A DNA stretch of 64,000 bases, taken from a virus. Below, piece after piece: positions 1-64,000 of this stretch. The DNA lies in the IMG/VR virus record IMGVR_UViG_3300025096_000004, positions 127,496 to 191,495 of that record; one strand, written 5' to 3'. The notes beneath the pieces were generated by a model, which did no database searches, was not told the DNA's origin, and worked only from the letters and a program-made list of their open reading frames with translations. The position numbers and the translations under genes were made by a program. Each line of letters starts with the position of its first letter. Within the stretch, counting starts at the first letter, position 1.

Positions 1-1
1 T

Positions 2-1876
2 GGAATTGGAACAACTACTCCTACCGCCCTCCTTCATGTAAATGGAGCAACCACAATAGAGGGCGACTTAACTGTCAATGGCACCACTACAACCGTTAAT
101 AGTACAACACTAACGGTTGATGACAAGAATATTGAATTAAATACGAGCCCAAGTGGTACCGCTGGAACCGATTCTACCGCAGATGGCGGAGGACTTACAC
201 TTAAAGGCGATACCGATAAGACTATCCTTTGGGAGAATGACACAGATGCTTGGCACTACAACCAAGGAATCAACATTACCAGTGGAAAGCTTGGTATTGG
301 AATGTCAACAGCGCCTACTAGCCAATTGGAGATTGAAGGGTCATCAGGAGACCTTGTCATTGAGATAGACAACAACGCAGCAAACTCGTCCAATTTCAAG
401 ATTAATAATGGAGCAGGCAACGCCCGTACCGATTTTGTTTTAGATAACAACACCCATGTTACACTAAAAGGTCAAAGAGTTGGTATATTGGATACAAGTC
501 CTTCATACACTATGGACATCAACGGAACACTTCGATCAGTCGCAGAGGCATACTTTAATACGGACGCAACGATTGGCGATGACCTTTCTATGCTTTCAGA
601 CGCCGCCGTCATAAATTTCGGTGCGGATAGCGATATAAAGTTAACCCACACTGCTGATACAAACTTGGTTCTGTCAGGGGTCGGCTCTTCTACCGGCTTG
701 GTTATTAATAATACGGACACCGGTGATTCATTCTTGGCCTTCGCTGTGGATGCTTCATCACCGCCTACTCAAGTCTTTACCATGGGCGTCGATGATGCTG
801 ATGCTGATAAATTTAAGATCGGTACCACATCAATAGCATCTAATACCCGCTTGACTATTGATAGCACCGGTAAAGTTGGTATTGGAGCAGATACTCCGAC
901 CAGTCTTTTGGAATTAGAAAGCGCCAGCGGCGATTTGACATTCGAGATGGATAACAATGTATCGAATTCATCAAACTTCAAAATCAAATGTGGCGCCGCC
1001 GACGACAGAGTAGAAATGTCTGTGGATGATCAAATGCACATAACGTTGAAGGGTCAAAGGGTTGGTATTTTGGACACAAGCCCTTCTTATACCTTAGATG
1101 TAAATGGCACTGGTCAAATTACAAGCAATCTCATCGTCGGAGACGACTTATTTTTACAATCCGATGCGGCTGTTTTAAGTTTCGGTGCCGGTGACGATGT
1201 TACTCTAACTCACACAAATGATGTTGGCCTTCACTTAAACGCCGGCATGAGACTTGGTTTTCGGGACCAAGGCGGCGAGTACATTTATTCTGTGTCTGAT
1301 GGCACTCTTGGAATTGTTGCTGCAACCGAGATCGACCTAACAGCAACAACAATTGACATTAATGGCGCTTGCGACATAAGTGGAGCTTTCACTCTTAACG
1401 GTACAACTTTGGCCGAGACCATCGCCGATACAGTCGGAGCAATGGTTGGCTCAAACACAGAAACTGGCATTGCCGTAACTTATGAAGACGGTGATAATAC
1501 ACTTGATTTTGTTCTCGCAGCAGCCCAAACCACAATCACCTCTTTGTTGGCAACAGACATCAAGATTGGTGAAGACGATCAAACTAAGATTGATTTTGAA
1601 ACTGCGGATGAAATTCACTTCTATGCAGCCAACGTCCATCAGGTAAAACTTACAGATAATATGTTTGGACCTCAAGCAGATAGTGATGTTGATCTGGGAA
1701 CAACTGGCGTCCGCTGGAAGGCCGGCTATTTTGATGATGTTCACACTGGTGACCTTCATTTATCAAATGATCGTGGAGATTGGACAGTTATAGAAGAAGA
1801 AGACTATTTAAGTTTAAGAAATAATAAGAACGGGAAACTGTTCAAAATCGTCATGCAAGAAATTTTGGAGGAATAA
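2..1876 (+). CDS. tail fibre / fibre-like structural protein (5' partial)
   Basis: The frame of track ORF 302..1876 is open back to base 2 (GIGTTTPTALLHVNG...). It has GIGT-x-P fibre motifs, G/T/D/S-rich composition and an internal duplication (GQRVGILDTSPSY twice). Confidence 0.7.
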   Translation, partial: GIGTTTPTALLHVNGATTIEGDLTVNGTTTTVNSTTLTVDDKNIELNTSPSGTAGTDSTADGGGLTLKGDTDKTILWENDTDAWHYNQGINITSGKLGIGMSTAPTSQLEIEGSSGDLVIEIDNNAANSSNFKINNGAGNARTDFVLDNNTHVTLKGQRVGILDTSPSYTMDINGTLRSVAEAYFNTDATIGDDLSMLSDAAVINFGADSDIKLTHTADTNLVLSGVGSSTGLVINNTDTGDSFLAFAVDASSPPTQVFTMGVDDADADKFKIGTTSIASNTRLTIDSTGKVGIGADTPTSLLELESASGDLTFEMDNNVSNSSNFKIKCGAADDRVEMSVDDQMHITLKGQRVGILDTSPSYTLDVNGTGQITSNLIVGDDLFLQSDAAVLSFGAGDDVTLTHTNDVGLHLNAGMRLGFRDQGGEYIYSVSDGTLGIVAATEIDLTATTIDINGACDISGAFTLNGTTLAETIADTVGAMVGSNTETGIAVTYEDGDNTLDFVLAAAQTTITSLLATDIKIGEDDQTKIDFETADEIHFYAANVHQVKLTDNMFGPQADSDVDLGTTGVRWKAGYFDDVHTGDLHLSNDRGDWTVIEEEDYLSLRNNKNGKLFKIVMQEILEE

Positions 1877-1879
1877 TAA

Positions 1880-4800
1880 ATGGCAGGATTAACAACAACA
1901 ACAGTAGCGGCAGTCGCGGATGATGTCACATTTAAAGACGGCAATGGAAATGAAACATTGGTTCTTAAAGAAACAGCGTCCGCTGAAAACCATGTGCAAG
2001 TTCAAAATGCAGCAGATGGTAATGGCCCTACTATATCTGCCATTGGTGATGATACCAATGTTGATTTGAATGTCGCCGCCAAAGGTTCTGGTGTGGTTAA
2101 TGTTACCTCCGACATGAAAATCACCGGCACAACCCCAACTCTTACAGTTGGAGACGCAGGTGCCGAGGATACAATGATTGTATTCGATGGTAATGCTGCC
2201 GACTTCCGAATTGGTCTAGATGATGGTACAGATTCTCTTGAAATTGGAGCAGGCTCTGCACACGGAACAACTGCTGGACTTGTGATAAATTCTTCTGGTC
2301 AAGTTACTGGTATCGGAGATGATACTCCTTCAAATGAGCAAGTTTTAACTTGGACAACCTCTGGTACTGCACGAGCAGTATGGGCCACTGCCTCAACTGG
2401 CGGAGAAGCAGACTCTGTCGCTGCTGATAATATCTCCGATGGCAATGCTGCGGTAAACATTATTACAACTTCAGGCGATATCACAATTGATGCCCAAGCA
2501 AATGACGCAGACGTAATTATTAAAGTTGATGATGCCGGCTCTTCGGTAACAGCAGTAACATTTGATGGTAGCGACGAAGGTAACGCAATCTTTGTCAATG
2601 ACCTTAAGCTACAATCAGACGCTTCCGTAATTCACTTTGGTGCAAATGATGAAATTACAATGACGCATGTTCATAATAGCGGATTAACCATAACAAATAC
2701 AGTTAATGGGACAGATGACTCACCTGTCATTTTAACTTTAAAGTCTGAAGAAGATGCAATCGTTGCTGATGATGTAATTGGAACAATTAACTTTACAGCA
2801 GGCGATAGCGATGGAACAGATGGAGCGGCAATAGCTGCTTCAATTGAGGCTCTGGCCGAAGACACCTTCTCTGCTAGTGTCAATGAGACAAGTTTAATAT
2901 TTAAGACCGGTGCTTCGGAAGCAGCAGTCGAAAAAGCGAGATTGTGGTCTGACGGTATGCTTGAATTGACAGATTGTGTTTCTGTCGCCGGTGCTTTTGC
3001 TGCGATCCAAGGTGCTGGTAGTTATGGAGTTATGGATTATGCGAGTAACCATACTCGCATCATTTCAAGAGGTGCAAACGGCTCCACGTTGGGAGGAATA
3101 ACACTTGTTCAGGAAGCTAACGACGCCAGTCCAAGTCAAAACACCTTAGTCTTGGATACTTCTGGAAATGCAGCTTTTCTTGCTGACCTGTCCGTTGGTG
3201 ACGATCTTTCATTAGTATCCGATTCCGCCGTGCTCTCTTTCGGCGCAGGATCAGAGACCACGCTTACTCACACAAACGATGTAGGACTGGCTCTCCGCCA
3301 AACTGGCGCCAATGCAATACAATGGAAAATTTTGCAAAATAACGCGACCGATGGTTGGGGTTTTCATGCCGATAGCTCCGATGGCAAAATGAAGATTTCC
3401 CGTATCTCCGCAAGCCAAACTGGATTCTTTTCAGTCAGTAGCGAAGGCGCCGCAGAACTTGAGGGAGAGTCCGCCAGTCTGGTGATTGATAATGATGCGA
3501 CCGATGCCGACCCAATGGTCCAATTCGCCCTTAGTGGAACTGTTAAATGGTCTGTTGGTTGCGAGGATGGCGACTCCGATAAATTTGTTATTGAAAATGG
3601 TGCCGGTGCTCTGGGCGCTGCACCCGCATTAGAAATAGATTCTAGTTCAAATGTTACTGTAACCGGTGATGTTAACGTTGGAGACGATCTTACACTAACG
3701 TCTGATGCTTCTGTTTTAACTTTCGGAGCCGGCAGTGATGTAACTTTTACCCACGACAACGGAACAGGGATGGATATTACATCTGCTGGAAATTTAGATA
3801 TTGATTGTACTGCTGGTTCTATTACACTGGGCGCTTCCTTAGCAGACGGCCAGACACTTAAACTCGGAAAGAATGGAGCAGTTGAAACTATCATTGCTCC
3901 TCATGGAACGGCAGGTAGTGAACTCTATTCTGTAATCAACACATCAGGAGTTACCGATGGTACCGACGCCGCCGGCTCAATCTTACTCAGCGCGGTTGCT
4001 GGCGGAATTGGCCTTGCTTGGGCTGATACCAAAGACCTTTGGGCTGAAGGTGGCGCCATGTCGTTTGTTGCTAATGAGAATAGAGCTAATGCTATTCACC
4101 TCCATGCAGACGCTGGCGCAGATCAAACAATCTTATTGCAAAACGATGAAGGAACGGGTACCGGAGCCGATGATGGTTCTAGTGCTATTCAACTCCACTC
4201 AGGGGCTGGTGGTATAGGTATAACTTGCGCGGCTACAAAGAAGCTTTATATGGATGCCGGAACATTTACTTTGAAGACATCCCAAAATGATTCTGGTGCA
4301 ATCTTGCTTCATGCCGATGAAGGTACAGCACAGGTTATTAAACTTGTTAACGATGAAGGAAACACCGACGGAACCGCTGGTGCCGGAGCAATTGACATTG
4401 AAGCCACTGCTGGTGGAATAAGTCTTTTATGGGCAGACACCAAAGACCTGTGGGCCGAAGGCGGCCAAGCTATGATTGTTGCAAATCACAACACCGCCAA
4501 CGCCATCAAACTACATGCAGATGCTGGAGCCGCCCAAACCATTCAGATCCTTAACGATGAAGGTACAGTAGACGGAACCGCCGGAGCCGGAGCAATTGAT
4601 ATTGAAGCCACAGCCGGAGGCATGAGCCTCTTGTGGGCCGACACCAAAGACCTTTGGGCTGAAGGCGGAGCAATAATGCTTGTCGCCAATGAAAATAAAG
4701 CATCGGCCATTCAAATCCATGCTGATGCCGGCGCAAACCAAACGATTCAGATCATCAATGATGAAGGATCAGTTGAGGGAACTTACGGCTCTGGAGCAAT

Positions 4801-5707
4801 TGATATTGAAGCCACTGCTGGCGGAATAAGCCTCTTATGGAATGATGCAAAAGATCTTTGGGCTGAAGGTGGACAGTTTATTGTCACCGCCAATCATGAT
4901 ACTGCTGATTGTATTAAATTGCATGCTGATGCGGGAACATCTCAACAGATAACGGTTCTAAATGATGCAGGCACAAATGCCGCAGCAATTGGATTGACAG
5001 CCTCTGCTGGTGGTATTTCATTGACTTCTGCCGCCACCACTGCGACTGATGGTGTTACAATCACAGCATCCCAAACCACAAAAGATGCGGTTCAAATTAC
5101 AGCAAACTCACTTACAACCGCATACGGAATTGATATGGAGGCTGACGCTCTTACAACCGGTGGTCTTGCTCGTTTTGTTTCTAATGCAAGCAGTGATGAC
5201 AATCGTAGTCTTGTAACCATTGATGCAGAACATGCAAATTCTGATAATGTTGTGCCTCTTGATATTTCAAATGCATGTACTCATGCTGATGGAAATATTA
5301 TTGCTAGGTTCACTGGGCCTCTTGATGGGCTGAATGTAAAAACTAAGCAGGTAATACTAAATAGCGTCAACCACGGCTCGAATTTCTGGGTCGATGCGAG
5401 TAACTTCTTTCCTGCTGGGTGTACAGTTCTTGGTTTGACAGCAAAGGTAACAACGGTCATCCCCGCTTCTAAATATATTTCACAAATCGGCATCGTCCAA
5501 GGCGGAACGCCTGATCTAGATGCATTTGGCGTTTTTGCCAATGCTGCTACACTTGGTGCCGAGGACACCTCGGCCAAAATGGTTCCAAGAGTATTTCTAG
5601 ATCATTCCGCCCAAGCAGACCTAAGAATAACTTTTGATGGGAACCCCGGCGCCACATCTGGTGTAATTCGGGTTACGCTGTTTTACACGGACCAAGTTCC
5701 GGGATAA
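1880..5707 (+). CDS. long tail fibre / adhesin-like protein with tandem 68-aa repeats
   Basis: 1275 aa, A/G/T/D-rich beta-type composition, GGAGG RBS, shares a repeat module with the upstream fibre gene. Confidence 0.65.
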   Translation: MAGLTTTTVAAVADDVTFKDGNGNETLVLKETASAENHVQVQNAADGNGPTISAIGDDTNVDLNVAAKGSGVVNVTSDMKITGTTPTLTVGDAGAEDTMIVFDGNAADFRIGLDDGTDSLEIGAGSAHGTTAGLVINSSGQVTGIGDDTPSNEQVLTWTTSGTARAVWATASTGGEADSVAADNISDGNAAVNIITTSGDITIDAQANDADVIIKVDDAGSSVTAVTFDGSDEGNAIFVNDLKLQSDASVIHFGANDEITMTHVHNSGLTITNTVNGTDDSPVILTLKSEEDAIVADDVIGTINFTAGDSDGTDGAAIAASIEALAEDTFSASVNETSLIFKTGASEAAVEKARLWSDGMLELTDCVSVAGAFAAIQGAGSYGVMDYASNHTRIISRGANGSTLGGITLVQEANDASPSQNTLVLDTSGNAAFLADLSVGDDLSLVSDSAVLSFGAGSETTLTHTNDVGLALRQTGANAIQWKILQNNATDGWGFHADSSDGKMKISRISASQTGFFSVSSEGAAELEGESASLVIDNDATDADPMVQFALSGTVKWSVGCEDGDSDKFVIENGAGALGAAPALEIDSSSNVTVTGDVNVGDDLTLTSDASVLTFGAGSDVTFTHDNGTGMDITSAGNLDIDCTAGSITLGASLADGQTLKLGKNGAVETIIAPHGTAGSELYSVINTSGVTDGTDAAGSILLSAVAGGIGLAWADTKDLWAEGGAMSFVANENRANAIHLHADAGADQTILLQNDEGTGTGADDGSSAIQLHSGAGGIGITCAATKKLYMDAGTFTLKTSQNDSGAILLHADEGTAQVIKLVNDEGNTDGTAGAGAIDIEATAGGISLLWADTKDLWAEGGQAMIVANHNTANAIKLHADAGAAQTIQILNDEGTVDGTAGAGAIDIEATAGGMSLLWADTKDLWAEGGAIMLVANENKASAIQIHADAGANQTIQIINDEGSVEGTYGSGAIDIEATAGGISLLWNDAKDLWAEGGQFIVTANHDTADCIKLHADAGTSQQITVLNDAGTNAAAIGLTASAGGISLTSAATTATDGVTITASQTTKDAVQITANSLTTAYGIDMEADALTTGGLARFVSNASSDDNRSLVTIDAEHANSDNVVPLDISNACTHADGNIIARFTGPLDGLNVKTKQVILNSVNHGSNFWVDASNFFPAGCTVLGLTAKVTTVIPASKYISQIGIVQGGTPDLDAFGVFANAATLGAEDTSAKMVPRVFLDHSAQADLRITFDGNPGATSGVIRVTLFYTDQVPG
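3960..4980 (+). repeat. in-frame 204-nt (68-aa) tandem repeats, about 4 full units plus a partial
   Basis: AA(C/T)GATGAAGG at 4349, 4553 and 4757 (204-nt spacing). Unit is AIDIEATAGGISLLWADTKDLWAEGG...HADAG...NDEG. Confidence 0.9.
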
Positions 5708-5737
5708 TAATCCATTATGACTTTTACCCAAGACTAT

Positions 5738-5745
5738 ACTAATTA
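5738..5745 (+). promoter_or_regulatory. putative late promoter motif ACTAnTTA
   Basis: ACTAATTA in the intergenic space before the scaffold gene. Confidence 0.6.
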
Positions 5746-5779
5746 TAAAAGAATACAAATACCTTTAGGAGAAAATTGA

Positions 5780-6988
5780 ATGTCCTCAATGTTGGAACAA
5801 GCAATTGTAGATGCCGCATCACTAAGAGAAGCAGCACTAAAAAACGCTGAGCAAGCTATTATTGAGAAATATGCACCCGAGATCAAAAGCGCTGTTGAAA
5901 GCATGCTGCAAGAAGAACCCGGCCAACGAGGAATGGGATCTCCCGTTCGACATGGTGGACAATTGGCACGAGTTACAGTTGAGTCCGATAACGGACAAGT
6001 TGGAATCCAATACACTTCCGGCGGCAAGACTCATTTAGTTAACGAGGCCGATCTTGAGGAAGCTACAGAAGACGATATCCTCCAAGAAGAAGAAGGTGAT
6101 ATGATGGGCGGAGCTATGTCTTCCGAACCAGCCGGCTCTGACATGAACATTCCACTCGGCGCCGCAGGCGGAGAAGCTATGTGTCCTTGCCCAGATGACG
6201 AAGATTCTGTATCTTTTGAGTTCTCAATGGATGATTTTAAGGACATGGCTCAAGAGGAAGAACCCGGCGAACCATTCCCGACCCCCGGAGCAGACGAATT
6301 GGGTTTAGATCTCGGAGACGAAGAAGAAGACCCTCTCGCTCTTCAAGAGGACAACCGCTTTCAAGAAGTTCTTGATATGCTTGACGAAATCGCCACAAGC
6401 GACGATGCCGAGGTCATTGCAGAGGATACTCTAGAAGAAGAATTAGTTATTGATATGGCAGGCCAGCACAAGAATGGCACCATTGAGACCAACGAATCCA
6501 CCCTTGCCTATCAGCAAGAAATGGAATTAGCAAAGCAAGAATCTACCAAACATAAGGAAGAGAACGAAGCTTTGGGAAAGAAACTCGAAGAGCTTGATGA
6601 AGCTTACAATAAGTTAAGCAAAGAACATGAACTCTACGAGAACACAATTTACAAATTAAATCAGAAGGTTCAAAGTACCCTTCTGTCAAACGCAAAATTA
6701 CTTTATTCAAATCGTGTATTGAGAGATGCCTCCTTGAATGAGCGACAAAAAGTTAAAATTGTCGAAGCCATCCAAAAAGCACGTAAACCAGAAGAAGCGA
6801 AAGCTCTTTGGGAAACCCTCAGAACTACAGTGGGATCTGACAATAAAAAGAAAGGTCCACAATCACTTAGTGAGTCAGTCAACCGAAGGTCCAACCTTTC
6901 TTCTATGTTGCCTCGTCGCAACAACGTACAATCCAAGCAAGAAGATTCATTCTCAGAGAGGATGAGGAAGCTTGCAGGCATTAAATAA
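5780..6988 (+). CDS. prohead scaffolding/core protein (T4 gp22-like position)
   Basis: Directly upstream of the major capsid gene. Very acidic centre, coiled-coil C-half, many [LI]-x-E sites. Confidence 0.7.
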   Translation: MSSMLEQAIVDAASLREAALKNAEQAIIEKYAPEIKSAVESMLQEEPGQRGMGSPVRHGGQLARVTVESDNGQVGIQYTSGGKTHLVNEADLEEATEDDILQEEEGDMMGGAMSSEPAGSDMNIPLGAAGGEAMCPCPDDEDSVSFEFSMDDFKDMAQEEEPGEPFPTPGADELGLDLGDEEEDPLALQEDNRFQEVLDMLDEIATSDDAEVIAEDTLEEELVIDMAGQHKNGTIETNESTLAYQQEMELAKQESTKHKEENEALGKKLEELDEAYNKLSKEHELYENTIYKLNQKVQSTLLSNAKLLYSNRVLRDASLNERQKVKIVEAIQKARKPEEAKALWETLRTTVGSDNKKKGPQSLSESVNRRSNLSSMLPRRNNVQSKQEDSFSERMRKLAGIK

Positions 6989-7008
6989 CATTTAAGGAGG
7001 TTTAAACT

Positions 7009-8940
7009 ATGTCTATAATTGAAAAATTGACAGAAGGCATTGTGAACCGTGACATGAAGAAAGAAGGGCAAGCTCTTCTTAACAAATGGACGGCCACAGG
7101 TCTTCTCGAAGGTCTTGAAACTGAACAAATGAAGCATAATATGGCTCGTTTGCTCGAAAATCAAGCCAAAGAGCTTCTCCGAGAAGCATCTGGTATGGGA
7201 GCCAGAGGTGACGTTGCAGGTTTTGCTGCTGTCGCATTCCCAATTGTTCGGCGTGTATTCGCCGGACTGATCGCTAATGATCTTGTTAGTGTTCAACCGA
7301 TGAGTTTGCCATCTGGCCTCATCTTCTTCCTCGATTTCGTCTATGGTGATGAACTCGGCGCCGGAACAAATGCTGCTGGAGCAACTCGCTTTGGTAACAC
7401 AATGGGTAACCAAACCGGTCCAGCCGAAGGCGATTCAATCTATGGTGGTGGCAAGGTCGCCTCTGGTATCTCAGAAGGTGTTAATCTTGTTGGTGCCACC
7501 AATAAAGAAACCCTTGGTGGTCCTCGTCAAGCTGTTGGTTATGCTTATGGCTCTCCAACTGGCTCCAATGCTGATGCACTTGCAAACGGTAATGCTGAAT
7601 CTAAACTTGTTTGTGCGTATCACTTAGATGGAACCATTAATGCAGATATGGGTAACGCTATTCTTTGGGATCCTGATTTGCTGGCATCTACCGACAGTTC
7701 ATTGATTATTTTTGCAATTGATGTTGTTGCTGGTACTGTGGGTTCCGCTGATTCTAATGCTTTCGAATCGGTTACAAGTGGTGTTGTCGATGCAGACTTT
7801 GACAATCTTGCAGCGTTTGAATTGGATACTGCTGAAGCCGCAATTTATTTGAATGACTGTACAAACATTTCAAGTGTTGCAGCCGGCGATATCCAACAGA
7901 TTCGTCGCTTGACTCATCTTGTAGACGCAAATTCTGCTTTTGTGTCGTCTTTGACCAACAATGCAAAAGCAGTTCGTTTTGTTTTTGTCGGAACAGCATC
8001 TGGCATTACATTCACTTCTGCAAATAATACCACAACTCCTGCAAAACCATCATCTGCTGATTGGGGTGCTACTAAAGTTACATTCCCCGTAAAGGATCAA
8101 GCTAAGTCAACTGCTACCTCTGCTGGTGCATTGACCTCATTCGCCATGCCATTGGAAATGAATGATAAGATCCCAGAGATCGACATCAAGGTCGATAGCA
8201 TCGCTATCACCGCTCAAACCAAGAAACTGAAGGCCAAATGGTCACCAGAGCTTGGTCAAGATCTTAATGCATACCACAACTTGGATGCTGAAGTTGAGTT
8301 GACCTCTATCCTTTCTGAGCAAGTTGCTCTTGAAATCGATCGAGAAATCTTGGCTGATCTTGTGAATGGTGCAAAAGCTGCGACCTATTATTGGTCTCGT
8401 TCTCCCGGCCTTTTCGTTAATCGCTTGACTGGTGCTGAACTTGGTGCAACTTCTGCTGCTCCCGACTTCACTGGAACGGTTTCCGAATGGTATGAAACCT
8501 TGATTGAAACAATTAATGATGTTTCTGCTCAAATTCATATGAAGACACTTCGCGGTGGCGCCAATTTTGTTGTTTGCTCTCCTGAAGTTGCTAACATTCT
8601 TGAGTTTACCTCTGGTTTCCGAGCTAATGTCACTGCTGATGCAGATAAGGGCGACATCGGAGCAGTTAAGGCTGGTTCTCTGAATCGTAAATTCGACGTT
8701 ATCGTTGATCCTTACTTCCTTCGTAACGTAATCCTTATTGGGCGTAAAGGAAATTCTTTCCTTGAGTCTGGTTATGTGTATGCACCTTATGTGCCTCTCC
8801 AAACCACTCCAACGATCTTCGGCGTAGAGGACTTCGTGCCTCGTAAAGGGGTTATGACCCGTTACGCTAAGAAGATGGTCCGTCCTGATATGTACGGTCT
8901 CGTCATCATTCGAGGTCTTCTTGGAGAGTCTGGTTCCTAA
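7009..8940 (+). CDS. major capsid protein, T4 gp23-like
   Basis: Motifs FPIVRRVF, VSVQPMSLPSGLIFFLDF, KKLKAKWSPELGQDLNAYHNLDAEVEL, YAPYVPL and KGVMTRYAK. Confidence 0.95.
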   Translation: MSIIEKLTEGIVNRDMKKEGQALLNKWTATGLLEGLETEQMKHNMARLLENQAKELLREASGMGARGDVAGFAAVAFPIVRRVFAGLIANDLVSVQPMSLPSGLIFFLDFVYGDELGAGTNAAGATRFGNTMGNQTGPAEGDSIYGGGKVASGISEGVNLVGATNKETLGGPRQAVGYAYGSPTGSNADALANGNAESKLVCAYHLDGTINADMGNAILWDPDLLASTDSSLIIFAIDVVAGTVGSADSNAFESVTSGVVDADFDNLAAFELDTAEAAIYLNDCTNISSVAAGDIQQIRRLTHLVDANSAFVSSLTNNAKAVRFVFVGTASGITFTSANNTTTPAKPSSADWGATKVTFPVKDQAKSTATSAGALTSFAMPLEMNDKIPEIDIKVDSIAITAQTKKLKAKWSPELGQDLNAYHNLDAEVELTSILSEQVALEIDREILADLVNGAKAATYYWSRSPGLFVNRLTGAELGATSAAPDFTGTVSEWYETLIETINDVSAQIHMKTLRGGANFVVCSPEVANILEFTSGFRANVTADADKGDIGAVKAGSLNRKFDVIVDPYFLRNVILIGRKGNSFLESGYVYAPYVPLQTTPTIFGVEDFVPRKGVMTRYAKKMVRPDMYGLVIIRGLLGESGS

Positions 8941-8967
8941 TCAGATAATCTAGGAAATTAAAATATG

Positions 8968-9000
8968 CCCCCGGAGGAAACTCCGGGGGTTTTCTTTTTC
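8968..9000 (+). terminator. intrinsic terminator after capsid gene
   Basis: CCCCCGGAG-GAAA-CTCCGGGGG stem with a GNRA loop, followed by a T-run. Confidence 0.9.
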
Positions 9001-9005
9001 TGGAT

Positions 9006-9013
9006 ACTATTTA
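9006..9013 (+). promoter_or_regulatory. putative late promoter motif
   Basis: ACTATTTA immediately after the terminator, before the 9069 gene. Confidence 0.65.
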
Positions 9014-9068
9014 CTAATGATTACGCACCGAGCGTAAAGAAGAATTACATACTAAGGAGATATAAATT

Positions 9069-9539
9069 ATGTCAAGAGTTGCAAGAAGCGCAAGAGTCGC
9101 AAGCCGACAAAGAGTTGAGACACTTAGTGGAGCAAAAACCATTGAATCGGCAGAAACCGGTGAACTTTACTTGGTGTCCGCCGCCTCTACAGTGACTTTG
9201 CCACGCCCACAAGAGGGTGCTTACTTTAAATTTATTGTTAGTGCTGATATCACAAGCGCCAGCGCACTGGTTATTCAATCCCATGCTGCTGGTTCTGGAG
9301 ATATGGCCGGAAGTGTTCAATGTGTTACTGAAGGTGGCAGTGGACATGCTGGCGATAATCATGCTGATGCCCAAGCTGCAATTGCCGATGGGCATGATAA
9401 ATTGACTATTGGTGATGGCTCAAACCCTATTCATGCGGGCTCTCGTGTGGAGTGCGTTTCTGATGGTACAAACTGGTTTGTTCATGGGTTCATATGGGCA
9501 AACGATAATGGTGCCGCAGCAGCATTTGGCGACCAATAG
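9069..9539 (+). CDS. small virion protein, capsid decoration-like (paralog A)
   Basis: Follows the MCP. LYLVSAA..VTLP..GA.FKF.V and WF..G motifs; clear paralog of the 9664 gene. Confidence 0.55.
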   Translation: MSRVARSARVASRQRVETLSGAKTIESAETGELYLVSAASTVTLPRPQEGAYFKFIVSADITSASALVIQSHAAGSGDMAGSVQCVTEGGSGHAGDNHADAQAAIADGHDKLTIGDGSNPIHAGSRVECVSDGTNWFVHGFIWANDNGAAAAFGDQ

Positions 9540-9568
9540 TCTCACAAGCTCCTCAAGAAAAAGACAAG

Positions 9569-9590
9569 GCTCACTTCGGTGAGCTTTTTC
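9569..9590 (+). terminator. intrinsic terminator
   Basis: GCTCAC-TTCG-GTGAGC followed by TTTTT. Confidence 0.9.
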
Positions 9591-9601
9591 TATATGAGAG
9601 C

Positions 9602-9609
9602 ACTACTTA
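9602..9609 (+). promoter_or_regulatory. putative late promoter motif
   Basis: ACTACTTA after the terminator. Confidence 0.6.
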
Positions 9610-9663
9610 GTAATGAAGAACAAACATGTGTTCTTAATTAATTTTATAAGGAGAAACCTATAC

Positions 9664-10131
9664 ATGTCATATGTCGCAAAATATCAAAGAGTCGCCACCA
9701 TTTCTGGCAATTACGCCATTGGCGGAACCAACCAAGCTGACCACGCTCAAGAATCGGGCCGACTCTATTTAGTTAGTGCTGCTTGCACAGTTACTCTTCC
9801 CGCAGTCAGAGATGGCGCCTATTATAAATTTGTTGTTAAGCAAGATATCACCAGTGCCAGCGCTTTAATTATCAATGCTGTTGCCGGAGAAGATATGGCT
9901 GGATCCATTCGGGTTCATGTTGAGGGAAGCTCAGGAAACGCCGCTGAACTCACCGCCATTGCACAGGCAGACCCCGCTGATGGTCACGACAAATTAACTA
10001 TTGGCGGTGGCTCCAATGCCCTCCATGCTGGTTCTTGGGTTGAATGTTTCTCTGATGGCACCTATTGGTATCTTTATGGCGACATGTGGGCCAATAATGA
10101 TGCTGTTGTTGCTACTTTCGGAGATCAGTAA
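9664..10131 (+). CDS. small virion protein, capsid decoration-like (paralog B)
   Basis: Start moved from 9613 to ATG 9664 (AGGAG RBS; aligns with the paralog A N-terminus). Both paralogs end FGDQ. Confidence 0.55.
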   Translation: MSYVAKYQRVATISGNYAIGGTNQADHAQESGRLYLVSAACTVTLPAVRDGAYYKFVVKQDITSASALIINAVAGEDMAGSIRVHVEGSSGNAAELTAIAQADPADGHDKLTIGGGSNALHAGSWVECFSDGTYWYLYGDMWANNDAVVATFGDQ

Positions 10132-10155
10132 CTTTTCTTCAATAGTAAGATCAAA

Positions 10156-10176
10156 GCTCACTTCGGTGGGCTTTTT
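10156..10176 (+). terminator. intrinsic terminator
   Basis: GCTCAC-TTCG-GTGGGC-TTTTT, nearly identical to the 9569 terminator. Confidence 0.9.
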
Positions 10177-10185
10177 CTGTTTGAG

Positions 10186-10193
10186 ACTATTTA
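10186..10193 (+). promoter_or_regulatory. putative late promoter motif
   Basis: ACTATTTA after the terminator. Confidence 0.65.
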
Positions 10194-10218
10194 CTATATA
10201 ACCTAGGAGAAGATTGTA

Positions 10219-10563
10219 ATGGGTAGAAGAAATAGAAGAAGAAAGGCAATGATGAGAAAAGTTAAAGCTGGGCACCAACTGGATGATACTCTTTTGCGTA
10301 AAGTAGGATTAGGACATGTTGTCGATGAAAGACTAAAGTTGGAAGCTGAAGAGAAAGCCCAAGCAGCCGAAGAAGTACGATTGAAGGCAGAAGAAGAGGC
10401 CCAATTAAAGGCCCAAGCTGAAGCCAAAGCCGCCGCTGATGCGAAAGCAAAAGCAGAAGCAGAAGCTGATGCGAAAGCAAAGAAAGCCATCCCCGCAAAA
10501 GCTAAAAAACCCAAGCCCAAAAGAGCCCCACGGCGGAAATCCACTGTAAAAGAGAAGAAATGA
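10219..10563 (+). CDS. basic Lys/Ala-rich low-complexity protein (histone H1-like composition)
   Basis: AEAKAAADAKAK and KAKKPKPKRAPRRK tracts; AGGAG RBS. Confidence 0.55.
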   Translation: MGRRNRRRKAMMRKVKAGHQLDDTLLRKVGLGHVVDERLKLEAEEKAQAAEEVRLKAEEEAQLKAQAEAKAAADAKAKAEAEADAKAKKAIPAKAKKPKPKRAPRRKSTVKEKK

Positions 10564-10802
10564 AAAAATTATCTAAATTACAACAAAAATTGTGGGATTC
10601 TGGCCAATTAAAGCCAAACCCCATCCCAAGACAAGAAGACAATTCGGTAATGATTGACAAAATGAAAAACCAATCCAACATTAACCTTATGAAGCTTAAA
10701 AAAAATGATCTTTTAGCAATCGCCGAAGGCATGGGGTGTAAAGTGACCCCTAAGAATACTAAGAAACAAATCATTGAAGCCATTGAAAAACAATCCGCAT
10801 AA
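10560..10802 (+). CDS. small protein with Rho-N/HeH-like helix-extension-helix motif
   Basis: LKKNDLLAIAEGMGCKVTPKNTKKQIIEAIE pattern. Confidence 0.55.
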   Translation: MKKLSKLQQKLWDSGQLKPNPIPRQEDNSVMIDKMKNQSNINLMKLKKNDLLAIAEGMGCKVTPKNTKKQIIEAIEKQSA

Positions 10803-10812
10803 TAAATTTAAG

Positions 10813-10820
10813 ACTATTTA
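10813..10820 (+). promoter_or_regulatory. putative late promoter motif
   Basis: ACTATTTA before the neck gene. Confidence 0.65.
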
Positions 10821-10843
10821 CTTGAGACTGGAGGATTATATGA

Positions 10844-12124
10844 ATGGCTGTACCAACTTTAACACCCGTCTCTAAGACAAGTGCAATTGTGCTCCCATCC
10901 GCTGGCACACCAGAAAACGTCGCCGCTGCATGCCCAATTGGCGTATACATTGGTTCTGTTGATTTTTTGTCTGGCGCATCGGCACAGGTTGCTTATACCT
11001 ATAAGAAGCTTGGTGGCGATATACTTGATATCGAAATTACTGAACAAAACGTTTATGCTAACTATGAAGAGGCTTGCCTCGAGTATTCTTATTTGGTTAA
11101 TATACATCAATCGAAGAATTCCCTTGGCTCTGCTCTCGGAGCAAGCACGGGATCTTTCGACCACACAGGCGAGTTCTCAGGCTCGGCATCAGGCTCTGCT
11201 GCTAACGTGGGTGCAAATGTTAAATTTCCAAAAATTCGTTTTGAAGCTTCAAATCGCTTAAGTGATACTTATTCGACCACAACAGGTATTGGTGGAACAG
11301 AACAAGTGTATTCTGCCTCTTTTGATACAGTCAATGAGAAACAAGATTATGATTTGCAAAGTATTGTTTCTTCCTCAGCCGCTGATTCAGATAATAGCGC
11401 ATATCCGTACTATGATAAAGTCGGAGACAAAAGAATAATTATTAAAAACGTATATTATCGAACCCCATTTGCCGTCTGGAGATTCTATGGTTATTATGGC
11501 GGGCTGAACGTTGTGGGCAACTTTCATAATTACGGACAATACACAGATGATAGCTCATTTGAGGTTATTCCGTCATGGCACAACAAGATGCAGGCCGTAG
11601 CCTATGAAGACCACCTTTATACGAGAACATCTCATTATTCTTACGAAGTTATAGACAACAAGCTGCGTATTTATCCTGCCCCCGACCGAGGAATGTCTCC
11701 GGTCAAGTTTTGGTTCAGATTTACAATCAAGACCGGCCCATTCGAGGACGAAGGAAATAACGAAGACGGCTTAAATGGCGTTAACAACATGAGCAATCTT
11801 CCATTTGAGAACATTGCATATAATACAATCAACTCAATTGGCAAACAATGGATTCGAAGGTTTGCCCTTGCTCTTTCAAAAGAGACTCTCGGCCAAGTCC
11901 GAGGTAAATTTGGAGGCGCCGTGCCCATACCCGGCGACTCTATATCGTTAAACGCCTCAGATTTGCTTGGACAAGCAAAGGAAGAGCAAACAGCCCTTCG
12001 AGATGAGCTAAAAACCGTCCTCGACGAGATGACATATGACAAAATTATAGAAAAAGAAGCAGCAATGGGCGAAAATTCAATGAAAACGCAAGAAAAGTCG
12101 CCCTTGCCGGTCTTTGTGGGGTAA
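10844..12124 (+). CDS. neck protein, T4 gp13-like
   Basis: Position; DIEITEQNVYANYEEA, KQWIRRFALALSKETLGQVRGKF and IPGDSISLNASDLL motifs. Confidence 0.75.
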   Translation: MAVPTLTPVSKTSAIVLPSAGTPENVAAACPIGVYIGSVDFLSGASAQVAYTYKKLGGDILDIEITEQNVYANYEEACLEYSYLVNIHQSKNSLGSALGASTGSFDHTGEFSGSASGSAANVGANVKFPKIRFEASNRLSDTYSTTTGIGGTEQVYSASFDTVNEKQDYDLQSIVSSSAADSDNSAYPYYDKVGDKRIIIKNVYYRTPFAVWRFYGYYGGLNVVGNFHNYGQYTDDSSFEVIPSWHNKMQAVAYEDHLYTRTSHYSYEVIDNKLRIYPAPDRGMSPVKFWFRFTIKTGPFEDEGNNEDGLNGVNNMSNLPFENIAYNTINSIGKQWIRRFALALSKETLGQVRGKFGGAVPIPGDSISLNASDLLGQAKEEQTALRDELKTVLDEMTYDKIIEKEAAMGENSMKTQEKSPLPVFVG

Positions 12125-12128
12125 ATAA

Positions 12129-12620
12129 ATGGCAGATGATAAATGGAAAGCACCAGAACAGTCGCCTCCTCCGATGTTTTTCGGAGATAAAGAGAAAGAT
12201 TTGGTCAAACAGATCAATGACGAGATCATAGAGCGTGTTGTCGGCCAAGAAGTCCTCTATTTTCCGATTGATTTGAATTATACCAACTTTCATCCGTTAT
12301 ATGGCGAGGCCATAGAAAAAACTTTCTTACCTCCGGTAAGGGTATATGCAAGAGTTGAGTACGGTGGTGTAGAAACCATGTTTATGGAGAATGTTGGTCT
12401 CGATAAGAAGACAACTCTTAAAGTTATGTTTCATAAGAGACGCTTAACAGAAGACCAGAACCTGTTTGTCCGTGAGGGCGATTTCCTTAAGTATGGATCT
12501 ATCTATTATGAGATAGTAAAATTAAATGAACCAAAACACCTTTTTGGTCAGGCCGATAATCAGTTCGAAATCCAAGCCGAATGTATAAGATCAAGGGATG
12601 GACTTTTCAATGCAAAGTAA
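12129..12620 (+). CDS. neck/head completion protein, T4 gp14-like
   Basis: Position after the gp13-like gene; EIIERVVGQEVLYFPI, LYGE and REGDFL motifs. Confidence 0.65.
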   Translation: MADDKWKAPEQSPPPMFFGDKEKDLVKQINDEIIERVVGQEVLYFPIDLNYTNFHPLYGEAIEKTFLPPVRVYARVEYGGVETMFMENVGLDKKTTLKVMFHKRRLTEDQNLFVREGDFLKYGSIYYEIVKLNEPKHLFGQADNQFEIQAECIRSRDGLFNAK

Positions 12621-13479
12621 AACCAGAGATGTAGAATTTCTTCCATCAACGATGGAAACTATTGACACTGCTTTCTATGAGTGGGTTGATGAGTCTCTTA
12701 ACATATCTGTTAATTCTAATGCTGGCTGGAATAAGGTTCCTGTATTGTGGCTGTCGGCCGAACGTGCCTATCAGGTTAAACATACTAAAGAGTTGCGAGA
12801 CTCTGTTGGTAAGTTAAAGCTACCAATTATAACAGTGACTAGAATGTCTATAACTAAAGATAGACAATTCAAGGGAGCAATGCAAGCTCACTTTCCAAAT
12901 GATTCTTTATACTCTGGAGATTACAAAGGCGGCACGATACAAATAGCTCGAAGAATTAAGCAAAATAAAACGAGGGATTTCGCTAATAAAGACCTCCGCA
13001 AGGGAATTCTTGGTGTAACACCCACCGGAGAGTCTGAATATACTGGCCCTAGAGACAACAAGAAGGTGGTCTATGAAACCTTGTCTATTCCTATCCCAAC
13101 CCATGTTACTGTTAAATATAGCATCACTTTGAGATCTGAGTATCAACAACAGATGAATACTATGATACAACCATTTATAACTCGTACTGGCAATGTGTCT
13201 GGTTTTATATTTGGAAAAGATAATCATAAATTTGAGGGCTTTGTGGAACAAGACTTTAGTGATTCCAATAATATGACAAACCTTGGAGAAGAGGAAAGAA
13301 AGTTCGAAACAAAGGTCGAAGTGAAAGTTCTTGGCTATTTAATAGGTGAAGGCCCCAATGATCCAAGGCCCAAAATAACAATTAGGGAGAATCAAGTTGA
13401 GGTTAGAATCTCCCGAGAAAAAGTTATTACAGGCGATTTGAGACCTTGGGCCAAAGATGATGGTAAATACAGAGAATAA
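12598..13479 (+). CDS. tail terminator / sheath stabiliser, T4 gp15-like
   Basis: Between neck and sheath genes; KLKLPIITVTR and IPIPTHVTVKYSITL motifs. The start could be 12610. Confidence 0.55.
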   Translation: MDFSMQSKTRDVEFLPSTMETIDTAFYEWVDESLNISVNSNAGWNKVPVLWLSAERAYQVKHTKELRDSVGKLKLPIITVTRMSITKDRQFKGAMQAHFPNDSLYSGDYKGGTIQIARRIKQNKTRDFANKDLRKGILGVTPTGESEYTGPRDNKKVVYETLSIPIPTHVTVKYSITLRSEYQQQMNTMIQPFITRTGNVSGFIFGKDNHKFEGFVEQDFSDSNNMTNLGEEERKFETKVEVKVLGYLIGEGPNDPRPKITIRENQVEVRISREKVITGDLRPWAKDDGKYRE

Positions 13480-13500
13480 TGGTTATTCAACGAACAAGAT

Positions 13501-13508
13501 ACTATTTA
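13501..13508 (+). promoter_or_regulatory. putative late promoter motif
   Basis: ACTATTTA before the sheath gene. Confidence 0.65.
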
Positions 13509-13543
13509 CTACAAGATATAGTTATAAAAGGAGATAATTCTTA

Positions 13544-16504
13544 ATGCCTGCTAAATTTGATTTTTTATCACCCGGAGTGTCCCTCCGCGAGATTGACCAG
13601 TCTCAAATCCCTTCCGTTACTGCTGAGGACGGTATTTTAATTGTTGGAACGGCTCCCGCCGGTCCTGCCATGAAACCAGTAAGAGTTAGGGATCTTGATA
13701 GTTTCTTGGAAGTGTTTGGATATCCCGGATCTGGGAAACAAGCTACCGATGTTTGGCGAAACGGATCTTTTGGTCCAACATATGGTATGTATGCCGCCCA
13801 AGCTTGGCTGTCTGCGGAATCTTCTCCCGTTACTTACGTTCGTGTGCTTGGGGAACAACATCCATCGCAATCCACCGGATTGCTAGCTGGTTGGACAACC
13901 ACAGATGATATGGATACTGTCCAAGCTGACAACGGCGGCGCCTACGGCTTCTTCGTCGGCCCATCTGGCAGTACCACTGCTTTCAATAAAGATAAACCAG
14001 CAACATTGGCTGCAATTGTATATTGCGATCAAGGCTCGTTAAAGTTAAGTGGCACCGTCTATCAACCGACAGATGCCACCCCCGGTACTACTGCTTCGGT
14101 AGGCAAGGCAATTCAATCCTTGACCACCAGCGGTGTTGCTAATGAGTTTTTGCTCCAGCACGTTGACTCTGCTGGAACTACGACAACAGATTATCTTATC
14201 AATTTTGATAAAGCAGCTTCTAATACAAATTCAAATTTTATTCGAGCAATTATACCAACAAATCCTGAAAAAACTAACGATAATCTTTATTCGACGGTAA
14301 ATGAGCTTTGGCTTGGCGAAACCTATGAAGAATCGGTTAATAGATTTGTAACTTCCGAAGTGTCCACCGCTGGTGGCCAGTGGGGCATACTCGTCCATTT
14401 GGGAAAAGCCAATGATACCGATGGTTGGGCTAAATTTGAAGATCATCGTCGTGAAGCTGAAGCTCCAAAGTCAGGTTGGTTTATTTCGCAAGATTTTGGA
14501 TCTGCAACAAATTATGACACGACAAAGGCCCAAAGGCTTTTCCGAGTTGTTGGTCTTCACGAAGGTGAGTGGCTTCAAAAGAATTTCCAAATTGGGATTG
14601 AAATAGTGAGACTTGGAAATAATGTAGATCCTTATTCTACTTTTAATTTATATGTAATGGATCTAAATGATAACAAAGTTGAGCATTTTAAAAACTTAAA
14701 TTTTAATCCGGGCTCTTCGAATTTTATTGCAAAAAGAATTGGAGATCAAACTCAAGTTTGGAACACCAATCAAAAGAAATATCGGGTACAGGGTGAATAC
14801 CCCAACATTTCAGGCTATATTCGAGTTGAGCTTGCCGAAGCTGTCAAAAATGGCTCTTTGCAATCATTATCGTCAGTTCCATTCGGCGTCCAAGGTCCGG
14901 TGACTTTTAAGGATTTTTTCGCAGTCCAAAACGCAACGGCACAGAAAATTTCAAAGACATCGGCTGGAACCACAGCTTATGCTTATGCGGACTGCATTGG
15001 TTGGCACGACGGCGATGTCGTCAATGGTAATGACACCTCCAACATCGTCGATGATATTTTTGGTTTCGATCATTCTACCACCAAGGTTGGCTTTACGTGG
15101 CCACGCCTTCGCCTGACGACAACATCTTCTAAGGGCTCTTCGAATACAGATTATGCCACTAGTGACTGGCTTGGGGTTTCTCATCGCCTTTCTGGTTCCA
15201 CATCTCTTTCTCAGTGTTATTATGATTTGGTTCGACAAGGTCCAAAAAACACAACTGTTGCTCATGACGTACATTTGGCTGAATCAACCGACGCCCCAAC
15301 AACCGCATCCGAAAAGGAATTTCAATATTTCTTTACTTTGGATGATGTTAAGTGGGATCAAAACACAGATCTTGTATATTATGCGTCTGGCTCGCGATCT
15401 GAGGCCCTCGCCACTGATCAATCTTATACAGCAACTAGTGGTTCGGATGCGCTTATTAACACAATTCGAGTTCGCAAGTTTAAGTCTCCTTTGTTCGGTG
15501 GCTTTGATGGCGTAAGCATCACGGAAGCAAATCCTTTTGCTAACCACTCTGAAGCTCTTGGGTCAAACAGCAGCAATGAAATGAACAATTATGCTGTTTA
15601 TAGTATAATGAAAGCTCTTGATACTGTCGCCGATGAAGAAGTTGTTCCATACGATCTCATTTCTGTCCCCGGCGTGACAAATAACAAAATTACAGATCGA
15701 GTTTTAGAAATCGCCTCCGAACGCGGAGACTCTTTGGCCATCATTGATCTTGAATCCGGTTTCGCACCCGCACAGGTCGAAGGCGCAACCCAAACGGTTG
15801 GGTCTGTAAGAGAAACAATTAGTTCTCTTGTTGGCAGAGACATCAACACAAGTTATGGTGCATGCTACTATCCATGGATTCGTCTTCGTGACACTTTAAG
15901 TGGAAACAATGACGTAATTATGGCACCTCCATCTGTCGCTGCAATCGGTGCAATCGCTCGATCTGAAGCAATTTCTGAGCCTTGGTTTGCACCTGCTGGA
16001 TTTAACCGGGGTGGCATCCGCCAACTTGGTGGAGTAAAAGGCCCACAATGTGTTGGGACTTGGGAACACTTGACCAAGGATAATCGTGATGATCTTTACG
16101 CCGCAAACGTCAATCCGATTGCAAGATTTCCTGCTATCAATGAGATTGTTATTTTTGGCCAAAAGACACTTCAACAGACCCCATCTGCACTTGATCGGAT
16201 TAATGTTCGTCGTTTGATGATTTATTTGAAAAAGTCGATTAAAAACATCGCAGACACGATTTTGTTTGATCAAAATGTTAACACCACTTGGTTGCGCTTC
16301 CGAGGAGAAGCAGACCGAGTATTGTCTTCGGTACAAACCCGACTTGGTCTGACAGAATATAAGGTTGTTTTGGATAAAACAACCACTACTCCTGATTTGA
16401 TTGATCGCAACATTCTTTATGCTAAAATCTTTGTAAAGCCTGCGAGATCAATTGAGTTTATTGCTGTTGATTTCATAATCACCAGAACAGGCGTAGAATT
16501 TTAA
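13544..16504 (+). CDS. tail sheath protein (gp18-like), enlarged
   Basis: N-terminal LSPGVSLREIDQS; C-terminal PWFAPAGFNRG, FGQKTLQ, ALDRINVRRL and IFVKPARSIEFI. Confidence 0.95.
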   Translation: MPAKFDFLSPGVSLREIDQSQIPSVTAEDGILIVGTAPAGPAMKPVRVRDLDSFLEVFGYPGSGKQATDVWRNGSFGPTYGMYAAQAWLSAESSPVTYVRVLGEQHPSQSTGLLAGWTTTDDMDTVQADNGGAYGFFVGPSGSTTAFNKDKPATLAAIVYCDQGSLKLSGTVYQPTDATPGTTASVGKAIQSLTTSGVANEFLLQHVDSAGTTTTDYLINFDKAASNTNSNFIRAIIPTNPEKTNDNLYSTVNELWLGETYEESVNRFVTSEVSTAGGQWGILVHLGKANDTDGWAKFEDHRREAEAPKSGWFISQDFGSATNYDTTKAQRLFRVVGLHEGEWLQKNFQIGIEIVRLGNNVDPYSTFNLYVMDLNDNKVEHFKNLNFNPGSSNFIAKRIGDQTQVWNTNQKKYRVQGEYPNISGYIRVELAEAVKNGSLQSLSSVPFGVQGPVTFKDFFAVQNATAQKISKTSAGTTAYAYADCIGWHDGDVVNGNDTSNIVDDIFGFDHSTTKVGFTWPRLRLTTTSSKGSSNTDYATSDWLGVSHRLSGSTSLSQCYYDLVRQGPKNTTVAHDVHLAESTDAPTTASEKEFQYFFTLDDVKWDQNTDLVYYASGSRSEALATDQSYTATSGSDALINTIRVRKFKSPLFGGFDGVSITEANPFANHSEALGSNSSNEMNNYAVYSIMKALDTVADEEVVPYDLISVPGVTNNKITDRVLEIASERGDSLAIIDLESGFAPAQVEGATQTVGSVRETISSLVGRDINTSYGACYYPWIRLRDTLSGNNDVIMAPPSVAAIGAIARSEAISEPWFAPAGFNRGGIRQLGGVKGPQCVGTWEHLTKDNRDDLYAANVNPIARFPAINEIVIFGQKTLQQTPSALDRINVRRLMIYLKKSIKNIADTILFDQNVNTTWLRFRGEADRVLSSVQTRLGLTEYKVVLDKTTTTPDLIDRNILYAKIFVKPARSIEFIAVDFIITRTGVEF

Positions 16505-16511
16505 TTAAGTT

Positions 16512-16519
16512 ACTAGTTA
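16512..16519 (+). promoter_or_regulatory. putative late promoter motif
   Basis: ACTAGTTA before the tube gene. Confidence 0.6.
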
Positions 16520-16544
16520 GAGTATTAATAGGAGAAACTAACAC

Positions 16545-17156
16545 ATGTCATTTTGGACTTCAACTGCATTAGAGCCTAAGAGGCAATTTAGATTTAGACT
16601 GACCATCACGGCAGTCGATGGTGAAGCAGCTATTTGGTTTGCGAAAAAGGTTACTGTTCCTGCCTTTACGGTTGGAGAAGTTAAACATTCTTTTGTTGAC
16701 AAGACCTTTTATTACCCCGGACGAGTCGAGTGGAATACCATTGAAGCCACTTTGGTAGATCCTGTAAGTCCTGATGCAGTTGGGATGACTAATGCTATGT
16801 TGGCTAAGTCTGGATATTTCATACCTTCTTCTCCCAATGCTGAGGGAGCTTGGGGTTCGATATCAAAAGCAGAAGCTGTTACAGCGGGCATTGGTAACGT
16901 TATTATTGAATCAATTGATCAAGATGGCAATTCTCTTGAACAGTGGTCATTGCAAAATCCTTTTATTAAGTCTGTTAAATATGGAGACCTTTCGTATGAT
17001 TCTGATGAATTGAGAGAAATTTCAATTGAATTTAGATATGATTGGGCAGAATGCTCTATTATGTCCGAAGGTGGCGGAGTTTATAATGATGAAGTTGGAG
17101 ATAAAGCCCAGCGTTACCTCGGAGCCTCAAATCAATCCGGAAATCCTCAATTTTAA
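16545..17156 (+). CDS. tail tube protein (gp19-like)
   Basis: EPKRQFRF, YYPGRVEWNTI, W.L.N.FIKSVKYGDLSY and FRYDWA motifs. Confidence 0.9.
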   Translation: MSFWTSTALEPKRQFRFRLTITAVDGEAAIWFAKKVTVPAFTVGEVKHSFVDKTFYYPGRVEWNTIEATLVDPVSPDAVGMTNAMLAKSGYFIPSSPNAEGAWGSISKAEAVTAGIGNVIIESIDQDGNSLEQWSLQNPFIKSVKYGDLSYDSDELREISIEFRYDWAECSIMSEGGGVYNDEVGDKAQRYLGASNQSGNPQF

Positions 17157-17168
17157 TAGGGGTTTATA

Positions 17169-17891
17169 GTGCCATTTTGGAATTCATCAAAGCTCGAGCC
17201 AAGCAAACAAAACCGATTTAGGGTTGTGTTCACTCCTTCCCTAGATCATCAGACAACACTTCTGCTACTAAATCAAGAAGCAAACAAGCAACAAAAAAAG
17301 GGCGTTTCACTGCCCCCCGAATCCGAAATCCAAGAGAATACCAAAGCCCACTTGTGGAACACCAATTTCGAAGCTACAACCCAAGAAGATTATTGGTGGT
17401 GGGCCAAAGCTTGTAATCTTCCTTCTTTCGAGATTGCGATGTCAGAGTACCAATTGGTTAATCATAAATTTAAATATCCCGGAATGCTTGTATGGAATGA
17501 TGTAACAATCACTTTAGTGGACGTTGGCAATAAAGCAGAAGAAATTATCACAACGCTTAAATTGGCAGGTTATGGCGCCGGCGCTAGTTGCGGCTCGGGG
17601 ATCTCTAAGGGCGCATTTTCTGCCATGGGTGATTTCCGAATACAACTCATCAAGCCTAATGGATCCGTCGCCAAGCAATGGAGATTGGACAACTGGTTTT
17701 ATAGATCCGTTCGATTTGGAGATTTAAGTTATGAAAGCGATGAATTTGTTACGATCGAATTGACTTTGGGATATGATTTTGCCGAATTGGAAACAGGCCC
17801 TCAACCTGAAGAGGTGGCAACAAAAGTCGCCACAGAAAAGAATGAACCCGAACCGGAGTCTCAGCCCGGAACAGAGGAACTTAAATTTTAA
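17169..17891 (+). CDS. second tail-tube-fold protein (tube paralog)
   Basis: GTG start; EPSKQNRFRV, KYPGMLVWNDVTITLVD and SVRFGDLSYES mirror the preceding gene. Confidence 0.8.
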   Translation: MPFWNSSKLEPSKQNRFRVVFTPSLDHQTTLLLLNQEANKQQKKGVSLPPESEIQENTKAHLWNTNFEATTQEDYWWWAKACNLPSFEIAMSEYQLVNHKFKYPGMLVWNDVTITLVDVGNKAEEIITTLKLAGYGAGASCGSGISKGAFSAMGDFRIQLIKPNGSVAKQWRLDNWFYRSVRFGDLSYESDEFVTIELTLGYDFAELETGPQPEEVATKVATEKNEPEPESQPGTEELKF

Positions 17892-17940
17892 TGACAAGGC
17901 CCACGAGTCTTGGGATAAGCAAACTACAAAGAGGTGAAAA

Positions 17941-18810
17941 TTGAGTAGAAACAACGAATCGCGAACTGGGGTCCAAAACCCCGGCGATGCGACAGCGGCG
18001 ACAGAAGTCGCAACAACAGAAAAACAAGAGACAAGAAGTCCATTGGAGTTTATTACTCCTACGGATTTTGTAACACTTCCGTCAAAAGGCAAGAGTTACC
18101 CTTCAAATCATCCGCTTCATAACCAAGAAGTGATTGAGATTAAATATATGACAGCAAAAGAAGAAGATATTCTTACTTCTCGAGCTTTATTGAAAAAAAA
18201 TCTTGCAATTGAAAGATTTCTTCAAAGTGTTATAAAAGATAAACGCATTAACCCAAAAGACATGCTCATTGGTGATCGTAATGCGGTAATTGTCGCAGCC
18301 AGAGCCTCTGGCTATGGTTCTGATTATGAAACTAGTGTTGGTTGCCCAGCATGCGGCGAGCGTTCAATGGTTAATTTTGATCTTTCAGATCCCCAAATAT
18401 ATGAGGGATCACTTCCAGAAGTGGGTGATGTTGAGATAACACCAAACGGGACTTATCTTTTAACTGCTCCAGTCTCTAAGTTCAGGATAGAGCTTAAAAT
18501 GATGACTGGGGAGGATGAAACATATATTTCTCACATTATGATGTCCAACAAGAAGAACAAATTACCAGAAACCAATATGTCTGAGCAATATAAACGAATG
18601 GTGCAGTCTGTATCGGGCTACACTGATCGAAGAGCTATCAACCATTTTTTAACAAATGCACCAGCCCGAGATATGCGTTTTATTAGAACAATCTATAAAT
18701 CTATTTCTCCCGATGTTAAGGTTATTAATGATTTTAATTGCCAGTCCTGTGGCCATAGTCAGGAACTGGAGGTGCCGTTTGGAGCGGACTTTTTTTGGCC
18801 TGACGGATAA
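17941..18810 (+). CDS. tail/baseplate assembly chaperone (gp26-like)
   Basis: TTG start with GAGGTG RBS; VTLPSKG..YP, MTAKEEDILTS, CPACG and CQSC motifs; ends ADFFWPDG. Confidence 0.75.
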   Translation: MSRNNESRTGVQNPGDATAATEVATTEKQETRSPLEFITPTDFVTLPSKGKSYPSNHPLHNQEVIEIKYMTAKEEDILTSRALLKKNLAIERFLQSVIKDKRINPKDMLIGDRNAVIVAARASGYGSDYETSVGCPACGERSMVNFDLSDPQIYEGSLPEVGDVEITPNGTYLLTAPVSKFRIELKMMTGEDETYISHIMMSNKKNKLPETNMSEQYKRMVQSVSGYTDRRAINHFLTNAPARDMRFIRTIYKSISPDVKVINDFNCQSCGHSQELEVPFGADFFWPDG

Positions 18811-18982
18811 ATATATGGAATCTGTCTATGAGCAGTTCTTCTTGCTTAAACACCATGGAGGCTGGTCACTTATAGAAGCATACAATTTGCCTGTTGGCTT
18901 GCGAATGTGGTTTTTGAAAAGATTACAAAAACAGTTTGAAGAAGAAAAGGCAGAAATGGACAAAAGCAATAATAAAAGATAA
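18790..18982 (+). CDS. gp51-like chaperone extension, reached by frameshift or from ATG 18815
   Basis: The +1 frame reads FFGLTDKYMESVYEQFFLLKHHGGWSLIEAYNLPVGLRMWF across the T7 run. Confidence 0.6.
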
Positions 18983-18985
18983 TTA

Positions 18986-19008
18986 ATGCCCGAGAGGGCA
19001 TTTTTTTT
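18986..19008 (+). terminator. intrinsic terminator
   Basis: ATGCCC-GAGA-GGGCAT followed by a T-run. Confidence 0.9.
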
Positions 19009-19013
19009 ATTAA

Positions 19014-19021
19014 ACTATTTA
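19014..19021 (+). promoter_or_regulatory. putative late promoter motif
   Basis: ACTATTTA after the terminator. Confidence 0.65.
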
Positions 19022-19041
19022 TATTATGCGAGGTGTAAACA

Positions 19042-19398
19042 ATGGTGATTGATTTTAGTGATAATAATAATTTAGCGGAAGGTTATACTGATGCTTTTGG
19101 TCAAGTTTCTCAATATTTATTGGGCAAGATCTTCGGCGCAAGCGACGAAGAACTACAGCATTATGCTTGGTTAACTATGAAAGAGGAAAACTCCGACCCT
19201 AAAACCGATTTCGTAATTCGAGGAAAATATAGAGATATCAAGGCATATGCTCAAGCTCTTGCTTATGAAAAGGACTATATCATCGCAATTGAAAAATATG
19301 GCGAAAACCATATGAAAACTGCCAAAACAAAGGCTGAACTTGATCAGGCAACAAATAAATTTGAGAGCTTAACAGGGATTCAGTGGCCATTTAAATAG
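19042..19398 (+). CDS. hypothetical late protein
   Basis: GAGGTG RBS; 118-aa ORF between chaperone and tape measure genes. Confidence 0.6.
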   Translation: MVIDFSDNNNLAEGYTDAFGQVSQYLLGKIFGASDEELQHYAWLTMKEENSDPKTDFVIRGKYRDIKAYAQALAYEKDYIIAIEKYGENHMKTAKTKAELDQATNKFESLTGIQWPFK

Positions 19399-19409
19399 AG
19401 ACCAATCTT

Positions 19410-22400
19410 ATGTCAATGATGACCCAAAAACAATTTGAAGAACTGAAAGAACTTTTGAAGAAATTGGCCACCGATAAGGGTAAAGGCAAAGATTCTTCCG
19501 GCCCATCCGTGGAAAAAATAGAAAAAGGCGAAGAAGGAACTGCGGCTGGAAAAGCCAAAATGGAGCGAAATAAAAAAGCTCTCGCAGATCACCAACGTCG
19601 CGTCACATTGAGGTCTGAAGAACTTCGTCTCGAAACTGAGTTGAATCTAGGCTTATTTAATAGACAGGAAGCCATGGATGGTCTTCTTAAGATGGAAGAC
19701 CAAAAACATGAACTGATAAAAGCTTCCAACACTGCTTATAGTGAAGGAAACATTGAAAAAGCCAACGCCCTACAGAAAGAAATCGCTCAAGTCGATGTGG
19801 TCTTAGGCAAAAATCAGAAGCTTTTAAAAGCCGCCAAAAAACAAACTGTTGCACAGAAACAAGCACACCAATCCGGCGAAAATTTGTTCAGAGGTCTTGC
19901 CGGAACCATCGGGCTGGCCAAAAAAGCGCAAGATACTTTTGCCGGAAAACTTTTTAAAATGATTAAAGTCCTTTCGAAGCCCGGAGGGGTGAAGGCTTTT
20001 TTCAAAGGAATATTTCAGGGCATCATGCAACTGCCCTTTGCTCTTCTTGATAAAGTAATTCAACACACAATCCAGCTAATATTTGCCCTTGATAATGCTC
20101 AAAATGCCTTTTCCGCAGCAACACAGCAAGGCGATAAGTATAACCAAATGATTAGTGATTCAACATTTGCTAATATTCAATTTGGAATATCCGCCGCCGA
20201 GACCGAAAAAGCCCACCGTACTATGTATGAGAGTTTTTTCGCCTTTACTCAGACCGGCCCTGCTGCCCGAAGGCAAATGGGAGAGCTTGCCAGCAGGATG
20301 GAGAAATTAGGGGTTTCTGCTGAATCAACAGGCAAGATGATGAATTGGTTCAATAAGAACCTAAGCCAAACATCAGAGGATTCAATGGAATCCGCCGCCC
20401 AAATCGCCCTGTTGGGTAGAAATATAGGGATCAGCGCCGGGCGAATGTCAAGGGACTTTTTAGCGGCTATTCCTAAATTAACTGTATACGGTAACCGAGC
20501 CGTGGGTATCTTTGGTAACCTTGCTGCTATGGCACAAAGATCCGGAGCCTCTATGCAGGCCATGCTTGATGTCGCGGGCAAGTTTGATACATTCCAAGGC
20601 GCCGCCGAAGCTGTCGGAAAATTAAATGCCATCTTGGGAACTCAAATGTCGGCAACGGAAATGCTGATGATGACAGAGGATCAAAGAATTGAGACTCTTA
20701 TCTTACAAGTTCAAACTTCTGGAATGGCATTTCGCGATATGGATCGATTCACCCAAAAAGCAATTGCCGCCGCTGCGGGAATTAGTGATATGAACGAGGC
20801 CCAACGCATTTTCGGTGGTTCATTGAGCGACTATCATGAAGCTCAAGAATTGATGGTGAAAGAAGCCGAAGCTCAAGAGAAGGTAGACAAGGCTGTAAAA
20901 AATGCTCTTCCGGCAAAACAAAAGCTGCTCATTGCCTTTAATCAAATGGTATCGCAGCACATTACAGATGAGTTTATAACAAGAATGCACCAATTTGTCG
21001 ATTGGTTGATCAAATTGACAGAGCCCGAGCGCTTTCAAGCGTGGTTAAAGACAATGGGGCTGAGCAAAGACCAACTAGTTGCTCTCGGCGAGAAAATTTT
21101 ATGGTGGGGTGGCGTTCTCGGCGCCGCCTATCTTTTTCTTCCAATGCTCGTTGGGGGTTTAAAATCATATATTATGTATAGCAAGCTTAGTAAGATTGCT
21201 ACAAATGGCCAAGTCGCAGCCGAGAAAGCAAAAGGCATCATTTTGCCAAAAAACAAAGTCCAAATGAAAATGTATACCAAAACCACAAAAATGAATACAG
21301 CGGCAACTCAAGCAAACTCAAGGGCTGCATTTGCCGCCGCCGCAAAAATAGCTGCCGTCGGAGCCGCTATCCTGTTGGCCGGCATAGGTATATATATAGC
21401 CGTCAAGGGTTTTGTTGATTTAGCCAATGCCATGAGCGAAATGAAGAGTAACGTCGGCGCACTGGTTGCTATTGTTACTGTCATCACTGCCGGTTTTGTG
21501 GGAATGACCTTCGCACTCAGCCTGATGGGCGGAGCATCCGCTGCCGCTGCTGGTCCTATTATGGCTGTTGGGTTCGCTGTATTACTAATGGGCGCAGGCG
21601 TGGGCCTTGCTGCAATGGGTTTTGCGGTTCTGGTCATGGCCATCGGCGATCTTAATTCTAAGGGTCTCGAGGCTATTCAAACATTTGCCCTCTTGGCGTT
21701 TGGCATTGCTGCCATTGCCGCTGGTCTGCTTTACGCCTCTGGCGCCACTTTGGCCATAGGCACTGCTGCCATCGCCGCTGCACCCGGCTTGGCCACATTC
21801 ACTCTTGCCATCAAGGGGATTGGCTTTGCCCTTGCTCTTGTTGCCGGCGCTTTGGCCCTTATGTTTGATAGAATGGCAGCATTCGGAAGGGCAATCAAAG
21901 GAACCGCAAAAGATTCAAAAGCCATGGCAGGAGCATTGCGTGAAGCCGGCTATGCTGCGATACTTAATGGTAACCCAATTGCTCTTGCTGGTTTGGCAGC
22001 ACAAACGCTTTATGCCAAAGCATCCAAAACTACCGTTTCCATCTCCGGCGGTGCTAATCTGAAAGCAATGGCGGAAGGTATGGAACAAACCGCCTCTTTG
22101 GCGTCGTCTTTTGAAAAAGTGGCTGAAACCATGAATGCAATTGCCACTGGCATCAACGAGATAGACACGGCTATTGGCTCTGGCAAACGAAGGGTTGAAA
22201 TCATTTCTACATTGTCCCATTTAGCTTCGATTTCCACCGCTGAAGTCGCCACTTCGGCTAGAGGAAAAACTGCATCTTCAATCAATACAACTCAACAAGC
22301 AATAAAGGTAGAGATCGAGAATAAATTTGAGGACCTTCAGCTTGTGGTTGATGACGGCAAAACACACTCTTTTGCAGCGTATATACGCACGAAGAGCATT

Positions 22401-22421
22401 AATCGCAAAGGCGTTGCTTGA
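19410..22421 (+). CDS. tape measure protein
   Basis: 1003 aa, helical and Ala/Gln/Lys-rich with long hydrophobic Ala/Gly stretches; canonical position after tube and chaperone genes. Confidence 0.85.
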   Translation: MSMMTQKQFEELKELLKKLATDKGKGKDSSGPSVEKIEKGEEGTAAGKAKMERNKKALADHQRRVTLRSEELRLETELNLGLFNRQEAMDGLLKMEDQKHELIKASNTAYSEGNIEKANALQKEIAQVDVVLGKNQKLLKAAKKQTVAQKQAHQSGENLFRGLAGTIGLAKKAQDTFAGKLFKMIKVLSKPGGVKAFFKGIFQGIMQLPFALLDKVIQHTIQLIFALDNAQNAFSAATQQGDKYNQMISDSTFANIQFGISAAETEKAHRTMYESFFAFTQTGPAARRQMGELASRMEKLGVSAESTGKMMNWFNKNLSQTSEDSMESAAQIALLGRNIGISAGRMSRDFLAAIPKLTVYGNRAVGIFGNLAAMAQRSGASMQAMLDVAGKFDTFQGAAEAVGKLNAILGTQMSATEMLMMTEDQRIETLILQVQTSGMAFRDMDRFTQKAIAAAAGISDMNEAQRIFGGSLSDYHEAQELMVKEAEAQEKVDKAVKNALPAKQKLLIAFNQMVSQHITDEFITRMHQFVDWLIKLTEPERFQAWLKTMGLSKDQLVALGEKILWWGGVLGAAYLFLPMLVGGLKSYIMYSKLSKIATNGQVAAEKAKGIILPKNKVQMKMYTKTTKMNTAATQANSRAAFAAAAKIAAVGAAILLAGIGIYIAVKGFVDLANAMSEMKSNVGALVAIVTVITAGFVGMTFALSLMGGASAAAAGPIMAVGFAVLLMGAGVGLAAMGFAVLVMAIGDLNSKGLEAIQTFALLAFGIAAIAAGLLYASGATLAIGTAAIAAAPGLATFTLAIKGIGFALALVAGALALMFDRMAAFGRAIKGTAKDSKAMAGALREAGYAAILNGNPIALAGLAAQTLYAKASKTTVSISGGANLKAMAEGMEQTASLASSFEKVAETMNAIATGINEIDTAIGSGKRRVEIISTLSHLASISTAEVATSARGKTASSINTTQQAIKVEIENKFEDLQLVVDDGKTHSFAAYIRTKSINRKGVA

Positions 22422-22452
22422 TGAATTTTGACATAGTCCGAGAGACATAGAA

Positions 22453-23427
22453 ATGAAAAGTGTAAATGATATAATTCGTAAATACGCAAATTGCCAAGGC
22501 GGCGATCTCTTTTTTGGTGATCCATATATGCGCCACCCTCAGATATCTTTTTTGGCGTTTATTCAAGAAATGAACCAAACATTTTCTTTATCTTATGACC
22601 AAGAAGAGGTATATGGGAGAAACGACCCCATTACATCATATAGAAACACCAAGAGAACCCTATCGCTAAGCTGGATCATACCATCAGTTGATCTTTATGA
22701 TGCCAAGTTGAACCACGCGAAGACAAGGCACCTAATGCGCTTACTTTACCCAAGATATGAAAACTTGGTAGATCAAAAAATGAGTCAAGATGAATGGTTG
22801 AAAGCAATGCATCCTCGATATTATCTGGAAAAACAAGTGTCCGCCGCAGTTCAGAGACAATTGAAACCTAAAACTGCCGACCCCCGCCCCGATACTGTCT
22901 TTAAGTTTTTTCATTACATGGAAGCGGATGGTCATCATCTGATGATGGGCGCCGAGCCACGCCTCCGCTCAGGCTCTGGAGAGTACGGCAGCGGCCACTA
23001 CACCGATGCCGAAAAGATTTTCGCCCAAAGACGAGAAAATGAGAACAACCAAAACGAGGATGGCAGCGAGTGGAACCCCGAGCCCTTGGCTCAAAATATG
23101 TCAATTGATAGAGGAATAAAACATACCCAGACCATGATCGAGAACCCGATAGTGCTGATAAGATATTCAAATTTGATATCCGATGGTTTGGGCCTGCCCT
23201 TAATGGGCTATTTAGACGGTCTCTCAATAAAGCCATTACTGGATGAGGGCCACTTTACCGAGTGCCAAGGTGAGGTTCTAAATCCGATAACCAAGAAAAA
23301 AGTCATGATGTCCGCAGGCACCTACCCAAGGGTATATACTATTTCGTGCAATTTTAATGTAATTCATACAGAAGCTCTTGGATATGATGCACTGGGTGTC
23401 CCAATGAGTGACATATTTTTCATTTGA
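22453..23427 (+). CDS. baseplate-tube junction protein (gp48/gp54-like), paralog 1
   Basis: YGRNDPITSYRNTKRTLSLSW and YPRVYTISCNFNVIH motifs. Confidence 0.6.
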   Translation: MKSVNDIIRKYANCQGGDLFFGDPYMRHPQISFLAFIQEMNQTFSLSYDQEEVYGRNDPITSYRNTKRTLSLSWIIPSVDLYDAKLNHAKTRHLMRLLYPRYENLVDQKMSQDEWLKAMHPRYYLEKQVSAAVQRQLKPKTADPRPDTVFKFFHYMEADGHHLMMGAEPRLRSGSGEYGSGHYTDAEKIFAQRRENENNQNEDGSEWNPEPLAQNMSIDRGIKHTQTMIENPIVLIRYSNLISDGLGLPLMGYLDGLSIKPLLDEGHFTECQGEVLNPITKKKVMMSAGTYPRVYTISCNFNVIHTEALGYDALGVPMSDIFFI

Positions 23428-23429
23428 AG

Positions 23430-23437
23430 ACTAATTA
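23430..23437 (+). promoter_or_regulatory. putative late promoter motif
   Basis: ACTAATTA between the two baseplate paralogs. Confidence 0.55.
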
Positions 23438-23452
23438 TCTCCGGAGGGCCTA

Positions 23453-24292
23453 TTGATGTCATCTATTTACACCATGCACAAATATTCGCTTAATGAATAT
23501 GCAAAGCAGACCAATGCATATTTGTCTTTTTTTGCTATGCACCCCAACAAAGGCCGGGCATTCAAGATGGCAAGTATTCAAGGCTCCACCGCCGATCTCG
23601 ATGCCAAATACCTGCCGAAGGCCGGCAAAGAACCAAGACAATCTGCTATGTTTTATGCATTTGTTAATGACTTTGACGAATCTTTTGCTTCTTCGTGGGA
23701 TGCACAGCAATATTACGGCAAAACAGACGCCATTGTTGGATTCAAAAACACCAAAAGAACTATTTCTTTGTCTTGGAAAACACCAGCGGCTGATTTGGAT
23801 GCAGCTAAGGATGTTTACAAAAATTTGAACTCCTTGGCAACGATGCTTTATCCGACTTATTTGGGAGTGAATGCTATTGCCGAGGCGGCGCCAAATCCAC
23901 ACAAAAAAGACACCAATGACTGGAACGATCTGGTCGAGTCAGTGAAAACAATATATAGGGCACCCGCGTCCAGACCCTTGGCCAAGCCTCCGATTATTGG
24001 AGTCTCGTGGGGGAACCTGATTGCAAATAGAGATCCTAATTACGACGCAGCCCCAACCTTCGCCCCAATGGGCGCCATGCCGTCTCATTCGCCAGATGCT
24101 CCCAATCCGACCTATTATTTAACTGAAGCTAGGGCTTTAATTTGTCATGTGGAAAATTTCGCTCTGGCCCCCGCTGTGGAGAATGGATATTTCTCTGATG
24201 CTGGCAAGCTATACCCAAGAATTTGGAATTGTTCGATCAATTTAACCGTCCAACATACCCATGCATTGGGCCGCCAAGCTCGAAGCTGGTAA
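23453..24292 (+). CDS. baseplate-tube junction protein (gp48/gp54-like), paralog 2
   Basis: YYGKTDAIVGFKNTKRTISLSW and YPRIWNCSINLTVQH. Start is TTG 23453 or ATG 23456. Confidence 0.6.
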   Translation: MMSSIYTMHKYSLNEYAKQTNAYLSFFAMHPNKGRAFKMASIQGSTADLDAKYLPKAGKEPRQSAMFYAFVNDFDESFASSWDAQQYYGKTDAIVGFKNTKRTISLSWKTPAADLDAAKDVYKNLNSLATMLYPTYLGVNAIAEAAPNPHKKDTNDWNDLVESVKTIYRAPASRPLAKPPIIGVSWGNLIANRDPNYDAAPTFAPMGAMPSHSPDAPNPTYYLTEARALICHVENFALAPAVENGYFSDAGKLYPRIWNCSINLTVQHTHALGRQARSW

Positions 24293-24304
24293 AAGGAGAA
24301 GAAA

Positions 24305-24643
24305 ATGTCAAGATATAGAAAAAGAACACTTGGATACAATATCCATCAGATGTACACTGAACACTTTAAGGCTCGAGATGTGTTCTCGATTGATCATTAT
24401 GCAACGCCGAAACTTATCTTTCCATCGGACAACCAATCAAAGCTAATATCATTTATGACTCATATATGGTCTTCTAGGGATAAATATTATCAACTGGCCC
24501 AGAGGTATTATAATGATTCTAAGCTGTGGTGGATCATAGCTCAATACAATCAAGCTCCAACCGAGCAGCATCTTGTGGAGGGTCAGGCCATTAAGATACC
24601 TTTCCCTCTTTCTGCTGTATATAGCTATATAGGACAAGAGTAA
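24305..24643 (+). CDS. LysM-like baseplate wedge protein (gp53-like)
   Basis: DKYYQLAQRYYNDSKLWWIIAQYN...G..IKIP pattern. Confidence 0.75.
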   Translation: MSRYRKRTLGYNIHQMYTEHFKARDVFSIDHYATPKLIFPSDNQSKLISFMTHIWSSRDKYYQLAQRYYNDSKLWWIIAQYNQAPTEQHLVEGQAIKIPFPLSAVYSYIGQE

Positions 24644-27600
24644 TGCCAGCCCCGACCGCATCCCAGCTTCAGGACGAAAAGTATCGCAACAAAAGATATT
24701 CCTATGACAAGCCCTCGCTTGTATTAGAGATGATTTGGAGTAAATTGTATTGGGACTCCAATGGCAAGAATGGCACCGACTTCGCGTGGAAGAATAAATT
24801 CACAGTCCAGCGCAATGAGTTGCTTTGTTATGCCGCCGCAATCAATGCTTTCTTGGACCCCGGCGAGAACCATTTTGAAGAAGCCAATGCTGATCTTTTG
24901 CGAGATATAAAGGATTCCAAAAGTGGTATGAACAGCACCGAACACTTTTTCACGAACCCAACTGAAGGTTATTTTCTTAAGGGCGGATATTGGCCCGGCT
25001 GGGCGAGTCAATATACAGCGAACCCCGCCTCCGCCGGAGATATTATACCTTACAATGAGTGGAAGAAAGCGCTGAGTGACTCAGACACTGCTGCTCAAAC
25101 CGTCGCTCTCAATAAGTCCACAGATGGGTGGATTGACGGTGCAAATGAGATTCACTTGAAGAGCCACCATTGGGCTTGGCAAGTTCATCTCCCATGGCAG
25201 CAAGCTTTGAAGGCCAAAATCGACCAACTTATGCAACCTTGGCTCGACGAAGATAAACCGCCAGAATGGGTACTTCCCGCCGATGACTGGCGATATGCCA
25301 AAGCGCTATCAATTATTTTAGATGCAGGTATGCCATCGAGGGCAGAAAGGTCAAGCGGCTACGGTTACAAGGGTGGAATGCAATATCCACTGTTTTTATA
25401 TTATCAGAGAACAGATGGAAAAGGCGGATACCAACCTTGTTGGGGTTATATTCATTGGTGTTCCGAAGTTCCGGCAGAGCCCACCAATGTTTTTGCCGAC
25501 TCTCCATGGATGTCTGGAGACTCTTGGCTAGCCAAAAAGTGGGTTCCTTTTTGGAAGGCAATCCAAAATTCTAAGATAGCTGATGATTTGAATGTTCCGT
25601 CAAGAGAAAAGTTTGTCAAGATGGTCACTAAGAAGATCAAAGAGGTTATACAAAAAATTAAACATGCAGATCATGGTAGATCTTGTGTTAACATCAACGA
25701 AATGGATGAGACGATTGATTGGCCTCGACAAAGTGGCTTCACCGCCCCCGACTGGATCTTTGAAACCAATTCCGCATGGAACCACTTCAGCCCATTGAAC
25801 GACGTGAAGAATTTAAGGGACACAATAGACTCCACAGAGGTGGTGGAACAACTCCAGAAGGCCGGCAAGCCCCCGTACTCCGCCGGGATAAACCCTTGCA
25901 ACTCCTTTTGGGGAAGCCCCCACAAGGCGATGTCGTATTGGGCAAATAAAAAATCAACATTCCCCTCTCAAGGTAAAGGACCCACTTGCATCCGAGGTGC
26001 GCCAACGGTCTGGCACTTCGATAAAGTTGAAGAGTCTGCAAAGGCTACCACTTTACAGTGGAACTGGTCAATCTACTGGGATATTTTTAAGCCCATGGCT
26101 GCTGATTATTCCACAGTCTCTTCATCGCCGGGAAACAAGGCCTACATGTCTGGCATCTCGGAGGGCTGGTGGGACCCCGCCTCTGGCGGCTTCTTGGTTT
26201 TTAACTTTCTGAAAGGACTCCAAGGCACAAATGTGGAAAGAGATTATAAGCTTTGGGATCTGATCCACCCCGGCGATTTCGGCGGCGACAATGACACCGA
26301 TGGTTTTGACGAGTCTTGGATACCGGAAACCGACGATGTCCGGGGACGAATGTGTGTAAAGATGACGTCCGACGATGTGAAAAAAATGCTCAATGAATGG
26401 TTTGAAAAGAACCCTGATACAACTTTGTATGGATTGGACAAGGATGGAAATACCAAGGCCATTCAAAAAGGCTTTACTTATAATCTCACCCTCGCCAATG
26501 CAGTCTACCGCAAGTGGGGTGAACATTGGGAGGATAACAAAGATCAATGGAAGAACGAATTTTGGAAACCACAACCATTGGATCGTGATATAGATGATCA
26601 ACGTGTGGACTTAAACGATGCAACGAATTACGGCGGTGCTGTAGATGAGGCTTATTTTCAAGGGCTGGTCGAGTTTCATAAAAACCTCGATGCATATTAC
26701 CAAAAGGCACAAAATTTCAATCCTGATCCAGACATCAACCCCAATGCCGACAAGGTCCAACACCATGCCATGTCTTGGGGTTTCGCCAGAGGCTTTGGTA
26801 CTTCGTATAACAATGACGCGAGATATAAACGAATAATGCAAAAAGGGGAAACATATGAAAACGCCTTGCACTCTTTTGATTGGGACGATGAAGATGAGCG
26901 GGCTGAATTTAAACAATATATAGAAGATTTATTTGTTGATCATTGTGCCCTCGCCATCGCCGCCCATTATGCAGGTCATGCTCGGATGGAAGAAGCGGAA
27001 GCATTTTTGATTCAAATTTTAAAAAAAGAAACTGAAGATCCAAAAAAGCTCTCAAAAACAGATCTTTTAGAGGCCGAAGGCGATGCCAAGAAAGATTTAC
27101 TGAATAACAATATCACCAGCGCCAGCCCAACCAAAGGTTCCGGAGCCCTTACAGACGAGGAAATTGAAAAAAGACAGAAATTTTTTAAACAATGCGCTCT
27201 TTTGTTAAATTTGGAACAGTTTGTTCAAGCCCATCGATTTAGAGTAAATGCTGCCATCGCCGACAAGACCTCCGGCATCCATAGTAACGGAAAAGGTCCG
27301 TATAATGGAAGATTTTGGATGCTCGAAGACGGCGGCGGCGGCCAAGCCTCGTCCGTTCCAGACCAATCTTCAATGGTCAATAAGTTATTCATTAGAGAGG
27401 ATTTATATGCTTTTATGAATATTCCGCAAGCTGTTGTTGCCCTTATGACACCAAAATTGAGATTATATCAGGTATACAGCAAGGCAATTCAAATCGATGG
27501 CAAACCCGGAGATACTTTAATCGAAACTGAGTTTGAATTTCCGCAAGAAGGTCTCGGCCTTACCGAGACCGACAATGCAGCAAACCGCATTAAACAGATG

Positions 27601-30006
27601 TGGTCAACCGAGTTTGATAAAGGCAGTGGCGCCGGCATTAAAAGTTTTTCGTGGATTTATGAAGGGACCAGTCCAGCAACGGCACGGAATGATATTTCTT
27701 GTGATTTATCGCTCCATTTTCAATCTTTTAATGATTTTTTTAAATCGAGGGTAAACTCTATTAATGGTCGTTATTATAAGTTTGTTGATTTGGTTCTTTA
27801 TCCCCAACATCGCACCAGCGACCGCCGCAGAGATTATGACCAAGGTGCAAAACAAGAATATGACCCTTCGGATTATAGAATAAGGGTGGATGTTGGTTGG
27901 AACGTTCCTCCTGAGTCACTTAGGGGAGAGATTAATCGAATTGCGAGACTAAGCCAAGTCGATTTGTGGTCGACTACAACAGACGACGCCGGCACGGTTA
28001 TAGACTATTATGATCAATTGAGATTGATTATTAATAATAGCAACAAGTCTTTTTATCTAAACATGGTTGACCACAAGATGGACATTAAAGATACTGGTGC
28101 GGTTCAAATAGACATTAACTATAGGGCGTATGTTGAGACTGCTTTAAAATCAACCCGCTTTAATGCTCTCTTAGATGAAGAAACTTATATAATGAAGCGC
28201 AATCAAAAACAGCAACTTATAAATGCTAAAAAGAAAAAGTGTACCAGACAAGACTTTATGATACTCCGAAGAGAAATAGATAGGCAAAATGAGTTAATTA
28301 CAAAAAATGCACACCAATCTATCATGAAGAGACTCATTAAAAGAAATAAAATATATTTTGTTGATGTTGAAGAGACAGACAAACTAGAATTTGAACGAAG
28401 GGGGTATTTTCCAAATAGACCTAAATATGTGAATTATGACAAAAAACAAGCGCAGTCCGGCATGGCAGTGATGACGCCCGATACCCAAACGCGCCTTAAA
28501 AAACATGCCAAGAGCAGCAATATTCGCACCTCAAGCTATCACCTTCTAAGAGACAAGTGGATAGACGAAAATGTCTCTAGAAATGTTCGCGTGAATTATT
28601 TTTTCATGGGCGATTTGATATATACAATTCTTGATGTCATTAACGGCATTCAACCAGATTTGGAAAAAACCAAAATATTGTTGGGAAGTTTTGAGTATAT
28701 TGATTTTGACGGAAGATCAAGGCTTGCAAATATAGCAGATATCCCCGTGTCCTGCGATTATTTCTTCGAATGGTATACTCAACATGTTGTGAAAACGAAG
28801 AGACAATCATTTCCCGTTGCTTATTTCATTCGTACCTTGTGTAATCATTTTATAACTGAGTTGTTGTCTGATAAGTGTAGAAACAAGGCCCAAGTTTTGA
28901 AAATATCTTTCAAAACAGGTACTTTTATGTCTGCACCACACAAAGATAGAGATCCATTTGAACACATGGTAACCACATCAGATACAACCGCAAAGAGATC
29001 TAATGGATTGGAAAGGCTTTTGGTTCAGGTGGGAAAATATTATGATGGCACCTACACCTCGGCCACCCTCCCCTTGACTCATTATGACCGATCACCGGGA
29101 GCGAATATTACTCAAAACTTTTTTCATTATATGATGGTGTACCCAGTTGTTTCTCCTGCGATCAACCACCCCGGCACGGGTGATGAACTGCAAGACAGGA
29201 AGCGCGGCGTCCACCACATACATATCGGCGCACGGACAGGTGTTATCAAAAAAGTTAGTTTCGACAGAACAGATATCCAGTACATCCGAGAGTCTCGTTT
29301 TTTAAATCAGGGTGAAGATGGTCTGCTTCAACTTGGGGCGGTCTATAAGGCGACGATTGATATGGTGGGGAACACTCTTTGGTTCCCGGGAATGGAGCTA
29401 TACGTCAATCCTCTTGGCGTAGGTGGATTGGAGCTTGGTTTTCCAAATGATTCTTCTTCCGCTGCTAACAAGCTGGGCCTTGGAGGTTATCACATTATAA
29501 CAAGAATTAAATCTACAATAGCCCCGGGTGTGTTCAACACACAGGTGGAGGCTCAATTTCACTATTCCGGCGATAAATCTGTTGACAAGCAGCGCCTCGG
29601 ATTTATAAAAGCCGATGATAAGACATCAATTGTTGATGTCAAGGGCGAAATATCTGACCAATGTGAGAGTATTTTGACCCAATTACAAAAAAGCACAGCC
29701 CATCTTGGCGGCAAGCTGTCTCGTATTGATGAAGAGACTAGTTATTCAACCGGAAAAGACCTCGAAGAGCAAAATATGGATAAAATGACAGAGAATGCAA
29801 ACAAAACTATTCCGAATGTTCCAAGTAAATATGGCGTGGCCCCTAAAATCGAGTCCAAAGCGCCACGGACTCCGGATAACAAGCGCAATAACCCCGGCGG
29901 CTCCGGCGGCCATCGAAAGCCCGATACGCCTGCCAACCCGATTCGACCAAACCCGTCTCCCCCGGTCAGCAATGTCACCTATGGGCCAAATACAAAGAAG
30001 CGCTGA
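24643..30006 (+). CDS. very large baseplate hub-like protein with unknown N-terminal half
   Basis: Follows the LysM wedge gene. C-terminal GVIKKVSF, YKATIDMVGNTLWFPGMELYVNP and GGYHIITRIKSTI..G.FNTQVEA resemble gp27/phage D-type hub ends. Confidence 0.55.
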   Translation: MPAPTASQLQDEKYRNKRYSYDKPSLVLEMIWSKLYWDSNGKNGTDFAWKNKFTVQRNELLCYAAAINAFLDPGENHFEEANADLLRDIKDSKSGMNSTEHFFTNPTEGYFLKGGYWPGWASQYTANPASAGDIIPYNEWKKALSDSDTAAQTVALNKSTDGWIDGANEIHLKSHHWAWQVHLPWQQALKAKIDQLMQPWLDEDKPPEWVLPADDWRYAKALSIILDAGMPSRAERSSGYGYKGGMQYPLFLYYQRTDGKGGYQPCWGYIHWCSEVPAEPTNVFADSPWMSGDSWLAKKWVPFWKAIQNSKIADDLNVPSREKFVKMVTKKIKEVIQKIKHADHGRSCVNINEMDETIDWPRQSGFTAPDWIFETNSAWNHFSPLNDVKNLRDTIDSTEVVEQLQKAGKPPYSAGINPCNSFWGSPHKAMSYWANKKSTFPSQGKGPTCIRGAPTVWHFDKVEESAKATTLQWNWSIYWDIFKPMAADYSTVSSSPGNKAYMSGISEGWWDPASGGFLVFNFLKGLQGTNVERDYKLWDLIHPGDFGGDNDTDGFDESWIPETDDVRGRMCVKMTSDDVKKMLNEWFEKNPDTTLYGLDKDGNTKAIQKGFTYNLTLANAVYRKWGEHWEDNKDQWKNEFWKPQPLDRDIDDQRVDLNDATNYGGAVDEAYFQGLVEFHKNLDAYYQKAQNFNPDPDINPNADKVQHHAMSWGFARGFGTSYNNDARYKRIMQKGETYENALHSFDWDDEDERAEFKQYIEDLFVDHCALAIAAHYAGHARMEEAEAFLIQILKKETEDPKKLSKTDLLEAEGDAKKDLLNNNITSASPTKGSGALTDEEIEKRQKFFKQCALLLNLEQFVQAHRFRVNAAIADKTSGIHSNGKGPYNGRFWMLEDGGGGQASSVPDQSSMVNKLFIREDLYAFMNIPQAVVALMTPKLRLYQVYSKAIQIDGKPGDTLIETEFEFPQEGLGLTETDNAANRIKQMWSTEFDKGSGAGIKSFSWIYEGTSPATARNDISCDLSLHFQSFNDFFKSRVNSINGRYYKFVDLVLYPQHRTSDRRRDYDQGAKQEYDPSDYRIRVDVGWNVPPESLRGEINRIARLSQVDLWSTTTDDAGTVIDYYDQLRLIINNSNKSFYLNMVDHKMDIKDTGAVQIDINYRAYVETALKSTRFNALLDEETYIMKRNQKQQLINAKKKKCTRQDFMILRREIDRQNELITKNAHQSIMKRLIKRNKIYFVDVEETDKLEFERRGYFPNRPKYVNYDKKQAQSGMAVMTPDTQTRLKKHAKSSNIRTSSYHLLRDKWIDENVSRNVRVNYFFMGDLIYTILDVINGIQPDLEKTKILLGSFEYIDFDGRSRLANIADIPVSCDYFFEWYTQHVVKTKRQSFPVAYFIRTLCNHFITELLSDKCRNKAQVLKISFKTGTFMSAPHKDRDPFEHMVTTSDTTAKRSNGLERLLVQVGKYYDGTYTSATLPLTHYDRSPGANITQNFFHYMMVYPVVSPAINHPGTGDELQDRKRGVHHIHIGARTGVIKKVSFDRTDIQYIRESRFLNQGEDGLLQLGAVYKATIDMVGNTLWFPGMELYVNPLGVGGLELGFPNDSSSAANKLGLGGYHIITRIKSTIAPGVFNTQVEAQFHYSGDKSVDKQRLGFIKADDKTSIVDVKGEISDQCESILTQLQKSTAHLGGKLSRIDEETSYSTGKDLEEQNMDKMTENANKTIPNVPSKYGVAPKIESKAPRTPDNKRNNPGGSGGHRKPDTPANPIRPNPSPPVSNVTYGPNTKKR

Positions 30007-30051
30007 TTTTCAAAAAAAATATGACTGAAAAAATAAAGGAGAAGCTTGATT

Positions 30052-31344
30052 ATGGCAAAATATAACGCCAATAACGATATGGATTCACTATCTGAATTGA
30101 CCATTGAACGCGCTCGATATCAACTTGAGGCGTGGGGACCAACAGTGCCCGAGCAAATCGTTGATTTTAATTTTGCAGAGCGCAATCGCTATGGAAGAAT
30201 AAATCAAGACAGAAACGCCATTATTCCTAGGCCAGAGTTCTTGCAAACAATTAGCTTTTCAGTCCCAGATCAGACAACATCAGTAATGATGAATTTTGTT
30301 GCCACTGCCTTTAATGAGATGAGAGACAGAATGACAAAGGCCTGTCGCCTCGGAATCATTACAGGTGATCATCCATTTCTTCATTCGCTTGAAATTTCCC
30401 GTGCATATATTTCACCCATCAAGCTTTATCGAGGCTATATGAACTATATTCTTTCTCGATATAACAATGAGTATCTTCCTAGTATTGAATCTCATACCCC
30501 GGTTATAAATTTTGATGATTATTGGAAAAATATAATTAACTTTTGTAAGATGATTGGGTCTCAAAATCCAATTACATTTACCGGTTGGCACCGAAGCAAA
30601 CATTCTTCTATATTTACAAGTGGGTTGGCAATAGATATAGCCGGATTGCCCATTGATGATGATAAGCCAAAATTTGACATGTTTATAAGCGCCGCCGAGT
30701 GGGGATATTATTCCAACGTGGCAAAATATCATGGTTTTTCGATATCACACAATGCTCCGTGGCTGTTGGTTGCTGATTTACAATCTCCTGCAATGCTACA
30801 ATATATGCATGCCGAAGGTCTTTCCAATGAGAATCATTTGTTTGCCGCCCAATACCAACTTGCTATCGATTTTGAACTAGAGTTGTTGAAAAACGTTCTT
30901 ATAGACGGGTACAACACTTATGTTGCCGCCCGGCCATATTATAAAAAGCCTTTTATATGCCCAGAGTATAATTTGGTAAATAAAATAAAGTTTAGAGAAT
31001 CTACTAGTGCCCAAGCAGTTGCGGCGAGAATCCCCAATTTAATTTTTTATGTGTTTTATACACAAATAAGAAATATTGAGGAAGACCTGCCACTAGCGCC
31101 GGCCGATCTAGCTAGAGTGATTTCAAAACTTAAATATTTTTATAATTCCCTTGGCCCAGAGGAAGCAATGAGGTATCTCAATGAACAGTATCGCTCTTTA
31201 TATAAGTTCAAGCCCGGAACTACATATCAACACGCTAAGAGAACGAAATTAAGAAAGGAAATCATAGAAGCTGAAAATGCAGCAGAAGAAAGAGCCTCCC
31301 CGCTTTCAGTTTTGCTTCCTGATCCAACTAAAGGAAGTTATTAA
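30052..31344 (+). CDS. hypothetical protein (last gene of the structural block)
   Basis: Long ORF with GGAG RBS; no family recognised. Confidence 0.6.
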   Translation: MAKYNANNDMDSLSELTIERARYQLEAWGPTVPEQIVDFNFAERNRYGRINQDRNAIIPRPEFLQTISFSVPDQTTSVMMNFVATAFNEMRDRMTKACRLGIITGDHPFLHSLEISRAYISPIKLYRGYMNYILSRYNNEYLPSIESHTPVINFDDYWKNIINFCKMIGSQNPITFTGWHRSKHSSIFTSGLAIDIAGLPIDDDKPKFDMFISAAEWGYYSNVAKYHGFSISHNAPWLLVADLQSPAMLQYMHAEGLSNENHLFAAQYQLAIDFELELLKNVLIDGYNTYVAARPYYKKPFICPEYNLVNKIKFRESTSAQAVAARIPNLIFYVFYTQIRNIEEDLPLAPADLARVISKLKYFYNSLGPEEAMRYLNEQYRSLYKFKPGTTYQHAKRTKLRKEIIEAENAAEERASPLSVLLPDPTKGSY

Positions 31345-31350
31345 AAAAAC

Positions 31351-31379
31351 TTGACAAGTTCTCCAAGATATGTTATATT
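31351..31379 (+). promoter_or_regulatory. sigma70-type promoter
   Basis: TTGACA-17-TATATT with TG extension. Confidence 0.85.
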
Positions 31380-31397
31380 ATATAAAACGGAGAAACA

Positions 31398-32588
31398 ATG
31401 GCATTTCAAGTTATTGATGAAAAGGATGGATGTTATGGAATTTACACAAACGGAACCTTCGTATATGATCGGGTTCCTAATGCTTTGCGCGGGACTTGGG
31501 ATTGGTCTCATCATCTCGTTGGTCACGATATTGACTATGCACATATCTGGAGCGGCGGTAAAGCGCTTGCTAAGGCTTGCCCCGAACACTTACAAAACCG
31601 ACTCGAGTCACACGAAAAAAAAATCAAAGCCCAAATCAAATCACATTTGAATGCGAAGATAGATATATCGGAGATATGTTTGTTTGACATGGTGCCGGAA
31701 CAACAATTGAAGGCATATCTTGAAACTAAGAGCTTGATATGTCAATATATTTTTGAAGAGATCGAAAAACCAAAGAATTATTCTTTTCTGTCTCAGACGC
31801 ATGAGACATGCAGAGAAATAGCAAAACAGAATCTTAAAATAGATTGGGAATTGGCCAGACATCTCGCCGTCAAAGACCCCAAAGCTCGTTCTATAGTGGA
31901 ACGCTTTGATCCTGCGAGAACATTCATTAATTACAATGTGTTTGGGTCAATAACGGGTCGTTTGGCAACTCATCCTGATTCGTTTCCCATCATGAACCTT
32001 AAGGCAGAACACAAGGGGATTCTGCTTCCGAAGAACAATTGGTTCGTTGAGTTTGATTATAATGGTGCAGAGATACGAACATTGCTGTCATTGACCAAAA
32101 AGGAGCAACCTCATGAGGATATTCACGAGTTTCACATGAAGAACATATATCGCGATCTTACAACGAGAACTAAAGCTAAAGAGCGTTTCTTTGCTTGGCT
32201 CTACAATTCCAATTCGGAGGACTATTTGACTGAACGTTACTATGACCGCCAGTCTATCCTAACCTCCTACTACCGGGGTGGGTGCGTGTATACACCCTTC
32301 GGGCGTGAGATCGAGACAGATGACTTTCATGCTCTCAATTATCTGCTTCAAAGTTCATCATCCGACAACTGCATGACTCAGGTTAACAAGATCCATCGAT
32401 TTTTGAGAGACAAGCGATCAAATGTTGCTTTCGCGATTCACGACTCGGTTGTAATTGACCTTGCTCATGGCGATCGTAACCTTTTGCCTCAAATTAGAGA
32501 GATTTTTGAAGACACAACGCTTGGAAAGTTCAAAGTTGGGGTTAAAATAGGCCAAAACATGGGCGAATTAAAGGAGTTCTCATGGTAG
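31398..32588 (+). CDS. polA: short family A DNA polymerase (polymerase domain only)
   Basis: Motif A FDYNGAEIR, motif B RTKAKERFFAWLY, NYLLQS and motif C IHDS; only 396 aa. Confidence 0.85.
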   Translation: MAFQVIDEKDGCYGIYTNGTFVYDRVPNALRGTWDWSHHLVGHDIDYAHIWSGGKALAKACPEHLQNRLESHEKKIKAQIKSHLNAKIDISEICLFDMVPEQQLKAYLETKSLICQYIFEEIEKPKNYSFLSQTHETCREIAKQNLKIDWELARHLAVKDPKARSIVERFDPARTFINYNVFGSITGRLATHPDSFPIMNLKAEHKGILLPKNNWFVEFDYNGAEIRTLLSLTKKEQPHEDIHEFHMKNIYRDLTTRTKAKERFFAWLYNSNSEDYLTERYYDRQSILTSYYRGGCVYTPFGREIETDDFHALNYLLQSSSSDNCMTQVNKIHRFLRDKRSNVAFAIHDSVVIDLAHGDRNLLPQIREIFEDTTLGKFKVGVKIGQNMGELKEFSW

Positions 32589-33391
32589 TGATAGGATTGG
32601 GCTCCGCTGGTGCCAACATAGCAAGAGAGTTCGAGAAGTACTCTCAATATAGGGTTGTTACGCTAGAAGTGGACAAGGAAATCCCTCGACAGTCAACCGT
32701 TGAAGAGTACGAGGCGAACACTCCGAGGCTTAAAAGAAAAATTAAGAAAATCGAAGGTGAAGTTTGGTTTGTTGTAGCCGGAGCCGCAAAAGTTGCAGCC
32801 TCAACATTGGCCGTTCTTGAACAGATTAAAGACCACAAGATAAACGTTGTTCATATATCTTCAGATCCAATGTTTATGTCGGCTCAAGCTAGATTAAGAG
32901 AAAAAGTCATAATTGGTGTGTTGCAGCAATATGCCCGCTGCGGCCTACTTAATGCAATTTACTTGGTTTCCAATAAGCATGTTCTTGATCTCCTCGATGG
33001 CATCCCATTTCATGAGGCGAACGCAAAGATCAACGAAACAGTGGCATCTATGATTCATTATTTCAATATTTATCAAAACACTGATCCACTTATGGGCTTC
33101 AAAATGGAACCAAAAGAAATTTCTCGTATTAGAACCTTTGCAATGGTCGATGTGGAAAAAAGTGAAGAAAAGTTGTTTTTTCCCCTTGACAATATCACCG
33201 AAACATGTTATATTTATAATATCAAAAAGACGGAAAAGTCTAATGATAAAAAGATCCAAAAGATCAAAACTATGATGGAGGTAAAAGAAACATCATGCAA
33301 AACATCATTCGCAATGTATACGACAGAGTACGATCAAAGCTTCTGTCACGCGATACAAATGACTCATTACATACAACAGGAGGAACAATGA
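32582..33391 (+). CDS. divergent tubulin/FtsZ-like protein
   Basis: N-terminal VIGLGSAGANIA (T1 loop) and IYLVSN (T6 loop) with FtsZ-like spacing; the GGGTG signature is degenerate. Confidence 0.65.
   Translation: MVVIGLGSAGANIAREFEKYSQYRVVTLEVDKEIPRQSTVEEYEANTPRLKRKIKKIEGEVWFVVAGAAKVAASTLAVLEQIKDHKINVVHISSDPMFMSAQARLREKVIIGVLQQYARCGLLNAIYLVSNKHVLDLLDGIPFHEANAKINETVASMIHYFNIYQNTDPLMGFKMEPKEISRIRTFAMVDVEKSEEKLFFPLDNITETCYIYNIKKTEKSNDKKIQKIKTMMEVKETSCKTSFAMYTTEYDQSFCHAIQMTHYIQQEEQ
33186..33214 (+). promoter_or_regulatory. sigma70-type promoter inside the tubulin-like CDS
   Basis: TTGACA-17-TATATT with TG extension, matching the other early promoters. Confidence 0.6.
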
Positions 33392-33636
33392 ATCAATACA
33401 ATACATACACCGGAACCTTTACCAAGCGCGACGGCCAATCTCGAACCATGACTTTTGTCAAAGGAACTGATGTTCCACAACATATTCGTGGAACTGGTAA
33501 AACCCCCCGGCTTTCTAAAGGTGAAGAGATCGTTTATGACGTAAAAGCCAATGGATGGCGAGTATTTAACCACAACACTATCCAAGGACAAATTACTGAA
33601 AGTAATGTTAAATTTTCATTTGACAAAATCTCATAA
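33388..33636 (+). CDS. small WYL-like/Sm-like SH3 protein
   Basis: ATG 33388 with GGAGG RBS; TFTKRDGQSRTMT...VYDVKANGWRVFN pattern. Confidence 0.55.
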   Translation: MNQYNTYTGTFTKRDGQSRTMTFVKGTDVPQHIRGTGKTPRLSKGEEIVYDVKANGWRVFNHNTIQGQITESNVKFSFDKIS

Positions 33637-33647
33637 CGTGTTATATT
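33620..33647 (+). promoter_or_regulatory. sigma70-type promoter
   Basis: TTGACA-16-TATATT. Confidence 0.75.
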
Positions 33648-33661
33648 AATATATGAGCAAC

Positions 33662-33684
33662 GGGGGAGTGCTCTAAACTCCCCC
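33662..33684 (+). other. 8-bp GC-rich hairpin in the 5' leader
   Basis: GGGGGAGT-GCTCTAA-ACTCCCCC with no T-run on either strand. Confidence 0.7.
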
Positions 33685-33712
33685 ATATTAATTAAGTAGT
33701 CTTGGAGGAATA

Positions 33713-35029
33713 ATGCTTAAACACAATGGAACAATCTTTAATGCACATAGATATGCAACAACTGTAGACCGGTCCGTATCCGGGGTACATGTAATTCAAG
33801 AATATACGGACAACTCGATCCAATACGGATCTAAAGAAGTTATGGTTATTGTTGATTCACATAAGAATCAAATCATAACGATGGACATTGGAACAGGGAT
33901 TGCAAAAGATATTTTTTGCACCAATTATCATACTTTCCATAACGAACCTAAAGATACTAGTGGGATTTCAATGGCTGGTTTGGGGTCTAAGCTGTTTTAT
34001 AAGCTTTCGGACACAAGAGTAACAATAACTAGGCACAATGGAACCTACTATTACTCTACATGGGACTTCTCATCTAAAGAGAGTTTTGCAAAACCAGTTA
34101 TTGACTATTTAGACACAGACAATATACCTGAAGAACTGCGAGATCATGAGGATATAATCAAAAGGTTTGTCAGCATCGACCATGACGGCACGACTACGAT
34201 TTTGCCAAACATTAAAACTTGGGGCAAATATGGCACCTCATCATTAAGATTTTTTAACGCCTTGAGGGAGTATTATGCCAACCGATATGGCCACTTTCTT
34301 CATACAAACAAATTGACAATGGCAGTATCATATGTAGACAACAAGGATAAAAGAGAGTGGTTCAAGATATCTTCCGCAAACATATTCAATTCAACTTCGT
34401 ACAACTCGGCTTTTAACAAGGCAGGAAATATTGAGGTTAGAAGCTGGATTGTAGAGCCGAACAAAGAACAGGCGAAGCTTACCAAGTGCGGTATTAATAT
34501 TTATCGCAACGACGTTAAGGCTGTTACAAATCATTTTCTTAAGATCGGTCAACGCAAAAAGAAGGGGCAATCAATTAGTGTTGTTAAGGCGGCCCCTCAT
34601 GATCACAAAAGCATCCGCCAAATCGTATTTTTTAACTCTGAGTCTGATGACGAGTTTGTCATTAACCACATTAAAACTCAAATTGAGTTTGGAGACGAGA
34701 TTGAGCAACTTTGTGCATCTGAATTTACAAAAATCGTTGAACAATATGAAAAACAACAACAAGAGGCGCAACAGGAGAAAGTCGCTGAGGCAATCGAAGA
34801 GGATACTTCCTTAGTATTTACAATCGAAGAGCTTGCAGCCAAGACGGCATGGAAAATGGCCAATGGCCAGATATCATTTAATAAATCATCGAAGGTCTAT
34901 AGTACCATTGAATCCCTCCCTACGGATGGAATAGATTTAATCAAGAGTCTTTTGGCCTCTATCCCATCACGCCAAGTAAACCAATTGGGTAAAACATTGG
35001 AAAATAACATTGGAGGCGACAATGTATAG
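33713..35029 (+). CDS. GHKL (MORC/HATPase_c-like) ATPase-domain protein
   Basis: QEYTDNS (N box), DIGTGI (G1) and GISMAGLGSK (G2) in the N-terminal 100 aa. Confidence 0.65.
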   Translation: MLKHNGTIFNAHRYATTVDRSVSGVHVIQEYTDNSIQYGSKEVMVIVDSHKNQIITMDIGTGIAKDIFCTNYHTFHNEPKDTSGISMAGLGSKLFYKLSDTRVTITRHNGTYYYSTWDFSSKESFAKPVIDYLDTDNIPEELRDHEDIIKRFVSIDHDGTTTILPNIKTWGKYGTSSLRFFNALREYYANRYGHFLHTNKLTMAVSYVDNKDKREWFKISSANIFNSTSYNSAFNKAGNIEVRSWIVEPNKEQAKLTKCGINIYRNDVKAVTNHFLKIGQRKKKGQSISVVKAAPHDHKSIRQIVFFNSESDDEFVINHIKTQIEFGDEIEQLCASEFTKIVEQYEKQQQEAQQEKVAEAIEEDTSLVFTIEELAAKTAWKMANGQISFNKSSKVYSTIESLPTDGIDLIKSLLASIPSRQVNQLGKTLENNIGGDNV

Positions 35030-35513
35030 CAAAGAGCCAAGCACTTTTACAACAGTGTTTCCATATACTGATCGCTTTTCAGTCATGGCATCATCAGATA
35101 ATGATGTGAAGATATCACACAAGCACTCGATCATTGGCAAATCCAACAAAGCAGGTAAAGCCTATGTCGGTGATCAGGTACTTGTTGTAGGACACAAAAA
35201 AGAAGGCGTTCATGTGTTTGCAGCAGAGGTTGGCAAATGGGTGTCCGATGATCGAAAGAATGTCTGGTATAATCAAGGTGGAAATTTGTGGGATTTCAAT
35301 TATGAAATATCATCCAAGACTAATCAAGTATTCATGACTTGGGATGAAATTAAACAAATCACCGGCGCGGAAGAAGATCTTGATATAAAGCGAATTTTTC
35401 TAGATCGCTATAGGCCAAAAAATTTCGGGACGAAAATTTCCAAACTTGGAAAATATAGAGATAAACTATTTACACATTTAAGTAAAAATAACTTGACAAA
35501 TGATAACCAATAG
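35022..35513 (+). CDS. hypothetical protein, possibly EVE/PUA-like
   Basis: ATG 35022 with GGAGG RBS overlaps the GHKL stop. The fold guess comes from the beta/aromatic pattern only. Confidence 0.45.
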   Translation: MYSKEPSTFTTVFPYTDRFSVMASSDNDVKISHKHSIIGKSNKAGKAYVGDQVLVVGHKKEGVHVFAAEVGKWVSDDRKNVWYNQGGNLWDFNYEISSKTNQVFMTWDEIKQITGAEEDLDIKRIFLDRYRPKNFGTKISKLGKYRDKLFTHLSKNNLTNDNQ

Positions 35514-35521
35514 GTTATAAT
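35493..35521 (+). promoter_or_regulatory. sigma70-type promoter
   Basis: TTGACA-17-TATAAT; an ACTATTTA copy also lies at 35465. Confidence 0.85.
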
Positions 35522-35606
35522 ATATAAGACAGCAAAGAGTGAGATTATACTTTTTGACTTTAGGGTGAATCCCCAAAATGACCATAAACTATAAGGAGAT
35601 AACAAT

Positions 35607-36371
35607 ATGGCTTTAAATTTAGATGCAATGCGAGCGAAGCTCGAACTTTCCCGCAACGGCGGAAGAAAACAAGATAATACAAAATGGCGTCCGCAAGAGG
35701 GCGACCAAACCATTCGTATTTTGCCCACTTCTGATGGAGATCCTTTCAAGGAATTTCATTTTCATTATAACGTGGGACGAAACCCCGGTATTCTTTGTGA
35801 AAAGCGAACTCACGGCGGTGAATGTCCAATCTGTGATTTCGCATCACAACTGTGGCGAGATGGTGTGGATAACAATGATGACCGGGCAAAACGCGAAGCA
35901 AAAAAGCTTTTCGCTCGGAAACGTTATTTTTCGCCAATTTTGGTTCGTGGACAAGAATCACAAGGAGTAAAGGTTTGGTCTTATGGCAAGACTGCTTACG
36001 AAATGCTTCTTGGGTATGTTCTTGACCCGGATTATGGGGATATTACTGATCCCGAAACTGGAACAGATATTGTTCTGAATTATTCAGTCCCCGGCACCCC
36101 CGGATCTTTTCCAAAAACTCAATTAAAACCAAGGCGTAGACCATCGGCTCTTTGTGATGATATGGTGGCTGACTGCTCTCAATTGCTTGACAGCATTCCA
36201 GATATCGAATCTCTTTTTGAAAGAAAAGCCAAAACAGAGGTTCAAGCCATTCTGGATGAGTATCTGTCAACTGATACTTCCTCCGAATCAACCTCTACCG
36301 AGACGCAGAAATACAACACTACGTCATCGTCAAAAGTTGATAAAGCATTCCAAGAATTAATGGGCGCTTAG
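35607..36371 (+). CDS. single-stranded DNA-binding protein, T4 gp32-like
   Basis: TIRILP, FHFHY, CPICD, VKVWSYGKT and DITDPETGTD motifs. Confidence 0.85.
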   Translation: MALNLDAMRAKLELSRNGGRKQDNTKWRPQEGDQTIRILPTSDGDPFKEFHFHYNVGRNPGILCEKRTHGGECPICDFASQLWRDGVDNNDDRAKREAKKLFARKRYFSPILVRGQESQGVKVWSYGKTAYEMLLGYVLDPDYGDITDPETGTDIVLNYSVPGTPGSFPKTQLKPRRRPSALCDDMVADCSQLLDSIPDIESLFERKAKTEVQAILDEYLSTDTSSESTSTETQKYNTTSSSKVDKAFQELMGA

Positions 36372-36380
36372 TTTTAATTG

Positions 36381-36414
36381 GACCGCAGGAAGGCATGGGT
36401 TTACAGATGCCTTA
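36381..36414 (+). ncRNA. conserved intergenic RNA motif copy 1 (predicted H-type pseudoknot)
   Basis: GACCGCAGGAAGGCATGGGTTTACAGATGCCTTA; near-identical copy at 36871. Confidence 0.6.
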
Positions 36415-36435
36415 TTTAAATATTCGGAGGATAAT

Positions 36436-36864
36436 ATGAGTGTAAATAAAGGACAGAAAGTCGCTGTTCACTATGTGGGAACATTAGATGATGGCACTGA
36501 GTTCGACAATTCTAGAACAAGAGGCGAACCCTTAAAATTTGAATTTGGAGCCGCCACCATCATGCCAGCATTTCAAGATGCTATTTCAGAAATGAATATC
36601 GGCGAGATTAAAAAAATAGAAGTTGAACCAGATCAAGCTTATGGGCCAATAAATCCCGATGCCTATACGGTTGTGCCGCTTCAAAATTTTAAAACGCCTG
36701 AAGATCTGGTTGTTGGATCTATTGTCCATGGCCAAAACGCATCAGGGCAACGCTTTGCTGCTAAAATCGATGAAATAAGTCAAGACAGCGTTAAGTTGGA
36801 TTTTAATCACCCGATGGCCGGCAAGAAGTTGAGTTTTGAAATTGAACTTATAAGCGCGAGTTAG
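36436..36864 (+). CDS. FKBP-type peptidyl-prolyl isomerase (SlyD/FkpB-like)
   Basis: VAVHYVGTLDDGTEFDNS, PDQAYG and DFNHPMAGKKLSFEIEL motifs. Confidence 0.95.
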   Translation: MSVNKGQKVAVHYVGTLDDGTEFDNSRTRGEPLKFEFGAATIMPAFQDAISEMNIGEIKKIEVEPDQAYGPINPDAYTVVPLQNFKTPEDLVVGSIVHGQNASGQRFAAKIDEISQDSVKLDFNHPMAGKKLSFEIELISAS

Positions 36865-36870
36865 GTCCAA

Positions 36871-36903
36871 AACCGCAGGGAGGCATGGGTTACAGATGCC
36901 TTA
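36871..36903 (+). ncRNA. conserved intergenic RNA motif copy 2
   Basis: AACCGCAGGGAGGCATGGGTTACAGATGCCTTA. Confidence 0.6.
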
Positions 36904-36925
36904 ATTTTAAATGAATGGAGCAAAC

Positions 36926-37165
36926 ATGGCTGGTAAAAAAAAGATTCCTGCCCAAAGGGCAATTGAGTTGTCTGCTATTATGGCAGGCTGCACTTTATTG
37001 GAAGTTAACGAGATGTTAAAAACAGCAGGATTTCCAGATATGAATGAGACTTCCTATACAATGGTTAAAAAACAATATATCCCCTTTTTAAGGTCTGCGG
37101 GAGATAAATATATCAAAGAGCATTTGTATAGCCCCCGCAGACTTAATCAATTAAAAGGAGAATAA
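36926..37165 (+). CDS. hypothetical protein
   Basis: ATG 36926 preceded by GGAG. Confidence 0.6.
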   Translation: MAGKKKIPAQRAIELSAIMAGCTLLEVNEMLKTAGFPDMNETSYTMVKKQYIPFLRSAGDKYIKEHLYSPRRLNQLKGE

Positions 37166-37168
37166 AAA

Positions 37169-37489
37169 ATGATTATTAATCTAAACGATGAAACATTTGA
37201 AGAATCAACTTCATCGGGCATCACTTTAGTTGACTTTTATGCAGATTGGTGTCAACCGTGCATAAGAATGATGCCAAAAGTCGAATCAGTAGCCTCTAAG
37301 CTTGGCGAAGATATAACCGTTGCAAAAGTTAATGTTGATGAAGCTCGAAATACTGCTGCCAAATTTGGTGTGCGAAGTATTCCAACTTTTGCTCTAATTA
37401 AAGATGGAAAGGTTCTTCGTATCTCTGCTGGTTCCAAGAGCGAACAAGATTTACTTTTGTTTGCTGAATCTTACAACAGAGGTGTATAA
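37169..37489 (+). CDS. trxA: thioredoxin
   Basis: VDFYADWCQPC and FGVRSIPT motifs. Confidence 0.95.
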   Translation: MIINLNDETFEESTSSGITLVDFYADWCQPCIRMMPKVESVASKLGEDITVAKVNVDEARNTAAKFGVRSIPTFALIKDGKVLRISAGSKSEQDLLLFAESYNRGV

Positions 37490-38608
37490 TTGGGAAAGGT
37501 AGTACAAATGAAGAAAAAACCGGGAAAAATGGATCTTGAAGCAATCAAAAAGCGAATCAATAAAACGACTGGCATGAATGTTGCTCACGATCTAACGAAA
37601 GATAATCCCACTGAAGTTAAACAGTGGATTCCGACTGGCTCCCGTTGGTTGGATTCGATTATCTGTAGGGGCAAGATGGCTGGCATCCCCGTTGGTAAAA
37701 TAACAGAAATAGCTGGTCTGCCAGCTACAGGCAAGTCTTTTATGGCTGCGCAGGTAGCAGGTAATGCACAAAAAATGGATATGCAAGTAGTCTATTTTGA
37801 TTCTGAATCTTCACTCGATCCAGCTTTTTTGAGAAGAGCCGGCTGTGAATTGAGCACACTAATGTATGTTCAGGCCGTTTCGGTTGAGAAAGTTTTGGAA
37901 ACAATTGAGGATTTGATGTCAGCAAGCTCAGAAACACAATGGTTGTTTATCTGGGATTCCATTGCAAATACAGCATGCGAAACAGATATTGAAGGCGACT
38001 TCAATCCCCTGTCAAGTATGGCAGTCAAGGCACGGACCATGGGTAAAGCTTTTCGAAAGTTAACTATTCCTTTGGCCAATCAACAATCAACGCTAATTTT
38101 AATTAATCAGTTGAAAACCAATATTACGAGAAGTATCGCAGAGGCTATGACCACCCCCTTTGTAGCCCCCGGCGGCAAAGCAATTGAATATAATTGCTCT
38201 CTCAGGGTTTGGCTTACTAAACGGAAAGCTAAAAATGCATTCACTACGGATAATAGTGGATTTCGAATTGGCTCTGAAGTTAAAGTTAAATTAGAGAAAT
38301 CTCGTTTTGGTACTGAAGGCCGCAGAGCAACTTTTCAAATTCTCTGGGGCTCTGACGTCGGAATTCAAGATGAAGAAAGCTGGTTTACAGCATTGAAATT
38401 GTCTGGAACCGATAAGTTAAAACAGGCCGGCGGTTGGTATACTCTGATTGACAAAAAGGGCTATGAACATAAGTTCCAAGTCTCTAAGTGGGTGGAAAAG
38501 CTAAAAGACAAGAATTTCCGCCAATTGGTATATGATTTGATGGATGAGGTTATCATTCATCGCTTTGACAAAACGGCAAATGAGATAGATTTGGGCGACG
38601 AAGAATAA
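37490..38608 (+). CDS. recA: RecA/UvsX recombinase
   Basis: IPTGS..LD, Walker A GLPATGKS, FDSE, IWDS, LINQL and PGGKA motifs. Confidence 0.9.
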   Translation: MGKVVQMKKKPGKMDLEAIKKRINKTTGMNVAHDLTKDNPTEVKQWIPTGSRWLDSIICRGKMAGIPVGKITEIAGLPATGKSFMAAQVAGNAQKMDMQVVYFDSESSLDPAFLRRAGCELSTLMYVQAVSVEKVLETIEDLMSASSETQWLFIWDSIANTACETDIEGDFNPLSSMAVKARTMGKAFRKLTIPLANQQSTLILINQLKTNITRSIAEAMTTPFVAPGGKAIEYNCSLRVWLTKRKAKNAFTTDNSGFRIGSEVKVKLEKSRFGTEGRRATFQILWGSDVGIQDEESWFTALKLSGTDKLKQAGGWYTLIDKKGYEHKFQVSKWVEKLKDKNFRQLVYDLMDEVIIHRFDKTANEIDLGDEE

Positions 38609-38620
38609 AAATAAAATTAC

Positions 38621-38649
38621 TTGACAAACCACTTCCTCCGTGTTATATT
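38621..38649 (+). promoter_or_regulatory. sigma70-type promoter
   Basis: TTGACA-17-TATATT. Confidence 0.85.
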
Positions 38650-38668
38650 ATAGCATGGAGGTTTTTTT

Positions 38669-39667
38669 ATGGAGGAAAAGATGAAAAAGGTTATTATAAT
38701 TGATGCACTTAATCTGTTTATTAGAAATTATGTTGTGAATCCCACAATGGACAGAAAGGGCATTCCCATCGGCGGCTGCATTGGATTTCTTAAATCAATG
38801 CAGAAAATTACAAGAATACTCCGACCTGACGAGATTATAGTTTGTTGGGACGGCATCGGTGGATCTCAAAGAAAGAAAGCAAAAAATAAAGACTATAAGG
38901 CCGGAAGAAAGCCTCTTCGGTTTAACAGACGAATGATTGAGCTTGACCCAGCCTCTCAGGAGCAAAATAGAATTTATCAACAAATTCGCCTTTATGAATA
39001 TCTTAACGAAATGCCAGTGATACAAGTATCGTTGGATGGAATAGAGGCAGATGACTTAATAGGACACATAGTACACCAAGATTACTATTCTGGTTGGGAA
39101 AAGGTCATTGTTTCAAGTGATAAAGATTTTTTTCAATTGGCTTCTGATGAAACAAGTGTATATCGACCCATTCAAGATACATTTGTTACGATTGAATCGC
39201 TTTTGGACAAGGACAGGATACATCCCAACAATTATGCACTTGCGAGGGCGTTGGTGGGCGACAAATCCGATAACTTGCCGGGAGTTCCGAGAGTTGGACT
39301 GAAAACGGTGGCAAAGTTGTTCAACTTTCTGTTGGAGTCAAAAAAATACACTGTATTCGATATTATTGAAAATTGCCGGAAACAGGATAAAATCACCGCC
39401 GCCCATAGAAATATTATAGACAACAATCAGTTGGTTTTTGAAAATTATGATATGATGCAGTTATATGATCCAATAATATCTTACACGAACAAACAATCGA
39501 TTGACTATCAAATTCAAAATTTTGAATTTGATTTTGCAAAAATTAATGTTACAAAGATGCTTTTTGAAGATGGCCAAGGTTCTTTAAATTTCAATGAGTT
39601 ATACACATATTTCAGAAGCTTTTCTGCATTAAACATTCATGAAAAAAAAATAAAAAATAGTATTTGA
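38669..39667 (+). CDS. 5'-3' exonuclease / flap endonuclease (T4 RNase H-like)
   Basis: IIDALN, YKAGR, EADDLIG, SSDKDFFQL and GDKSDNLPGV motifs. Confidence 0.95.
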   Translation: MEEKMKKVIIIDALNLFIRNYVVNPTMDRKGIPIGGCIGFLKSMQKITRILRPDEIIVCWDGIGGSQRKKAKNKDYKAGRKPLRFNRRMIELDPASQEQNRIYQQIRLYEYLNEMPVIQVSLDGIEADDLIGHIVHQDYYSGWEKVIVSSDKDFFQLASDETSVYRPIQDTFVTIESLLDKDRIHPNNYALARALVGDKSDNLPGVPRVGLKTVAKLFNFLLESKKYTVFDIIENCRKQDKITAAHRNIIDNNQLVFENYDMMQLYDPIISYTNKQSIDYQIQNFEFDFAKINVTKMLFEDGQGSLNFNELYTYFRSFSALNIHEKKIKNSI

Positions 39668-39692
39668 CAATGTTCTGTCAACGTGTTATATA
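39664..39692 (+). promoter_or_regulatory. sigma70-type promoter
   Basis: TTGACA-17-TATATA. Confidence 0.7.
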
Positions 39693-39717
39693 ATTATATT
39701 AGGTTTTGGAGGAAACT

Positions 39718-41073
39718 ATGGCTAATCAAACGGAGACTCTTTCCCGTTTCGGGAAATCGTTTCAAGAAAAGTTGTGTCAGCTTATCTTGGAAGATAGACC
39801 ATTCTGTGATCAAATCTCAGAGGTCTTAAATATAAATTTTTTAGAACTCAAATATCTTCAGGTGTTTGTAGAGACAATATTCAACTATCGAGATCGATAC
39901 AAGACTCATCCCAGTTATGAGTTGATGGCTACAATGCTTAAATCAGGTTTGTTGCAAGAAAATGGAGCCGTTAAAAAGCAGGTCCGAGATTATTATTCTA
40001 GAATAATGAGCGGTGCTGTCGTCGGTGCAGATTATATTAAAGAACAGGCCATAGATTTTTGCAAAAAACAAGTTCTAAAAGAAGCTATGATCAAATCTGT
40101 TGGGCTTTTAAAATCATCTTCTTATGATGAAATACAGAAGATCATCAATGACGCATTAAGGCTCGGTGTGGAAAACAACTTCGGCCACGATTATTTGAAA
40201 GATTTTGAACAGCGGTTTATCCTGAAGCCAAGACACCCTGTGAGCACCGGATGGGAACGCATAGATGATGTTAGTAAAGGCGGTCTTGGAAGAAGAGAGC
40301 TTGGAGTTGTTATTGCTCCCACTGGCGCCGGGAAATCGATGGTACTGTGCCATTTGGGCTCCCACGCTGTTAAGGATGGCAAAACAGTTATCCATTATAC
40401 TCTTGAGTTGGCAGATACGGTAGTTGGACAAAGATATGACTCTTGTATAAGTGGTGTCCCACTTGGCGATTTGTTGAGAAATAAAGAAAAAGTTTTTGAT
40501 GTTGTCCAAGACCTCGAAGGCCAACTAATTATTAAGGAATATCCAACAAAGTCGGCATCGACTTCCACAATTAAGAGTCATCTTGAAAAATTAAGGAAAC
40601 GCTCAATTGAGCCTGATATGATTATTGTCGATTATGCCGATTTATTAAAACCAATCAAATCAAGTAGCGAAAAGAGGCACGAATTGGAAAACATCTATGA
40701 AGAGCTTAGAGCAATAGCTCAGGTTTATAATTGTCCCGTGTGGACAGCCTCGCAGACCAATAGGTCTGGCCTGAATGCAGAGGTTATCACGATGGAATCT
40801 ATATCGGAAGCCTTTAATAAGTGCTTTGTTGCCGATTTTATCTTTTCTTTGTCTCGAACAATTCAAGATAAACAGGCGAATAAGGGCAGAGTTTTTGTAG
40901 CCAAAAACAGAAATGGACCAGATGGCTTGGTATTTCCAACCTTTATTGATTGGTCAAGCATATGTATGAAGGTATTGGAGAATACCGGAGAAGACACAGA
41001 CGATGCTGTTAAGGAAACCACGGCATCCGCGTTACAGTATTTGAAAACAAAATACGAACAACACAAGAAATAG
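39718..41073 (+). CDS. dnaB: replicative DNA helicase (DnaB/gp41-like)
   Basis: STGW..ID, APTGAGKS, YTLEL, IVDYADLL, WTASQTNR and AKNRNG motifs. Confidence 0.95.
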   Translation: MANQTETLSRFGKSFQEKLCQLILEDRPFCDQISEVLNINFLELKYLQVFVETIFNYRDRYKTHPSYELMATMLKSGLLQENGAVKKQVRDYYSRIMSGAVVGADYIKEQAIDFCKKQVLKEAMIKSVGLLKSSSYDEIQKIINDALRLGVENNFGHDYLKDFEQRFILKPRHPVSTGWERIDDVSKGGLGRRELGVVIAPTGAGKSMVLCHLGSHAVKDGKTVIHYTLELADTVVGQRYDSCISGVPLGDLLRNKEKVFDVVQDLEGQLIIKEYPTKSASTSTIKSHLEKLRKRSIEPDMIIVDYADLLKPIKSSSEKRHELENIYEELRAIAQVYNCPVWTASQTNRSGLNAEVITMESISEAFNKCFVADFIFSLSRTIQDKQANKGRVFVAKNRNGPDGLVFPTFIDWSSICMKVLENTGEDTDDAVKETTASALQYLKTKYEQHKK

Positions 41074-41082
41074 GAGAACATT

Positions 41083-43056
41083 GTGGTGAAACTAGCAGAC
41101 ATTAGTGTGAGAAAGTTTAAACTATCGGATCAATTTATTAACCAATATAGAGAAAAGACCGTTCCGTGGGGACCAGTCGGATATATTACATTTAAAAGAA
41201 CCTATGCAAGGCGTTTGAGTGAGTTTGATCCCAACGCTACAGGCACAGAAGAGTGGTATCAAACATGTCGCAGAGTAATTGAGGGCATGTTTGATATTCA
41301 AAAGCGCCATGTTGTGGCCACAGGTCTCGAATGGAATGATGCCAAAGCCCAAAGAACAGCAAAAGAAGCTTATGATAGGCTGTTTACTCTCAAGTGGACA
41401 CCTCCCGGCAGAGGATTGTGGATGATGGGTACAAAGTTTATTTATGAGCGCACAGGCGCAGGACTTTTTAATTGTGCATTCCGCTCTACCAAAGATCTTG
41501 GCTCCAAAGGCGGCTATTTATTCTCTTGGATGATGGATGCTTTAATGGTCGGAATTGGTGTTGGGTTTGATACTCTTGCCGCCGGTACTTTCACGGTCAA
41601 AGAGCCTCAGTGGACCAACGACATTCACATGATTGAGGACTCTCGCGAGGGCTGGGTCAACTCTGTCCACCTGATATTAGATGGCTATTTCTTGGGCAAG
41701 AAAGTGCCCCAGTTCGATTACTCCTTGATCCGTGGTATCGGAGAGCCCATCAAGGGCTTTGGTGGCACCGCAAGCGGAGCAGGTCCCTTAATTGAGCTAC
41801 ACAAGAATCTTAAAGAGCTATATGTGAACAAGGCCGGAGAAGAGATAACATCGGTTGATATTGTCGACACAGAAAATCTTATCGGACGGTGCGTCGTCGC
41901 AGGCAATGTCCGCCGTTCCGCCGCACTCGCCCTCGGCCAAGCCGAGGATAAAAGTTATTTAACAATGAAGAATGACCAAGAAAAACTCTATCACCATCGA
42001 TGGGGCTCCAACAACTCATTTGAGGCTAAAGTTGGAATGGACTATACTTGGCATGCCGAACAAAGTCAACAAAATGGTGAGCCGGGCTACATTTGGCTTG
42101 ACAATGCAAGATACTATGGTAGGATGAAGGATGGCATTAGATATGATGATACAAAGGTGATGGGATTTAATCCCTGTGTCGAGCAACAACTTGAAGACGG
42201 AGAATTATGTTGTCTTGTTGAGACATTCCCCGCAAAGCACGACACCTATGAAGACTATCTTAGAACCTTGAAGATCGCTTATCTGTATGGCAAGACAGTT
42301 ACCCTGATTAATACCCATTGGCCTGAGACTAATGCCATCATGTTAAAAAATAGAAGAATCGGCCTATCTCAATCTGGTGTGGTCCAAGCGTTTAATAAGT
42401 TTGGCAGACGACAAGTCTATGAGTGGTGTGACAATGCTTACGATGAAGTTCAGGCAATGGACATTGAATATTCAGATTGGCTTTGTATACCCCGTTCTGT
42501 TCGTATGACATCGATAAAGCCTTCTGGAACTGTATCTTTGTTAAATGGTTCAACTCCCGGCATACATTTTCCCGAGGATGAATACTATATTCGACGGATC
42601 CGCTTTGCCACAACATCCGATTTACTTCCAGCACTTAAGTCCGCTGGCTATAAGATAGAAGAAGATGCTTATTCTCCGAATACAATGTGTGTTGAGTTTC
42701 CTGTTTACGAGCCTCATTTCACAAAAGGAAAGCGCGATGTTTCTATGTGGGAGCAATTGGAGATAGCAGCCCAGTATCAGCACTTTTGGGCCGACAATAG
42801 TGTGTCCATTACAGTCACGTTCAAACCATCCGAAGCGCCTCAGTTGAAAGATGCACTTGAGATGTACGAAACCCGCCTCAAGGCTGTTTCTTTTTTGAAA
42901 TATGAAGAAACTGGCTACAAACAGGCTCCTTATGAGCCAATTACAAAAAAACAATATGAAGAGATGATCTCGAAGGTTGTCCCAGTTCAGAGAATAAACA
43001 CTGAACAAGCCGGAGCCGGGTCTAAATTTTGTACAAACGATACATGCACAATTTAA
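41083..43056 (+). CDS. nrdJ: class II (adenosylcobalamin-dependent) ribonucleotide reductase, monomeric RTPR type
   Basis: PPGRGLW, FNCAF, GNVRRSA, NPCVEQ, ELCCLVE, TSIKPSGTVS and a C-terminal CxxxxC. Confidence 0.95.
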   Translation: MVKLADISVRKFKLSDQFINQYREKTVPWGPVGYITFKRTYARRLSEFDPNATGTEEWYQTCRRVIEGMFDIQKRHVVATGLEWNDAKAQRTAKEAYDRLFTLKWTPPGRGLWMMGTKFIYERTGAGLFNCAFRSTKDLGSKGGYLFSWMMDALMVGIGVGFDTLAAGTFTVKEPQWTNDIHMIEDSREGWVNSVHLILDGYFLGKKVPQFDYSLIRGIGEPIKGFGGTASGAGPLIELHKNLKELYVNKAGEEITSVDIVDTENLIGRCVVAGNVRRSAALALGQAEDKSYLTMKNDQEKLYHHRWGSNNSFEAKVGMDYTWHAEQSQQNGEPGYIWLDNARYYGRMKDGIRYDDTKVMGFNPCVEQQLEDGELCCLVETFPAKHDTYEDYLRTLKIAYLYGKTVTLINTHWPETNAIMLKNRRIGLSQSGVVQAFNKFGRRQVYEWCDNAYDEVQAMDIEYSDWLCIPRSVRMTSIKPSGTVSLLNGSTPGIHFPEDEYYIRRIRFATTSDLLPALKSAGYKIEEDAYSPNTMCVEFPVYEPHFTKGKRDVSMWEQLEIAAQYQHFWADNSVSITVTFKPSEAPQLKDALEMYETRLKAVSFLKYEETGYKQAPYEPITKKQYEEMISKVVPVQRINTEQAGAGSKFCTNDTCTI

Positions 43057-43066
43057 AGGAGAAAAA

Positions 43067-43351
43067 ATGCATTTTTTACCATTTAATCGTCACTTAGTTG
43101 TCGATTTGATTGAACAAGAAGAAAAAATAGATGAAAGTATTATAGTGCTGCCATCTGATTATGAAAAGCCTGTGTCACCCTATGCCAAGGCTATACTTAT
43201 AGAAGCGTCCAGAGATTCAAAATTTTATGACTCTTTGCAAACCAATGATACAATATTGGTTGAAAGGAGAATGTTACATAAAATTGAAATTGATGACTCT
43301 TCTTTCTATTTAATATTAGAAAATTATATTTTTGGGAGAATTGATACATGA
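43067..43351 (+). CDS. groES: co-chaperonin GroES-like
   Basis: FLPFNRHLVV, mobile loop IIVLP, DTILV and LILENYIFG align by eye to the GroES pattern. Confidence 0.75.
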   Translation: MHFLPFNRHLVVDLIEQEEKIDESIIVLPSDYEKPVSPYAKAILIEASRDSKFYDSLQTNDTILVERRMLHKIEIDDSSFYLILENYIFGRIDT

Positions 43352-43941
43352 AATTAACAAAAGACAACCTTCGCTCTTTAATCAAAGAAGTGACTTTCGA
43401 GAGACAGAAAAGCTCTATGATTCTGTCCGAGACACCACCTGACACTGAAGATCCGCTTCCCAGCGACGTATCAAGGAAAACTTACGACAGAATCATAGAC
43501 GTTTTGGAGGGCCGAGACCCTTCCGTGGAAACCATCGTCATAATGTCGGGCCAAAACCCTATGGCCCAAGAAACAGACGCAGCTAAAAATGCCATGCTAG
43601 ACAATAGACTTAAAAAAGATCTCACCAGCATGAATTTGCAATTCATCCCGGTTGGTGGCAAATTTGACAATGATGAGGACTCTGTTTTGATTATGAACCC
43701 ATCTCGCGCACAGGCCGAAAGTTTAAACAGAAAATATAACCAATGGGGTTATGTCTGGGGCGAGAAATTGCCAAATTTTCAAATGATCCAAGTTGATTAT
43801 GATAAAGATCAGGGCGAATTTCAGGCTCCCGGCTCCAAAGTGACCACCTTTGTCATAAAGGACAAAAAAGCTCAATTGGCCCAAGACAATTATACTTTTG
43901 ATTACGAGTCTGGTCTTAAATTTCTCATTCCATTATATTGA
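43348..43941 (+). CDS. hypothetical protein (DUF3293-like pattern) with MKLTK..L..LIKE leader
   Basis: IMSGQNP...L..DL...E.S.LI...KYNQ pattern. Confidence 0.5.
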   Translation: MKLTKDNLRSLIKEVTFERQKSSMILSETPPDTEDPLPSDVSRKTYDRIIDVLEGRDPSVETIVIMSGQNPMAQETDAAKNAMLDNRLKKDLTSMNLQFIPVGGKFDNDEDSVLIMNPSRAQAESLNRKYNQWGYVWGEKLPNFQMIQVDYDKDQGEFQAPGSKVTTFVIKDKKAQLAQDNYTFDYESGLKFLIPLY

Positions 43942-43949
43942 GGTGATTA

Positions 43950-44660
43950 GTGAAAAGTATATTTTTATATGATGACAGCATCGGCAAGGTAGACCTTGTA
44001 CAGCATATGGGTTCTGACTTGACAGTTGTCAATAGCGCAAGGGTGTCATTTGGAATAGAAAAAGAAGAACTGGATACCCGAGACAAAAAGTTGATCAATT
44101 ATCTTATAAAACACAGACACACTTCAACTTTGGAGCACTGTAGTGTAACTTTTAAATTTACAGTTCCGCTATTTGTTCGATCACAGCACCACAGACATAG
44201 AACGTGGAGTTATAATGAAATATCCAGACGCTATACTTCTAAAGATTTACAATTTTATACTCCCGACTCGTTCAGAACCCAGCATGAATCAAATCGACAA
44301 GCATCTAATGAGGCTGAACTCATCGACCCGGTAATTATCCCAGATTTATATGATATTGGTTATGGAGTAACAGCTTCGAATTTAATAAATCGAGCCACTA
44401 AGGAGAGCGTTGGATTGTTTAACATGCTTTTAAAATCCGGCGTGTGTCGTGAGCAGGCAAGAATGGTTTTGCCTCAAAACTTATATACAGAATATTATGG
44501 AACGGTCAATCTTAATAATTTACTTAAGTTCGTCGACTTGCGAACCCACGAAGGAGCCCAATGGGAAATTAGAAGAGTTGCAGAGGCTTGTTTACAGTTT
44601 GCTAATGACCTTTTCCCAATAACGGTTAAGTCCTATAGGGAACTTAGAGGTGGGAAATAG
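43950..44660 (+). CDS. thyX: flavin-dependent thymidylate synthase
   Basis: RHR motif (QHHRHRTWSYNEISRRY), NSARVS and EQARMVLP. Confidence 0.97.
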   Translation: MKSIFLYDDSIGKVDLVQHMGSDLTVVNSARVSFGIEKEELDTRDKKLINYLIKHRHTSTLEHCSVTFKFTVPLFVRSQHHRHRTWSYNEISRRYTSKDLQFYTPDSFRTQHESNRQASNEAELIDPVIIPDLYDIGYGVTASNLINRATKESVGLFNMLLKSGVCREQARMVLPQNLYTEYYGTVNLNNLLKFVDLRTHEGAQWEIRRVAEACLQFANDLFPITVKSYRELRGGK

Positions 44661-44946
44661 GCCACTAAGGGTTGGCAATTTAATTATTTTGAGTGCTTTT
44701 GGCAAATCAGTTATGAAACCAAACAATGCCAAAGTCGGAATCGTGATTTCAGGCCCTTATGAAAAGAATTATATGTGTGCCAAAACTGGCCTATATGTCA
44801 AATATTTCACCTATGATGTTATCTTGGGAGAGGAACTACTTAAGGACATACCAGAAGACTTTATTTATAGAATGGGAGACGATGACCATGAAGAGAATCC
44901 ACGAGGGTTGGAAGAGATATTTGAACGAGATGGAGATGAAGAGTGA
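44650..44946 (+). CDS. small SH3/KOW-like hypothetical protein
   Basis: LRVGNLI...GIVIS pattern. Confidence 0.45.
   Translation: MGNRPLRVGNLIILSAFGKSVMKPNNAKVGIVISGPYEKNYMCAKTGLYVKYFTYDVILGEELLKDIPEDFIYRMGDDDHEENPRGLEEIFERDGDEE
44835..44842 (+). promoter_or_regulatory. putative late promoter motif
   Basis: ACTACTTA about 45 nt upstream of ATG 44888. Confidence 0.4.
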
Positions 44947-45619
44947 CCCCCATCAAAGTCGATTAAAAGTTGGCGAAAAGATGCGGGATTTTCTTTTTTC
45001 CCCTTTACAAATCGTAGATCCAAGTCTTGACATGTCAATGCGGGCAAGTGGGAATGTCGCCTCCACATATAACTTCTTATATTGGGCTGTGTTTGGGACA
45101 AAGCAAGAGAGAAAAGAAAACCCGGGAAGAATTTATCGCCCCAAATTGGGCCTAGAGTTTGCGCATCAAAAAGTTGAAATGCTGATGTTAAAACTTACTG
45201 ACGATGAAGAGAGAACTCTCGCTGCTGACATTGATACCATCATAGAGGTGGTAAAGACTAAACAACACCCCACAAGTAGTGTTCAAATACCAGTGACACT
45301 GACTGGGCATCCAAACGTGGAGCCTTCGTTTGGAACAACATTTTTCGGTGGCTCCGGGGCAGTTGACTGGGGCATGGGTGGTTCGATTTTGACACCAGAT
45401 GGCAAGAGTTATTTGATTTACATCTTGGAAAAAATTAAAAGCCAATTACCTGAAACAGATATTGAACCTCTCCCACCAAAGGACTTGACTAGTTTGTATT
45501 TCTTGGGCCAGCCCTTTGTTCCTGCTGGTCCTGCTGATGGTGTCGAAAAGGGACACTTCTCTTCAAAAGCATTTGATTATGAAGCTTTTTTGAAGTCAAT
45601 TGGCAGAGGTGGTAAGTGA
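44888..45619 (+). CDS. hypothetical protein with MKRIHEGWKRYLNE leader
   Basis: Start reassigned to ATG 44888 (GGGAG RBS, leader motif). Confidence 0.6.
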   Translation: MKRIHEGWKRYLNEMEMKSDPHQSRLKVGEKMRDFLFSPLQIVDPSLDMSMRASGNVASTYNFLYWAVFGTKQERKENPGRIYRPKLGLEFAHQKVEMLMLKLTDDEERTLAADIDTIIEVVKTKQHPTSSVQIPVTLTGHPNVEPSFGTTFFGGSGAVDWGMGGSILTPDGKSYLIYILEKIKSQLPETDIEPLPPKDLTSLYFLGQPFVPAGPADGVEKGHFSSKAFDYEAFLKSIGRGGK

Positions 45620-46425
45620 TAGGTCACACCTTTTCGATGGACAAATTGGTCATCGGGGGGAGTTTAGAGTCCCTTTTGTATTCATATATAACCGAAACTC
45701 CAATTGTTATTGACCAGCCCCGCCGACCGTCTGAAATAAGCGAAGTACACCCTACTTTGAACTTTTGTTTTTTAGGATATAGACCAGAAGAAAAGATATT
45801 TTCTCTTCAACTCTGGGATCGCCTATCTTTTTTATTATCGTTGTCTGGTCTTCTCTTGTTTCCCAATTCAATTGAAAACATTCGAGGAGAAGTCGGTAAA
45901 CTATATGTTTCGACTTATAATCTGGGAAAGTTTGAAGTCACATTTAATAAGTTAAAGAAGTTCGATTCGCAGTTGACAAATTTCGCATGGATGCATGATT
46001 GGTTCGCCGTTCGATCTGGAGGAAAACATGATATCGATAAGCTTGAAGATGAGGAATATTTAGCGAACAAATTGGTGTTCTACCCCTCTAAAAGAATCGG
46101 AGTCAGGGGAGCCAGAGATGTCGTGTCGATAACTTATCTCAAAATTGATAAGATTTATGATATTGAGTATTCTGAGGCGTATGTTTCTCTTAAAACTAGA
46201 ATGATGATGAAACAAGCAGGTATCCGAGGTACCAGTAAGGGATATGATAGGTATCGAAAAAGAAAATTTGATCCAATCAAAATAGAACACCTCCATCGAG
46301 ATATTACAGAGCAAATAGTTCCCAATATGACTTTGGGACAGATATTAGACTTACCAAGAAACACCAAGGGTAAATTATGGAAAATGACAGCAAGCCTTTT
46401 CAGACGACAGTTTCCTTTCATCTAG
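45616..46425 (+). CDS. hypothetical protein with degenerate dinucleotide-binding-like N-terminus
   Basis: DKLVIGGSLESLLYSY resembles a Rossmann beta-alpha start. Confidence 0.45.
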   Translation: MIGHTFSMDKLVIGGSLESLLYSYITETPIVIDQPRRPSEISEVHPTLNFCFLGYRPEEKIFSLQLWDRLSFLLSLSGLLLFPNSIENIRGEVGKLYVSTYNLGKFEVTFNKLKKFDSQLTNFAWMHDWFAVRSGGKHDIDKLEDEEYLANKLVFYPSKRIGVRGARDVVSITYLKIDKIYDIEYSEAYVSLKTRMMMKQAGIRGTSKGYDRYRKRKFDPIKIEHLHRDITEQIVPNMTLGQILDLPRNTKGKLWKMTASLFRRQFPFI

Positions 46426-47300
46426 CGGGAATCGTACCAGTTGCTGGCCAACCGTTGGATTTTGATCTTGACGTGCCTGATTGTCTTATGCCAATTGCCC
46501 CCAACTATACACTTGTTGAACATGCCATTTATGAATGTGCGATGGCCGGCTGCGAAACTATTTGGCTAGTGTGCAATGATGATATAGCACCCCTGATAAG
46601 ACATCGAGTGGGTGATTATATTCAAGACCCTGTTTATATTGGGAGAAAATCTAGATTCCCATCTACTGAAAGAATCCAGATTCCTATTTTTTATGTCCCC
46701 ATACACCCCAAAGATAGGGACAAGAGAGATTGTTTATCGTGGTCTGTTATCCACGGCGCTCTGATCAGTTTAAAGGTTAGCTCTCAATTGAGCAAGTGGG
46801 TTATTCCTGATAAGTATTTTGTTTCTTTCCCATATGGAGTGTATCCTGTTGAGGAGTTGCGAGAACATAGAAAGCTAATTTCTTCTAAAAATAATTTTTA
46901 TATATCTTATCAAGATAAGGACATATCGAATGATTTGTATTGTAGCTTTACTTTTGGTAAGGACGATTTTGTAAAGTATAGGAGAAACATTCGCAAAAAA
47001 GGGACTGGAATGTATACCACTGACGTAGTTGATGAGAGGGGCATACCCAGATCATTTCTTCCGGTAGAACAAAGATATTCCGCAAGGTTTTTTAAACCAT
47101 CAGATGTTTTTACTGATTTGGACATCTCCACATCAGCAATTTTTTCGCCATCTAGTTTTCAAAATATATCTTCGTGGCAGGAATATCGCGAATATATGAC
47201 CTCTGCGCTTTCTATGGAGATTAAACGCCCATGGAAGGGAATATTGAAATATAGAGAGTTTAATCCTATAGGCGTAGATGTCGTTGATAGCGAAAACTAG
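46377..47300 (+). CDS. sugar-nucleotidyltransferase-like (GT-A fold) protein, divergent
   Basis: AGIVPVAG...CLMPI...LVEHAIYEC..AG..TIWLV matches an NTP_transferase N-terminus but lacks G.GTR. Confidence 0.65.
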   Translation: MENDSKPFQTTVSFHLAGIVPVAGQPLDFDLDVPDCLMPIAPNYTLVEHAIYECAMAGCETIWLVCNDDIAPLIRHRVGDYIQDPVYIGRKSRFPSTERIQIPIFYVPIHPKDRDKRDCLSWSVIHGALISLKVSSQLSKWVIPDKYFVSFPYGVYPVEELREHRKLISSKNNFYISYQDKDISNDLYCSFTFGKDDFVKYRRNIRKKGTGMYTTDVVDERGIPRSFLPVEQRYSARFFKPSDVFTDLDISTSAIFSPSSFQNISSWQEYREYMTSALSMEIKRPWKGILKYREFNPIGVDVVDSEN

Positions 47301-47303
47301 TTA
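47296..47303 (+). promoter_or_regulatory. putative late promoter motif
   Basis: ACTAGTTA before the 47331 gene. Confidence 0.5.
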
Positions 47304-47330
47304 AATATATAGAAAGACAGGAGGATTTAC

Positions 47331-47543
47331 ATGAACACAACAAAGAAAAACCCTAATTTCCCCTCACATGGGCGGAAAATAACCTTTTCGCAGATGCGAA
47401 CTATTCGCTTGATAGCACTATTATCATTGTCATTGAATTGTTTTTTGTTTTTATGTTTGTGGATTTTAGAAGCTAGAGTATCCAAGTTGGAATCCAAACA
47501 TGTTGATAATACCCCTTTAGAAATCAATTTTGGGTCGAAATAG
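47331..47543 (+). CDS. small single-TM protein
   Basis: GGAGG RBS; hydrophobic LIALLSLSLNCFLFLCLWIL followed by a short coiled-coil-like stretch. Confidence 0.6.
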   Translation: MNTTKKNPNFPSHGRKITFSQMRTIRLIALLSLSLNCFLFLCLWILEARVSKLESKHVDNTPLEINFGSK

Positions 47544-47556
47544 AATACTTACTTAT

Positions 47557-47787
47557 ATGGAGCCAAAATTTTTCATAGGCCAAAATGTGGTTATAACCAA
47601 GAATGTTACCTTTCTTTTTGAAGATGTTGTCGTTCGTGCCGGAGAAGTCGGAGAGGTCGTGGAGCACGATTTTTTTGTTTTAGCGCCTGACGACGAACCA
47701 ATGATAGACTATATTGTTAAGGTTGGAACTCGAACTTTGTTTTTTTATGTATTTGAGTTGGCCCCATACCCAACATTGGAGGATTAA
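47557..47787 (+). CDS. small SH3/KOW-like hypothetical protein
   Basis: KFFIGQNVVI...GEVGEVV...DYIVKVG pattern. Confidence 0.5.
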   Translation: MEPKFFIGQNVVITKNVTFLFEDVVVRAGEVGEVVEHDFFVLAPDDEPMIDYIVKVGTRTLFFYVFELAPYPTLED

Positions 47788-47790
47788 GCT

Positions 47791-47976
47791 ATGCTTTCTG
47801 GCTGTGCTTTGCGTGTCATTAAAGAATGTGAGCCATTGATTATTGGAGAAACCGTATATTGTATTGAAGATTGCCCCAAAAGGCAAATAATTAGGGTGTG
47901 GTGCAGCCGCACTGTATTTGGAGTCAATGAGGTAATCTTCAACTATGCAAGAAGAGAGTGCTTTAAAATTATTTAA
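47791..47976 (+). CDS. hypothetical protein
   Basis: GGAGG RBS, 61 aa. Confidence 0.5.
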   Translation: MLSGCALRVIKECEPLIIGETVYCIEDCPKRQIIRVWCSRTVFGVNEVIFNYARRECFKII

Positions 47977-48199
47977 AGTAGGTGAATTAGTTCAATATGT
48001 ATCGTACTATAACGATCCCGATGGCCCGTGGAAAATGTTTGGCGATCTGGGCATCATTGTGTCTATTAGGGTTGTTGAGGATAAATACCAAGTTGTTAAA
48101 GTTAGGTGGTTTTCCGATAATTCTGAAATTGATATGGCACCAGAGTGTTTGATGAAAGTCAAAATTTCTGAAGATTCTGACTTGACAGGTGAACAATAG
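47945..48199 (+). CDS. small SH3/KOW-like hypothetical protein
   Basis: FKVGELV...LGIIVSI...VVKVRW pattern. Confidence 0.55.
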   Translation: MQEESALKLFKVGELVQYVSYYNDPDGPWKMFGDLGIIVSIRVVEDKYQVVKVRWFSDNSEIDMAPECLMKVKISEDSDLTGEQ

Positions 48200-48210
48200 T
48201 TTGTTATAAT
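48182..48210 (+). promoter_or_regulatory. sigma70-type promoter
   Basis: TTGACA-17-TATAAT. Confidence 0.85.
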
Positions 48211-48228
48211 ATATAATATGGAGAAAAT

Positions 48229-48405
48229 ATGTCTTATTCTACAGAAGAAAGTCAATGGATGTTTGTAACCAGCACGATTAGAAAATTAAAAACCCTAAAT
48301 CACTGGGTTATGACTGGGGAACCGCACAAGCAGCATATAAAGAATGCAATAAAGGAATTAGAAAAAGCTCAAGAAATCTTGCGAAAAAAGGTTGACAAAG
48401 ACTAA
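48229..48405 (+). CDS. small hypothetical protein (58 aa, below track cutoff)
   Basis: Own promoter and GGAG RBS; MSYSTEESQWMF...KKVDKD. Confidence 0.55.
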   Translation: MSYSTEESQWMFVTSTIRKLKTLNHWVMTGEPHKQHIKNAIKELEKAQEILRKKVDKD

Positions 48406-48420
48406 GTTTCATGTTATATT
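48392..48420 (+). promoter_or_regulatory. sigma70-type promoter
   Basis: TTGACA-17-TATATT before dnaE. Confidence 0.85.
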
Positions 48421-48446
48421 ATTAATATGAAACGTGGAGGTTTTAT

Positions 48447-51400
48447 ATGAATGATATTAAATTTGTGGGGTTGCATGCACATAGCGGCGTAGGTTCCCCA
48501 TTTGATGGTTTTGGGTATCCCCAAGAACATATGGAGTTTGCCTTTAACAATGGCTGTGAGGCTCTCGCCCTAACAGATCATGGAAATATGAATGGTCTGG
48601 CATACCAGATACAACATGCCAAAAGAATGTTGGCTGATGGGAAAAACTTCAAGCCGATCTTTGGGGTTGAAGCCTATTTTATTAAAGATTTGGCGGAATG
48701 GAAGGATGAATTTGAAAAGCATAAACTAGATAAGAAGAAGGCGAGACAGATTGATGCCGACCAATCGGGCACTAATGTGGAAAACGAGGGCGCATCTAAA
48801 AGCAAAAGCCGTTCCTCGATCAATCGCAGCCGACATCTTGTCCTCTTGGCAATGAATCAAGAAGGTTTAAACAACATTTTCAAACTTATTTCGGAGAGCT
48901 ATACCGGTGAATATTTCTATAGAAAGCCTCGAATCGACTACAATCTATTACGTAAGTATGGTGATGGCGTTATTGCTGCTTCTGCTTGTCTTGGTGGCGT
49001 ATACGCTGGCTGCTATTGGGAAAAGCGCGATGAAGGCGAAGAAGCAGTTCTCGAATGTATGCGCGAGACAACCCAAACGATGCTCGACATCTTCGGAGAC
49101 CGCTGGATCGGAGAGCTTCAATGGAACGCAGTGCCAGAACAGCACGAACTCAACAATTACATTATCCAAATGCACAAAGAGTTTGGCATCCCCCTGATTT
49201 CTACCGCAGATTCTCACTATCCTCACCCAACAGCTTGGAAGGATCGTGAACTTTATAAAAGACTTGGCTGGCTTGGTAAAGGCAAGCCCGAGTGGCTAGA
49301 TATGAACCTCCCCCTTTCCGTTGACGAGATCGATTATGAACTCTATCCCAAGAACGGCAATCAAATGTGGGAGGACTACAAAAGATATTCTAAACAATGT
49401 GGAGTTGAATACGATGATAAACTTATACTGGATAGCATTCAAGAAACTCATAGAATTGCTTTTGAGCGTGTTGAAAGATTCGATCCTGATGTTACCGTTC
49501 GTCTTCCTGATTTTGTGGTTCCTGCTGGTTTTACTGCCGACGATTATTTAGAACGCCTATCTATCACTGGTTTAATTAATTTTGGAAAAACCAGCGGCAA
49601 AGATTTGGCAGAATATCACAAAAGATTGAAGCATGAGTTGGCCATCATTGCCGATCGTGGTTTTTCGAAGTACTTCTTGACAATGAAAGCAATCTCCGAT
49701 AAGACCAATGAGATCCAATTAGCAGGTCCCGGAAGGGGTTCTGCCGCTGGTTCGCTGGTAGCATATGTCCTCGGCATTACACAGATCGACCCCATCAAGT
49801 ATGGGCTTCTGTTCTCTCGTTTTATGCGCTCAGATGCCACCGATTATCCCGACATTGATTACGATGTGTCAGACCCAATGACGCTTAAAGCGAAGCTTAT
49901 TGAAGAATGGGGAAGCAATACGGTTGTCCCTATTTCTAATTGGAACACATTACAGCTTCGCTCTCTCATCAAGGACATCTCTAAATTCTATGAGATCCCG
50001 TTCAATGAAGTCAACAACGTGACGAATAAGATGATGCATGAGGCAACCCCAATTGCAAAGAAGAAGCATGGCATCAAAGCCGGGGTCTATACTCCAACCT
50101 TTCATGAGGTCATGGATTACTCCGAGAGCCTTAAGGCATTTTTTAATAAATATCCTCAAGTCAAGGATCACGTTCAGGCATTGCAGGGCTCCTATCGCTC
50201 ATGCTCCAGACATGCCGGTGGTGTTGTAATAGGTGAAGAACTGGACAAGTTCATGCCCCTTATAGCATCGAAGGGGGTTAGACAGACCCCTTGGTCTGAA
50301 GGCCAAAACGTTCGCCAATTAGAGCCAATGGGATTCATTAAGTTTGACATCCTTGGGCTCTCCACGTTGCGTATGATTGAGGATTGTATCTCTCGGATCT
50401 TGACACGTCACCATGGGATTGAGAACCCCTCCTTCTCTGACATCAAGTCCTACTACGATACCCACCTGCACCCGGATGCGATAGACCTACAAGACCAGCA
50501 GGTCTTTGAGAACATCTTTCACAAAGGCCAGTGGATCGGTGTGTTCCAGTTCACAGAGAACGGAGCCCAACGTTTTGCCAAAAAAGTTAAGCCCCGATCA
50601 ATTATCGATCTCTCTGCTATCACTTCGATCTATCGACCCGGACCTTTGTCTGCTGGTGTTGACCGTGACTTCGCCGAAGCAAAGGAACAACCTCAGTATG
50701 TTGAATACCTCAACGACACTGTCCGCGAGATCACAGAAGAGACCTATGGATTCCTCATCTTTCAAGAACAGATAGCCATGCTTGCACACAAGTTAGGTGA
50801 CAATTTGAGTCTGGATGAAGGGAACCTCCTCCGTAAACTACTTACAAAGAAGGGAACGGGGAAAGGGAATGAGGTCAAAGAAAGGATCTACAACAAATTC
50901 ATCGAAGGATGTAGACATAAATGCATTCCGGAAAAGGAAGCAATCAGTCTCTGGAGAAATTTTGAGTATTTTTCAGGCTATGGCTTTAATAAGTCTCATG
51001 CCATTGCTTATTCTATTATCAGCTATCAGTGCGCTTATCTTTGCAATTATTATAAACCCGAATGGACCGCAAGCTTCCTCGACAGAGAACCAGAGACAAG
51101 AAAAGAAAAAGCAATAAACCTTGCTAAGCAGCATGGCTTCGCCATTCGAGACTTGAACATTAATACATCTGGCTATCGGTGGGATCTGGTGGATGACAAG
51201 ACATTGGTCGCTCCACTGACAACGATCAAAGGACTTGGAGAGAAAGCAATTGAACAAATCATTGCCAATCGACCCTTTGTCAATGCTGAAGAACTCTTGT
51301 TCAATGAGAACATTGTCTACTCTAAGTTCAACAAAAAGGCAATTGATGTCCTTTGTCGGGCGGGAGCTATGACTGACCTTATTGATGACAGATTCACTGG

Positions 51401-51875
51401 TGACAAACACTTCTGGTCTGTGATATGCGTTGATAAACCAAGGAGCAAGAAGAAGCTCGATGAGAAGATCGAACTGTATCGACCCGAAGGTTCATTCACA
51501 GAAGAGGAGCGAATTGAGTATTTGACTGATTTAACCGGAATGTTTCCTTTTGCTTTGGTGATGACAGAAGACGTCAATCGCCGCTTAGGAGAACTTTACA
51601 TTCCGCCCATCTCTGAGTTTGATAGGGACTTGGGAGTGTGCTGGGTCATTCCAAGACAGATTGTTAAAAAGAAGACTCGCAATGGTAAGCCATTCTATGT
51701 TGTGGATGTCATTGACGAGAACTCTGTGCAGACAAGAATTCGCTGCTGGGGTGTCGATCCCACTAGGGATAAGTTACATCGCAATCGTCCCTATATGATC
51801 CGCCCTGCGTACTCTTTGGACTGGGGCTTCTCAACCAGAGGTCCGATAAATAAAACTTGGAAAATGTTGGGATAA
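48447..51875 (+). CDS. dnaE: DNA polymerase III alpha subunit (family C)
   Basis: PHP domain LHAHS and ALTDHG; GRGSAAGSLVAY, PDIDYD, RHAGG, KFDILGL and GFNKSHA. Confidence 0.97.
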   Translation: MNDIKFVGLHAHSGVGSPFDGFGYPQEHMEFAFNNGCEALALTDHGNMNGLAYQIQHAKRMLADGKNFKPIFGVEAYFIKDLAEWKDEFEKHKLDKKKARQIDADQSGTNVENEGASKSKSRSSINRSRHLVLLAMNQEGLNNIFKLISESYTGEYFYRKPRIDYNLLRKYGDGVIAASACLGGVYAGCYWEKRDEGEEAVLECMRETTQTMLDIFGDRWIGELQWNAVPEQHELNNYIIQMHKEFGIPLISTADSHYPHPTAWKDRELYKRLGWLGKGKPEWLDMNLPLSVDEIDYELYPKNGNQMWEDYKRYSKQCGVEYDDKLILDSIQETHRIAFERVERFDPDVTVRLPDFVVPAGFTADDYLERLSITGLINFGKTSGKDLAEYHKRLKHELAIIADRGFSKYFLTMKAISDKTNEIQLAGPGRGSAAGSLVAYVLGITQIDPIKYGLLFSRFMRSDATDYPDIDYDVSDPMTLKAKLIEEWGSNTVVPISNWNTLQLRSLIKDISKFYEIPFNEVNNVTNKMMHEATPIAKKKHGIKAGVYTPTFHEVMDYSESLKAFFNKYPQVKDHVQALQGSYRSCSRHAGGVVIGEELDKFMPLIASKGVRQTPWSEGQNVRQLEPMGFIKFDILGLSTLRMIEDCISRILTRHHGIENPSFSDIKSYYDTHLHPDAIDLQDQQVFENIFHKGQWIGVFQFTENGAQRFAKKVKPRSIIDLSAITSIYRPGPLSAGVDRDFAEAKEQPQYVEYLNDTVREITEETYGFLIFQEQIAMLAHKLGDNLSLDEGNLLRKLLTKKGTGKGNEVKERIYNKFIEGCRHKCIPEKEAISLWRNFEYFSGYGFNKSHAIAYSIISYQCAYLCNYYKPEWTASFLDREPETRKEKAINLAKQHGFAIRDLNINTSGYRWDLVDDKTLVAPLTTIKGLGEKAIEQIIANRPFVNAEELLFNENIVYSKFNKKAIDVLCRAGAMTDLIDDRFTGDKHFWSVICVDKPRSKKKLDEKIELYRPEGSFTEEERIEYLTDLTGMFPFALVMTEDVNRRLGELYIPPISEFDRDLGVCWVIPRQIVKKKTRNGKPFYVVDVIDENSVQTRIRCWGVDPTRDKLHRNRPYMIRPAYSLDWGFSTRGPINKTWKMLG

Positions 51876-51878
51876 GTT

Positions 51879-52460
51879 ATGAATTTTATACCTGATAGAA
51901 AAATATATAAAAATATCATTTCTGCCGAAGAAGCTGAAATTTTGATAGAGTTTGGTGAATTTTGGATACATCCCCTTTTTCTTTTCCGTGAACCCCGGCG
52001 ACCTGACAAACCTACGTTCTTCCCCTCTGGCGATCATCAAAACTCATTTTATCTTGAGGTGGTTCCTGTTGTCATAAGAATCGTGAAAAAAATAGAAAAC
52101 AGTCTAGGTGTAAGAGTGGTAAGCGAGCCAACGGAGGATGCATGCCCAAGAGGTATACGGCTGACATCTCATTGGGCAGTTATGAATTATAATGAGGGCA
52201 GCATTGTTCACTATGACACTGGGAGCGCTCAGCACATGCCTTGGTGCAACTTAAGTTGTTCAATATTATTATCAAACCCCGATTCTTTTACTGGCGGTGA
52301 TGTTCATTTTGATGATGGAACTCTAAAGCCCACTGAGCACCATTTGAATGCATTGGTTTACAGCAGCATTGAGGCCGAGGCCCTGAACAAGCATTGGGTT
52401 GACGCTACCGATGGGGCAGACAGATGGATGATGTTGATGTTTTTTAAAGCCATTTTTTAA
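51879..52460 (+). CDS. 2OG-Fe(II) oxygenase
   Basis: HYD, LSCSILLS..DSFTGG, distal H(WV) and R. Confidence 0.8.
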   Translation: MNFIPDRKIYKNIISAEEAEILIEFGEFWIHPLFLFREPRRPDKPTFFPSGDHQNSFYLEVVPVVIRIVKKIENSLGVRVVSEPTEDACPRGIRLTSHWAVMNYNEGSIVHYDTGSAQHMPWCNLSCSILLSNPDSFTGGDVHFDDGTLKPTEHHLNALVYSSIEAEALNKHWVDATDGADRWMMLMFFKAIF

Positions 52461-52480
52461 AAAATAATTTCAAAATTAAC

Positions 52481-52508
52481 TTGACAAATCTATCAAACGT
52501 GTTATATT
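52481..52508 (+). promoter_or_regulatory. sigma70-type promoter
   Basis: TTGACA-16-TATATT. Confidence 0.8.
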
Positions 52509-52531
52509 ATATATGTTCAACGGAGGAATAT

Positions 52532-52816
52532 ATGAACGAACAAACAAGTAAAATTTTGGAACTTGCGGATTCTCTGAATCCAGAGAAGAACAAGGAAACA
52601 CACATGAAGGAATACATCACTTCAGTTAAAGCTTTAGAAGATGCCATGGAGCCCTTTAAGGAGCAGAAGCGTGACCTTCGAAAAGAATATGACGATAATG
52701 GCTGGCTTAACAAAGAAGAACAGCGTATGGTCACCCGGGCATATCGACTGCTCAAAGACGACATTGACATCGGAGAGCTTATCGATATGTACGATGCATT
52801 GCGAGGTTCTAAATGA
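52532..52816 (+). CDS. small helical dsDNA-binding protein (T4 DsbA/GapR-like)
   Basis: LEDAMEPFKEQKRDLRKEY...RAYRLLK...ELIDMYDAL pattern. Confidence 0.5.
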   Translation: MNEQTSKILELADSLNPEKNKETHMKEYITSVKALEDAMEPFKEQKRDLRKEYDDNGWLNKEEQRMVTRAYRLLKDDIDIGELIDMYDALRGSK

Positions 52817-53172
52817 TATTGGGATTATTGCTTGCCTGTGGGGAACAGGTCACAAGCCCCGAGCCCCTCTATTTGACAGAGGAGTATTATGACTGGACAT
52901 GTCATGACTACGAAGACAGGTCAGAAATTATAGTTAGCACCAACACATGTGAAGATCACGAAACAGGCCTTTATTGGCTTATTGCCGAGTCACACCTTGT
53001 TGCTGGCGGGGGTTTTAAACGAAAGTTAGACAAAGCCCCCAATTGGGAAATTGACTGTCTGTATGAGACAAAGCTTCCACTTCTTGATGATTATTGTATT
53101 GAAGTGGGGGGTGTCACATTGACAGCCTACGTCGAACCAGCCACTTGGTCTGGTGCATTATTTGGAGATTAA
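52813..53172 (+). CDS. putative lipoprotein
   Basis: Short signal MILGLLLA-C with a lipobox-like cysteine. Confidence 0.55.
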   Translation: MILGLLLACGEQVTSPEPLYLTEEYYDWTCHDYEDRSEIIVSTNTCEDHETGLYWLIAESHLVAGGGFKRKLDKAPNWEIDCLYETKLPLLDDYCIEVGGVTLTAYVEPATWSGALFGD

Positions 53173-53173
53173 A

Positions 53174-53608
53174 ATGGAAGTTAAAATTAAAAAACTGCAT
53201 CCAGATGCTATAATACCATCATATGCCAAGCATGGAGATGCTGGTATGGATATGTATGCCGCTTCTCAAGGGACAGCAGACAAGTATGGCAACATGGTAT
53301 ATCACACAGGCATTGCAATGGAGATTCCTTCTGGCTATGTTGGATTGATATATCCAAGATCATCTGTGTCAAAAACACCCCACTCACTAAGAAATCATGT
53401 TGGCGTTGTTGATAGTGGCTATCGCGGAGAAATTATATTTAAGTTTGGCTGGGTCGAATCTAGCTCACTTGATACACAAGTTTACGATGCTGGTGATCGC
53501 ATCGGACAAATTATTATTATGCCCTACCCAAGAGTGGAGTTTGTCGAGGTTGATCGATTATCCGATTCCGACCGAGGTGACGGCGGGTTTGGGAGTACAG
53601 GCCAATGA
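53174..53608 (+). CDS. dut: dUTPase (trimeric)
   Basis: AGMD, PRSS, GVVDSGYRGE, RIGQ and RGDGGFGSTG motifs. Confidence 0.97.
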   Translation: MEVKIKKLHPDAIIPSYAKHGDAGMDMYAASQGTADKYGNMVYHTGIAMEIPSGYVGLIYPRSSVSKTPHSLRNHVGVVDSGYRGEIIFKFGWVESSSLDTQVYDAGDRIGQIIIMPYPRVEFVEVDRLSDSDRGDGGFGSTGQ

Positions 53609-53874
53609 ATAGGCAACAAAGAAGAGAGCATGCCAGACAGCAAAAAAAACTAAAGGAAAAGCCAGAGCTTGAGCAAAAGTTGGGGTTGTTTGATAAAATG
53701 CCAGACCATTGTCTTGCTTGTCTTAAAGATTTTGACAAGAAAGATAAGACAATGGTCACTTCTTGGTCTGTAGTGGTTAGAGAGAAGGAAGGAATTGTCC
53801 GCCTCTATTGTCCAGACTGTTGGCAGAAGGCCAAAGATGTCGTGGAGGTATTGAAAAATGAGAATACTGATTGA
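53605..53874 (+). CDS. zinc-finger protein
   Basis: CLAC...YCPDC. Confidence 0.65.
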   Translation: MNRQQRREHARQQKKLKEKPELEQKLGLFDKMPDHCLACLKDFDKKDKTMVTSWSVVVREKEGIVRLYCPDCWQKAKDVVEVLKNENTD

Positions 53875-54019
53875 ATCTCACAAGGGAGACTTCAAACAGC
53901 AGGGGTGGTATATAAAAGAGAATGATACTGGCTTCTGGGCATGCCTAAGTCCTGACTCAGATGTAGAATTTAAATTCCCATGGAATTTGTTTTCATTTAA
54001 TAAATTGGAGGAAAAATGA
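53858..54019 (+). CDS. small hypothetical protein (53 aa)
   Basis: GGAGG RBS; fills the gap with overlaps at both ends. Confidence 0.5.
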   Translation: MRILIESHKGDFKQQGWYIKENDTGFWACLSPDSDVEFKFPWNLFSFNKLEEK

Positions 54020-54204
54020 TTGAAGACGCACCAAAACACAACCCACAAAAGAAAGTGTGGGAGAATGCAGGTATTTTTGATACCTATCACGAGGCCAGAG
54101 CAAAGGCTGAATTGATGAAGTCGGAGACCAAGATCCGTCGTTGTGGTCCCGCTGGCACAAAATTTAAAATTAAACGAGTTGTGAAGATGCTGGGGGATGG
54201 ATGA
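54016..54204 (+). CDS. small hypothetical protein
   Basis: GGAGG RBS and ATGA overlap. Confidence 0.6.
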   Translation: MIEDAPKHNPQKKVWENAGIFDTYHEARAKAELMKSETKIRRCGPAGTKFKIKRVVKMLGDG

Positions 54205-55205
54205 GATCAACAGTTACGTTTGATGATGTTCTTATAGTCCCTCAGTATTCGGAGATAGTTAGTAGAAAATCAATTGATATTGCCAGCATCCTATCTCCCA
54301 ATGTGGTTTTAGATTTGCCTATCTTTGGAGCGCCAATGGATACTGTTACGGATCCCTTTATGCTAAACACAATGAACAGCCACGGCGCTTGTGGGATAAT
54401 GCATAGATATAACTCAATCTATGAGCAAGTATCATCGATAAAGAGAGTTACTGGAACAAAAGCAGCAGCCATTGGTGTGACTGGGGATTATCTAAATAGG
54501 GCAATCAAGCTGGTTGAGTCTGGCGTCGAGATCATTTGTGTCGATGTGGCTCATGGTCACCATGCACTTGTCCGTCATGCGATAAAGACACTGAGAAACA
54601 CATTGGGGTATGATTTACACATCATGGCTGGCAACGTGGCAACCCTTGAAGCCTTTAATGATTTGTCTGACTGGGGCGCCAATTCTATTAGAGTTGGAAT
54701 CGGCGGAGGGTCAATATGTTCTACCCGAATCCAAACTGGCCATGGCATCCCCACTTTGCAGTCTATTATTGACTGTTCTTTATCAGATAGACCAGCGAAA
54801 TTAATAGCCGACGGTGGCCTTAAAAGTTCTGGGGACATGGTAAAGGCCATCGCCGCCGGCGCTGATTTTGTTATGGCTGGCTCCTTGTTGGCTGGAACGC
54901 TTGAGTCTCCCGGAGAGACAACCTTGATCAATGGATCAACTTATAAAAAGTACCGTGGCATGGCTTCCATTGAAGCCCAAATCGATTGGAGGGGGCACTC
55001 TTCTTCTGAAGAAGGTGTTTCACATATGATGCCTTATAAGGGGTCTGTAAAAAAGATTTTAAAAGAGCTAGAAGCTGGAATTAGAAGTGGCTTTTCATAT
55101 AGCGGCGCACTAAATATTGTAGACTTTCAAGCGAAAGCTAAATTTGTAAAACAAAGCTCGGCTGGCTTATATGAAAGCCGAACCCACATCAAGGATCGCT
55201 TTTAA
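54201..55205 (+). CDS. IMP dehydrogenase / GMP reductase family (no CBS domains)
   Basis: TFDDVLIVP, VDVAHGH, AGNVAT, RVGIGGGSICSTR, IADGG and YRGMAS motifs. Confidence 0.95.
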   Translation: MRSTVTFDDVLIVPQYSEIVSRKSIDIASILSPNVVLDLPIFGAPMDTVTDPFMLNTMNSHGACGIMHRYNSIYEQVSSIKRVTGTKAAAIGVTGDYLNRAIKLVESGVEIICVDVAHGHHALVRHAIKTLRNTLGYDLHIMAGNVATLEAFNDLSDWGANSIRVGIGGGSICSTRIQTGHGIPTLQSIIDCSLSDRPAKLIADGGLKSSGDMVKAIAAGADFVMAGSLLAGTLESPGETTLINGSTYKKYRGMASIEAQIDWRGHSSSEEGVSHMMPYKGSVKKILKELEAGIRSGFSYSGALNIVDFQAKAKFVKQSSAGLYESRTHIKDRF

Positions 55206-55531
55206 TGAACAAGGTCAAGAAAAACAAAAAGATAGTTTTCGACGACACAGATATCAGGCATGCCAAGTTGAAGATAAGACTCCAACACGACGGCCTTTCA
55301 CAGGCCGAATTTTTTAGAGCTTTTGTTACAGCTTACATTGAAAAGGACAGGGATATAATAAAATTTATTAATAAGTACAAATTGGATAATAAGAAACAAA
55401 GTAAAAAAGCTATCAAAACAACCCAAAAGGATATCGAATCTGGGTTTGTGAAGATGGAGCAGTTCGGAATTGTCGATGGCGAAATCGAGGATATTTTCGA
55501 TCTTATCGCAAGTGAACACCCAGATTTGTAA
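55205..55531 (+). CDS. hypothetical protein, possible ribbon-helix-helix DNA binder
   Basis: KIVF...HAKLKIRL...SQAEFFRAFV pattern. Confidence 0.45.
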   Translation: MNKVKKNKKIVFDDTDIRHAKLKIRLQHDGLSQAEFFRAFVTAYIEKDRDIIKFINKYKLDNKKQSKKAIKTTQKDIESGFVKMEQFGIVDGEIEDIFDLIASEHPDL

Positions 55532-55608
55532 AAAAACCATTTTTTTGGTGTTTTTCTTGTTCTGGAGCATATTTATAGTGAATAAACATTTTAAGGAGTT
55601 TATATATT

Positions 55609-56169
55609 ATGGCTAAGAAAAAACTTTTAAGCGAAGCACAAATCCGTCGCTTCATGGGTCTTGCAGGCATGAAACCTATGGTTGTCAGCAATGTCATCCA
55701 AGAGATGGGAATGTCTTATGAAGCAGAAGAAGACCCAGCAGATATGGAAGCTGGCGCTCCACCCGCTGCCGAAGACCCCGCTGCTATGGCAGGTGAAATG
55801 CCCGGCGATGAAATGCCCGGTGATGAAATGCCCGGAGAGCCAGAAGGCGACATGGAAGTTTCTGTCGATGAGAAAGACATTGAAGAATTGGAAATGGCTT
55901 TTGACAAGGTGATGTCTGCACTGAAAGGTGAAGAGCCAATGGAAGAGCCAATGGAAGAACCAATGGAAGAGCCCCCAATGGAGCCTGTCGAAGAACCGCT
56001 CGAAGAGCCTGTCGAAGATGAAGAAGCGGCAATGGATGATGAGCTAGCTGAGGTCAGCCTTCAAATGTCTGAAGAAGAAATTGTTCAAGAAGTTGCCCGC
56101 CGTGTAGCCAAAAGAATTCTCAAAGCAAAGCGAGCCAAGAAAGCTTTAGATGAAGCCCTTGGTAAATAA
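55609..56169 (+). CDS. acidic low-complexity protein, putative prohead core/internal protein
   Basis: LLSE..RRFMGLAG N-terminus, E/P/M repeats, CATATTTA upstream at 55568 and its own terminator. Confidence 0.55.
   Translation: MAKKKLLSEAQIRRFMGLAGMKPMVVSNVIQEMGMSYEAEEDPADMEAGAPPAAEDPAAMAGEMPGDEMPGDEMPGEPEGDMEVSVDEKDIEELEMAFDKVMSALKGEEPMEEPMEEPMEEPPMEPVEEPLEEPVEDEEAAMDDELAEVSLQMSEEEIVQEVARRVAKRILKAKRAKKALDEALGK
55795..56013 (+). repeat. short in-frame tandem repeats (15-nt x3; 12-nt x6-7)
   Basis: GAAATGCCCGG at 55795, 55810 and 55825; GAAGAGCCAATG-type units from 55930. Confidence 0.9.
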
Positions 56170-56205
56170 TAATTAAAAAAATAAAATTTGTTACACTAAA
56201 GAGAG

Positions 56206-56236
56206 TGAAAAAGGCAGGCCATGATCTGCCTTTTTT
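56206..56236. terminator. intrinsic terminator, possibly bidirectional
   Basis: AAAAAGGCAG-loop-CTGCCTTTTTT. Confidence 0.8.
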
Positions 56237-56250
56237 ATTATGGAGGAAAT

Positions 56251-56649
56251 ATGTTTTGGATGCAAATCTTTTTAGCCTTTACGGTCGGAATGATTGTATG
56301 TAAGTTGTTCGGCGGCCTTTTGTCCTTGGGTTATTCGGCTTTTTTGTTTCAAAAAGTGCATGACGATTCATTGAGAATCATGGGAACTATTTGTCAGGAT
56401 CTGTCTGAGGTACATCATTTAAAACTTTTGGAACTTCGAAGGATGGGAAAGCCGGAAGAAGAAATAGAGATCGCCCGAAATGTTTCTAATTATCATTTAA
56501 ACTCAATTCGAGCCACTATAGTTCGCAATTTCATATCGACTTTTCCCAAAGCCCAATCTCATATTTTAAGGTTTTCTGATTGGGAATCTGCGATGCAAGA
56601 ATTAGATAGACTAATTAAGAAAGAGAAACAAAATAAATTTAATAAATAA
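56251..56649 (+). CDS. membrane-anchored hypothetical protein
   Basis: GGAGG RBS; N-terminal hydrophobic segment. Confidence 0.6.
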   Translation: MFWMQIFLAFTVGMIVCKLFGGLLSLGYSAFLFQKVHDDSLRIMGTICQDLSEVHHLKLLELRRMGKPEEEIEIARNVSNYHLNSIRATIVRNFISTFPKAQSHILRFSDWESAMQELDRLIKKEKQNKFNK

Positions 56650-56658
56650 GAGGGCAAA

Positions 56659-57288
56659 ATGTCTAAAAAAATTAAACTGGAAACCGAAGAGGATTCCGCA
56701 AAAGAACAAGATCAGGACGCAGACGAATCGGCAGCAATCGCAGGTTTGCTTTCAAGCTTAGAAAGGCCTGACATGCGCAGCATGGCCTTGTTTGGAGAAA
56801 TCGATGAAGAAAAGGCCTCTGACATTTGTGTCGGCCTTCTTCTATTAAGTAAAAACAGTGATGAAGAGAAGCTTGGTCCCATTAACTTCTATATATCAAC
56901 TTATGGTGGCAATGCTGATGACATGTTTTCCATAATTGATATGATGGATATTGCAAAGCGAAATTGTGAAATCCGCACCTACGGCCTTGGAAAGGTTATG
57001 TCAGCAGGTGTCCTTTTGTTGGCCAATGGAACACCGGGCAGCCGCTATGTTGGCAAACATTGCCGGATTATGATTCATTCATGCAATGCAGGATCTGTTG
57101 GAGATATTCATAATTTAAAAAATGAAATGGCCGCAATACAACACCAGCAAGAACAATACATCAACGCGTTGGTAGAAGTATCATCACTCACCAAGAGGCA
57201 GTTGAACCGTCTTCTTGACAGAAAGGTTAATGTTTATTTAACAGCCACTGAGGCAATTGAGTATGGTATTGCTGATGAAATTATGTAG
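56659..57288 (+). CDS. clpP: ClpP-like protease subunit
   Basis: LFGEID, INFYISTYGG, GKVMSAG (Ser), RIMIH (His) and YLTA.EA.EYG.AD. Confidence 0.9.
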   Translation: MSKKIKLETEEDSAKEQDQDADESAAIAGLLSSLERPDMRSMALFGEIDEEKASDICVGLLLLSKNSDEEKLGPINFYISTYGGNADDMFSIIDMMDIAKRNCEIRTYGLGKVMSAGVLLLANGTPGSRYVGKHCRIMIHSCNAGSVGDIHNLKNEMAAIQHQQEQYINALVEVSSLTKRQLNRLLDRKVNVYLTATEAIEYGIADEIM

Positions 57289-57299
57289 GAGATAAATTA

Positions 57300-58220
57300 A
57301 TGGCAATTGATAGAGAATTTTACAACGAAGCCTCAGCCGCAAAGCTCGGCTGGGAACCCGAGTGGTTTGGTGTATCAACACACGACGACAGACTCACCAG
57401 AGCTATTCGCAAGTTTCAAAAAGACAACGAACTGACTGCCGATGGCCTCTGTGGCCCATCTACTTTTCGTAGAATCTGGACCCATCGAGAGTCAAATATA
57501 GATGACTATCGACAACCCTATGTTGTCGAGAAAGAAACCTCAGTCATTGTTCACAATGGCAAGTTCTTTCCAATTGAATGGCCTCGGGTTGTCCTGTGGT
57601 CAGAAAACCCATCCGGCCTCGATGCCAAAGAGGGAACCTATTCTTCTTATGCCGGCCACCCTGACAGGAAGCCCAGTTTCTTCGTTACACATTGGGACGT
57701 ATGTCTTAGCAGCAAGTCGTGCCAATCTGTGCTTGCGAAGCGAGGAATCAGCATCCACTACATGATTGATAATGATGGTACAATTTACCAAGCATTGGAC
57801 ACCCAACATGCCGCATGGCATGCCGGAGGGCGCAGGTGGAACCATAGCTCCATCGGGGTCGAAATAAGTAACGCATTTTCACTGAAGTACCAAAAAACAT
57901 ATATATCTCGGGGGTTCGGAGAGCGCCCAGTAGTCACAGATGCCCGTGTACATGGAACCAAATTAAAGCCGCACTTAGGCTTCTATCCGGTACAAATTGA
58001 AGCCTTGAAGGCATTGTATAAAGCCATTCACGGAGCTACGGGTATCCCGTTGGAAACCCCACTCGACAGCAATGGTGATATGTTAACGAAAGTGTCCTCA
58101 ACTGCGAAAGCAAACAAATTCAAGGGCTTCTTATCGCACTTCCATCTCACCAGAGGCAAGATCGATTGTGCAGGTCTTGACATCCAAAGGCTTTTAGAGG
58201 AGATCAAGAATGATCAATAA
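57300..58220 (+). CDS. endolysin: peptidoglycan-binding domain plus N-acetylmuramoyl-L-alanine amidase
   Basis: AIRKFQ...LTADGLCGPST (PG_binding_1); THWD, SIHYMID.DGTIYQ, AWHAG, SIGVE and SHFH...KIDC. Confidence 0.9.
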   Translation: MAIDREFYNEASAAKLGWEPEWFGVSTHDDRLTRAIRKFQKDNELTADGLCGPSTFRRIWTHRESNIDDYRQPYVVEKETSVIVHNGKFFPIEWPRVVLWSENPSGLDAKEGTYSSYAGHPDRKPSFFVTHWDVCLSSKSCQSVLAKRGISIHYMIDNDGTIYQALDTQHAAWHAGGRRWNHSSIGVEISNAFSLKYQKTYISRGFGERPVVTDARVHGTKLKPHLGFYPVQIEALKALYKAIHGATGIPLETPLDSNGDMLTKVSSTAKANKFKGFLSHFHLTRGKIDCAGLDIQRLLEEIKNDQ

Positions 58221-59232
58221 GTTAAGCGAACTAGACAAGCTAATCACAGAAGTCATGAGTATGAGGGGCGTGGTTGCAGAGAAGGAGATGGCCACAAAAG
58301 ATATTGACTTCGACCAAGAGGAAAAGCAACTTACAATCAAACTGCCGCAGTTCCGAATCACAGAGGATTGGGGAACCAAAGAGGGAAGACCCGATGTAAT
58401 AAAAAAATTCTTTTCCAAAGTTGAAGGGGACACACTTGAGGCCAAAATCAAATCTTTGAACGATTTTGTTACCAATTGCGATGAAGAGTCGTGCATTAAC
58501 GATGTCTCTGCTCCACAAGTTTTAACAAATCTCGTGACACTGGACATCTTGGCATCAATCATTCATCAATTCGGCCCTTCGCCTGCTGGCTTCTTGTTCG
58601 AAGCATTCTTGGCAGCCCTTGTGAGCGGCACTCAAATCGTTCCTGATAAATCAATTTCCACTGAAGACATTATAAATAAAGATGGCCAACCAATAAGCAT
58701 TAAATTATTAAAGAAGGATGGTTATGTTCACGGCAGCTATAAAGACCTCGCCGCAGCTTGGACCCAAACCGGCCCAGATAAAGAAAAACCAGTTGTACAG
58801 GAAGCCGGAGAAGCATGGGACGGCACAATGAAATATCTTGTTGTCAACAAGTTGGGCTCCGAAGATGAACTGATCCTTCAGTGGTATCTGTTTCCCGTCA
58901 CTAAGGTGCTTATGGCCGACATGCTAAAGGCAACAAAGTCCTCCGGCAAAAAAGGCCGCTATGCCGATATACACGGAACCCAATTCCGAATTAAAAAGGA
59001 ATACTATAAGCAATTCCCCCTTGCCACGCTAAACATTGGATCACGATCCAATATTGTTGAAATAGCCAGACGATACGCAGACAAGCTTGGAGATTCAATG
59101 TTTCAAATTTATTCATTGCTTGATTCTCTTGGCAACAACATTAACAACTACTTCTTAGACCAAGACACCAAAGCAGCGAAACTCGCCGCCGACCAAGCAG
59201 AAGATCTCAAAAAAGCAATAGAAAATTATTAA
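58210..59232 (+). CDS. hypothetical protein with possible PD-(D/E)XK-like motif
   Basis: GFLFEAFLAAL...EDI...ISIKL; LDKLITE leader. Confidence 0.45.
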   Translation: MINKLSELDKLITEVMSMRGVVAEKEMATKDIDFDQEEKQLTIKLPQFRITEDWGTKEGRPDVIKKFFSKVEGDTLEAKIKSLNDFVTNCDEESCINDVSAPQVLTNLVTLDILASIIHQFGPSPAGFLFEAFLAALVSGTQIVPDKSISTEDIINKDGQPISIKLLKKDGYVHGSYKDLAAAWTQTGPDKEKPVVQEAGEAWDGTMKYLVVNKLGSEDELILQWYLFPVTKVLMADMLKATKSSGKKGRYADIHGTQFRIKKEYYKQFPLATLNIGSRSNIVEIARRYADKLGDSMFQIYSLLDSLGNNINNYFLDQDTKAAKLAADQAEDLKKAIENY

Positions 59233-59240
59233 CTTTTTAC

Positions 59241-59268
59241 TTGACAAAACATCAAAATGTGTTATATT
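59241..59268 (+). promoter_or_regulatory. sigma70-type promoter
   Basis: TTGACA-16-TATATT before groEL. Confidence 0.85.
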
Positions 59269-59289
59269 ATATAAGAACATGGAGGATAA

Positions 59290-60858
59290 GTGAAACACTA
59301 TCAAAATGGACAAGAACTCAATGTAAAGATTTTAAGAGGCATTGATATTCTTGCAGACAATGTGGCATCCACACTTGGACCAAAAGGCCGCAATGTGATC
59401 CTATATCACAAAGAAGAAAACATTCCCGTTATTACCAAAGATGGTGTGACGGTAGCAAAGTTTGTCGAGCTTGAAGATCCCTTCGAGAATGTCGGAGCGC
59501 AGATCATCAAGCAAGCAGCAGCCAAGACGAACGAGACAGCAGGTGATGGAACAACCACCTCCACCGTATTGGCCCGAGGCATACTTAAAAAAGCACAAAA
59601 ATACCTTATGGCTGGGGTGTCGCCTATTGAGCTTAAGCGAGGTATTGATCTCGCAGTGGCTGCAATCTGTACCAATTTGAAGGAAATGGCAACCCCAATT
59701 CAATCAGAGGAAGATATAGCACACATTGCAACCATCTCGGCTAACAATGATAAAGTTATTGGTACACTGGTTGCAACAGCAGTTGATAGAGCGGGTAAGG
59801 ATGGCTCGGTGATAGTTGAAGAGGCCCGTTCACTTGAGACGAGCTTGGATCTTATTGAAGGATTTCGTTTCGACTCAGGCTATGCAGCTACTGCGTTCAT
59901 TACGAATGAGCGTAGTGGAACAGTTGAATATGAGACTCCGATGATTCTAGTGACGGACGAGAAGCTTGAACGTGTTGACCAAATTCTACCAGTCCTTGAA
60001 TTAGCATCCCGAGAAAATCGCCCTCTTCTGGTTATTGCGTCTGATATTGTGGACCAAGCCCTCGCCGCTCTTATTATGAATGCGGTTCGTGGAACGATGA
60101 AAGTGGCTGCAATTAAAGCTCCACGTTATGGCGAAGAAAGACGCTCAATAATGAAAGATCTCTGCCTTTCAACCGGAGCCACTATGATTACCCGAGAAAA
60201 CTCGTTAACCCTAAAAGATGTTAAATTAGCACACTTTGGAGGGTGTAAAAAGGTATCTGCGGATAAAGGCTGGACAACAATAGTTGGAGGTAAAGGAAAC
60301 TATGATGAGATCGATAAGAAGATTGAAGCACTTAAAACAGAAATTCAACAGACTGAATCACTCAAAGCTTGTGAAAGAATACAGGAACGGATTACAAGAC
60401 TTGCGTCTGGCATTGCTGTTATTCGTGTTGGCGCTGCTACTGACGTTGAAATGATTGAAAAAAAGCACCGCATCGATGATGCACTTGAAGCAGTCCGCTC
60501 AGCCCAAGAGGAAGGGATTGTCTCTGGAGGTGGTACTGCCCTACTCCGGGCCGTCCGTGATCTCATGGTCGAGACAGAGAATGAGGAACAAAATTTGGGC
60601 GTTAAGATAGTTTTCGAAGCCATCGAAGAGCCACTAAGACAAATGTGTCTTAATGCTGGAGAGTCCCCGGATATTATCGTTGACAAGGTAAAAAGCCTAG
60701 AGTTTGGCTGGGGTTACGATTTTGCGTCTGGTCAGGTCAAGGACCTATATCTAGCTGGGATTATCGATCCGGTCAAGGTTACACGATGTGCGCTGCAAAA
60801 TGCCGCCTCAGTGTCATCAACTTTAATCACGACTAACCATGCGATTGTTTGCCAGTAG
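59290..60858 (+). CDS. groEL: chaperonin GroEL (Cpn60)
   Basis: STLGPKGRNV, ITKDGVTVA, AGDGTTT, IDDAL and IIDPVKV; no GGM tail. Confidence 0.97.
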   Translation: MKHYQNGQELNVKILRGIDILADNVASTLGPKGRNVILYHKEENIPVITKDGVTVAKFVELEDPFENVGAQIIKQAAAKTNETAGDGTTTSTVLARGILKKAQKYLMAGVSPIELKRGIDLAVAAICTNLKEMATPIQSEEDIAHIATISANNDKVIGTLVATAVDRAGKDGSVIVEEARSLETSLDLIEGFRFDSGYAATAFITNERSGTVEYETPMILVTDEKLERVDQILPVLELASRENRPLLVIASDIVDQALAALIMNAVRGTMKVAAIKAPRYGEERRSIMKDLCLSTGATMITRENSLTLKDVKLAHFGGCKKVSADKGWTTIVGGKGNYDEIDKKIEALKTEIQQTESLKACERIQERITRLASGIAVIRVGAATDVEMIEKKHRIDDALEAVRSAQEEGIVSGGGTALLRAVRDLMVETENEEQNLGVKIVFEAIEEPLRQMCLNAGESPDIIVDKVKSLEFGWGYDFASGQVKDLYLAGIIDPVKVTRCALQNAASVSSTLITTNHAIVCQ

Positions 60859-60859
60859 C

Positions 60860-60867
60860 ACTATTTA
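60860..60867 (+). promoter_or_regulatory. putative late promoter motif
   Basis: ACTATTTA 8 nt before an SD-less ATG. Confidence 0.6.
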
Positions 60868-60875
60868 TTATTGCT

Positions 60876-61139
60876 ATGACCAATGACCACCATCAAGAAC
60901 TTAGAGAGATAATTTTAGACCTCAAGAACGATATTGAGCGCATGGCAGAACGTCAATCCGGCATGATCGACGACGTTAAAAAAATCAAAGAAGCAATATA
61001 TAATCCTGACCAAGGACTCTATGCAAGAATAAAGGCATTGGAACAATGGAAAGAGTCCTCTCAAAAGGTGACTTGGGTTATTATGACAACTGTTTTGGGT
61101 CTAGCAACAACAACTATTTACAAGTTTATCGTTGGATAA
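60876..61139 (+). CDS. coiled-coil plus C-terminal TM protein (holin/XhlA-like)
   Basis: Heptad-rich N-terminal part; WVIMTTVLGLATTTIYKFIVG hydrophobic end. Confidence 0.5.
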   Translation: MTNDHHQELREIILDLKNDIERMAERQSGMIDDVKKIKEAIYNPDQGLYARIKALEQWKESSQKVTWVIMTTVLGLATTTIYKFIVG

Positions 61140-61141
61140 AC

Positions 61142-61170
61142 TTGACAAACACTTATAAATGTGTTATATT
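61142..61170 (+). promoter_or_regulatory. sigma70-type promoter
   Basis: TTGACA-17-TATATT. Confidence 0.85.
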
Positions 61171-61196
61171 ATTATTACTTACACCTTGGAGGTTTT

Positions 61197-61589
61197 ATGA
61201 GAGTAAGAGTTACACACGGCATCGAACTGAGTCAGGTGCCAAACAAAATTAAAGAAATGGTACAAGAGATTGTTAATGAGCTTGGCAATAGTCTTGAAAG
61301 CTTGGAAGCTTCAGCCATGTTAAGCAACGATCTTGCTTATTTGCCCGCTGTAGTGGATATTCTTGATAGGGTTCGAAAGAATCTAACGGAAGTAGATCAA
61401 GCTCTAGCTGATTCTCACGCCATATCAAGCGGCCTTGTTAGGCATTTGAAATCGCTTAACGCGCCTTCTGAAAGTGCCACCAACGTTGCGCCTTCTGAGG
61501 ATGAACTCAAAGCTATGAGTGAAATGTTGGCAGACGTAGGAGACAAGATTGATGCAATCAACCAAGAATCTGATGTTCATCAAGGGTGA
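61197..61589 (+). CDS. hypothetical helical protein
   Basis: ATG 61197 with GGAGG RBS. Confidence 0.65.
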   Translation: MRVRVTHGIELSQVPNKIKEMVQEIVNELGNSLESLEASAMLSNDLAYLPAVVDILDRVRKNLTEVDQALADSHAISSGLVRHLKSLNAPSESATNVAPSEDELKAMSEMLADVGDKIDAINQESDVHQG

Positions 61590-61782
61590 TCTTGTGCATG
61601 TGCCACAATCGGCCATACTGTATGGATCATCATCACCCAACTTAAAAATATATGTCATCAAGAAGCCAATGTTGGCTATTTTCATGGATTATAAAAACGA
61701 CGGAATGTCTGAAATAGTAATGGACGGACAAAAGTGGTTGGTCAAAAATAAAGAAATATTTTCAAACAAGGAAACATTATGA
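61573..61782 (+). CDS. small SH3/KOW-like hypothetical protein
   Basis: MFIKGDLVHVP pattern. Confidence 0.5.
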   Translation: MFIKGDLVHVPQSAILYGSSSPNLKIYVIKKPMLAIFMDYKNDGMSEIVMDGQKWLVKNKEIFSNKETL

Positions 61783-62060
61783 TGTTAGTAGAACTCGTGC
61801 AGATTAAAAAAAGACAAGGGCGACACTATCTAAGTAAGATTTATTTAAATCCTAGGCACATAGTATATATAAGTGAAGATGTGGGAACCAAGAACACAAT
61901 TAGTGAAAGCAACGATCTTGGATTGGTTCCAGAGACATCCTTCAGCATTATCCGCTTAAATGATAATGGCCTGCACAGTGAGATTAGTGTTGTTGGCGAT
62001 CCTCAAATGATTGAGGGCAAGATATTTTTTAAAAAAAAGCGAAATATTCTAAGGGGGTGA
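61779..62060 (+). CDS. hypothetical protein (FlbD-like pattern possible)
   Basis: IYLNPRHIVYISE...SIIRL. Confidence 0.45.
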   Translation: MMLVELVQIKKRQGRHYLSKIYLNPRHIVYISEDVGTKNTISESNDLGLVPETSFSIIRLNDNGLHSEISVVGDPQMIEGKIFFKKKRNILRG

Positions 62061-62061
62061 C

Positions 62062-62310
62062 ATGAGATATTTTGAAATTTATGCTTGGACGGATTGTCCT
62101 TATTGTAGTGATGCCAAAGCCCTTCTGATTGAGAATGGTGAGCAATTTTTATTTTGCTGCATTGACCAGTCAGAGATGTTGCTTCAACATATCAAAACAA
62201 AGTGGGGCTGGCAAACAGTTCCTTTGATCTTAGAGAAAAACACCACCAATGAAGATGTTATATTTGTTGGTGGTTTTACTGATTTGCAAAAGCATTTGGA
62301 GAACAAATGA
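62062..62310 (+). CDS. glutaredoxin
   Basis: CPYC, TVPLI and VGGFTDL motifs. Confidence 0.92.
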   Translation: MRYFEIYAWTDCPYCSDAKALLIENGEQFLFCCIDQSEMLLQHIKTKWGWQTVPLILEKNTTNEDVIFVGGFTDLQKHLENK

Positions 62311-62645
62311 GAGTTAATAAACCATGGGGTCATGAGATCCGCTGGGCGCTGAACGAGAAGTATATTGGAAAGCTGCTTAGAATCGAACCGGGACAAAAAC
62401 TATCAAGACAATATCATCAAGAGAAAGATGAGACTATTTATGTTCTTGATGGCGTTCTTGTTCTTGAGATTGGCTCGAAAGAAGACATGATTAGAATCAT
62501 AATGCACCCGGGCTCATATCGTCGTATAGAGCCGGGAACTATCCACCGTTTCGCCGCACCATCCGACGGATGTACATTGATTGAGGTTTCAACACCAGAA
62601 ATTGATGATGTGGTTAGACTTGAAGATGACTATGGTCGAGTATAA
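62307..62645 (+). CDS. cupin (mannose-6-phosphate isomerase-like)
   Basis: KPWG, SRQYHQEKDETIYV, PGTIHRF and EVSTPE motifs. Confidence 0.88.
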   Translation: MRVNKPWGHEIRWALNEKYIGKLLRIEPGQKLSRQYHQEKDETIYVLDGVLVLEIGSKEDMIRIIMHPGSYRRIEPGTIHRFAAPSDGCTLIEVSTPEIDDVVRLEDDYGRV

Positions 62646-62654
62646 TAATTAACT

Positions 62655-62662
62655 ACTATTTA
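62655..62662 (+). promoter_or_regulatory. putative late promoter motif
   Basis: ACTATTTA 5 nt before an SD-less ATG. Confidence 0.6.
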
Positions 62663-62667
62663 GTATT

Positions 62668-63261
62668 ATGAAACTTATAATGGAAAACTGGAGGAGCTTC
62701 TTAAAAGAAGATAGTACTCCGCTTGTTGTTATTTATTTTGGTGGTTTCAAGCCACCACACAAGGGTCATCTCGCTGTTGTTGAGGAGTACCTCTCAATGC
62801 CCGAGGTTGAACGTGTTTATATTCTGTTCGGCACATCCCCACGCCATTCAGCCGATCGATCTCTCTATCTTGATGAGACTCATTCGCAAGCTGTTTGGCA
62901 TTTATTTTTGGATTCTCTATCTTCGGATAAAGTAACAGTGCTTCCACCAACATCGGGAAATACTATGGTCGCAGCAGCGGAACTCGCATGGCTACCAGAG
63001 CTATCTGGAAAGCGAATAACTGCTGGCTATGGAGCTAAAGAGCCGAAGTATGGCCAATCGTTTATCCGTGTTGTTGAGTCTCTTGCTGAAGAAAAGGGAC
63101 AACCTCTGGCGATCCCCGTGGCAACACCAAGCTCGATAGATGTTCCGGGGGTATCATCGACTAAAATACGGGAGGCTCTCGTTCAGAAGGACATGAAATA
63201 TTTAGAACAAGCTGTCCCCGCTGGTGTTTCTGTCGAAGAATATATAAATATTTTAACTTAA
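62668..63261 (+). CDS. HxGH-class (cytidyltransferase-like) nucleotidyltransferase with MKLIMENWRSFLKE leader
   Basis: FGGFKPPHKGH and VSSTKIRE motifs. Confidence 0.85.
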   Translation: MKLIMENWRSFLKEDSTPLVVIYFGGFKPPHKGHLAVVEEYLSMPEVERVYILFGTSPRHSADRSLYLDETHSQAVWHLFLDSLSSDKVTVLPPTSGNTMVAAAELAWLPELSGKRITAGYGAKEPKYGQSFIRVVESLAEEKGQPLAIPVATPSSIDVPGVSSTKIREALVQKDMKYLEQAVPAGVSVEEYINILT

Positions 63262-63264
63262 TTC

Positions 63265-63293
63265 TTGACAAGATAGAAGAAACAGGTTATACT
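63265..63293 (+). promoter_or_regulatory. sigma70-type promoter for tmRNA
   Basis: TTGACA-17-TATACT. Confidence 0.8.
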
Positions 63294-63305
63294 ATATATT
63301 ATAGA

Positions 63306-63640
63306 GGGGGCGTAATGGTTTCGACAGGGTAGAACTCGGAGGACGAGTGCAGGTAGGTAAGATACAACCTTAAAAGTTCAATTGCAATAACTGCAAACAA
63401 TAATTATTATTTCGAACAAGCCTTAGCTGCTTAATCGGGTGGCCGTCCCGAGCCATCTAACCAAGAGGGACAAAACAACAGACAAGTTGTAAAAATCAAA
63501 CAACTCGGTGCAATAGGACAGTAAGCATCGTTTCACAACTGTCTACCTTTGTTAGTTTGTGATAGTAAACTAACTAAACCTGTGAATGACTCTATTCTAA
63601 GCTACTGTGGACGAGGGTTCGACTCCCTCCGCCTCCACCA
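63306..63640 (+). ncRNA. ssrA: tmRNA (one-piece)
   Basis: 5' GGGGGCGTAATGGTTTCGAC; 3' GAGGG-TTCGACT-CCCTC-CGCCTCC-A-CCA; G3-U acceptor pair; tag ORF 63393..63434 ANNNYYFEQALAA*. Confidence 0.97.
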
Positions 63641-63656
63641 TTTAGGAAAATAAGTT

Positions 63657-64000
63657 ATGAGTGATGCAAAATTAATATTTGAAAACTGGCGCGGCTTTCT
63701 TAATGAAAGAAAGTCAGATGCCCTTTATAAAGCGATAGTCGATTTTTTTGTCGATGTACTCTGGAAACCAAAAAATTTTAGAGTCTCATATGTACCAGCC
63801 GGTGAACCAATAAAACACTGGAGCCGCGATGACAAGGACTGGTGGCAAGCCTTTCATACAGGCGAGCCCCTTAGAGCCCCGGGAAGTGAAAACGAAAAAC
63901 ACGCCGCTATGTATGGAGATGTTATAGCAGATGAGGAATATCTTTACAAGAGATATTTAGAGATTCTTGCGGACAACAATGTCACAGATGATCCGATTTT
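63657..64000 (+). CDS. hypothetical protein with KLIFENWRGFLNE leader (3' partial)
   Basis: Open from ATG 63657 to the window end; absent from the ORF track. Confidence 0.7.
   Translation, partial: MSDAKLIFENWRGFLNERKSDALYKAIVDFFVDVLWKPKNFRVSYVPAGEPIKHWSRDDKDWWQAFHTGEPLRAPGSENEKHAAMYGDVIADEEYLYKRYLEILADNNVTDDPI

Follow-up and report, generated by a model that had tools for sequence, protein, structure and literature searches.

Why should a phage genome carry two near-identical copies of a short element, one on either side of a PPIase gene and both downstream of the gene for its gp32-like SSB? The window analysed here comprises 64,000 nucleotides and forms the final 64 kb of an IMG/VR virus record of 191,495 bp that CheckV rates as complete. 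A first-pass annotation of its letters had proposed that the two elements, each lying between a stop codon and the next RBS, fold as H-type pseudoknots, that they act as a cis-regulatory RNA rather than as terminators, and that they could also explain how the PPIase gene was inserted as a cassette.

The genes concerned are all on the + strand. A sigma-70-type promoter (TTGACA-17-TATAAT, 12/12, positions 35493 to 35521 in a promoter scan) precedes the structured 5' leader of the SSB mRNA (35527-35606) and the gp32-like SSB gene itself (254 aa, 35607-36371; Pfam PF08804 gp32, E = 6.9e-18), whose TAG stop occupies 36369-36371. There follow copy 1 of the element (36382-36413) with its A/U-rich tail (36414-36435; AUUUAAAUAUU), in which the PPIase SD GGAGG lies at 36426-36430; the FKBP-type PPIase gene (142 aa, 36436-36864; PF00254, E = 6.1e-20), which is the cargo flanked by both copies; copy 2 (36872-36902) with its A/U-rich tail (36903-36925; AAUUUUAAAUGAAU), which has an RNWUU match at +1 and then an SD UGGAG; and a small ORF without family match (36926-37165; 79 aa from the SD-preceded ATG at 36926, or 84 aa if from 36911). 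The operon continues with a thioredoxin gene (37169-37489; PF00085, E = 3e-25) and ends with a RecA/UvsX-like recombinase gene that has a TTG start (37490-38608; PF00154, E = 1.5e-37). At the operon end a terminator scan marked a terminator-like site (38635-38661), a 12-bp hairpin followed by U7, and this hairpin overlaps the -35/-10 of the next promoter (38621-38649), that of a 5'-3' exonuclease gene. The promoter scan gave no promoter-like site (-35/-10 pair) in or beside either copy and no further high-scoring + strand promoter between the SSB promoter and 38621, so that the genes downstream of SSB depend on read-through of both elements. Elsewhere in the window we noted near-identical sigma-70-type promoters recurring on the + strand between 31343 and 61179 (TTGACA-N17-TATATT with an extended TG), tandem repeats of 204 nt at 4298-4909, and a phage-encoded tmRNA gene at 63306-63640 (Rfam RF00023, 114 bits) with the tag peptide ANNNYYFEQALAA.

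Both elements lie where the first-pass annotation had placed them, each with a TAG stop before it and the SD/ATG of the next gene after it. Copy 1, in the SSB-PPIase spacer, has the TAG stop 10 nt upstream and the ATG 22 nt downstream, and copy 2, in the PPIase-ORF spacer, has its TAG stop 7 nt upstream and the ATG at 36926 23 nt downstream. In copy 1, stem 1 pairs A36382-C36384 with G36398-U36400 and stem 2 pairs AAGGCAU (36390-36396) with AUGCCUU (36407-36413), the loops being GCAGG (L1, 36385-36389), G36397 (L2) and UUACAG (L3, 36401-36406). In copy 2, stem 1 pairs 36872-36874 with 36888-36890 and stem 2 pairs GAGGCAU (36880-36886) with AUGCCUU (36896-36902), with G36880-U36902 as an outer wobble pair; its loops are GCAGG (L1, 36875-36879), G36887 (L2) and UACAG (L3, 36891-36895). 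A 20-nt core has two matches in the window, a number reached in 0 of 100 shuffles, and a covariance model run over the whole 191,495-bp genome returned exactly two matches, copy 1 (36379-36417, 60.8 bits) and copy 2 (36869-36906, about 57.7 bits), the next best scoring 8.8 bits. Folded as single sequences, the copies form the hairpin only, at -8.5 to -10.7 kcal/mol with z about 0; as this thermodynamic signal is nil, the case for the pseudoknot rests on comparative data.

At least 118 IMG/VR contigs contain an exact match to the 17-nt core GCAGGRAGGCATGGGTT. An alignment of 97 distinct copies gave a model, R1, which was built with the hairpin only, stem 1 being left out, and was used to search 197 fetched loci; the combined alignment, A6, contains 146 matches, corresponding to a family of 144 distinct copies in IMG/VR contigs. 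The consensus reads N-C-C / R-C-A-G-G / G-A-G-G-C-A-U / G / G-G-N / U-(U)-A-N-A-G / A-U-G-C-C-U-C / A. Unusual arrangements were noted at L092:586-663, L085:7510-7572, L099:3286-3347, L196:5148-5209 and L003:794-854; they include a direct tandem of two element copies with compensatory stem differences (L092) and variants with an extra hairpin inserted in loop 3.

The comparison with Rfam that the first-pass annotation had suggested as a check left the element without a family: with Rfam 15, the 64-kb window yielded only the tmRNA at the gathering score, and at E<=10 no match in 36300-36980 overlapped the pseudoknot cores, one weak match (12.2 bits, E = 6) beginning at the last stem base of copy 2. 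Among 50,697 records of cultured phages, blastn with the element found no match. In 596 Gb of cellular genomes, one true element was present among the first 120 pattern matches listed, the others being chance matches; this copy (L257) is on contig PBIO01000016.1 of a MAG labelled Halobacteriovorax; the contig probably belongs to a phage and was binned together with the MAG, or it possibly gives a clue to the host. Judged by SSB and RecA, the nearest relative in culture is Microcystis phage Mel-JY01 (31-34% identity), where a gap of 8 nt, lacking the element, separates the two genes. The element is scarce in each genome, with two copies in that of the window (G000) and 0-2 in each of eleven large relatives. 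Among the complete relatives, G003-G005 and G007 have it and G001 and G002 do not. A catalogue of structured RNAs from IMG/VR counts 10,006 unnamed candidates and highlights 12 motifs upstream of GP32 genes (PMC10690425); the element may already be one of these anonymous candidates.

Is the pseudoknot real? In A6, 98.8% of cells pair in the structure given above, with double-sided changes at 6 of the 10 pairs (55 cells); none of 500 shuffles reached any of five covariation measures, and shifting the partners by 1-3 columns lowered pairing to 32-52%. Within stem 2, pair 1 changes from G-C to A-U, pair 2 from A-U to G-C, pair 4 from G-C via G-U (34 copies) to A-U, and pair 7 from U-A to C-G in 21 copies. 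The outer pair of stem 1 is found as A-U (96 copies), C-G, U-A, G-C, G-U and U-G, and the C5-G pair is flipped to G-C in one A6 copy and in two more divergent copies. Covariation in A6 covers the stem-2 hairpin plus one pair of the short stem 1, and as stem 1 had been left out of the model, its alignment was not fitted to it. Both window copies follow the family rules, copy 1 having the A-U form of the outer stem-2 pair and copy 2 the G-U intermediate. The reading of the two elements as an a-b-a'-b' H-type pseudoknot is therefore borne out by compensatory changes in both stems across the family, including the covariation in stem 1 among homologs on which that reading had been made to depend. 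The four-base-pair stem 1 proposed at first stands in part: three pairs (N-C-C with G-G-N) are supported by covariation, but the fourth (G36381 or A36871 with U) is possible in just 88 of 145 copies and has an invariant 3' partner, for which reasons we rejected it.

The three central pairs of stem 2 and both loops are nearly constant in A6, which, if other compact pseudoknots are a guide, may reflect tertiary contacts or a bound partner. As for the strand, 190 of 196 copies have an upstream ORF on the same strand, most of these ending within about 15 nt, and all copies are co-oriented with the flanking ORFs. Read from the opposite strand, the 34 G-U wobbles at one stem-2 pair would become C-A mismatches, and together with the constant strand agreement these wobbles place the structure in the transcript. 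A peptide-coding reading was rejected, since 1-nt indels in loop 3 are common and the changes track pairing, not codons. These comparisons indicate that the fold is maintained by selection at the RNA level and that the element is a genuine 33-base pseudoknot, absent from Rfam and kept by an uncultured marine phage lineage. The earlier observation is correct, and it is more general than a single window could show.

What, then, would such an RNA do? Its location is strongly biased: 143 of 196 matches have SSB upstream and RecA downstream, all on one strand, and 30 more adjoin one of these genes (about 88%). The upstream gene is most often SSB (81 of 190), followed by the FKBP PPIase (19) and a GmrSD_N-like protein (14); the downstream gene is RecA (42), FKBP (29), DUF7695 (13) or thioredoxin (8), and then many small unknown ORFs. 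No capsid or tail gene was found upstream of the element among ten upstream-gene representatives (PHROGs) or those tested with Pfam. With the upstream genes grouped into 42 independent clusters, the median distance between stop codon and stem 1 is 5-9 nt in 25 of them; on the other side, most of the 127 copies that have a start codon nearby show it 19-32 nt beyond stem 2. Two further candidates were tried and rejected. An enclosing anti-SD/SD helix around the knot was no more stable for real pairs (-3.18 kcal/mol) than for permuted ones (-3.30 kcal/mol), and a recoding pseudoknot (frameshift or read-through) would lack an open extension frame past the stop: SSB ends in TAG TTT TAA, and in 115 copies the median distance to the next stop is 17-20 codons in all three frames, with no frame preference.

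Much of this geography would suit a translational operator worked by SSB, which would nucleate at the knot and spread 3' over the A/U tract and the next SD, repressing PPIase, cargo and RecA once SSB exceeds the available ssDNA. A G-poor A/U tract does follow the knot, the start codon is mostly at the distance just given, the great majority of copies are in the SSB-RecA region, and their small number and strict sequence conservation suggest a specific trans factor. We nevertheless regard both this operator and the repression that it would exert as unlikely. No gene start is found within 45 nt in 27 of 154 distinct copies, some of which stand directly before promoters or tRNA genes, and an RBS is missing downstream in about 15% of copies; the same cargo genes and RecA are present in element-free relatives; the lattice would have room for 3-4 SSB monomers only; and the leader of SSB itself has another conserved fold that does not resemble the element, whose own slot is filled in relatives by sequence-variable knots described below. 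Of the original proposal of a cis-regulatory RNA, the tie between the pseudoknot and the gp32-like SSB gene is supported, but several copies have no RBS to control.

The leader of SSB (35527-35606) is conserved in relatives and consists of a 5' hairpin, an invariant GAC(C/U)UUAG (GACUUUAG in the window), a second hairpin (35564-35575, GGGUGAAUCCCC), both hairpins covarying, and an A-rich tract of about 30 nt reaching up to the SD. This leader is a candidate for gp32-type autoregulation, and is unrelated to the element, R1 giving no match there.

The sequence that follows the knot bears on a second class of explanations. The first-pass annotation had excluded terminators for want of a U-tract, a view that fails at the family level: the tail base +1 is A in 86% of copies, and at positions +3 to +8 U accounts for 54-75% and G for 1-3%. 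The longest U run in the tail is at least 4 in 75 of 156 copies; the window tails have U3 and U4 runs only, offset 1-2 nt from the stem. In at least 8 distinct copies the U-rich tail is directly followed by a TTGACA/TATAAT promoter without another terminator, and three copies are 4-22 nt upstream of tRNA genes. Internal copies and those lacking a gene start within 45 nt do not differ in the length of their U runs (p = 0.28). Stem 2 has 7 bp, with 3-4 G-C pairs in the two window copies and 4 in the consensus, and a simple terminator scan did not flag it. The hairpin is weak, with a loop of 9-10 nt, and the U-rich tract begins 2 nt past the stem, which counts against an end-forming role. The tail also contains the motif RNWUU exactly at +1 in 42% of copies, as against 1-15% at other offsets, and RNWUU is the RNase E core motif (PMC5222698).

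This enrichment directly 3' of the knot, the strongly conserved unpaired nucleotides and the intercistronic site, which is also found before tRNA genes, could point to a strict processing signal, either a new self-cleaving ribozyme or a structure recognised by an endonuclease, that would split the polycistronic mRNA. We consider it quite improbable that this is the whole function: no Rfam ribozyme family matches the element, all classes of self-cleaving ribozyme known to us are larger than 33 nt, and, if the nuclease were RNase E, the proposal would overlap with the explanation that we prefer. Equally doubtful is a small ligand riboswitch, an aptamer built into a terminator-like hairpin that would tune read-through into the recombinase operon. 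Its attraction is that about 33 nt with invariant loops and central pairs and covarying outer pairs resemble the smallest pseudoknot aptamers, that a U-rich tail follows the 3' stem, and that some members have a variable loop-3 hairpin. There is, however, no Rfam family match even at E<=10, the downstream genes are heterogeneous (RecA, FKBP, DUF7695, thioredoxin, tRNAs, promoters) and suggest no common metabolite, and presence is patchy among close relatives.

The same slot in relatives is informative. Relatives provided 71 distinct regions downstream of SSB, and in 54 of them the SSB stop is followed by a GC-rich, large-looped hairpin with a T4-8 tail. In 40 of these 54 hairpins the 4-7 nt just 5' can pair with the 5' part of the loop, which gives the a-b-a'-b' topology. 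These folds, which we call class 2, thus share the topology of the element, with very different and variable sequences, and have no Rfam match. They comprise a GC-rich hairpin of 5-8 bp with a loop of 8-28 nt, often after a conserved GUAGUCCUCCUGUGUUG; examples are L031:3760-3850, L038:1718-1800, L016, L009 and L058, with about 50 other SSB loci. In L006, L007, L049, L050 and L051 the class-2 loop contains TATAAATA, the T4 late-promoter consensus; a transcript initiated at this site would be without the hairpin's 5' arm and could extend into RecA. The post-SSB slot is occupied by the element alone in the window and in L004/L005, and at seven loci a class-2 fold and the element stand in tandem. 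Scanning the window's own genome for generic pseudoknotted terminators returned noise only.

The neighbourhood of the PPIase gene raises the question of exchange. Across 125 distinct SSB-RecA intervals, a sample biased by the fact that 117 loci were fetched via the element itself, we counted 0-6 cargo ORFs and 0-3 element copies, the copies never exceeding cargo plus one. The order SSB-element-RecA, without cargo, was found in 14 instances and SSB-element-FKBP in 23, and 28 of 39 PPIase homologues have the element upstream and 16 of 39 on both sides. The idea that the PPIase gene arrived as a cassette is in line with these data: the single-copy relatives lacking the PPIase gene that it led one to look for do exist, as the 14 cargo-free intervals, and the copy number obeys the limit of cargo plus one. 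The duplication in the window is consistent with a cargo gene having been inserted or exchanged at the element. That the element is nothing but a DNA-level recombination joint, resembling PeSL repeats and devoid of RNA function, is most improbable. Copies do bracket variable cargo within that limit, and the two copies of L004 have private changes in common, suggesting gene conversion; but both stems are kept by compensatory changes, strand-specific G-U pairs are frequent, cargo-free single copies exist, and a recombination site would need no pseudoknot.

Overall, we tentatively favour the view that the element is a gene-end and junction module, that is, a leaky terminator, a barrier based on cleavage and exonuclease arrest, or both, which in addition provides homology for cassette exchange. 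It would be transcribed within the SSB-to-RecA polycistronic mRNA and fold as a compact H-type pseudoknot, of which the stem-2 hairpin and the U-rich tail would set the 3' boundary of the upstream message, through leaky intrinsic termination and/or RNase-E-type cleavage of the tail; following such cleavage the knot would block 3' exonucleases. The abundant SSB message, and next the PPIase message, would thereby outlast or outnumber the downstream RecA part. With the knot 5-10 nt past the stop codon, a terminating ribosome would melt stem 1, which would couple the module to translation of the upstream gene. At the DNA level, the 33 conserved bases would be the sole shared sequence in the spacers and would offer homology for swapping cargo genes in and out, a process that may have left one copy on either side of the PPIase gene.

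The gene-end module is favoured because the slot is common with the terminator-like folds of relatives, because copies before promoters or tRNA genes have no RBS to control, and because the tail is U-rich and RNWUU-like and the element hugs the upstream stop codon. On these grounds end formation, protection and cassette exchange appear more likely than SSB-nucleated repression. Since none of the PPIase, thioredoxin and RecA genes has its own promoter, termination must be leaky, and given the weak hairpin, the offset U-tract and the conserved loops, the post-cut exonuclease barrier or a specific partner may matter more. Against a plain terminator, the tandem with a terminator-like class-2 fold in seven relatives looks redundant, and a generic end signal leaves the near-invariant loops and central pairs unexplained, given 0-2 copies in 12 genomes or large records. 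In a second, rather less probable view, the element would be a post-transcriptional sensor setting RecA and cargo expression, through SSB docking or as a terminator-embedded aptamer for a ligand or specific factor. If this were so, the strict conservation would reflect a specific binding pocket, and the SSB version would be an ssDNA-sensing regulon extending the T4 gene 32 principle downstream.

More than 140 distinct natural variants already map both stems of a structured RNA that is absent from the catalogues searched, and that sits at the joint between two proteins competing for single-stranded DNA in phage replication and recombination. Should the gene-end module be correct, phages would use compact pseudoknots, and not hairpins alone, to set the relative output of operon genes, and one sequence would serve both a regulatory RNA and gene-cassette exchange. 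Should a factor bind the element, it would be a small portable regulatory part and a second case of SSB-linked RNA control, outside the T-even phages. A length of 33 nt makes it easy to probe, mutate and test in reporters.

Among known systems, the translational operator pseudoknot of T-even (T2/T4) gene 32 is the first to be compared (PMC3014915, PMC535899); in T4, gp32 binds to a pseudoknot in the leader and extends from it along an A+U-rich stretch that includes the RBS (PMC3014915). Common to both are a small H-type knot in a spacer of a phage replication/recombination operon, a link to a gp32-family SSB and, in most copies here, an unstructured A/U-rich tract after the knot that overlaps the RBS. 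The T-even knot, however, is in the SSB leader, whereas the element is 3' of the SSB stop and before other genes; its stem 1 has only 3 bp, its loop 1 is 5 nt and conserved, and some copies have no RBS. Homology is not apparent, R1 with filters off giving 4.5 bits at best in T4 145000-149000. T4 gene 32 has a canonical terminator downstream, and an RNase E site near its stop codon, for which there is a parallel in rpsO with a stop-proximal RNase E site and a hairpin (PMC3014915).

As to the smallest pseudoknot riboswitch aptamers, the element has in common with them an H-type fold of 30-45 nt, conserved loop nucleotides and U-rich sequence past the 3' stem. This group includes preQ1-I, guanidine-III and SAM/SAH, and the HMP-PP aptamer is embedded in a terminator. 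The element differs in that it matches no Rfam family, that the genes it might regulate form no coherent set and that no ligand suggests itself.

With intrinsic terminators and 3' stabiliser hairpins, the element shares the post-stop site, a hairpin followed by a U-rich tract and the slot that relatives fill with terminator-like folds; some copies close a transcription unit, most being operon-internal without a downstream promoter. It departs from them in its weak 7-bp stem, whose 9-10 nt loop is tied into a pseudoknot, in the 2-nt offset of its U-tract, in its strictly conserved sequence and in its number, 0-3 copies per genome and not one per operon. Lastly, the PeSL (promoter-early stem-loop) elements, which Arbiol et al. 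reportedly described in 2010 as mobile regulatory cassettes of T4-type phages, resemble it in that a short conserved stem-loop repeat brackets variable small genes at places where relatives differ (0-6 cargo ORFs here). The PeSL repeat carries an early promoter, which the element does not, and is found in hyperplastic early regions, whereas the element is a pseudoknot kept by covariation within one operon.

Follow-up and report, generated by a model that had tools for sequence, protein, structure and literature searches.

Chaperonin, ClpP-like, redoxin and tmRNA genes of a marine Far-T4-type myovirus: probably separate auxiliary genes rather than one toolkit

Introduction

In the T4 paradigm, gp31 together with GroEL folds the capsid protein gp23. 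The Flavobacterium phage vB_FspM_immuto (NC_055915) carries annotated GroES and GroEL genes, which are adjacent. The ClpP1 protein of Listeria (Ser98-His123-Asn172) has been described as a heptamer that is inactive and does not dock AAA+ partners; it gains activity within the ClpP1/2 complex (PMC9257651). Phage tmRNAs are known from cluster C mycobacteriophages (Bxz1 and others), Bacillus phage G, huge phages, the OM43 phage Melnitz and pelagimyophages (PMC4131195, PMC9004378, PMC7162821), and Buchholz et al. put the marine share of one-piece phage tmRNAs at only 2.5%. Among Tara Oceans viral genomes, T4-like ones of ~180 kb were reported to carry glutaredoxin and ClpP genes, which were interpreted as genes of Fe-S-protein metabolism (Nishimura et al. 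2017, PMC5332604).

Each part of the set described here has phage precedents in the literature. The set lies in a 64-kb window, the whole stretch of DNA that was analysed, which is the final part of a closed 191.5-kb genome of an uncultured marine Far-T4-type myovirus. The original prediction had seen in it a near-complete toolkit for proteostasis and ribosome rescue, made up of an FKBP, a thioredoxin, a GroES-like protein, a ClpP-like protein, GroEL, a glutaredoxin and a tmRNA. All seven elements are real, their coordinates had been given exactly, and they indeed have phage genes between them (gp32, UvsX, RNase H, DnaB, RNR, ThyX, DnaE and an endolysin). On balance, the set is better read as auxiliary genes of known kinds that are inherited and transcribed separately than as one integrated toolkit.

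Results

The source is best explained as a complete, lytic, marine, T4-like (Far-T4-type) myovirus with a DnaE replicase. The phage hallmarks TerL, portal, gp21-type protease and gp23-type major capsid protein were found, as were gp32 and UvsX, and no integrase was found in the genome. The nearest cultured relatives are the Flavobacterium phage immuto, whose capsid protein is 44% identical to that of this phage, Microcystis Mel-JY01 and Rhodothermus RM378. Two features of the window bear on its architecture:

7009..8940, + strand: gp23-type major capsid protein, 643 aa (Pfam Gp23 E 2e-74; PHROG major head protein)
63657..64000, + strand: 5' part of an ORF whose remainder lies at the contig start (assembly wrap-around, from the end overlap)

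The final 284 nt match genome nt 2-276 with 87% identity and identical edges, which indicates that the contig ends wrap around; phage genes therefore flank the tmRNA on both sides. The non-structural auxiliary genes of this phage all lie in the replication/auxiliary module, and by our reasoning the clustering of the seven elements within 27 kb is no greater than a T4-like modular layout predicts.

The elements differ in how they are inherited. Among six large relatives, the ClpP-like protein and GroEL are present in all six, the tmRNA in four, thioredoxin and glutaredoxin in three each and the FKBP in one, while the GroES-like gene is found, downstream of RNR, in four of the five relatives tested. 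Three components (ClpP-like, GroEL, GroES) are core and four (tmRNA, thioredoxin, glutaredoxin, FKBP) are sporadic.

Two of the core components are chaperonin genes:

59290..60858, + strand: GroEL, group I chaperonin, 522 aa, lineage-core (TIGR02348 593 bits against a cut-off of 582, equivalog; PHROG chaperonin groEL E 2e-144)
43067..43351, + strand: GroES/Cpn10-family co-chaperonin, predicted to be co-transcribed with RNR and ThyX (family profile, Cpn10 fold)

GroEL has the GDGTTT motif and lacks the C-terminal GGM tail; it is 58-72% identical to the GroEL of relatives and at most 46% identical to any GroEL of the phage collection. The GroES-like protein, which starts 10 nt past the RNR stop, scores alone below the Pfam cut-off (19.5 against 21.1 bits). 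Its family counts 126 homologues, many of them scoring as Cpn10, and the family profile matches Cpn11/GroES structures (E 3e-7); moreover, the top structural matches of an AF2 model (pLDDT 81) are only Cpn10/gp31 folds, including T4 gp31 (PDB 1G31). The mobile-loop region, modelled with low confidence, contains a conserved IVLP motif. GroEL and the divergent GroES would form a lineage-core pair, both under sigma70-type early/middle promoters, whose most likely task is the folding of phage proteins; by analogy with T4, the gp23-type capsid protein, an unusually large one, is the likely main client.

The third core component lies between a small membrane protein and an endolysin:

56221..56649, + strand: small protein with a hydrophobic N-terminus and two putative TM segments, directly upstream of the ClpP-like gene (sequence inspection)
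56659..57288, + strand: ClpP-family protein, lineage-core (Pfam CLP_protease 113 bits)
57300..58220, + strand: N-acetylmuramoyl-L-alanine amidase endolysin with a PG-binding domain (Pfam Amidase_2 E 2e-17, PG_binding_1; PHROG endolysin)

Family searches with the small protein gave no match, and it is possibly a holin-like partner of the endolysin. The ClpP-like protein, a single copy in the genome, has the triad Ser115-His140-Asn191, an acidic disordered N-terminal extension of ~39 aa and no canonical N-terminal loop. Across its homologues (n=41) Ser and His are invariant; at the catalytic Asp position 36 have Asn and 4 have Asp, one truncated sequence being gapped there. Relative G005 has an Asp-type ClpP paralogue in addition to the Asn-type. 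The predicted fold is that of ClpP (TM 0.7-0.8). Against NCBIfam the protein falls below every cut-off, with 105.7 bits for cellular ClpP models and 52.8 bits for the head-maturation model, which needs 120. A role as prohead protease was rejected because the head module, at a distance of 62 kb, contains a dedicated gp21-type (Peptidase_S77) protease. Throughout the lineage, ClpP-like and GroEL remain syntenic at 1-3 kb from each other, a neighbourhood that could reflect a functional link.

Judged from its triad, in which Asn occupies the position of the catalytic Asp, this protein is a doubtful candidate for degrading ssrA-tagged proteins. It would be transcribed with the endolysin, no cognate unfoldase is present in the phage, and, as for Listeria ClpP1, it is probably active only with a partner ring, supplied by host ClpP or, in some relatives, by the second phage Asp-ClpP. 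Since this genome holds no second ClpP, any partner ring would have to be that of the host. A lineage-core ClpP of the Asn type is the most interesting point remaining.

The sporadic protein-coding elements are listed with the ribonucleotide reductase:

36436..36864, + strand: SlyD/FkpB-like FKBP peptidyl-prolyl isomerase, accessory cassette (FKBP_C E 6e-20; PRK15095 82 bits, below cut-off)
37169..37489, + strand: thioredoxin, CQPC motif (Pfam Thioredoxin E 3e-25; TIGR01068 90.8 bits, just below the cut-off of 96.8)
41083..43056, + strand: class II adenosylcobalamin-dependent ribonucleotide reductase, RTPR type (TIGR02505 409 bits against a cut-off of 340; Pfam RNR_Alpha and RNR-II insertion domain)
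62062..62310, + strand: glutaredoxin, CPYC motif, in the GroEL operon (Pfam E 2e-10)

The FKBP has an insert-in-flap segment of ~45 aa, typical of SlyD/FkpB, and is flanked by repeated hairpin elements of ~36 nt (36382-36417 and 36872-36906). The thioredoxin gene is the immediate neighbour of UvsX in the replication module, with the class II RNR 3.6 kb downstream. Glutaredoxin is syntenic in 19 of 46 loci. In seven genomes the RTPR subtype covaries with the redoxin, the canonical form occurring with thioredoxin (this phage and G002) and a divergent form with glutaredoxin (G001, G003, G004). FKBP, thioredoxin and glutaredoxin would thus be sporadic accessory cassettes. Thioredoxin is likely a reductant of the class II RNR, and by analogy both redoxins fit such a role and most likely reduce the phage enzyme, as NrdC and NrdH do in T4.

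The remaining sporadic element is preceded by a promoter of its own:

63265..63293, + strand: sigma70-type promoter TTGACA-17 nt-TATACT, with 12 nt between it and the tmRNA 5' end (sequence reading)
63306..63640, + strand: one-piece, full-length tmRNA (ARAGORN; Rfam RF00023 114 bits, model positions 1-374)

The tmRNA has a G3:U70 pair, resume codon GCA, the tag ANNNYYFEQALAA and an encoded CCA end, so that the features for alanine charging and tag addition are all present and the tag ends in LAA, as had been noticed. It lies ~1.6 kb upstream of a tRNA-Gly(GCC) across the contig wrap-around, both within a hypervariable tRNA island; Rfam detected no glutamine riboswitch. The tmRNA of G002 is 90% identical, G006 has a matching tmRNA...tRNA-Gly(GCC) order, and two tmRNA types only ~56% identical circulate in this one lineage, with tags that all end in LAA. 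The molecule would depend on the host for transcription (RNA polymerase), charging (AlaRS) and delivery (SmpB); it would top up ribosome rescue, and its degron would be read by host proteases.

The seven elements are spread over different transcription units with two promoter types, one sigma70-type and one marked by the motif ACTA[AT]TTA. The first is exemplified by the GroEL operon:

59241..59268, + strand: sigma70-type promoter TTGACA-N-TGTTATATT, GroEL operon (promoter survey)

Promoters of this type also stand before the RNase H operon (38621) and DnaE (48392), and the -10 word is ~10-fold enriched in intergenic DNA. GroES, GroEL with glutaredoxin, and the tmRNA have one promoter type in common, which makes some co-expression of these units possible. 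Early/middle versus late timing of the units is weakly supported, because the promoter classes were defined on this one genome and are not seen again ahead of the orthologues in relatives.

Searches of the whole genome found no SmpB, AAA_2, ClpX zinc finger, HSP70, HSP20, deformylase or RF-1/ArfB, nor any Clp unfoldase (ClpX/ClpA) or DnaK; AAA-type matches were limited to a MoxR/VWA pair and a PIN-PhoH protein. The absence of SmpB and ClpX, first remarked for the window, extends therefore to the entire genome, and among tRNAs the search located the tRNA-Gly(GCC) at genome 1458-1533. The parts named in the original prediction are present and phage-encoded, but "near-complete" was an overstatement because SmpB, all Clp unfoldases, DnaK, Hsp20, deformylase and ArfB are absent. 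No RtcB or Rnl2-type RNA ligase was found in the genome, a negative that covers these two types, the Rnl1-family search having had a silent control; because neither was found, the proposed motive of sustaining translation under attack by defence nucleases is unsupported.

Discussion

It could be argued that folding (FKBP, GroEL/ES), redox repair (thioredoxin, glutaredoxin), rescue and tagging (tmRNA) and degradation (ClpP) form one co-adapted pathway, which would sustain translation and protein quality under host shut-off or defence nucleases. Every part is on one genome, the tmRNA tags of the lineage agree in their LAA ending, ClpP-like and GroEL are conserved neighbours, and a promoter type is common to GroES, GroEL/glutaredoxin and the tmRNA. 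This reading nevertheless appears rather improbable: four components are inherited independently of the invariant ClpP and GroEL, SmpB and Clp unfoldases are missing, the ClpP-like protein has Asn for the catalytic Asp, is without the canonical N-terminal loop and sits in an endolysin unit under a different promoter motif, thioredoxin and GroES belong to RNR/replication operons, and no RtcB/Rnl2-type repair gene indicates anticodon-nuclease pressure. The single coordinated system that had been proposed is thus unsupported, its members differing in inheritance, transcription unit and promoter type, and the best local explanations diverge, the redoxins going with the class II RNR and the ClpP-like protein with the endolysin.

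That last association might itself be taken to mean that the ClpP-like protein is a late morphogenesis or lysis protease outside proteostasis, serving either as a second enzyme of virion processing or as a control on when lysis occurs, through holin, antiholin or endolysin partners. It shares a predicted transcription unit with the amidase, which follows it in 22 of 46 related loci, a small membrane protein lies upstream, ACTA[AT]TTA, which precedes 14 structural-module genes, is found 49 nt upstream, and head maturation proteases are its best PHROG matches. The gp21-type prohead protease already in the head module, the roughly twofold higher score of cellular ClpP models and top structural matches that are all cellular ClpPs argue against it, the endolysin is not adjacent in half of the relatives, and conservation of the late motif does not extend to the orthologues; such a role is improbable. 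An artefact, with GroEL, ClpP, thioredoxin and tmRNA being host DNA misassembled onto a phage contig or the tmRNA marking a prophage-host junction, is very hard to credit. The tmRNA lies just 360 nt from the contig end, a ~7-fold coverage rise inside it in metagenome contigs makes it look repeat-like in the assembly graph, and tmRNA genes are classic prophage integration sites. Yet the DnaE...ClpP...GroEL...Grx block is syntenic across more than 30 independent viral contigs; metagenome contigs from two runs of different studies span ClpP-amidase-GroEL and GroEL-Grx-NMNAT-tmRNA 5' end with 0-1 mismatches; the overlapping contig ends place phage genes on either side of the tmRNA; tmRNAs of the same type are flanked by phage genes in G002 and G006; the genome is without an integrase; and the phage proteins are just 25-46% identical to cellular homologues. 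Separately inherited and transcribed auxiliary genes remain the preferred reading.

Comparison with known systems

As in T4, where gp31 works with host GroEL, a Cpn10-family co-chaperonin is supplied by the phage and a gp23-type capsid protein is its likely client; T4, however, encodes no GroEL, whereas this phage encodes both partners. Such a GroES-GroEL pair is shared with immuto, whose two genes are adjacent, while here they are 16 kb apart in separate operons; in addition, the GroES is very divergent and the GroEL is without the GGM tail. The small CxxC redoxins beside nucleotide-metabolism genes recall the thioredoxin NrdC of T4 and the NrdH-type glutaredoxins of RNR-encoding phages, although the RNR here is of class II (RTPR type) and not of class I, and glutaredoxin and ClpP are also carried as auxiliary genes by the T4-like marine genomes of Nishimura et al. 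The tmRNA resembles its phage precedents in being a complete ssrA of a large lytic phage, located beside tRNA genes under an early-type promoter, with SmpB absent here and in most of those phages (PMC4131195, PMC9004378, PMC7162821); in contrast to most known one-piece phage tmRNAs, it belongs to a marine phage. With Listeria monocytogenes ClpP1 the ClpP-like protein shares the ClpP fold, the replacement of the catalytic Asp by Asn, low sequence similarity to standard ClpPs and an N-terminus in which chaperone docking is not evident, and the Asn-type and Asp-type pair of G005 parallels ClpP1/ClpP2. Unlike the Listeria protein, it is phage-encoded, without a second ClpP in its genome, and is a core gene of a viral lineage with an acidic disordered N-terminal extension.

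Genome context and phage identity

The source IMG/VR virus record is 191,495 bp long, with the window as its final 64 kb, and its "linear" label hides a closed genome, since the contig ends overlap: the last 284 nt (window 63716-64000) match the first 276 nt of the genome at 87% identity. An imperfect overlap of this kind, with edges that are identical, is what an assembly leaves when it runs round a closed or permuted genome across a microdiverse gene. A prophage junction or integration was considered and is ruled out by this wrap-around together with the absence of any integrase from the genome.

The head module contains TerL, the portal, a 643-aa gp23-type capsid protein and, between the portal and capsid genes, a T4 gp21-type prohead protease (Peptidase_S77, E 9e-36); the replication module comprises gp32, UvsX, RNase H, DnaB, a class II ribonucleotide reductase (RNR), ThyX and a DnaE polymerase. 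The cultured phages with the closest capsid proteins, Flavobacterium phage immuto (44%), Microcystis phage Mel-JY01 and Rhodothermus RM378, are Far-T4 myoviruses. DnaE is at most 30% identical to that of any cultured phage, and megablast found no near-identical cultured phage at the DNA level.

Gene inventory and distribution among relatives

The original prediction read the following genes, apart from the RNR, as a single near-complete proteostasis and ribosome-rescue toolkit (window coordinates).

36436-36864 (+), FKBP isomerase
37169-37489 (+), thioredoxin (Trx)
41083-43056 (+), class II RNR
43067-43351, GroES-like protein
56659-57288 (+), ClpP-like protein
59290-60858 (+), GroEL
62062-62310 (+), glutaredoxin (Grx)
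63306-63640, one-piece tmRNA (ARAGORN and Rfam RF00023)

The genes themselves are real, as confirmed by Pfam and NCBIfam, by ARAGORN and Rfam for the tmRNA, and by a family profile and a structural model for the GroES-like protein, and all belong to known kinds. They are also phage-borne rather than products of host contamination or misassembly. With the ClpP-like protein as query, IMG/VR yielded 46 related loci, more than 30 of which keep the gene order DnaE ... GMP reductase - small gene - ClpP-like - (amidase) - GroEL - ... - Grx. Two marine metagenome runs from separate studies, one possibly the source sample, gave independently assembled contigs that bridge ClpP-like to GroEL and reach from GroEL to the tmRNA 5' end, with 0-1 mismatches. 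In addition, tmRNAs of the same type lie inside two of the related genomes, G002 and G006.

The reading as a toolkit is only partly supported, the pattern of inheritance not being that of one module. Comparison with six large related genomes (G001-G006; five complete, of 163-191 kb, and a sixth surveyed) revealed uneven presence, the full set being found only in the studied genome among those compared.

Presence of the genes in related genomes
Gene: relatives
ClpP-like: 6/6
GroEL: 6/6
GroES-like, directly after RNR: 4/5
tmRNA: 4/6
Thioredoxin family: 3/6
Glutaredoxin family: 3/6
FKBP: 1/6
SmpB: 0/5

FKBP, an ORF of no assigned family and Trx occupy the gap between gp32 and UvsX, which is empty in some relatives; this, the uneven presence and a hairpin element that brackets FKBP indicate cassettes gained independently rather than a co-inherited module. 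Two copies (90-95% identical) of this intergenic element of about 36 nt flank FKBP, at window 36382-36417 and 36872-36906, each holding the short hairpin AGGCAT...ATGCCT; the element looks like a cassette boundary or terminator and resembles, in spirit, the PeSL elements of T4-type phages.

"Near-complete" is also not an apt description. The lack of SmpB and ClpX noted for the window extends to the whole genome, where no AAA_2, ClpX zinc-finger or ClpA/ClpC-type gene was detected, and HSP70, HSP20, peptide deformylase and RF-1/ArfB are likewise absent. The proposed motive, sustaining translation against defence nucleases, finds no support, RtcB and RNA_ligase (signs of anticodon-nuclease pressure) being missing genome-wide. 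The single tRNA of the genome, Gly(GCC), follows the tmRNA at a distance of about 1.6 kb when the contig ends are connected. That a large phage carries chaperone, protease and tmRNA genes together does not, taken alone, establish a pathway. Three core and four sporadic genes give a clean comparative frame for an abundant, uncultured marine T4-like lineage.

Several other genes were noted. Outside the window, at genome 18338-20650, lies another chaperone-like pair, kept in 4/5 relatives: a MoxR-type AAA_5 ATPase and, after it, a DUF2201 protein with a putative metallopeptidase N-domain and a VWA-like domain. A PIN-PhoH fusion (PhoH2-like RNA helicase/RNase; genome 52264-53613) is found at 55-60% identity in 5/5. 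Window 33713-35513 encodes a 438-aa protein that weakly matches GHKL/HSP90-like ATPases (HATPase_c_3) and its 167-aa partner, and the 321-nt gap in front of them contains a strong sigma70-type promoter. These two genes are present only in the studied genome among the relatives and may be an accessory defence or counter-defence pair. A GMP reductase/IMPDH-family gene (window 54201-55205) upstream of the ClpP-like gene, kept in most relatives, and a cupin and a weak nicotinamide-nucleotide adenylyltransferase-like gene (window 62307-63261) between Grx and the tmRNA are nucleotide/cofactor auxiliary genes interleaved with the set.

Chaperonin and FKBP genes

The GroES-like protein scores below cut-offs as a single sequence (Pfam 19.5 against 21.1 bits; NCBIfam 22 against 109). 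Its family of 126 marine homologues includes many that pass Pfam Cpn10, and the family profile matches Cpn11/GroES structures (E 3e-7). The AlphaFold model (pLDDT 81) has top Foldseek matches that are all Cpn10/GroES/gp31 proteins, T4 gp31 among them (TM 0.6-0.68), and both the Cpn10 fold and the mobile loop are recognizable, the latter at residues ~21-30 of low pLDDT, where V27-L28-P29 of the IVLP motif are invariant or nearly so. The profile's best PDB sequence match is Chlamydomonas Cpn11 in entry 7EKQ, titled as a ClpP complex. This hints at co-chaperonins being able to cap ClpP, but the match probably just reflects which structures the database happens to contain.

GroEL exceeds the equivalog cut-off of TIGR02348 (593 against 582 bits, residues 8-520) and carries the ATP-binding GDGTTT motif. 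A GroES-GroEL pair is annotated in the related cultured phage immuto, a precedent. Whether the phage-owned GroEL/GroES serves the folding of the oversized gp23-type capsid protein is a testable question, and the combination of the two is a point deserving experiment.

In FKBP, the 94-position FKBP_C model is matched across residues 3-138, implying an insert of about 45 aa, and the best NCBIfam match, PRK15095, reaches 82 against a cut-off of 125; the protein is confirmed as an FKBP isomerase, with an insert that appears SlyD/FkpB-like.

Thioredoxin and glutaredoxin

Both proteins show the thioredoxin fold with a CxxC motif (Trx, Pfam E 3e-25, CQPC; Grx, Pfam E 2e-10, CPYC), and both fall under NCBIfam equivalog cut-offs. 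The Trx gene adjoins UvsX and lies 3.6 kb upstream of the RTPR-type class II RNR (TIGR02505, 409 bits); class II RNRs are encoded by all relatives. In this small sample, the canonical RNR subtype (studied genome and G002) goes with Trx and the divergent subtype (G001, G003 and G004) with Grx. Thioredoxin and glutaredoxin are RNR reductants, with NrdC and NrdH as the T4 counterparts, and the pairing matches that established role. Grx and ClpP in T4-like marine genomes were read differently by Nishimura et al., as Fe-S-protein metabolism (PMC5332604).

tmRNA

The tmRNA is full-length (114 bits against a gathering score of 47, RF00023 model positions 1-374), with a tRNA-like domain bearing a G3:U70 pair in the acceptor stem, a GCA resume codon, a tag ORF ending in a stop (tag ANNNYYFEQALAA, as called by ARAGORN) and an encoded CCA end. 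With SmpB absent from the studied genome and from the five relatives searched, its function would need host SmpB.

Two tmRNA types, about 56% identical to each other, occur among the relatives, located with tRNAs in a rearranged, hypervariable region. The type of the studied genome is shared by G002 (90% identical) and G006, with phage genes on both sides, and has the tags ANNNYYFEQALAA, ANNNNHYDEVRLAA and ANNNYYYEEVRLAA; that of G001 and G003 has the tag ANDNVEFDYALAA, an odd ARAGORN tag for G003 being a mis-call, as by alignment its tag equals that of G001. The idea that the tag evolves faster than the rest of the molecule was dropped because the comparisons disagree: identity is 76% in the tag and 91% elsewhere between the studied genome and G002, and 98% and 73% between G001 and G003. 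A T-arm/acceptor signature scan of bacterial genomes matched many phyla, and in local BLAST the similarity was confined to the last ~35 nt; no host could be named from the tmRNA. In three marine metagenomes, the summed depth of contigs increases about 7-fold within the tmRNA (window 63344-64000) and many contigs end there. Its conserved parts are common to related tmRNAs of other phages or bacteria in the same samples.

Phage tmRNAs are known from cluster C mycobacteriophages and Bacillus phage G (PMC4131195) and from huge phages, some of which also carry SmpB (PMC7162821); overall, they occur in 2.3% of phage genomes, marine pelagimyophages and Melnitz included (PMC9004378).

Promoters and transcription units

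Intergenic word enrichment in the studied genome yielded a sigma70-type promoter, TTGACA-N-(T)GTTATAYT, which precedes the RNase H-DnaB-RNR-GroES-ThyX operon, DnaE and the GroEL...Grx-cupin operon. In front of the tmRNA stands a separate, closely similar promoter, a perfect TTGACA-17-TATACT that ends 12 nt upstream of the gene. A second motif, ACTA[AT]TTA, is found upstream of 23 genes, 14 of these in the structural module. It lies 49 nt upstream of the ClpP-like gene, which is closely packed into one unit with genes for a small membrane protein and an amidase endolysin and with a gene of no assigned family. Judged by promoter type, the chaperonin and tmRNA genes appear to be early or middle and the ClpP-like gene late. 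Among public sequencing runs, no RNA run was listed as containing the stretch. The exact motifs are not found upstream of the ClpP, GroEL and DnaE orthologues of the relatives, which says nothing either way, as even the promoter word of DnaE is unshared; since the motifs do not recur, the timing is deduced from the studied genome alone.

The ClpP-like protein

The ClpP-like protein matches Pfam CLP_protease with 113 bits and has a ClpP/crotonase-type fold with the handle helix, its AF2 model aligning with cellular ClpPs at TM 0.7-0.8 (E 2e-12). The Ser-His-Asp triad of MEROPS S14 is incomplete, with Asn191 at the Asp position. Among 41 homologues, Ser115 and His140 are invariant and the third position is Asn in 36 and Asp in four, the Asn being invariant in the 33 closest sequences. 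ClpP-like homologues in all number in the thousands. The N-terminal axial loop is also lacking: the Pfam match begins at model position 16, the first ~39 residues are acidic and unconserved, and residues 1-24 are disordered in the model.

Family scores leave the protein outside every curated class, the best NCBIfam match giving 105.7 bits against 228, TIGR00493 74.6 against 308.6 and the head-maturation model NF045542 52.8 against 120; cellular ClpP models thus outscore the head-maturation model, all being below cut-off. A role as prohead protease is ruled out: the head module is 62 kb away from the gene and contains a Peptidase_S77 protease of its own. As for a partner, the genome encodes no cognate Clp ATPase (AAA_2 and ClpX zinc-finger genes are absent), and a hidden unfoldase was sought without success, the only AAA-type matches being the MoxR-like AAA_5 protein with its DUF2201/VWA partner and the PIN-PhoH protein, neither of them a Clp ATPase. 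A host Clp ATPase could still act as partner and, the ClpP-like gene being single-copy in this genome, any partner ring would also have to come from the host.

It is conceivable, if improbable, that the Asn-type protein would act as a regulatory ring with host ClpP (or with an Asp-type paralogue such as that of G005), rewiring host ClpXP late in infection, and that the lineage-specific, LAA-ending tmRNA tags would feed the hybrid. If true, this would be a tag-and-degrade circuit under viral control, assembled from host parts. The lineage-core Ser-His-Asn ClpP is in any case a point deserving experiment, the testable question being its role in a virus without an unfoldase of its own. A precedent with the same Ser-His-Asn arrangement is Listeria ClpP1 (Ser98-His123-Asn172), an inactive heptamer that does not bind an AAA+ partner and becomes active only within the ClpP1/ClpP2 heterocomplex (PMC9257651). 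The related genome G005 encodes, besides the Asn-type orthologue, a further ClpP paralogue whose Ser-His-Asp triad is canonical (L244:1357-1995, position within a stretch of that genome), a set that corresponds to a phage-encoded ClpP1/ClpP2-like pair.

Follow-up and report, generated by a model that had tools for sequence, protein, structure and literature searches.

The stretch of DNA analysed here, referred to as the window, is the final 64 kb (64,000 nt) of the 191,495-bp genome of an uncultured marine T4-like phage. A sequence-only reading had pointed to five genes in it, at 43348, 44888, 58210, 62668 and 63657, that begin with short leaders ending in [LI]-x-E, and had taken these leaders for a tag that packages enzymes into the head. 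All five N-termini lie where that reading placed them, and they are listed here with the late-type motifs and head genes that bear on the question (window coordinates).

62668..62709, + strand: ENWR (class B) leader MKLIMENWRSFLKE of the adenylyltransferase gene, by pattern
62668..63261, + strand: leader-bearing NadD/NMNAT-like nucleotidyltransferase gene, 197 aa, by PF01467, Foldseek and motifs
62655..62662, + strand: late-type motif ACTATTTA, 5 nt 5' of the 62668 start codon
63657..63707, + strand: ENWR leader MSDAKLIFENWRGFLNE, by pattern
63657..64000, + strand: leader-bearing gene overrunning the window and contig end
44888..44929, + strand: ENWR-variant leader MKRIHEGWKRYLNE, by pattern and ribosome-binding site (RBS)
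44888..45619, + strand: leader-bearing gene, 243 aa
44835..44842, + strand: late-type motif ACTACTTA, 53 nt 5' of the 44888 start
43348..43389, + strand: class A leader MKLTKDNLRSLIKE, by register and orthologues
43348..43941, + strand: leader-bearing DUF3293 protein gene, 197 aa (PF11697, E 1.2e-8, residues 69-132)
43305..43312, + strand: variant late-type motif TCTATTTA
58210..58251, + strand: degenerate class-A-like leader MINKLSELDKLITE, by residue-14 register
58210..59232, + strand: gene of 340 aa, last of a late-motif operon
56610..56617, + strand: late-type motif ACTAATTA heading the operon of a ClpP-like protease, an amidase and gene 58210
7009..7185, + strand: N-terminal propeptide of the gp23-like major capsid protein, ending at LLRE59/A60 (predicted cut), by Pfam Gp23 and alignment
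5780..6988, + strand: acidic scaffold-like protein, rich in [LI]xE, immediately 5' of the capsid gene, by position and composition

The class B (ENWR) leader, M-K-L-I-M-E-N-W-R-x-[FY]-L-x-E, is carried by nine genes in the whole genome, always at the N-terminus. A six-frame scan of the window with the strict ENWR pattern gave three occurrences, which are the N-termini of 62668, 63657 and 44888, and the earlier observation of three dissimilar proteins opening with one motif is thereby confirmed. Class A, MK[LI][TS]KxQLxxIIKE (M-K-L-T-K-x-Q-L-x-x-I-I-K-E in its main form), is found on at least ten genes. The genes at 43348 and 58210 had been described as bearing two more, related leaders; they do share the register, but the five leaders form two classes of it. 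The bodies behind the leaders are unrelated to each other by BLAST. The first 24 residues of the proteins show a 4-fold enrichment of the generic motif hydrophobic-x-x-hydrophobic-hydrophobic-x-E (p 5e-8), and in 15 genes, where ~0.4 are expected, its Glu falls exactly on residue 14. This upholds the prediction that the motif is commoner at N-termini than by chance. The ENWR leader is amphipathic and charged (K2, E6, R9, K13, E14). A Sec or Tat signal peptide was rejected, as no hydrophobic core of at least 10 residues follows the basic N-region.

The individual genes vary in how much can be said of them. The Met at 44888 lies within a longer ORF, but is the likely start because an RBS, GGGAGA, lies 8 nt upstream (44874-44879); its protein had no match in Pfam or PHROG, and a protein-atlas look-up gave no functional lead for it and no usable function for the 58210 protein. 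As in class A, positions 8, 11 and 12 of the 58210 leader are hydrophobic and position 14 is Glu; the homologue of 58210 in contig L133 begins MKLTNEVLEKMILEE. Residues 23-28 of the 43348 protein hold a second site, SM[IL]L[ST]E, which all 60+ orthologues retain, as they do the class A leader; a related-locus search of the viral contigs with the 43348 and 44888 proteins returned no relatives. Gene 63657 resumes in the first bases of the contig, and its relatives (L045 and L094) are likewise leader-bearing.

Beyond this genome, all 126 ENWR matches, from 118 viral contigs, begin 0-14 residues into the ORF, and the bodies that follow fall into at least 68 unrelated clusters; the invariance of M-E-N-W-R in this set is partly built in by the search pattern. 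In 596 Gb of cellular genomes there were 32 matches, about the chance level, and nearly all were internal or in spurious ORFs. The leader is thus virus-specific, portable and strictly N-terminal. Leu, Ile, Arg, Glu and Asn codons differ between leader copies while the residues are kept, and selection on the leader acts at the protein level. The cargoes include P-loop kinases, NUDIX proteins, HAD nucleotidases, the NAD-type adenylyltransferase, ParB/Srx-like proteins and a cell-wall peptidase. Many of them resemble ordinary cytoplasmic enzymes.

Leader genes sit in the head-assembly operon, among the portal, protease and scaffold genes. At 21 loci a leader gene adjoins the S77 protease gene, and in the present genome two tandem ENWR ParB-like genes, with identical DNA upstream of the leader, lie directly 3' of it. 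The slots between conserved head genes are variable: class A and class B genes replace one another there, with cargo that differs between relatives. The protease itself is a Peptidase_S77 of the gp21 type (genome 121949-122560; PF03420, E 8.7e-36; phrog_207, E 1.6e-60), and the major capsid protein matches Pfam Gp23 (E 2e-74). The capsid protein agrees with T4 gp23 in fold family, and its propeptide is homologous to that of gp23; in the alignment E59-A60, which is invariant across four T4-like phages, stands opposite FLTE65|A66, the known T4 site. The capsid propeptide thus carries a putative L-x-E|A cleavage site. Its first 59 residues contain five [LI]xE sites; the KLTE and LLRE sites reported earlier for the capsid protein, and the [LI]xE sites reported for the scaffold, were all found. 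The scaffold-like protein has 16 of them in 402 aa (4.0 per 100 aa vs 1.2 in the proteome) and a Glu content of 14%, and since a family search gave no match, its role is suggested by position and composition.

The motif ACTAnTTA is strongly strand-biased (43 on + vs 4 on -) and precedes scaffold, sheath, tube and baseplate genes, with one copy 42 nt 5' of the scaffold-like gene; from this position we infer that it is the late promoter. The motif or its variant does stand, as had been reported, upstream of three of the five leader genes (ACTATTTA at 62655, ACTACTTA at 44835 and TCTATTTA at 43305). No late motif stands near gene 63657; the sigma-70-type promoter that precedes the tmRNA lies 392 nt upstream of it. 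The proposed co-occurrence of leader and motif holds at the level of the operon but is weak gene by gene. The late motif lies directly at 5 of 20 leader genes in this genome, and in relatives at 16.8% of leader genes vs 11.4% (p 0.08). When the nearest upstream signal is taken instead, leader genes have a late-type one in 103 cases and a sigma-70-type one in 12, against 605 and 286 for other genes (p 4e-7), and a sigma-70 promoter within 80 nt upstream was found for 0/125 ENWR genes vs 58/1261 other genes (p 0.008). At the operon level, leader genes clearly favour putative late transcription units.

The gene at 62668 allows leader and promoter to be compared within one family. That it encodes a nucleotidyltransferase, as first read, is agreed by PF01467 (E 1.8e-4, domain from residue 22) and by Foldseek, whose best matches are NaMN/NMN adenylyltransferases (NadD; E 3e-6, TM 0.58-0.63), and its PHKGH and SSTKIR motifs fit the (H/T)xGH and SxTxxR of NadD/NMNAT. 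The AlphaFold model gives residues 2-11 as a helix of low confidence and 12-18 as coil, with strand 1 from residue 19, and the leader is predicted to be outside the enzyme fold. Some orthologues have the ENWR leader, some a different leader and some none; the leaderless ones start MFVAYFGG. A new observation is that the leaderless orthologues have an early sigma-70 promoter (TTGACA-N17-TATATT with GGAGG in 12/12), whereas the leader-bearing ones have it in 0/12 and carry the late motif instead in 7/12; the orthologues L136 and L150 have the same motif-N5-ATG arrangement as 62668. The leaderless forms are one clade in the tree, so the 12 vs 12 split is not counted as 24 independent observations, and the coupling rests on about two independent events. 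A HAD nucleotidase family has the same coupling of leader and promoter.

The closest known counterpart is the capsid targeting sequence of T4, MKTYQEFIAE (PMC8442874), in which mutagenesis has assigned residues 4 and 7 to targeting and 8 and 10 to processing (PMC9026906). When the two peptides are anchored on the final Glu, T4 Y4, F7, I8 and E10 correspond to ENWR W8, F/Y11, L/I12 and E14, which are the most conserved ENWR positions; class A has aliphatic residues where the T4 tag and ENWR have aromatics. Each is a short N-terminal peptide found on otherwise unrelated proteins of its T4-type phage, with the common spacing aromatic-x-x-aromatic-aliphatic-x-Glu and a final [LI]-x-Glu, and both phages have a gp21-family protease and a gp23-type capsid protein, the putative cleavage site of the present one aligning with that of T4. 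The likeness lies in a 7-residue pattern, which is too short to yield a homology statistic, and no sequence homology is detectable beyond it. The tag has 14 residues here and 10 in T4, with at least two interchangeable classes here; tagged genes number about 20 in this genome, with at least 68 cargo families in relatives, compared with a handful in T4; and many cargoes here are enzymes, whereas those of T4 are small basic proteins.

Taken together, these correspondences suggest that the 14-residue leaders are probably the counterpart, in this lineage, of the T4 capsid targeting sequence. The amphipathic N-terminal helix would dock the late-made protein on the scaffolding core during prohead assembly, the gp21-type prohead protease would then cleave behind the final [LI]-x-Glu, and the mature protein would be retained in the head and reach the next cell together with the DNA. 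The sequence-only interpretation is partly supported: the tag is real and portable, the head machinery is T4-like, and leader genes cluster with head genes and in putative late transcription units, while docking, cleavage after Glu, retention and injection are what we infer for the ENWR proteins by analogy with T4. An enzyme needed early might then be supplied by either of two routes: pre-made and injected, with leader and late promoter, or made on arrival, with an early promoter and no leader. More tentatively, a lineage of abundant marine T4-like phages may pre-load dozens of enzymes by one tag, with evolution toggling genes between injected and made on arrival; the virion would bring along an early proteome that varies, with host defences or nucleotide/NAD pools as its probable targets.

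If the tag does load the head, uncultured ocean phages deliver a large and fast-changing enzyme set along with their DNA, where in T4 such loading is known for a few proteins only. This would alter the reading of 'late' and 'early' functions in marine phage genomes, turn hundreds of unknown proteins into candidate injected effectors, possibly anti-defence ones, and provide a natural, compact packaging tag. That leaders go with late promoters, and early promoters with leaderless genes, offers a simple candidate rule against which many gene families can be checked in the genomes.

The leader could instead be a docking or regulatory propeptide for another late process, either placing the enzyme in a different late complex or keeping it inactive until a protease removes the leader. 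The detached amphipathic helix of the AlphaFold model would suit such a role, as would ordinary enzymes (kinases, NUDIX, HAD, adenylyltransferase) as cargo, and the phage encodes a second, ClpP-like protease within a late operon (window 56659-57288), which could be the one that removes it. We nevertheless consider this unlikely: the leader's terminal [LI]-x-E is that of the capsid maturation site, its residues fit the mapped functional positions of the T4 tag, its genes are located between portal, protease and scaffold genes, and a tagged enzyme left in the late cytoplasm would act at another time than its leaderless, early-expressed form. Very improbable is a DNA-level origin, in which the shared 5' end would be a recombination cassette kept for gene shuffling, like the promoter-early stem-loop (PeSL) modules of T4-type phages. 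Identical DNA ahead of the tandem ParB-like genes and fixed genomic slots with changing cargo are what such a cassette would leave, but synonymous leader codons differ among copies while residues stay constant, and one peptide is kept across 68 families, although portal-protein identity between the phages is just 60-80%. Chance, or the composition of Lys/Glu-rich starts, might account for the single case of 58210, with ~0.4 genes expected to fit, but for classes A and B it is refuted by the register counts (15 genes), by the N-terminal position of ENWR motifs (9/9 in the genome, 126/126 on viral contigs) and by a cellular control at chance level and not N-terminal, and its likelihood is negligible.

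The leader was also sought in cultured phages. The ENWR leader is absent from Flavobacterium phage immuto, Microcystis phage Mel-JY01, Pelagibacter phage HTVC008M and Prochlorococcus phage P-SSM2, and pattern scans of these four and of the uncultured metagenomic assembly LR756508 gave chance-level matches only. No match came from tblastn of 20-residue leader queries against cultured phages, a search of marginal sensitivity, or from megablast of the region against GenBank phages; tblastn with the body of one leader-bearing protein (genome 38682) found only hypothetical proteins of cluster-C mycobacteriophages, which are uninformative on virion location. Literature searches returned no paper on the ENWR motif or on a marine equivalent of the T4 tag, and no virion proteome for phages with the ENWR leader.

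Head-loaded proteins are known from other phages. In the giant phages phiKZ, 201phi2-1 and SPN3US, a T4-related prohead protease cuts inner-head (ejection) proteins at x-x-Glu; many head-internal proteins are processed and paralogues have conserved N-termini, but the phiKZ-type propeptides are mostly >100 residues with an [S/A/G]-x-E motif, and there is no single portable 14-residue tag (PMC5694885). The Dar anti-restriction proteins of phage P1, including a methyltransferase-helicase, are loaded into the capsid, injected and act before phage gene expression, although their loading follows an ordered protein hierarchy with no common cleavable leader (PMC9024508). A cultured T4-like relative, Flavobacterium phage vB_FspM_immuto (MW353176), has a capsid protein 44% identical to that of the present phage. 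Around its head module, several small proteins open with M-x-x-N-F-[ND]-L-[RK]-x-F-L-x-E-N-K-L; this sequence differs from the ENWR form upstream but has the same F-L-x-E core.

The contig from which the window derives (bases 127496–191495 of 191,495 bp) is that of an uncultured T4-like phage, with almost all genes on the + strand. Among its products are a Gp23-family major capsid protein (window 7009–8940, E 2e-74), a gp21-family prohead protease (genome 121949–122560; Peptidase_S77, E 9e-36), a tail sheath and other structural proteins, ThyX and an amidase. It also has GroEL-like and GroES-like genes, assigned by their sequence and, in the case of GroES, also by its place in the genome. By DNA comparison no GenBank phage comes near it; the closest capsid proteins (~44% identity) belong to Flavobacterium phage immuto, Microcystis phage Mel-JY01 and an uncultured 484-kb phage. 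The last 284 bases of the contig (window 63717–64000) are only 87% identical to its first 276 (genome 2–276). The contig lacks a clean closure; its ends may be terminal copies that have diverged, or two population variants may have been joined there.

The sequence-only reading had pointed to five proteins with shared or related N-terminal leaders, and all five N-termini are as it described. The strict form, the 14-residue ENWR leader (M-K-L-I-M-E-N-W-R-x-[FY]-L-x-E, class B), occurs three times in the six frames of the window, each time at a gene start (62668, 63657 and 44888). The whole genome has nine ENWR genes: five encode proteins of unknown function, and the other four a HAD-like protein, a nucleotidyltransferase and two ParB-like proteins (DGHHRW motif) in tandem directly 3' of the protease gene. 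At least 10 genes, including window 43348, begin instead with the class A leader, MK[LI][TS]KxQLxxIIKE, which shares its register with class B (hydrophobic residues at 3, 8, 11 and 12, Glu at 14). Such motifs gather at N-termini beyond expectation: within residues 1–24 the generic motif is enriched 4-fold (p 5e-8), and 15 genes have its end precisely at residue 14 (about 0.4 expected). The protein of window 58210 matches the register, and in the related locus L133 its homologue clearly begins with a class A leader. The DUF3293 protein (window 43348–43941; proteins P0027–P0093) has 60+ orthologues, all with the class A leader. Residues 23–28 form a further site conserved in all of them, SM[IL]L[ST]E, and the two together could form a two-step propeptide.

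Other conserved N-termini were also seen. A third class, MK[IV][KR][IV]xK, heads three large paralogues (genome 30359, 33837 and 37173) and, in related loci (L154–L156, L071, L115, L018, L016), adenylyltransferase orthologues (MKIKVLKE), along with one cargo family that elsewhere has ENWR; many copies lack the [LI]-x-E ending. The gene at window 55609–56169 and its relative at L133:11415–12047 share the N-terminus LxEAx[IV]RRFMGLAGM, which belongs to neither leader class.

DNA able to encode M-E-N-W-R-x-[FY]-[LIM]-x-E was sought in viral contigs with a degenerate pattern and found on at least 118 of them. All 126 matches listed lie 0–14 residues from an ORF start, chiefly as MKL[IL]MENWR, and the bodies downstream fall into at least 68 clusters without BLAST relation. 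Most of these bodies have no Pfam family; the rest include P-loop kinases, NUDIX, peptidase M23, C5 DNA methylase, GNAT and tRNA-ligase phosphodiesterase domains. Among the 118 loci listed, 97 have genes in common with this genome, with portal identity of about 60–80%, and the ENWR leader therefore marks one T4-like lineage. In bacterial and archaeal genomes (596 Gb) the same pattern gave 32 sites, about the chance level, nearly all internal or within spurious ORFs. Three are true MKL[IL]MENWR leaders (L175, L180 and L185), on small contigs binned to Undinarchaeota, WOR-3 and Isosphaeraceae MAGs, which are probably mis-binned phage DNA. The leader was not found in the four cultured phages scanned (immuto, Mel-JY01, HTVC008M and P-SSM2) or in the uncultured assembly LR756508, and a literature search for the motif found no paper describing it.

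The leader is an add-on to the adenylyltransferase of window 62668, whose Pfam domain begins at residue 22. In the structural model (pLDDT 88.7) a low-confidence helix (residues 2–11) and a coil (12–18) precede strand 1, which starts at residue 19, and the predicted fold resembles NaMN/NMN adenylyltransferases. Orthologues at 45–73% identity take four forms: some carry the ENWR leader, some have MKIKVLKE as their leader instead, and others are leaderless with an MFVAYFGG start at strand 1, or are fused to a second small domain. In the protein P0008 an ENWR leader, a domain resembling the 96-residue protein of genome 33252 and the adenylyltransferase are naturally fused.

ACTAnTTA is strand-specific (43 vs 4) and lies upstream of scaffold, sheath, tube and baseplate genes, from which we infer that it is a late promoter. 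Its suggested co-occurrence with the leader is weak when counted per gene (5/20 here; 16.8% vs 11.4% in relatives, p 0.08), but holds for the nearest upstream signal, which is late-type for 103 and early-type for 12 leader genes, compared with 605 and 286 for other genes (p 4e-7). A sigma-70-type promoter lies within 80 nt upstream of 0/125 ENWR genes vs 58/1261 others (p 0.008). All 12 leaderless adenylyltransferases are preceded by TTGACA-N17-TATATT and a GGAGG ribosome site; one such gene occupies the syntenic site in a sister phage with a 90% identical GroEL. The leader-bearing forms have a promoter of this kind in 0/12 cases and the late motif in 7/12. The leaderless forms are a single clade nested among tagged forms in the adenylyltransferase tree, and the split therefore counts as one event; a HAD nucleotidase is a second family with the same pairing. 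Few independent events thus lie behind the coupling, which is a weakness, as is the position of gene 63657 downstream of the sigma-70-type promoter of the tmRNA. The features concerned here and below are:

Window about 63267–63297: tmRNA promoter, TTGACA-N17-TATACT, upstream of the tmRNA
Window 63306–63640: tmRNA, tag peptide ANNNYYFEQALAA, between two leader-bearing genes
Window 56659–57288: ClpP-like serine protease (phrog_94, E 2e-19), a second protease beside the gp21-type one
Late-motif operon: the ClpP-like protease first, then the amidase (57300–58220) and gene 58210

ACTAnTTA frequently stands 3–5 nt before the start codon, without a ribosome-binding site (window 62655–62670; genome 37150, 42207, 65160 and 137097; related loci L136 and L150), which hints at leaderless late mRNAs.

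Residues 1–59 of the capsid protein align with the T4 gp23 propeptide, and LLRE59|A60 shares an alignment column with the T4 cleavage site FLTE65|A66, the Glu-Ala being invariant in 4/4 aligned phages. As the sequence-only reading had held, the capsid protein and scaffold carry sites of the same type as the leaders, with five [LI]xE in the predicted capsid propeptide and 16 in the 402 residues of an acidic scaffold-like protein (proteome 1.2 per 100 residues). The T4 capsid targeting sequence is MKTYQEFIAE (PMC8442874), in which mutagenesis assigns residues 4 and 7 to targeting and 8 and 10 to processing, and Asp at position 10 keeps loading while blocking cutting (PMC9026906). When anchored on the Glu, T4 positions 4, 7, 8 and 10 correspond to W8, F/Y11, L/I12 and E14 of ENWR; the class A leader keeps this spacing with aliphatic residues, as does T4 gp24 (MAKINELLRE).

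Across 21 related loci the genes of the head module keep one order: terminase, portal, two conserved genes, a small membrane protein, protease, a conserved 130–150-residue protein and an S21-like gene. Its gaps are occupied by leader-bearing genes of varying identity, and one slot may hold a class A or a class B gene in different phages. In T4 the corresponding position is taken by the prohead core genes 67 and 68. The 130–150-residue protein (genome 124455–124856, homologues in 19 loci) lies just 3' of the protease and leader slot, and its N-terminus, MNKxELKKxLKPLIKECIKEVIFEEG, stacks three [LI]-x-E sites. This protein is a candidate component of the prohead core and might serve as a docking partner.

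The leader is best explained as a putative lineage-specific capsid targeting sequence, its likeness to that of T4 being at the level of pattern only. It would dock cargo on the prohead core and be cut after Glu14, and the cargo would be kept in the head and then injected. An early promoter without a leader, and a late promoter together with one, would be alternative arrangements that fit an enzyme needed as soon as infection begins. A less likely reading is that the leader is a propeptide serving a different late process, perhaps tied to the ClpP-like protease at 56659. A DNA-level cassette also ranks lower, and synonymous variation in the leader speaks against it: because synonymous codons differ between copies, selection acts on the leader peptide. 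For the capsid targeting reading, immuto (L124), a cultured T4-like relative, is a tractable system. Its head module is surrounded by small proteins (2730–4030 and 10340–10567) that start with a separate variant of the leader, M-x-x-N-F-[ND]-L-[RK]-x-F-L-x-E (in the longer form, MxxNF[ND]L[RK]xFLxENKL).
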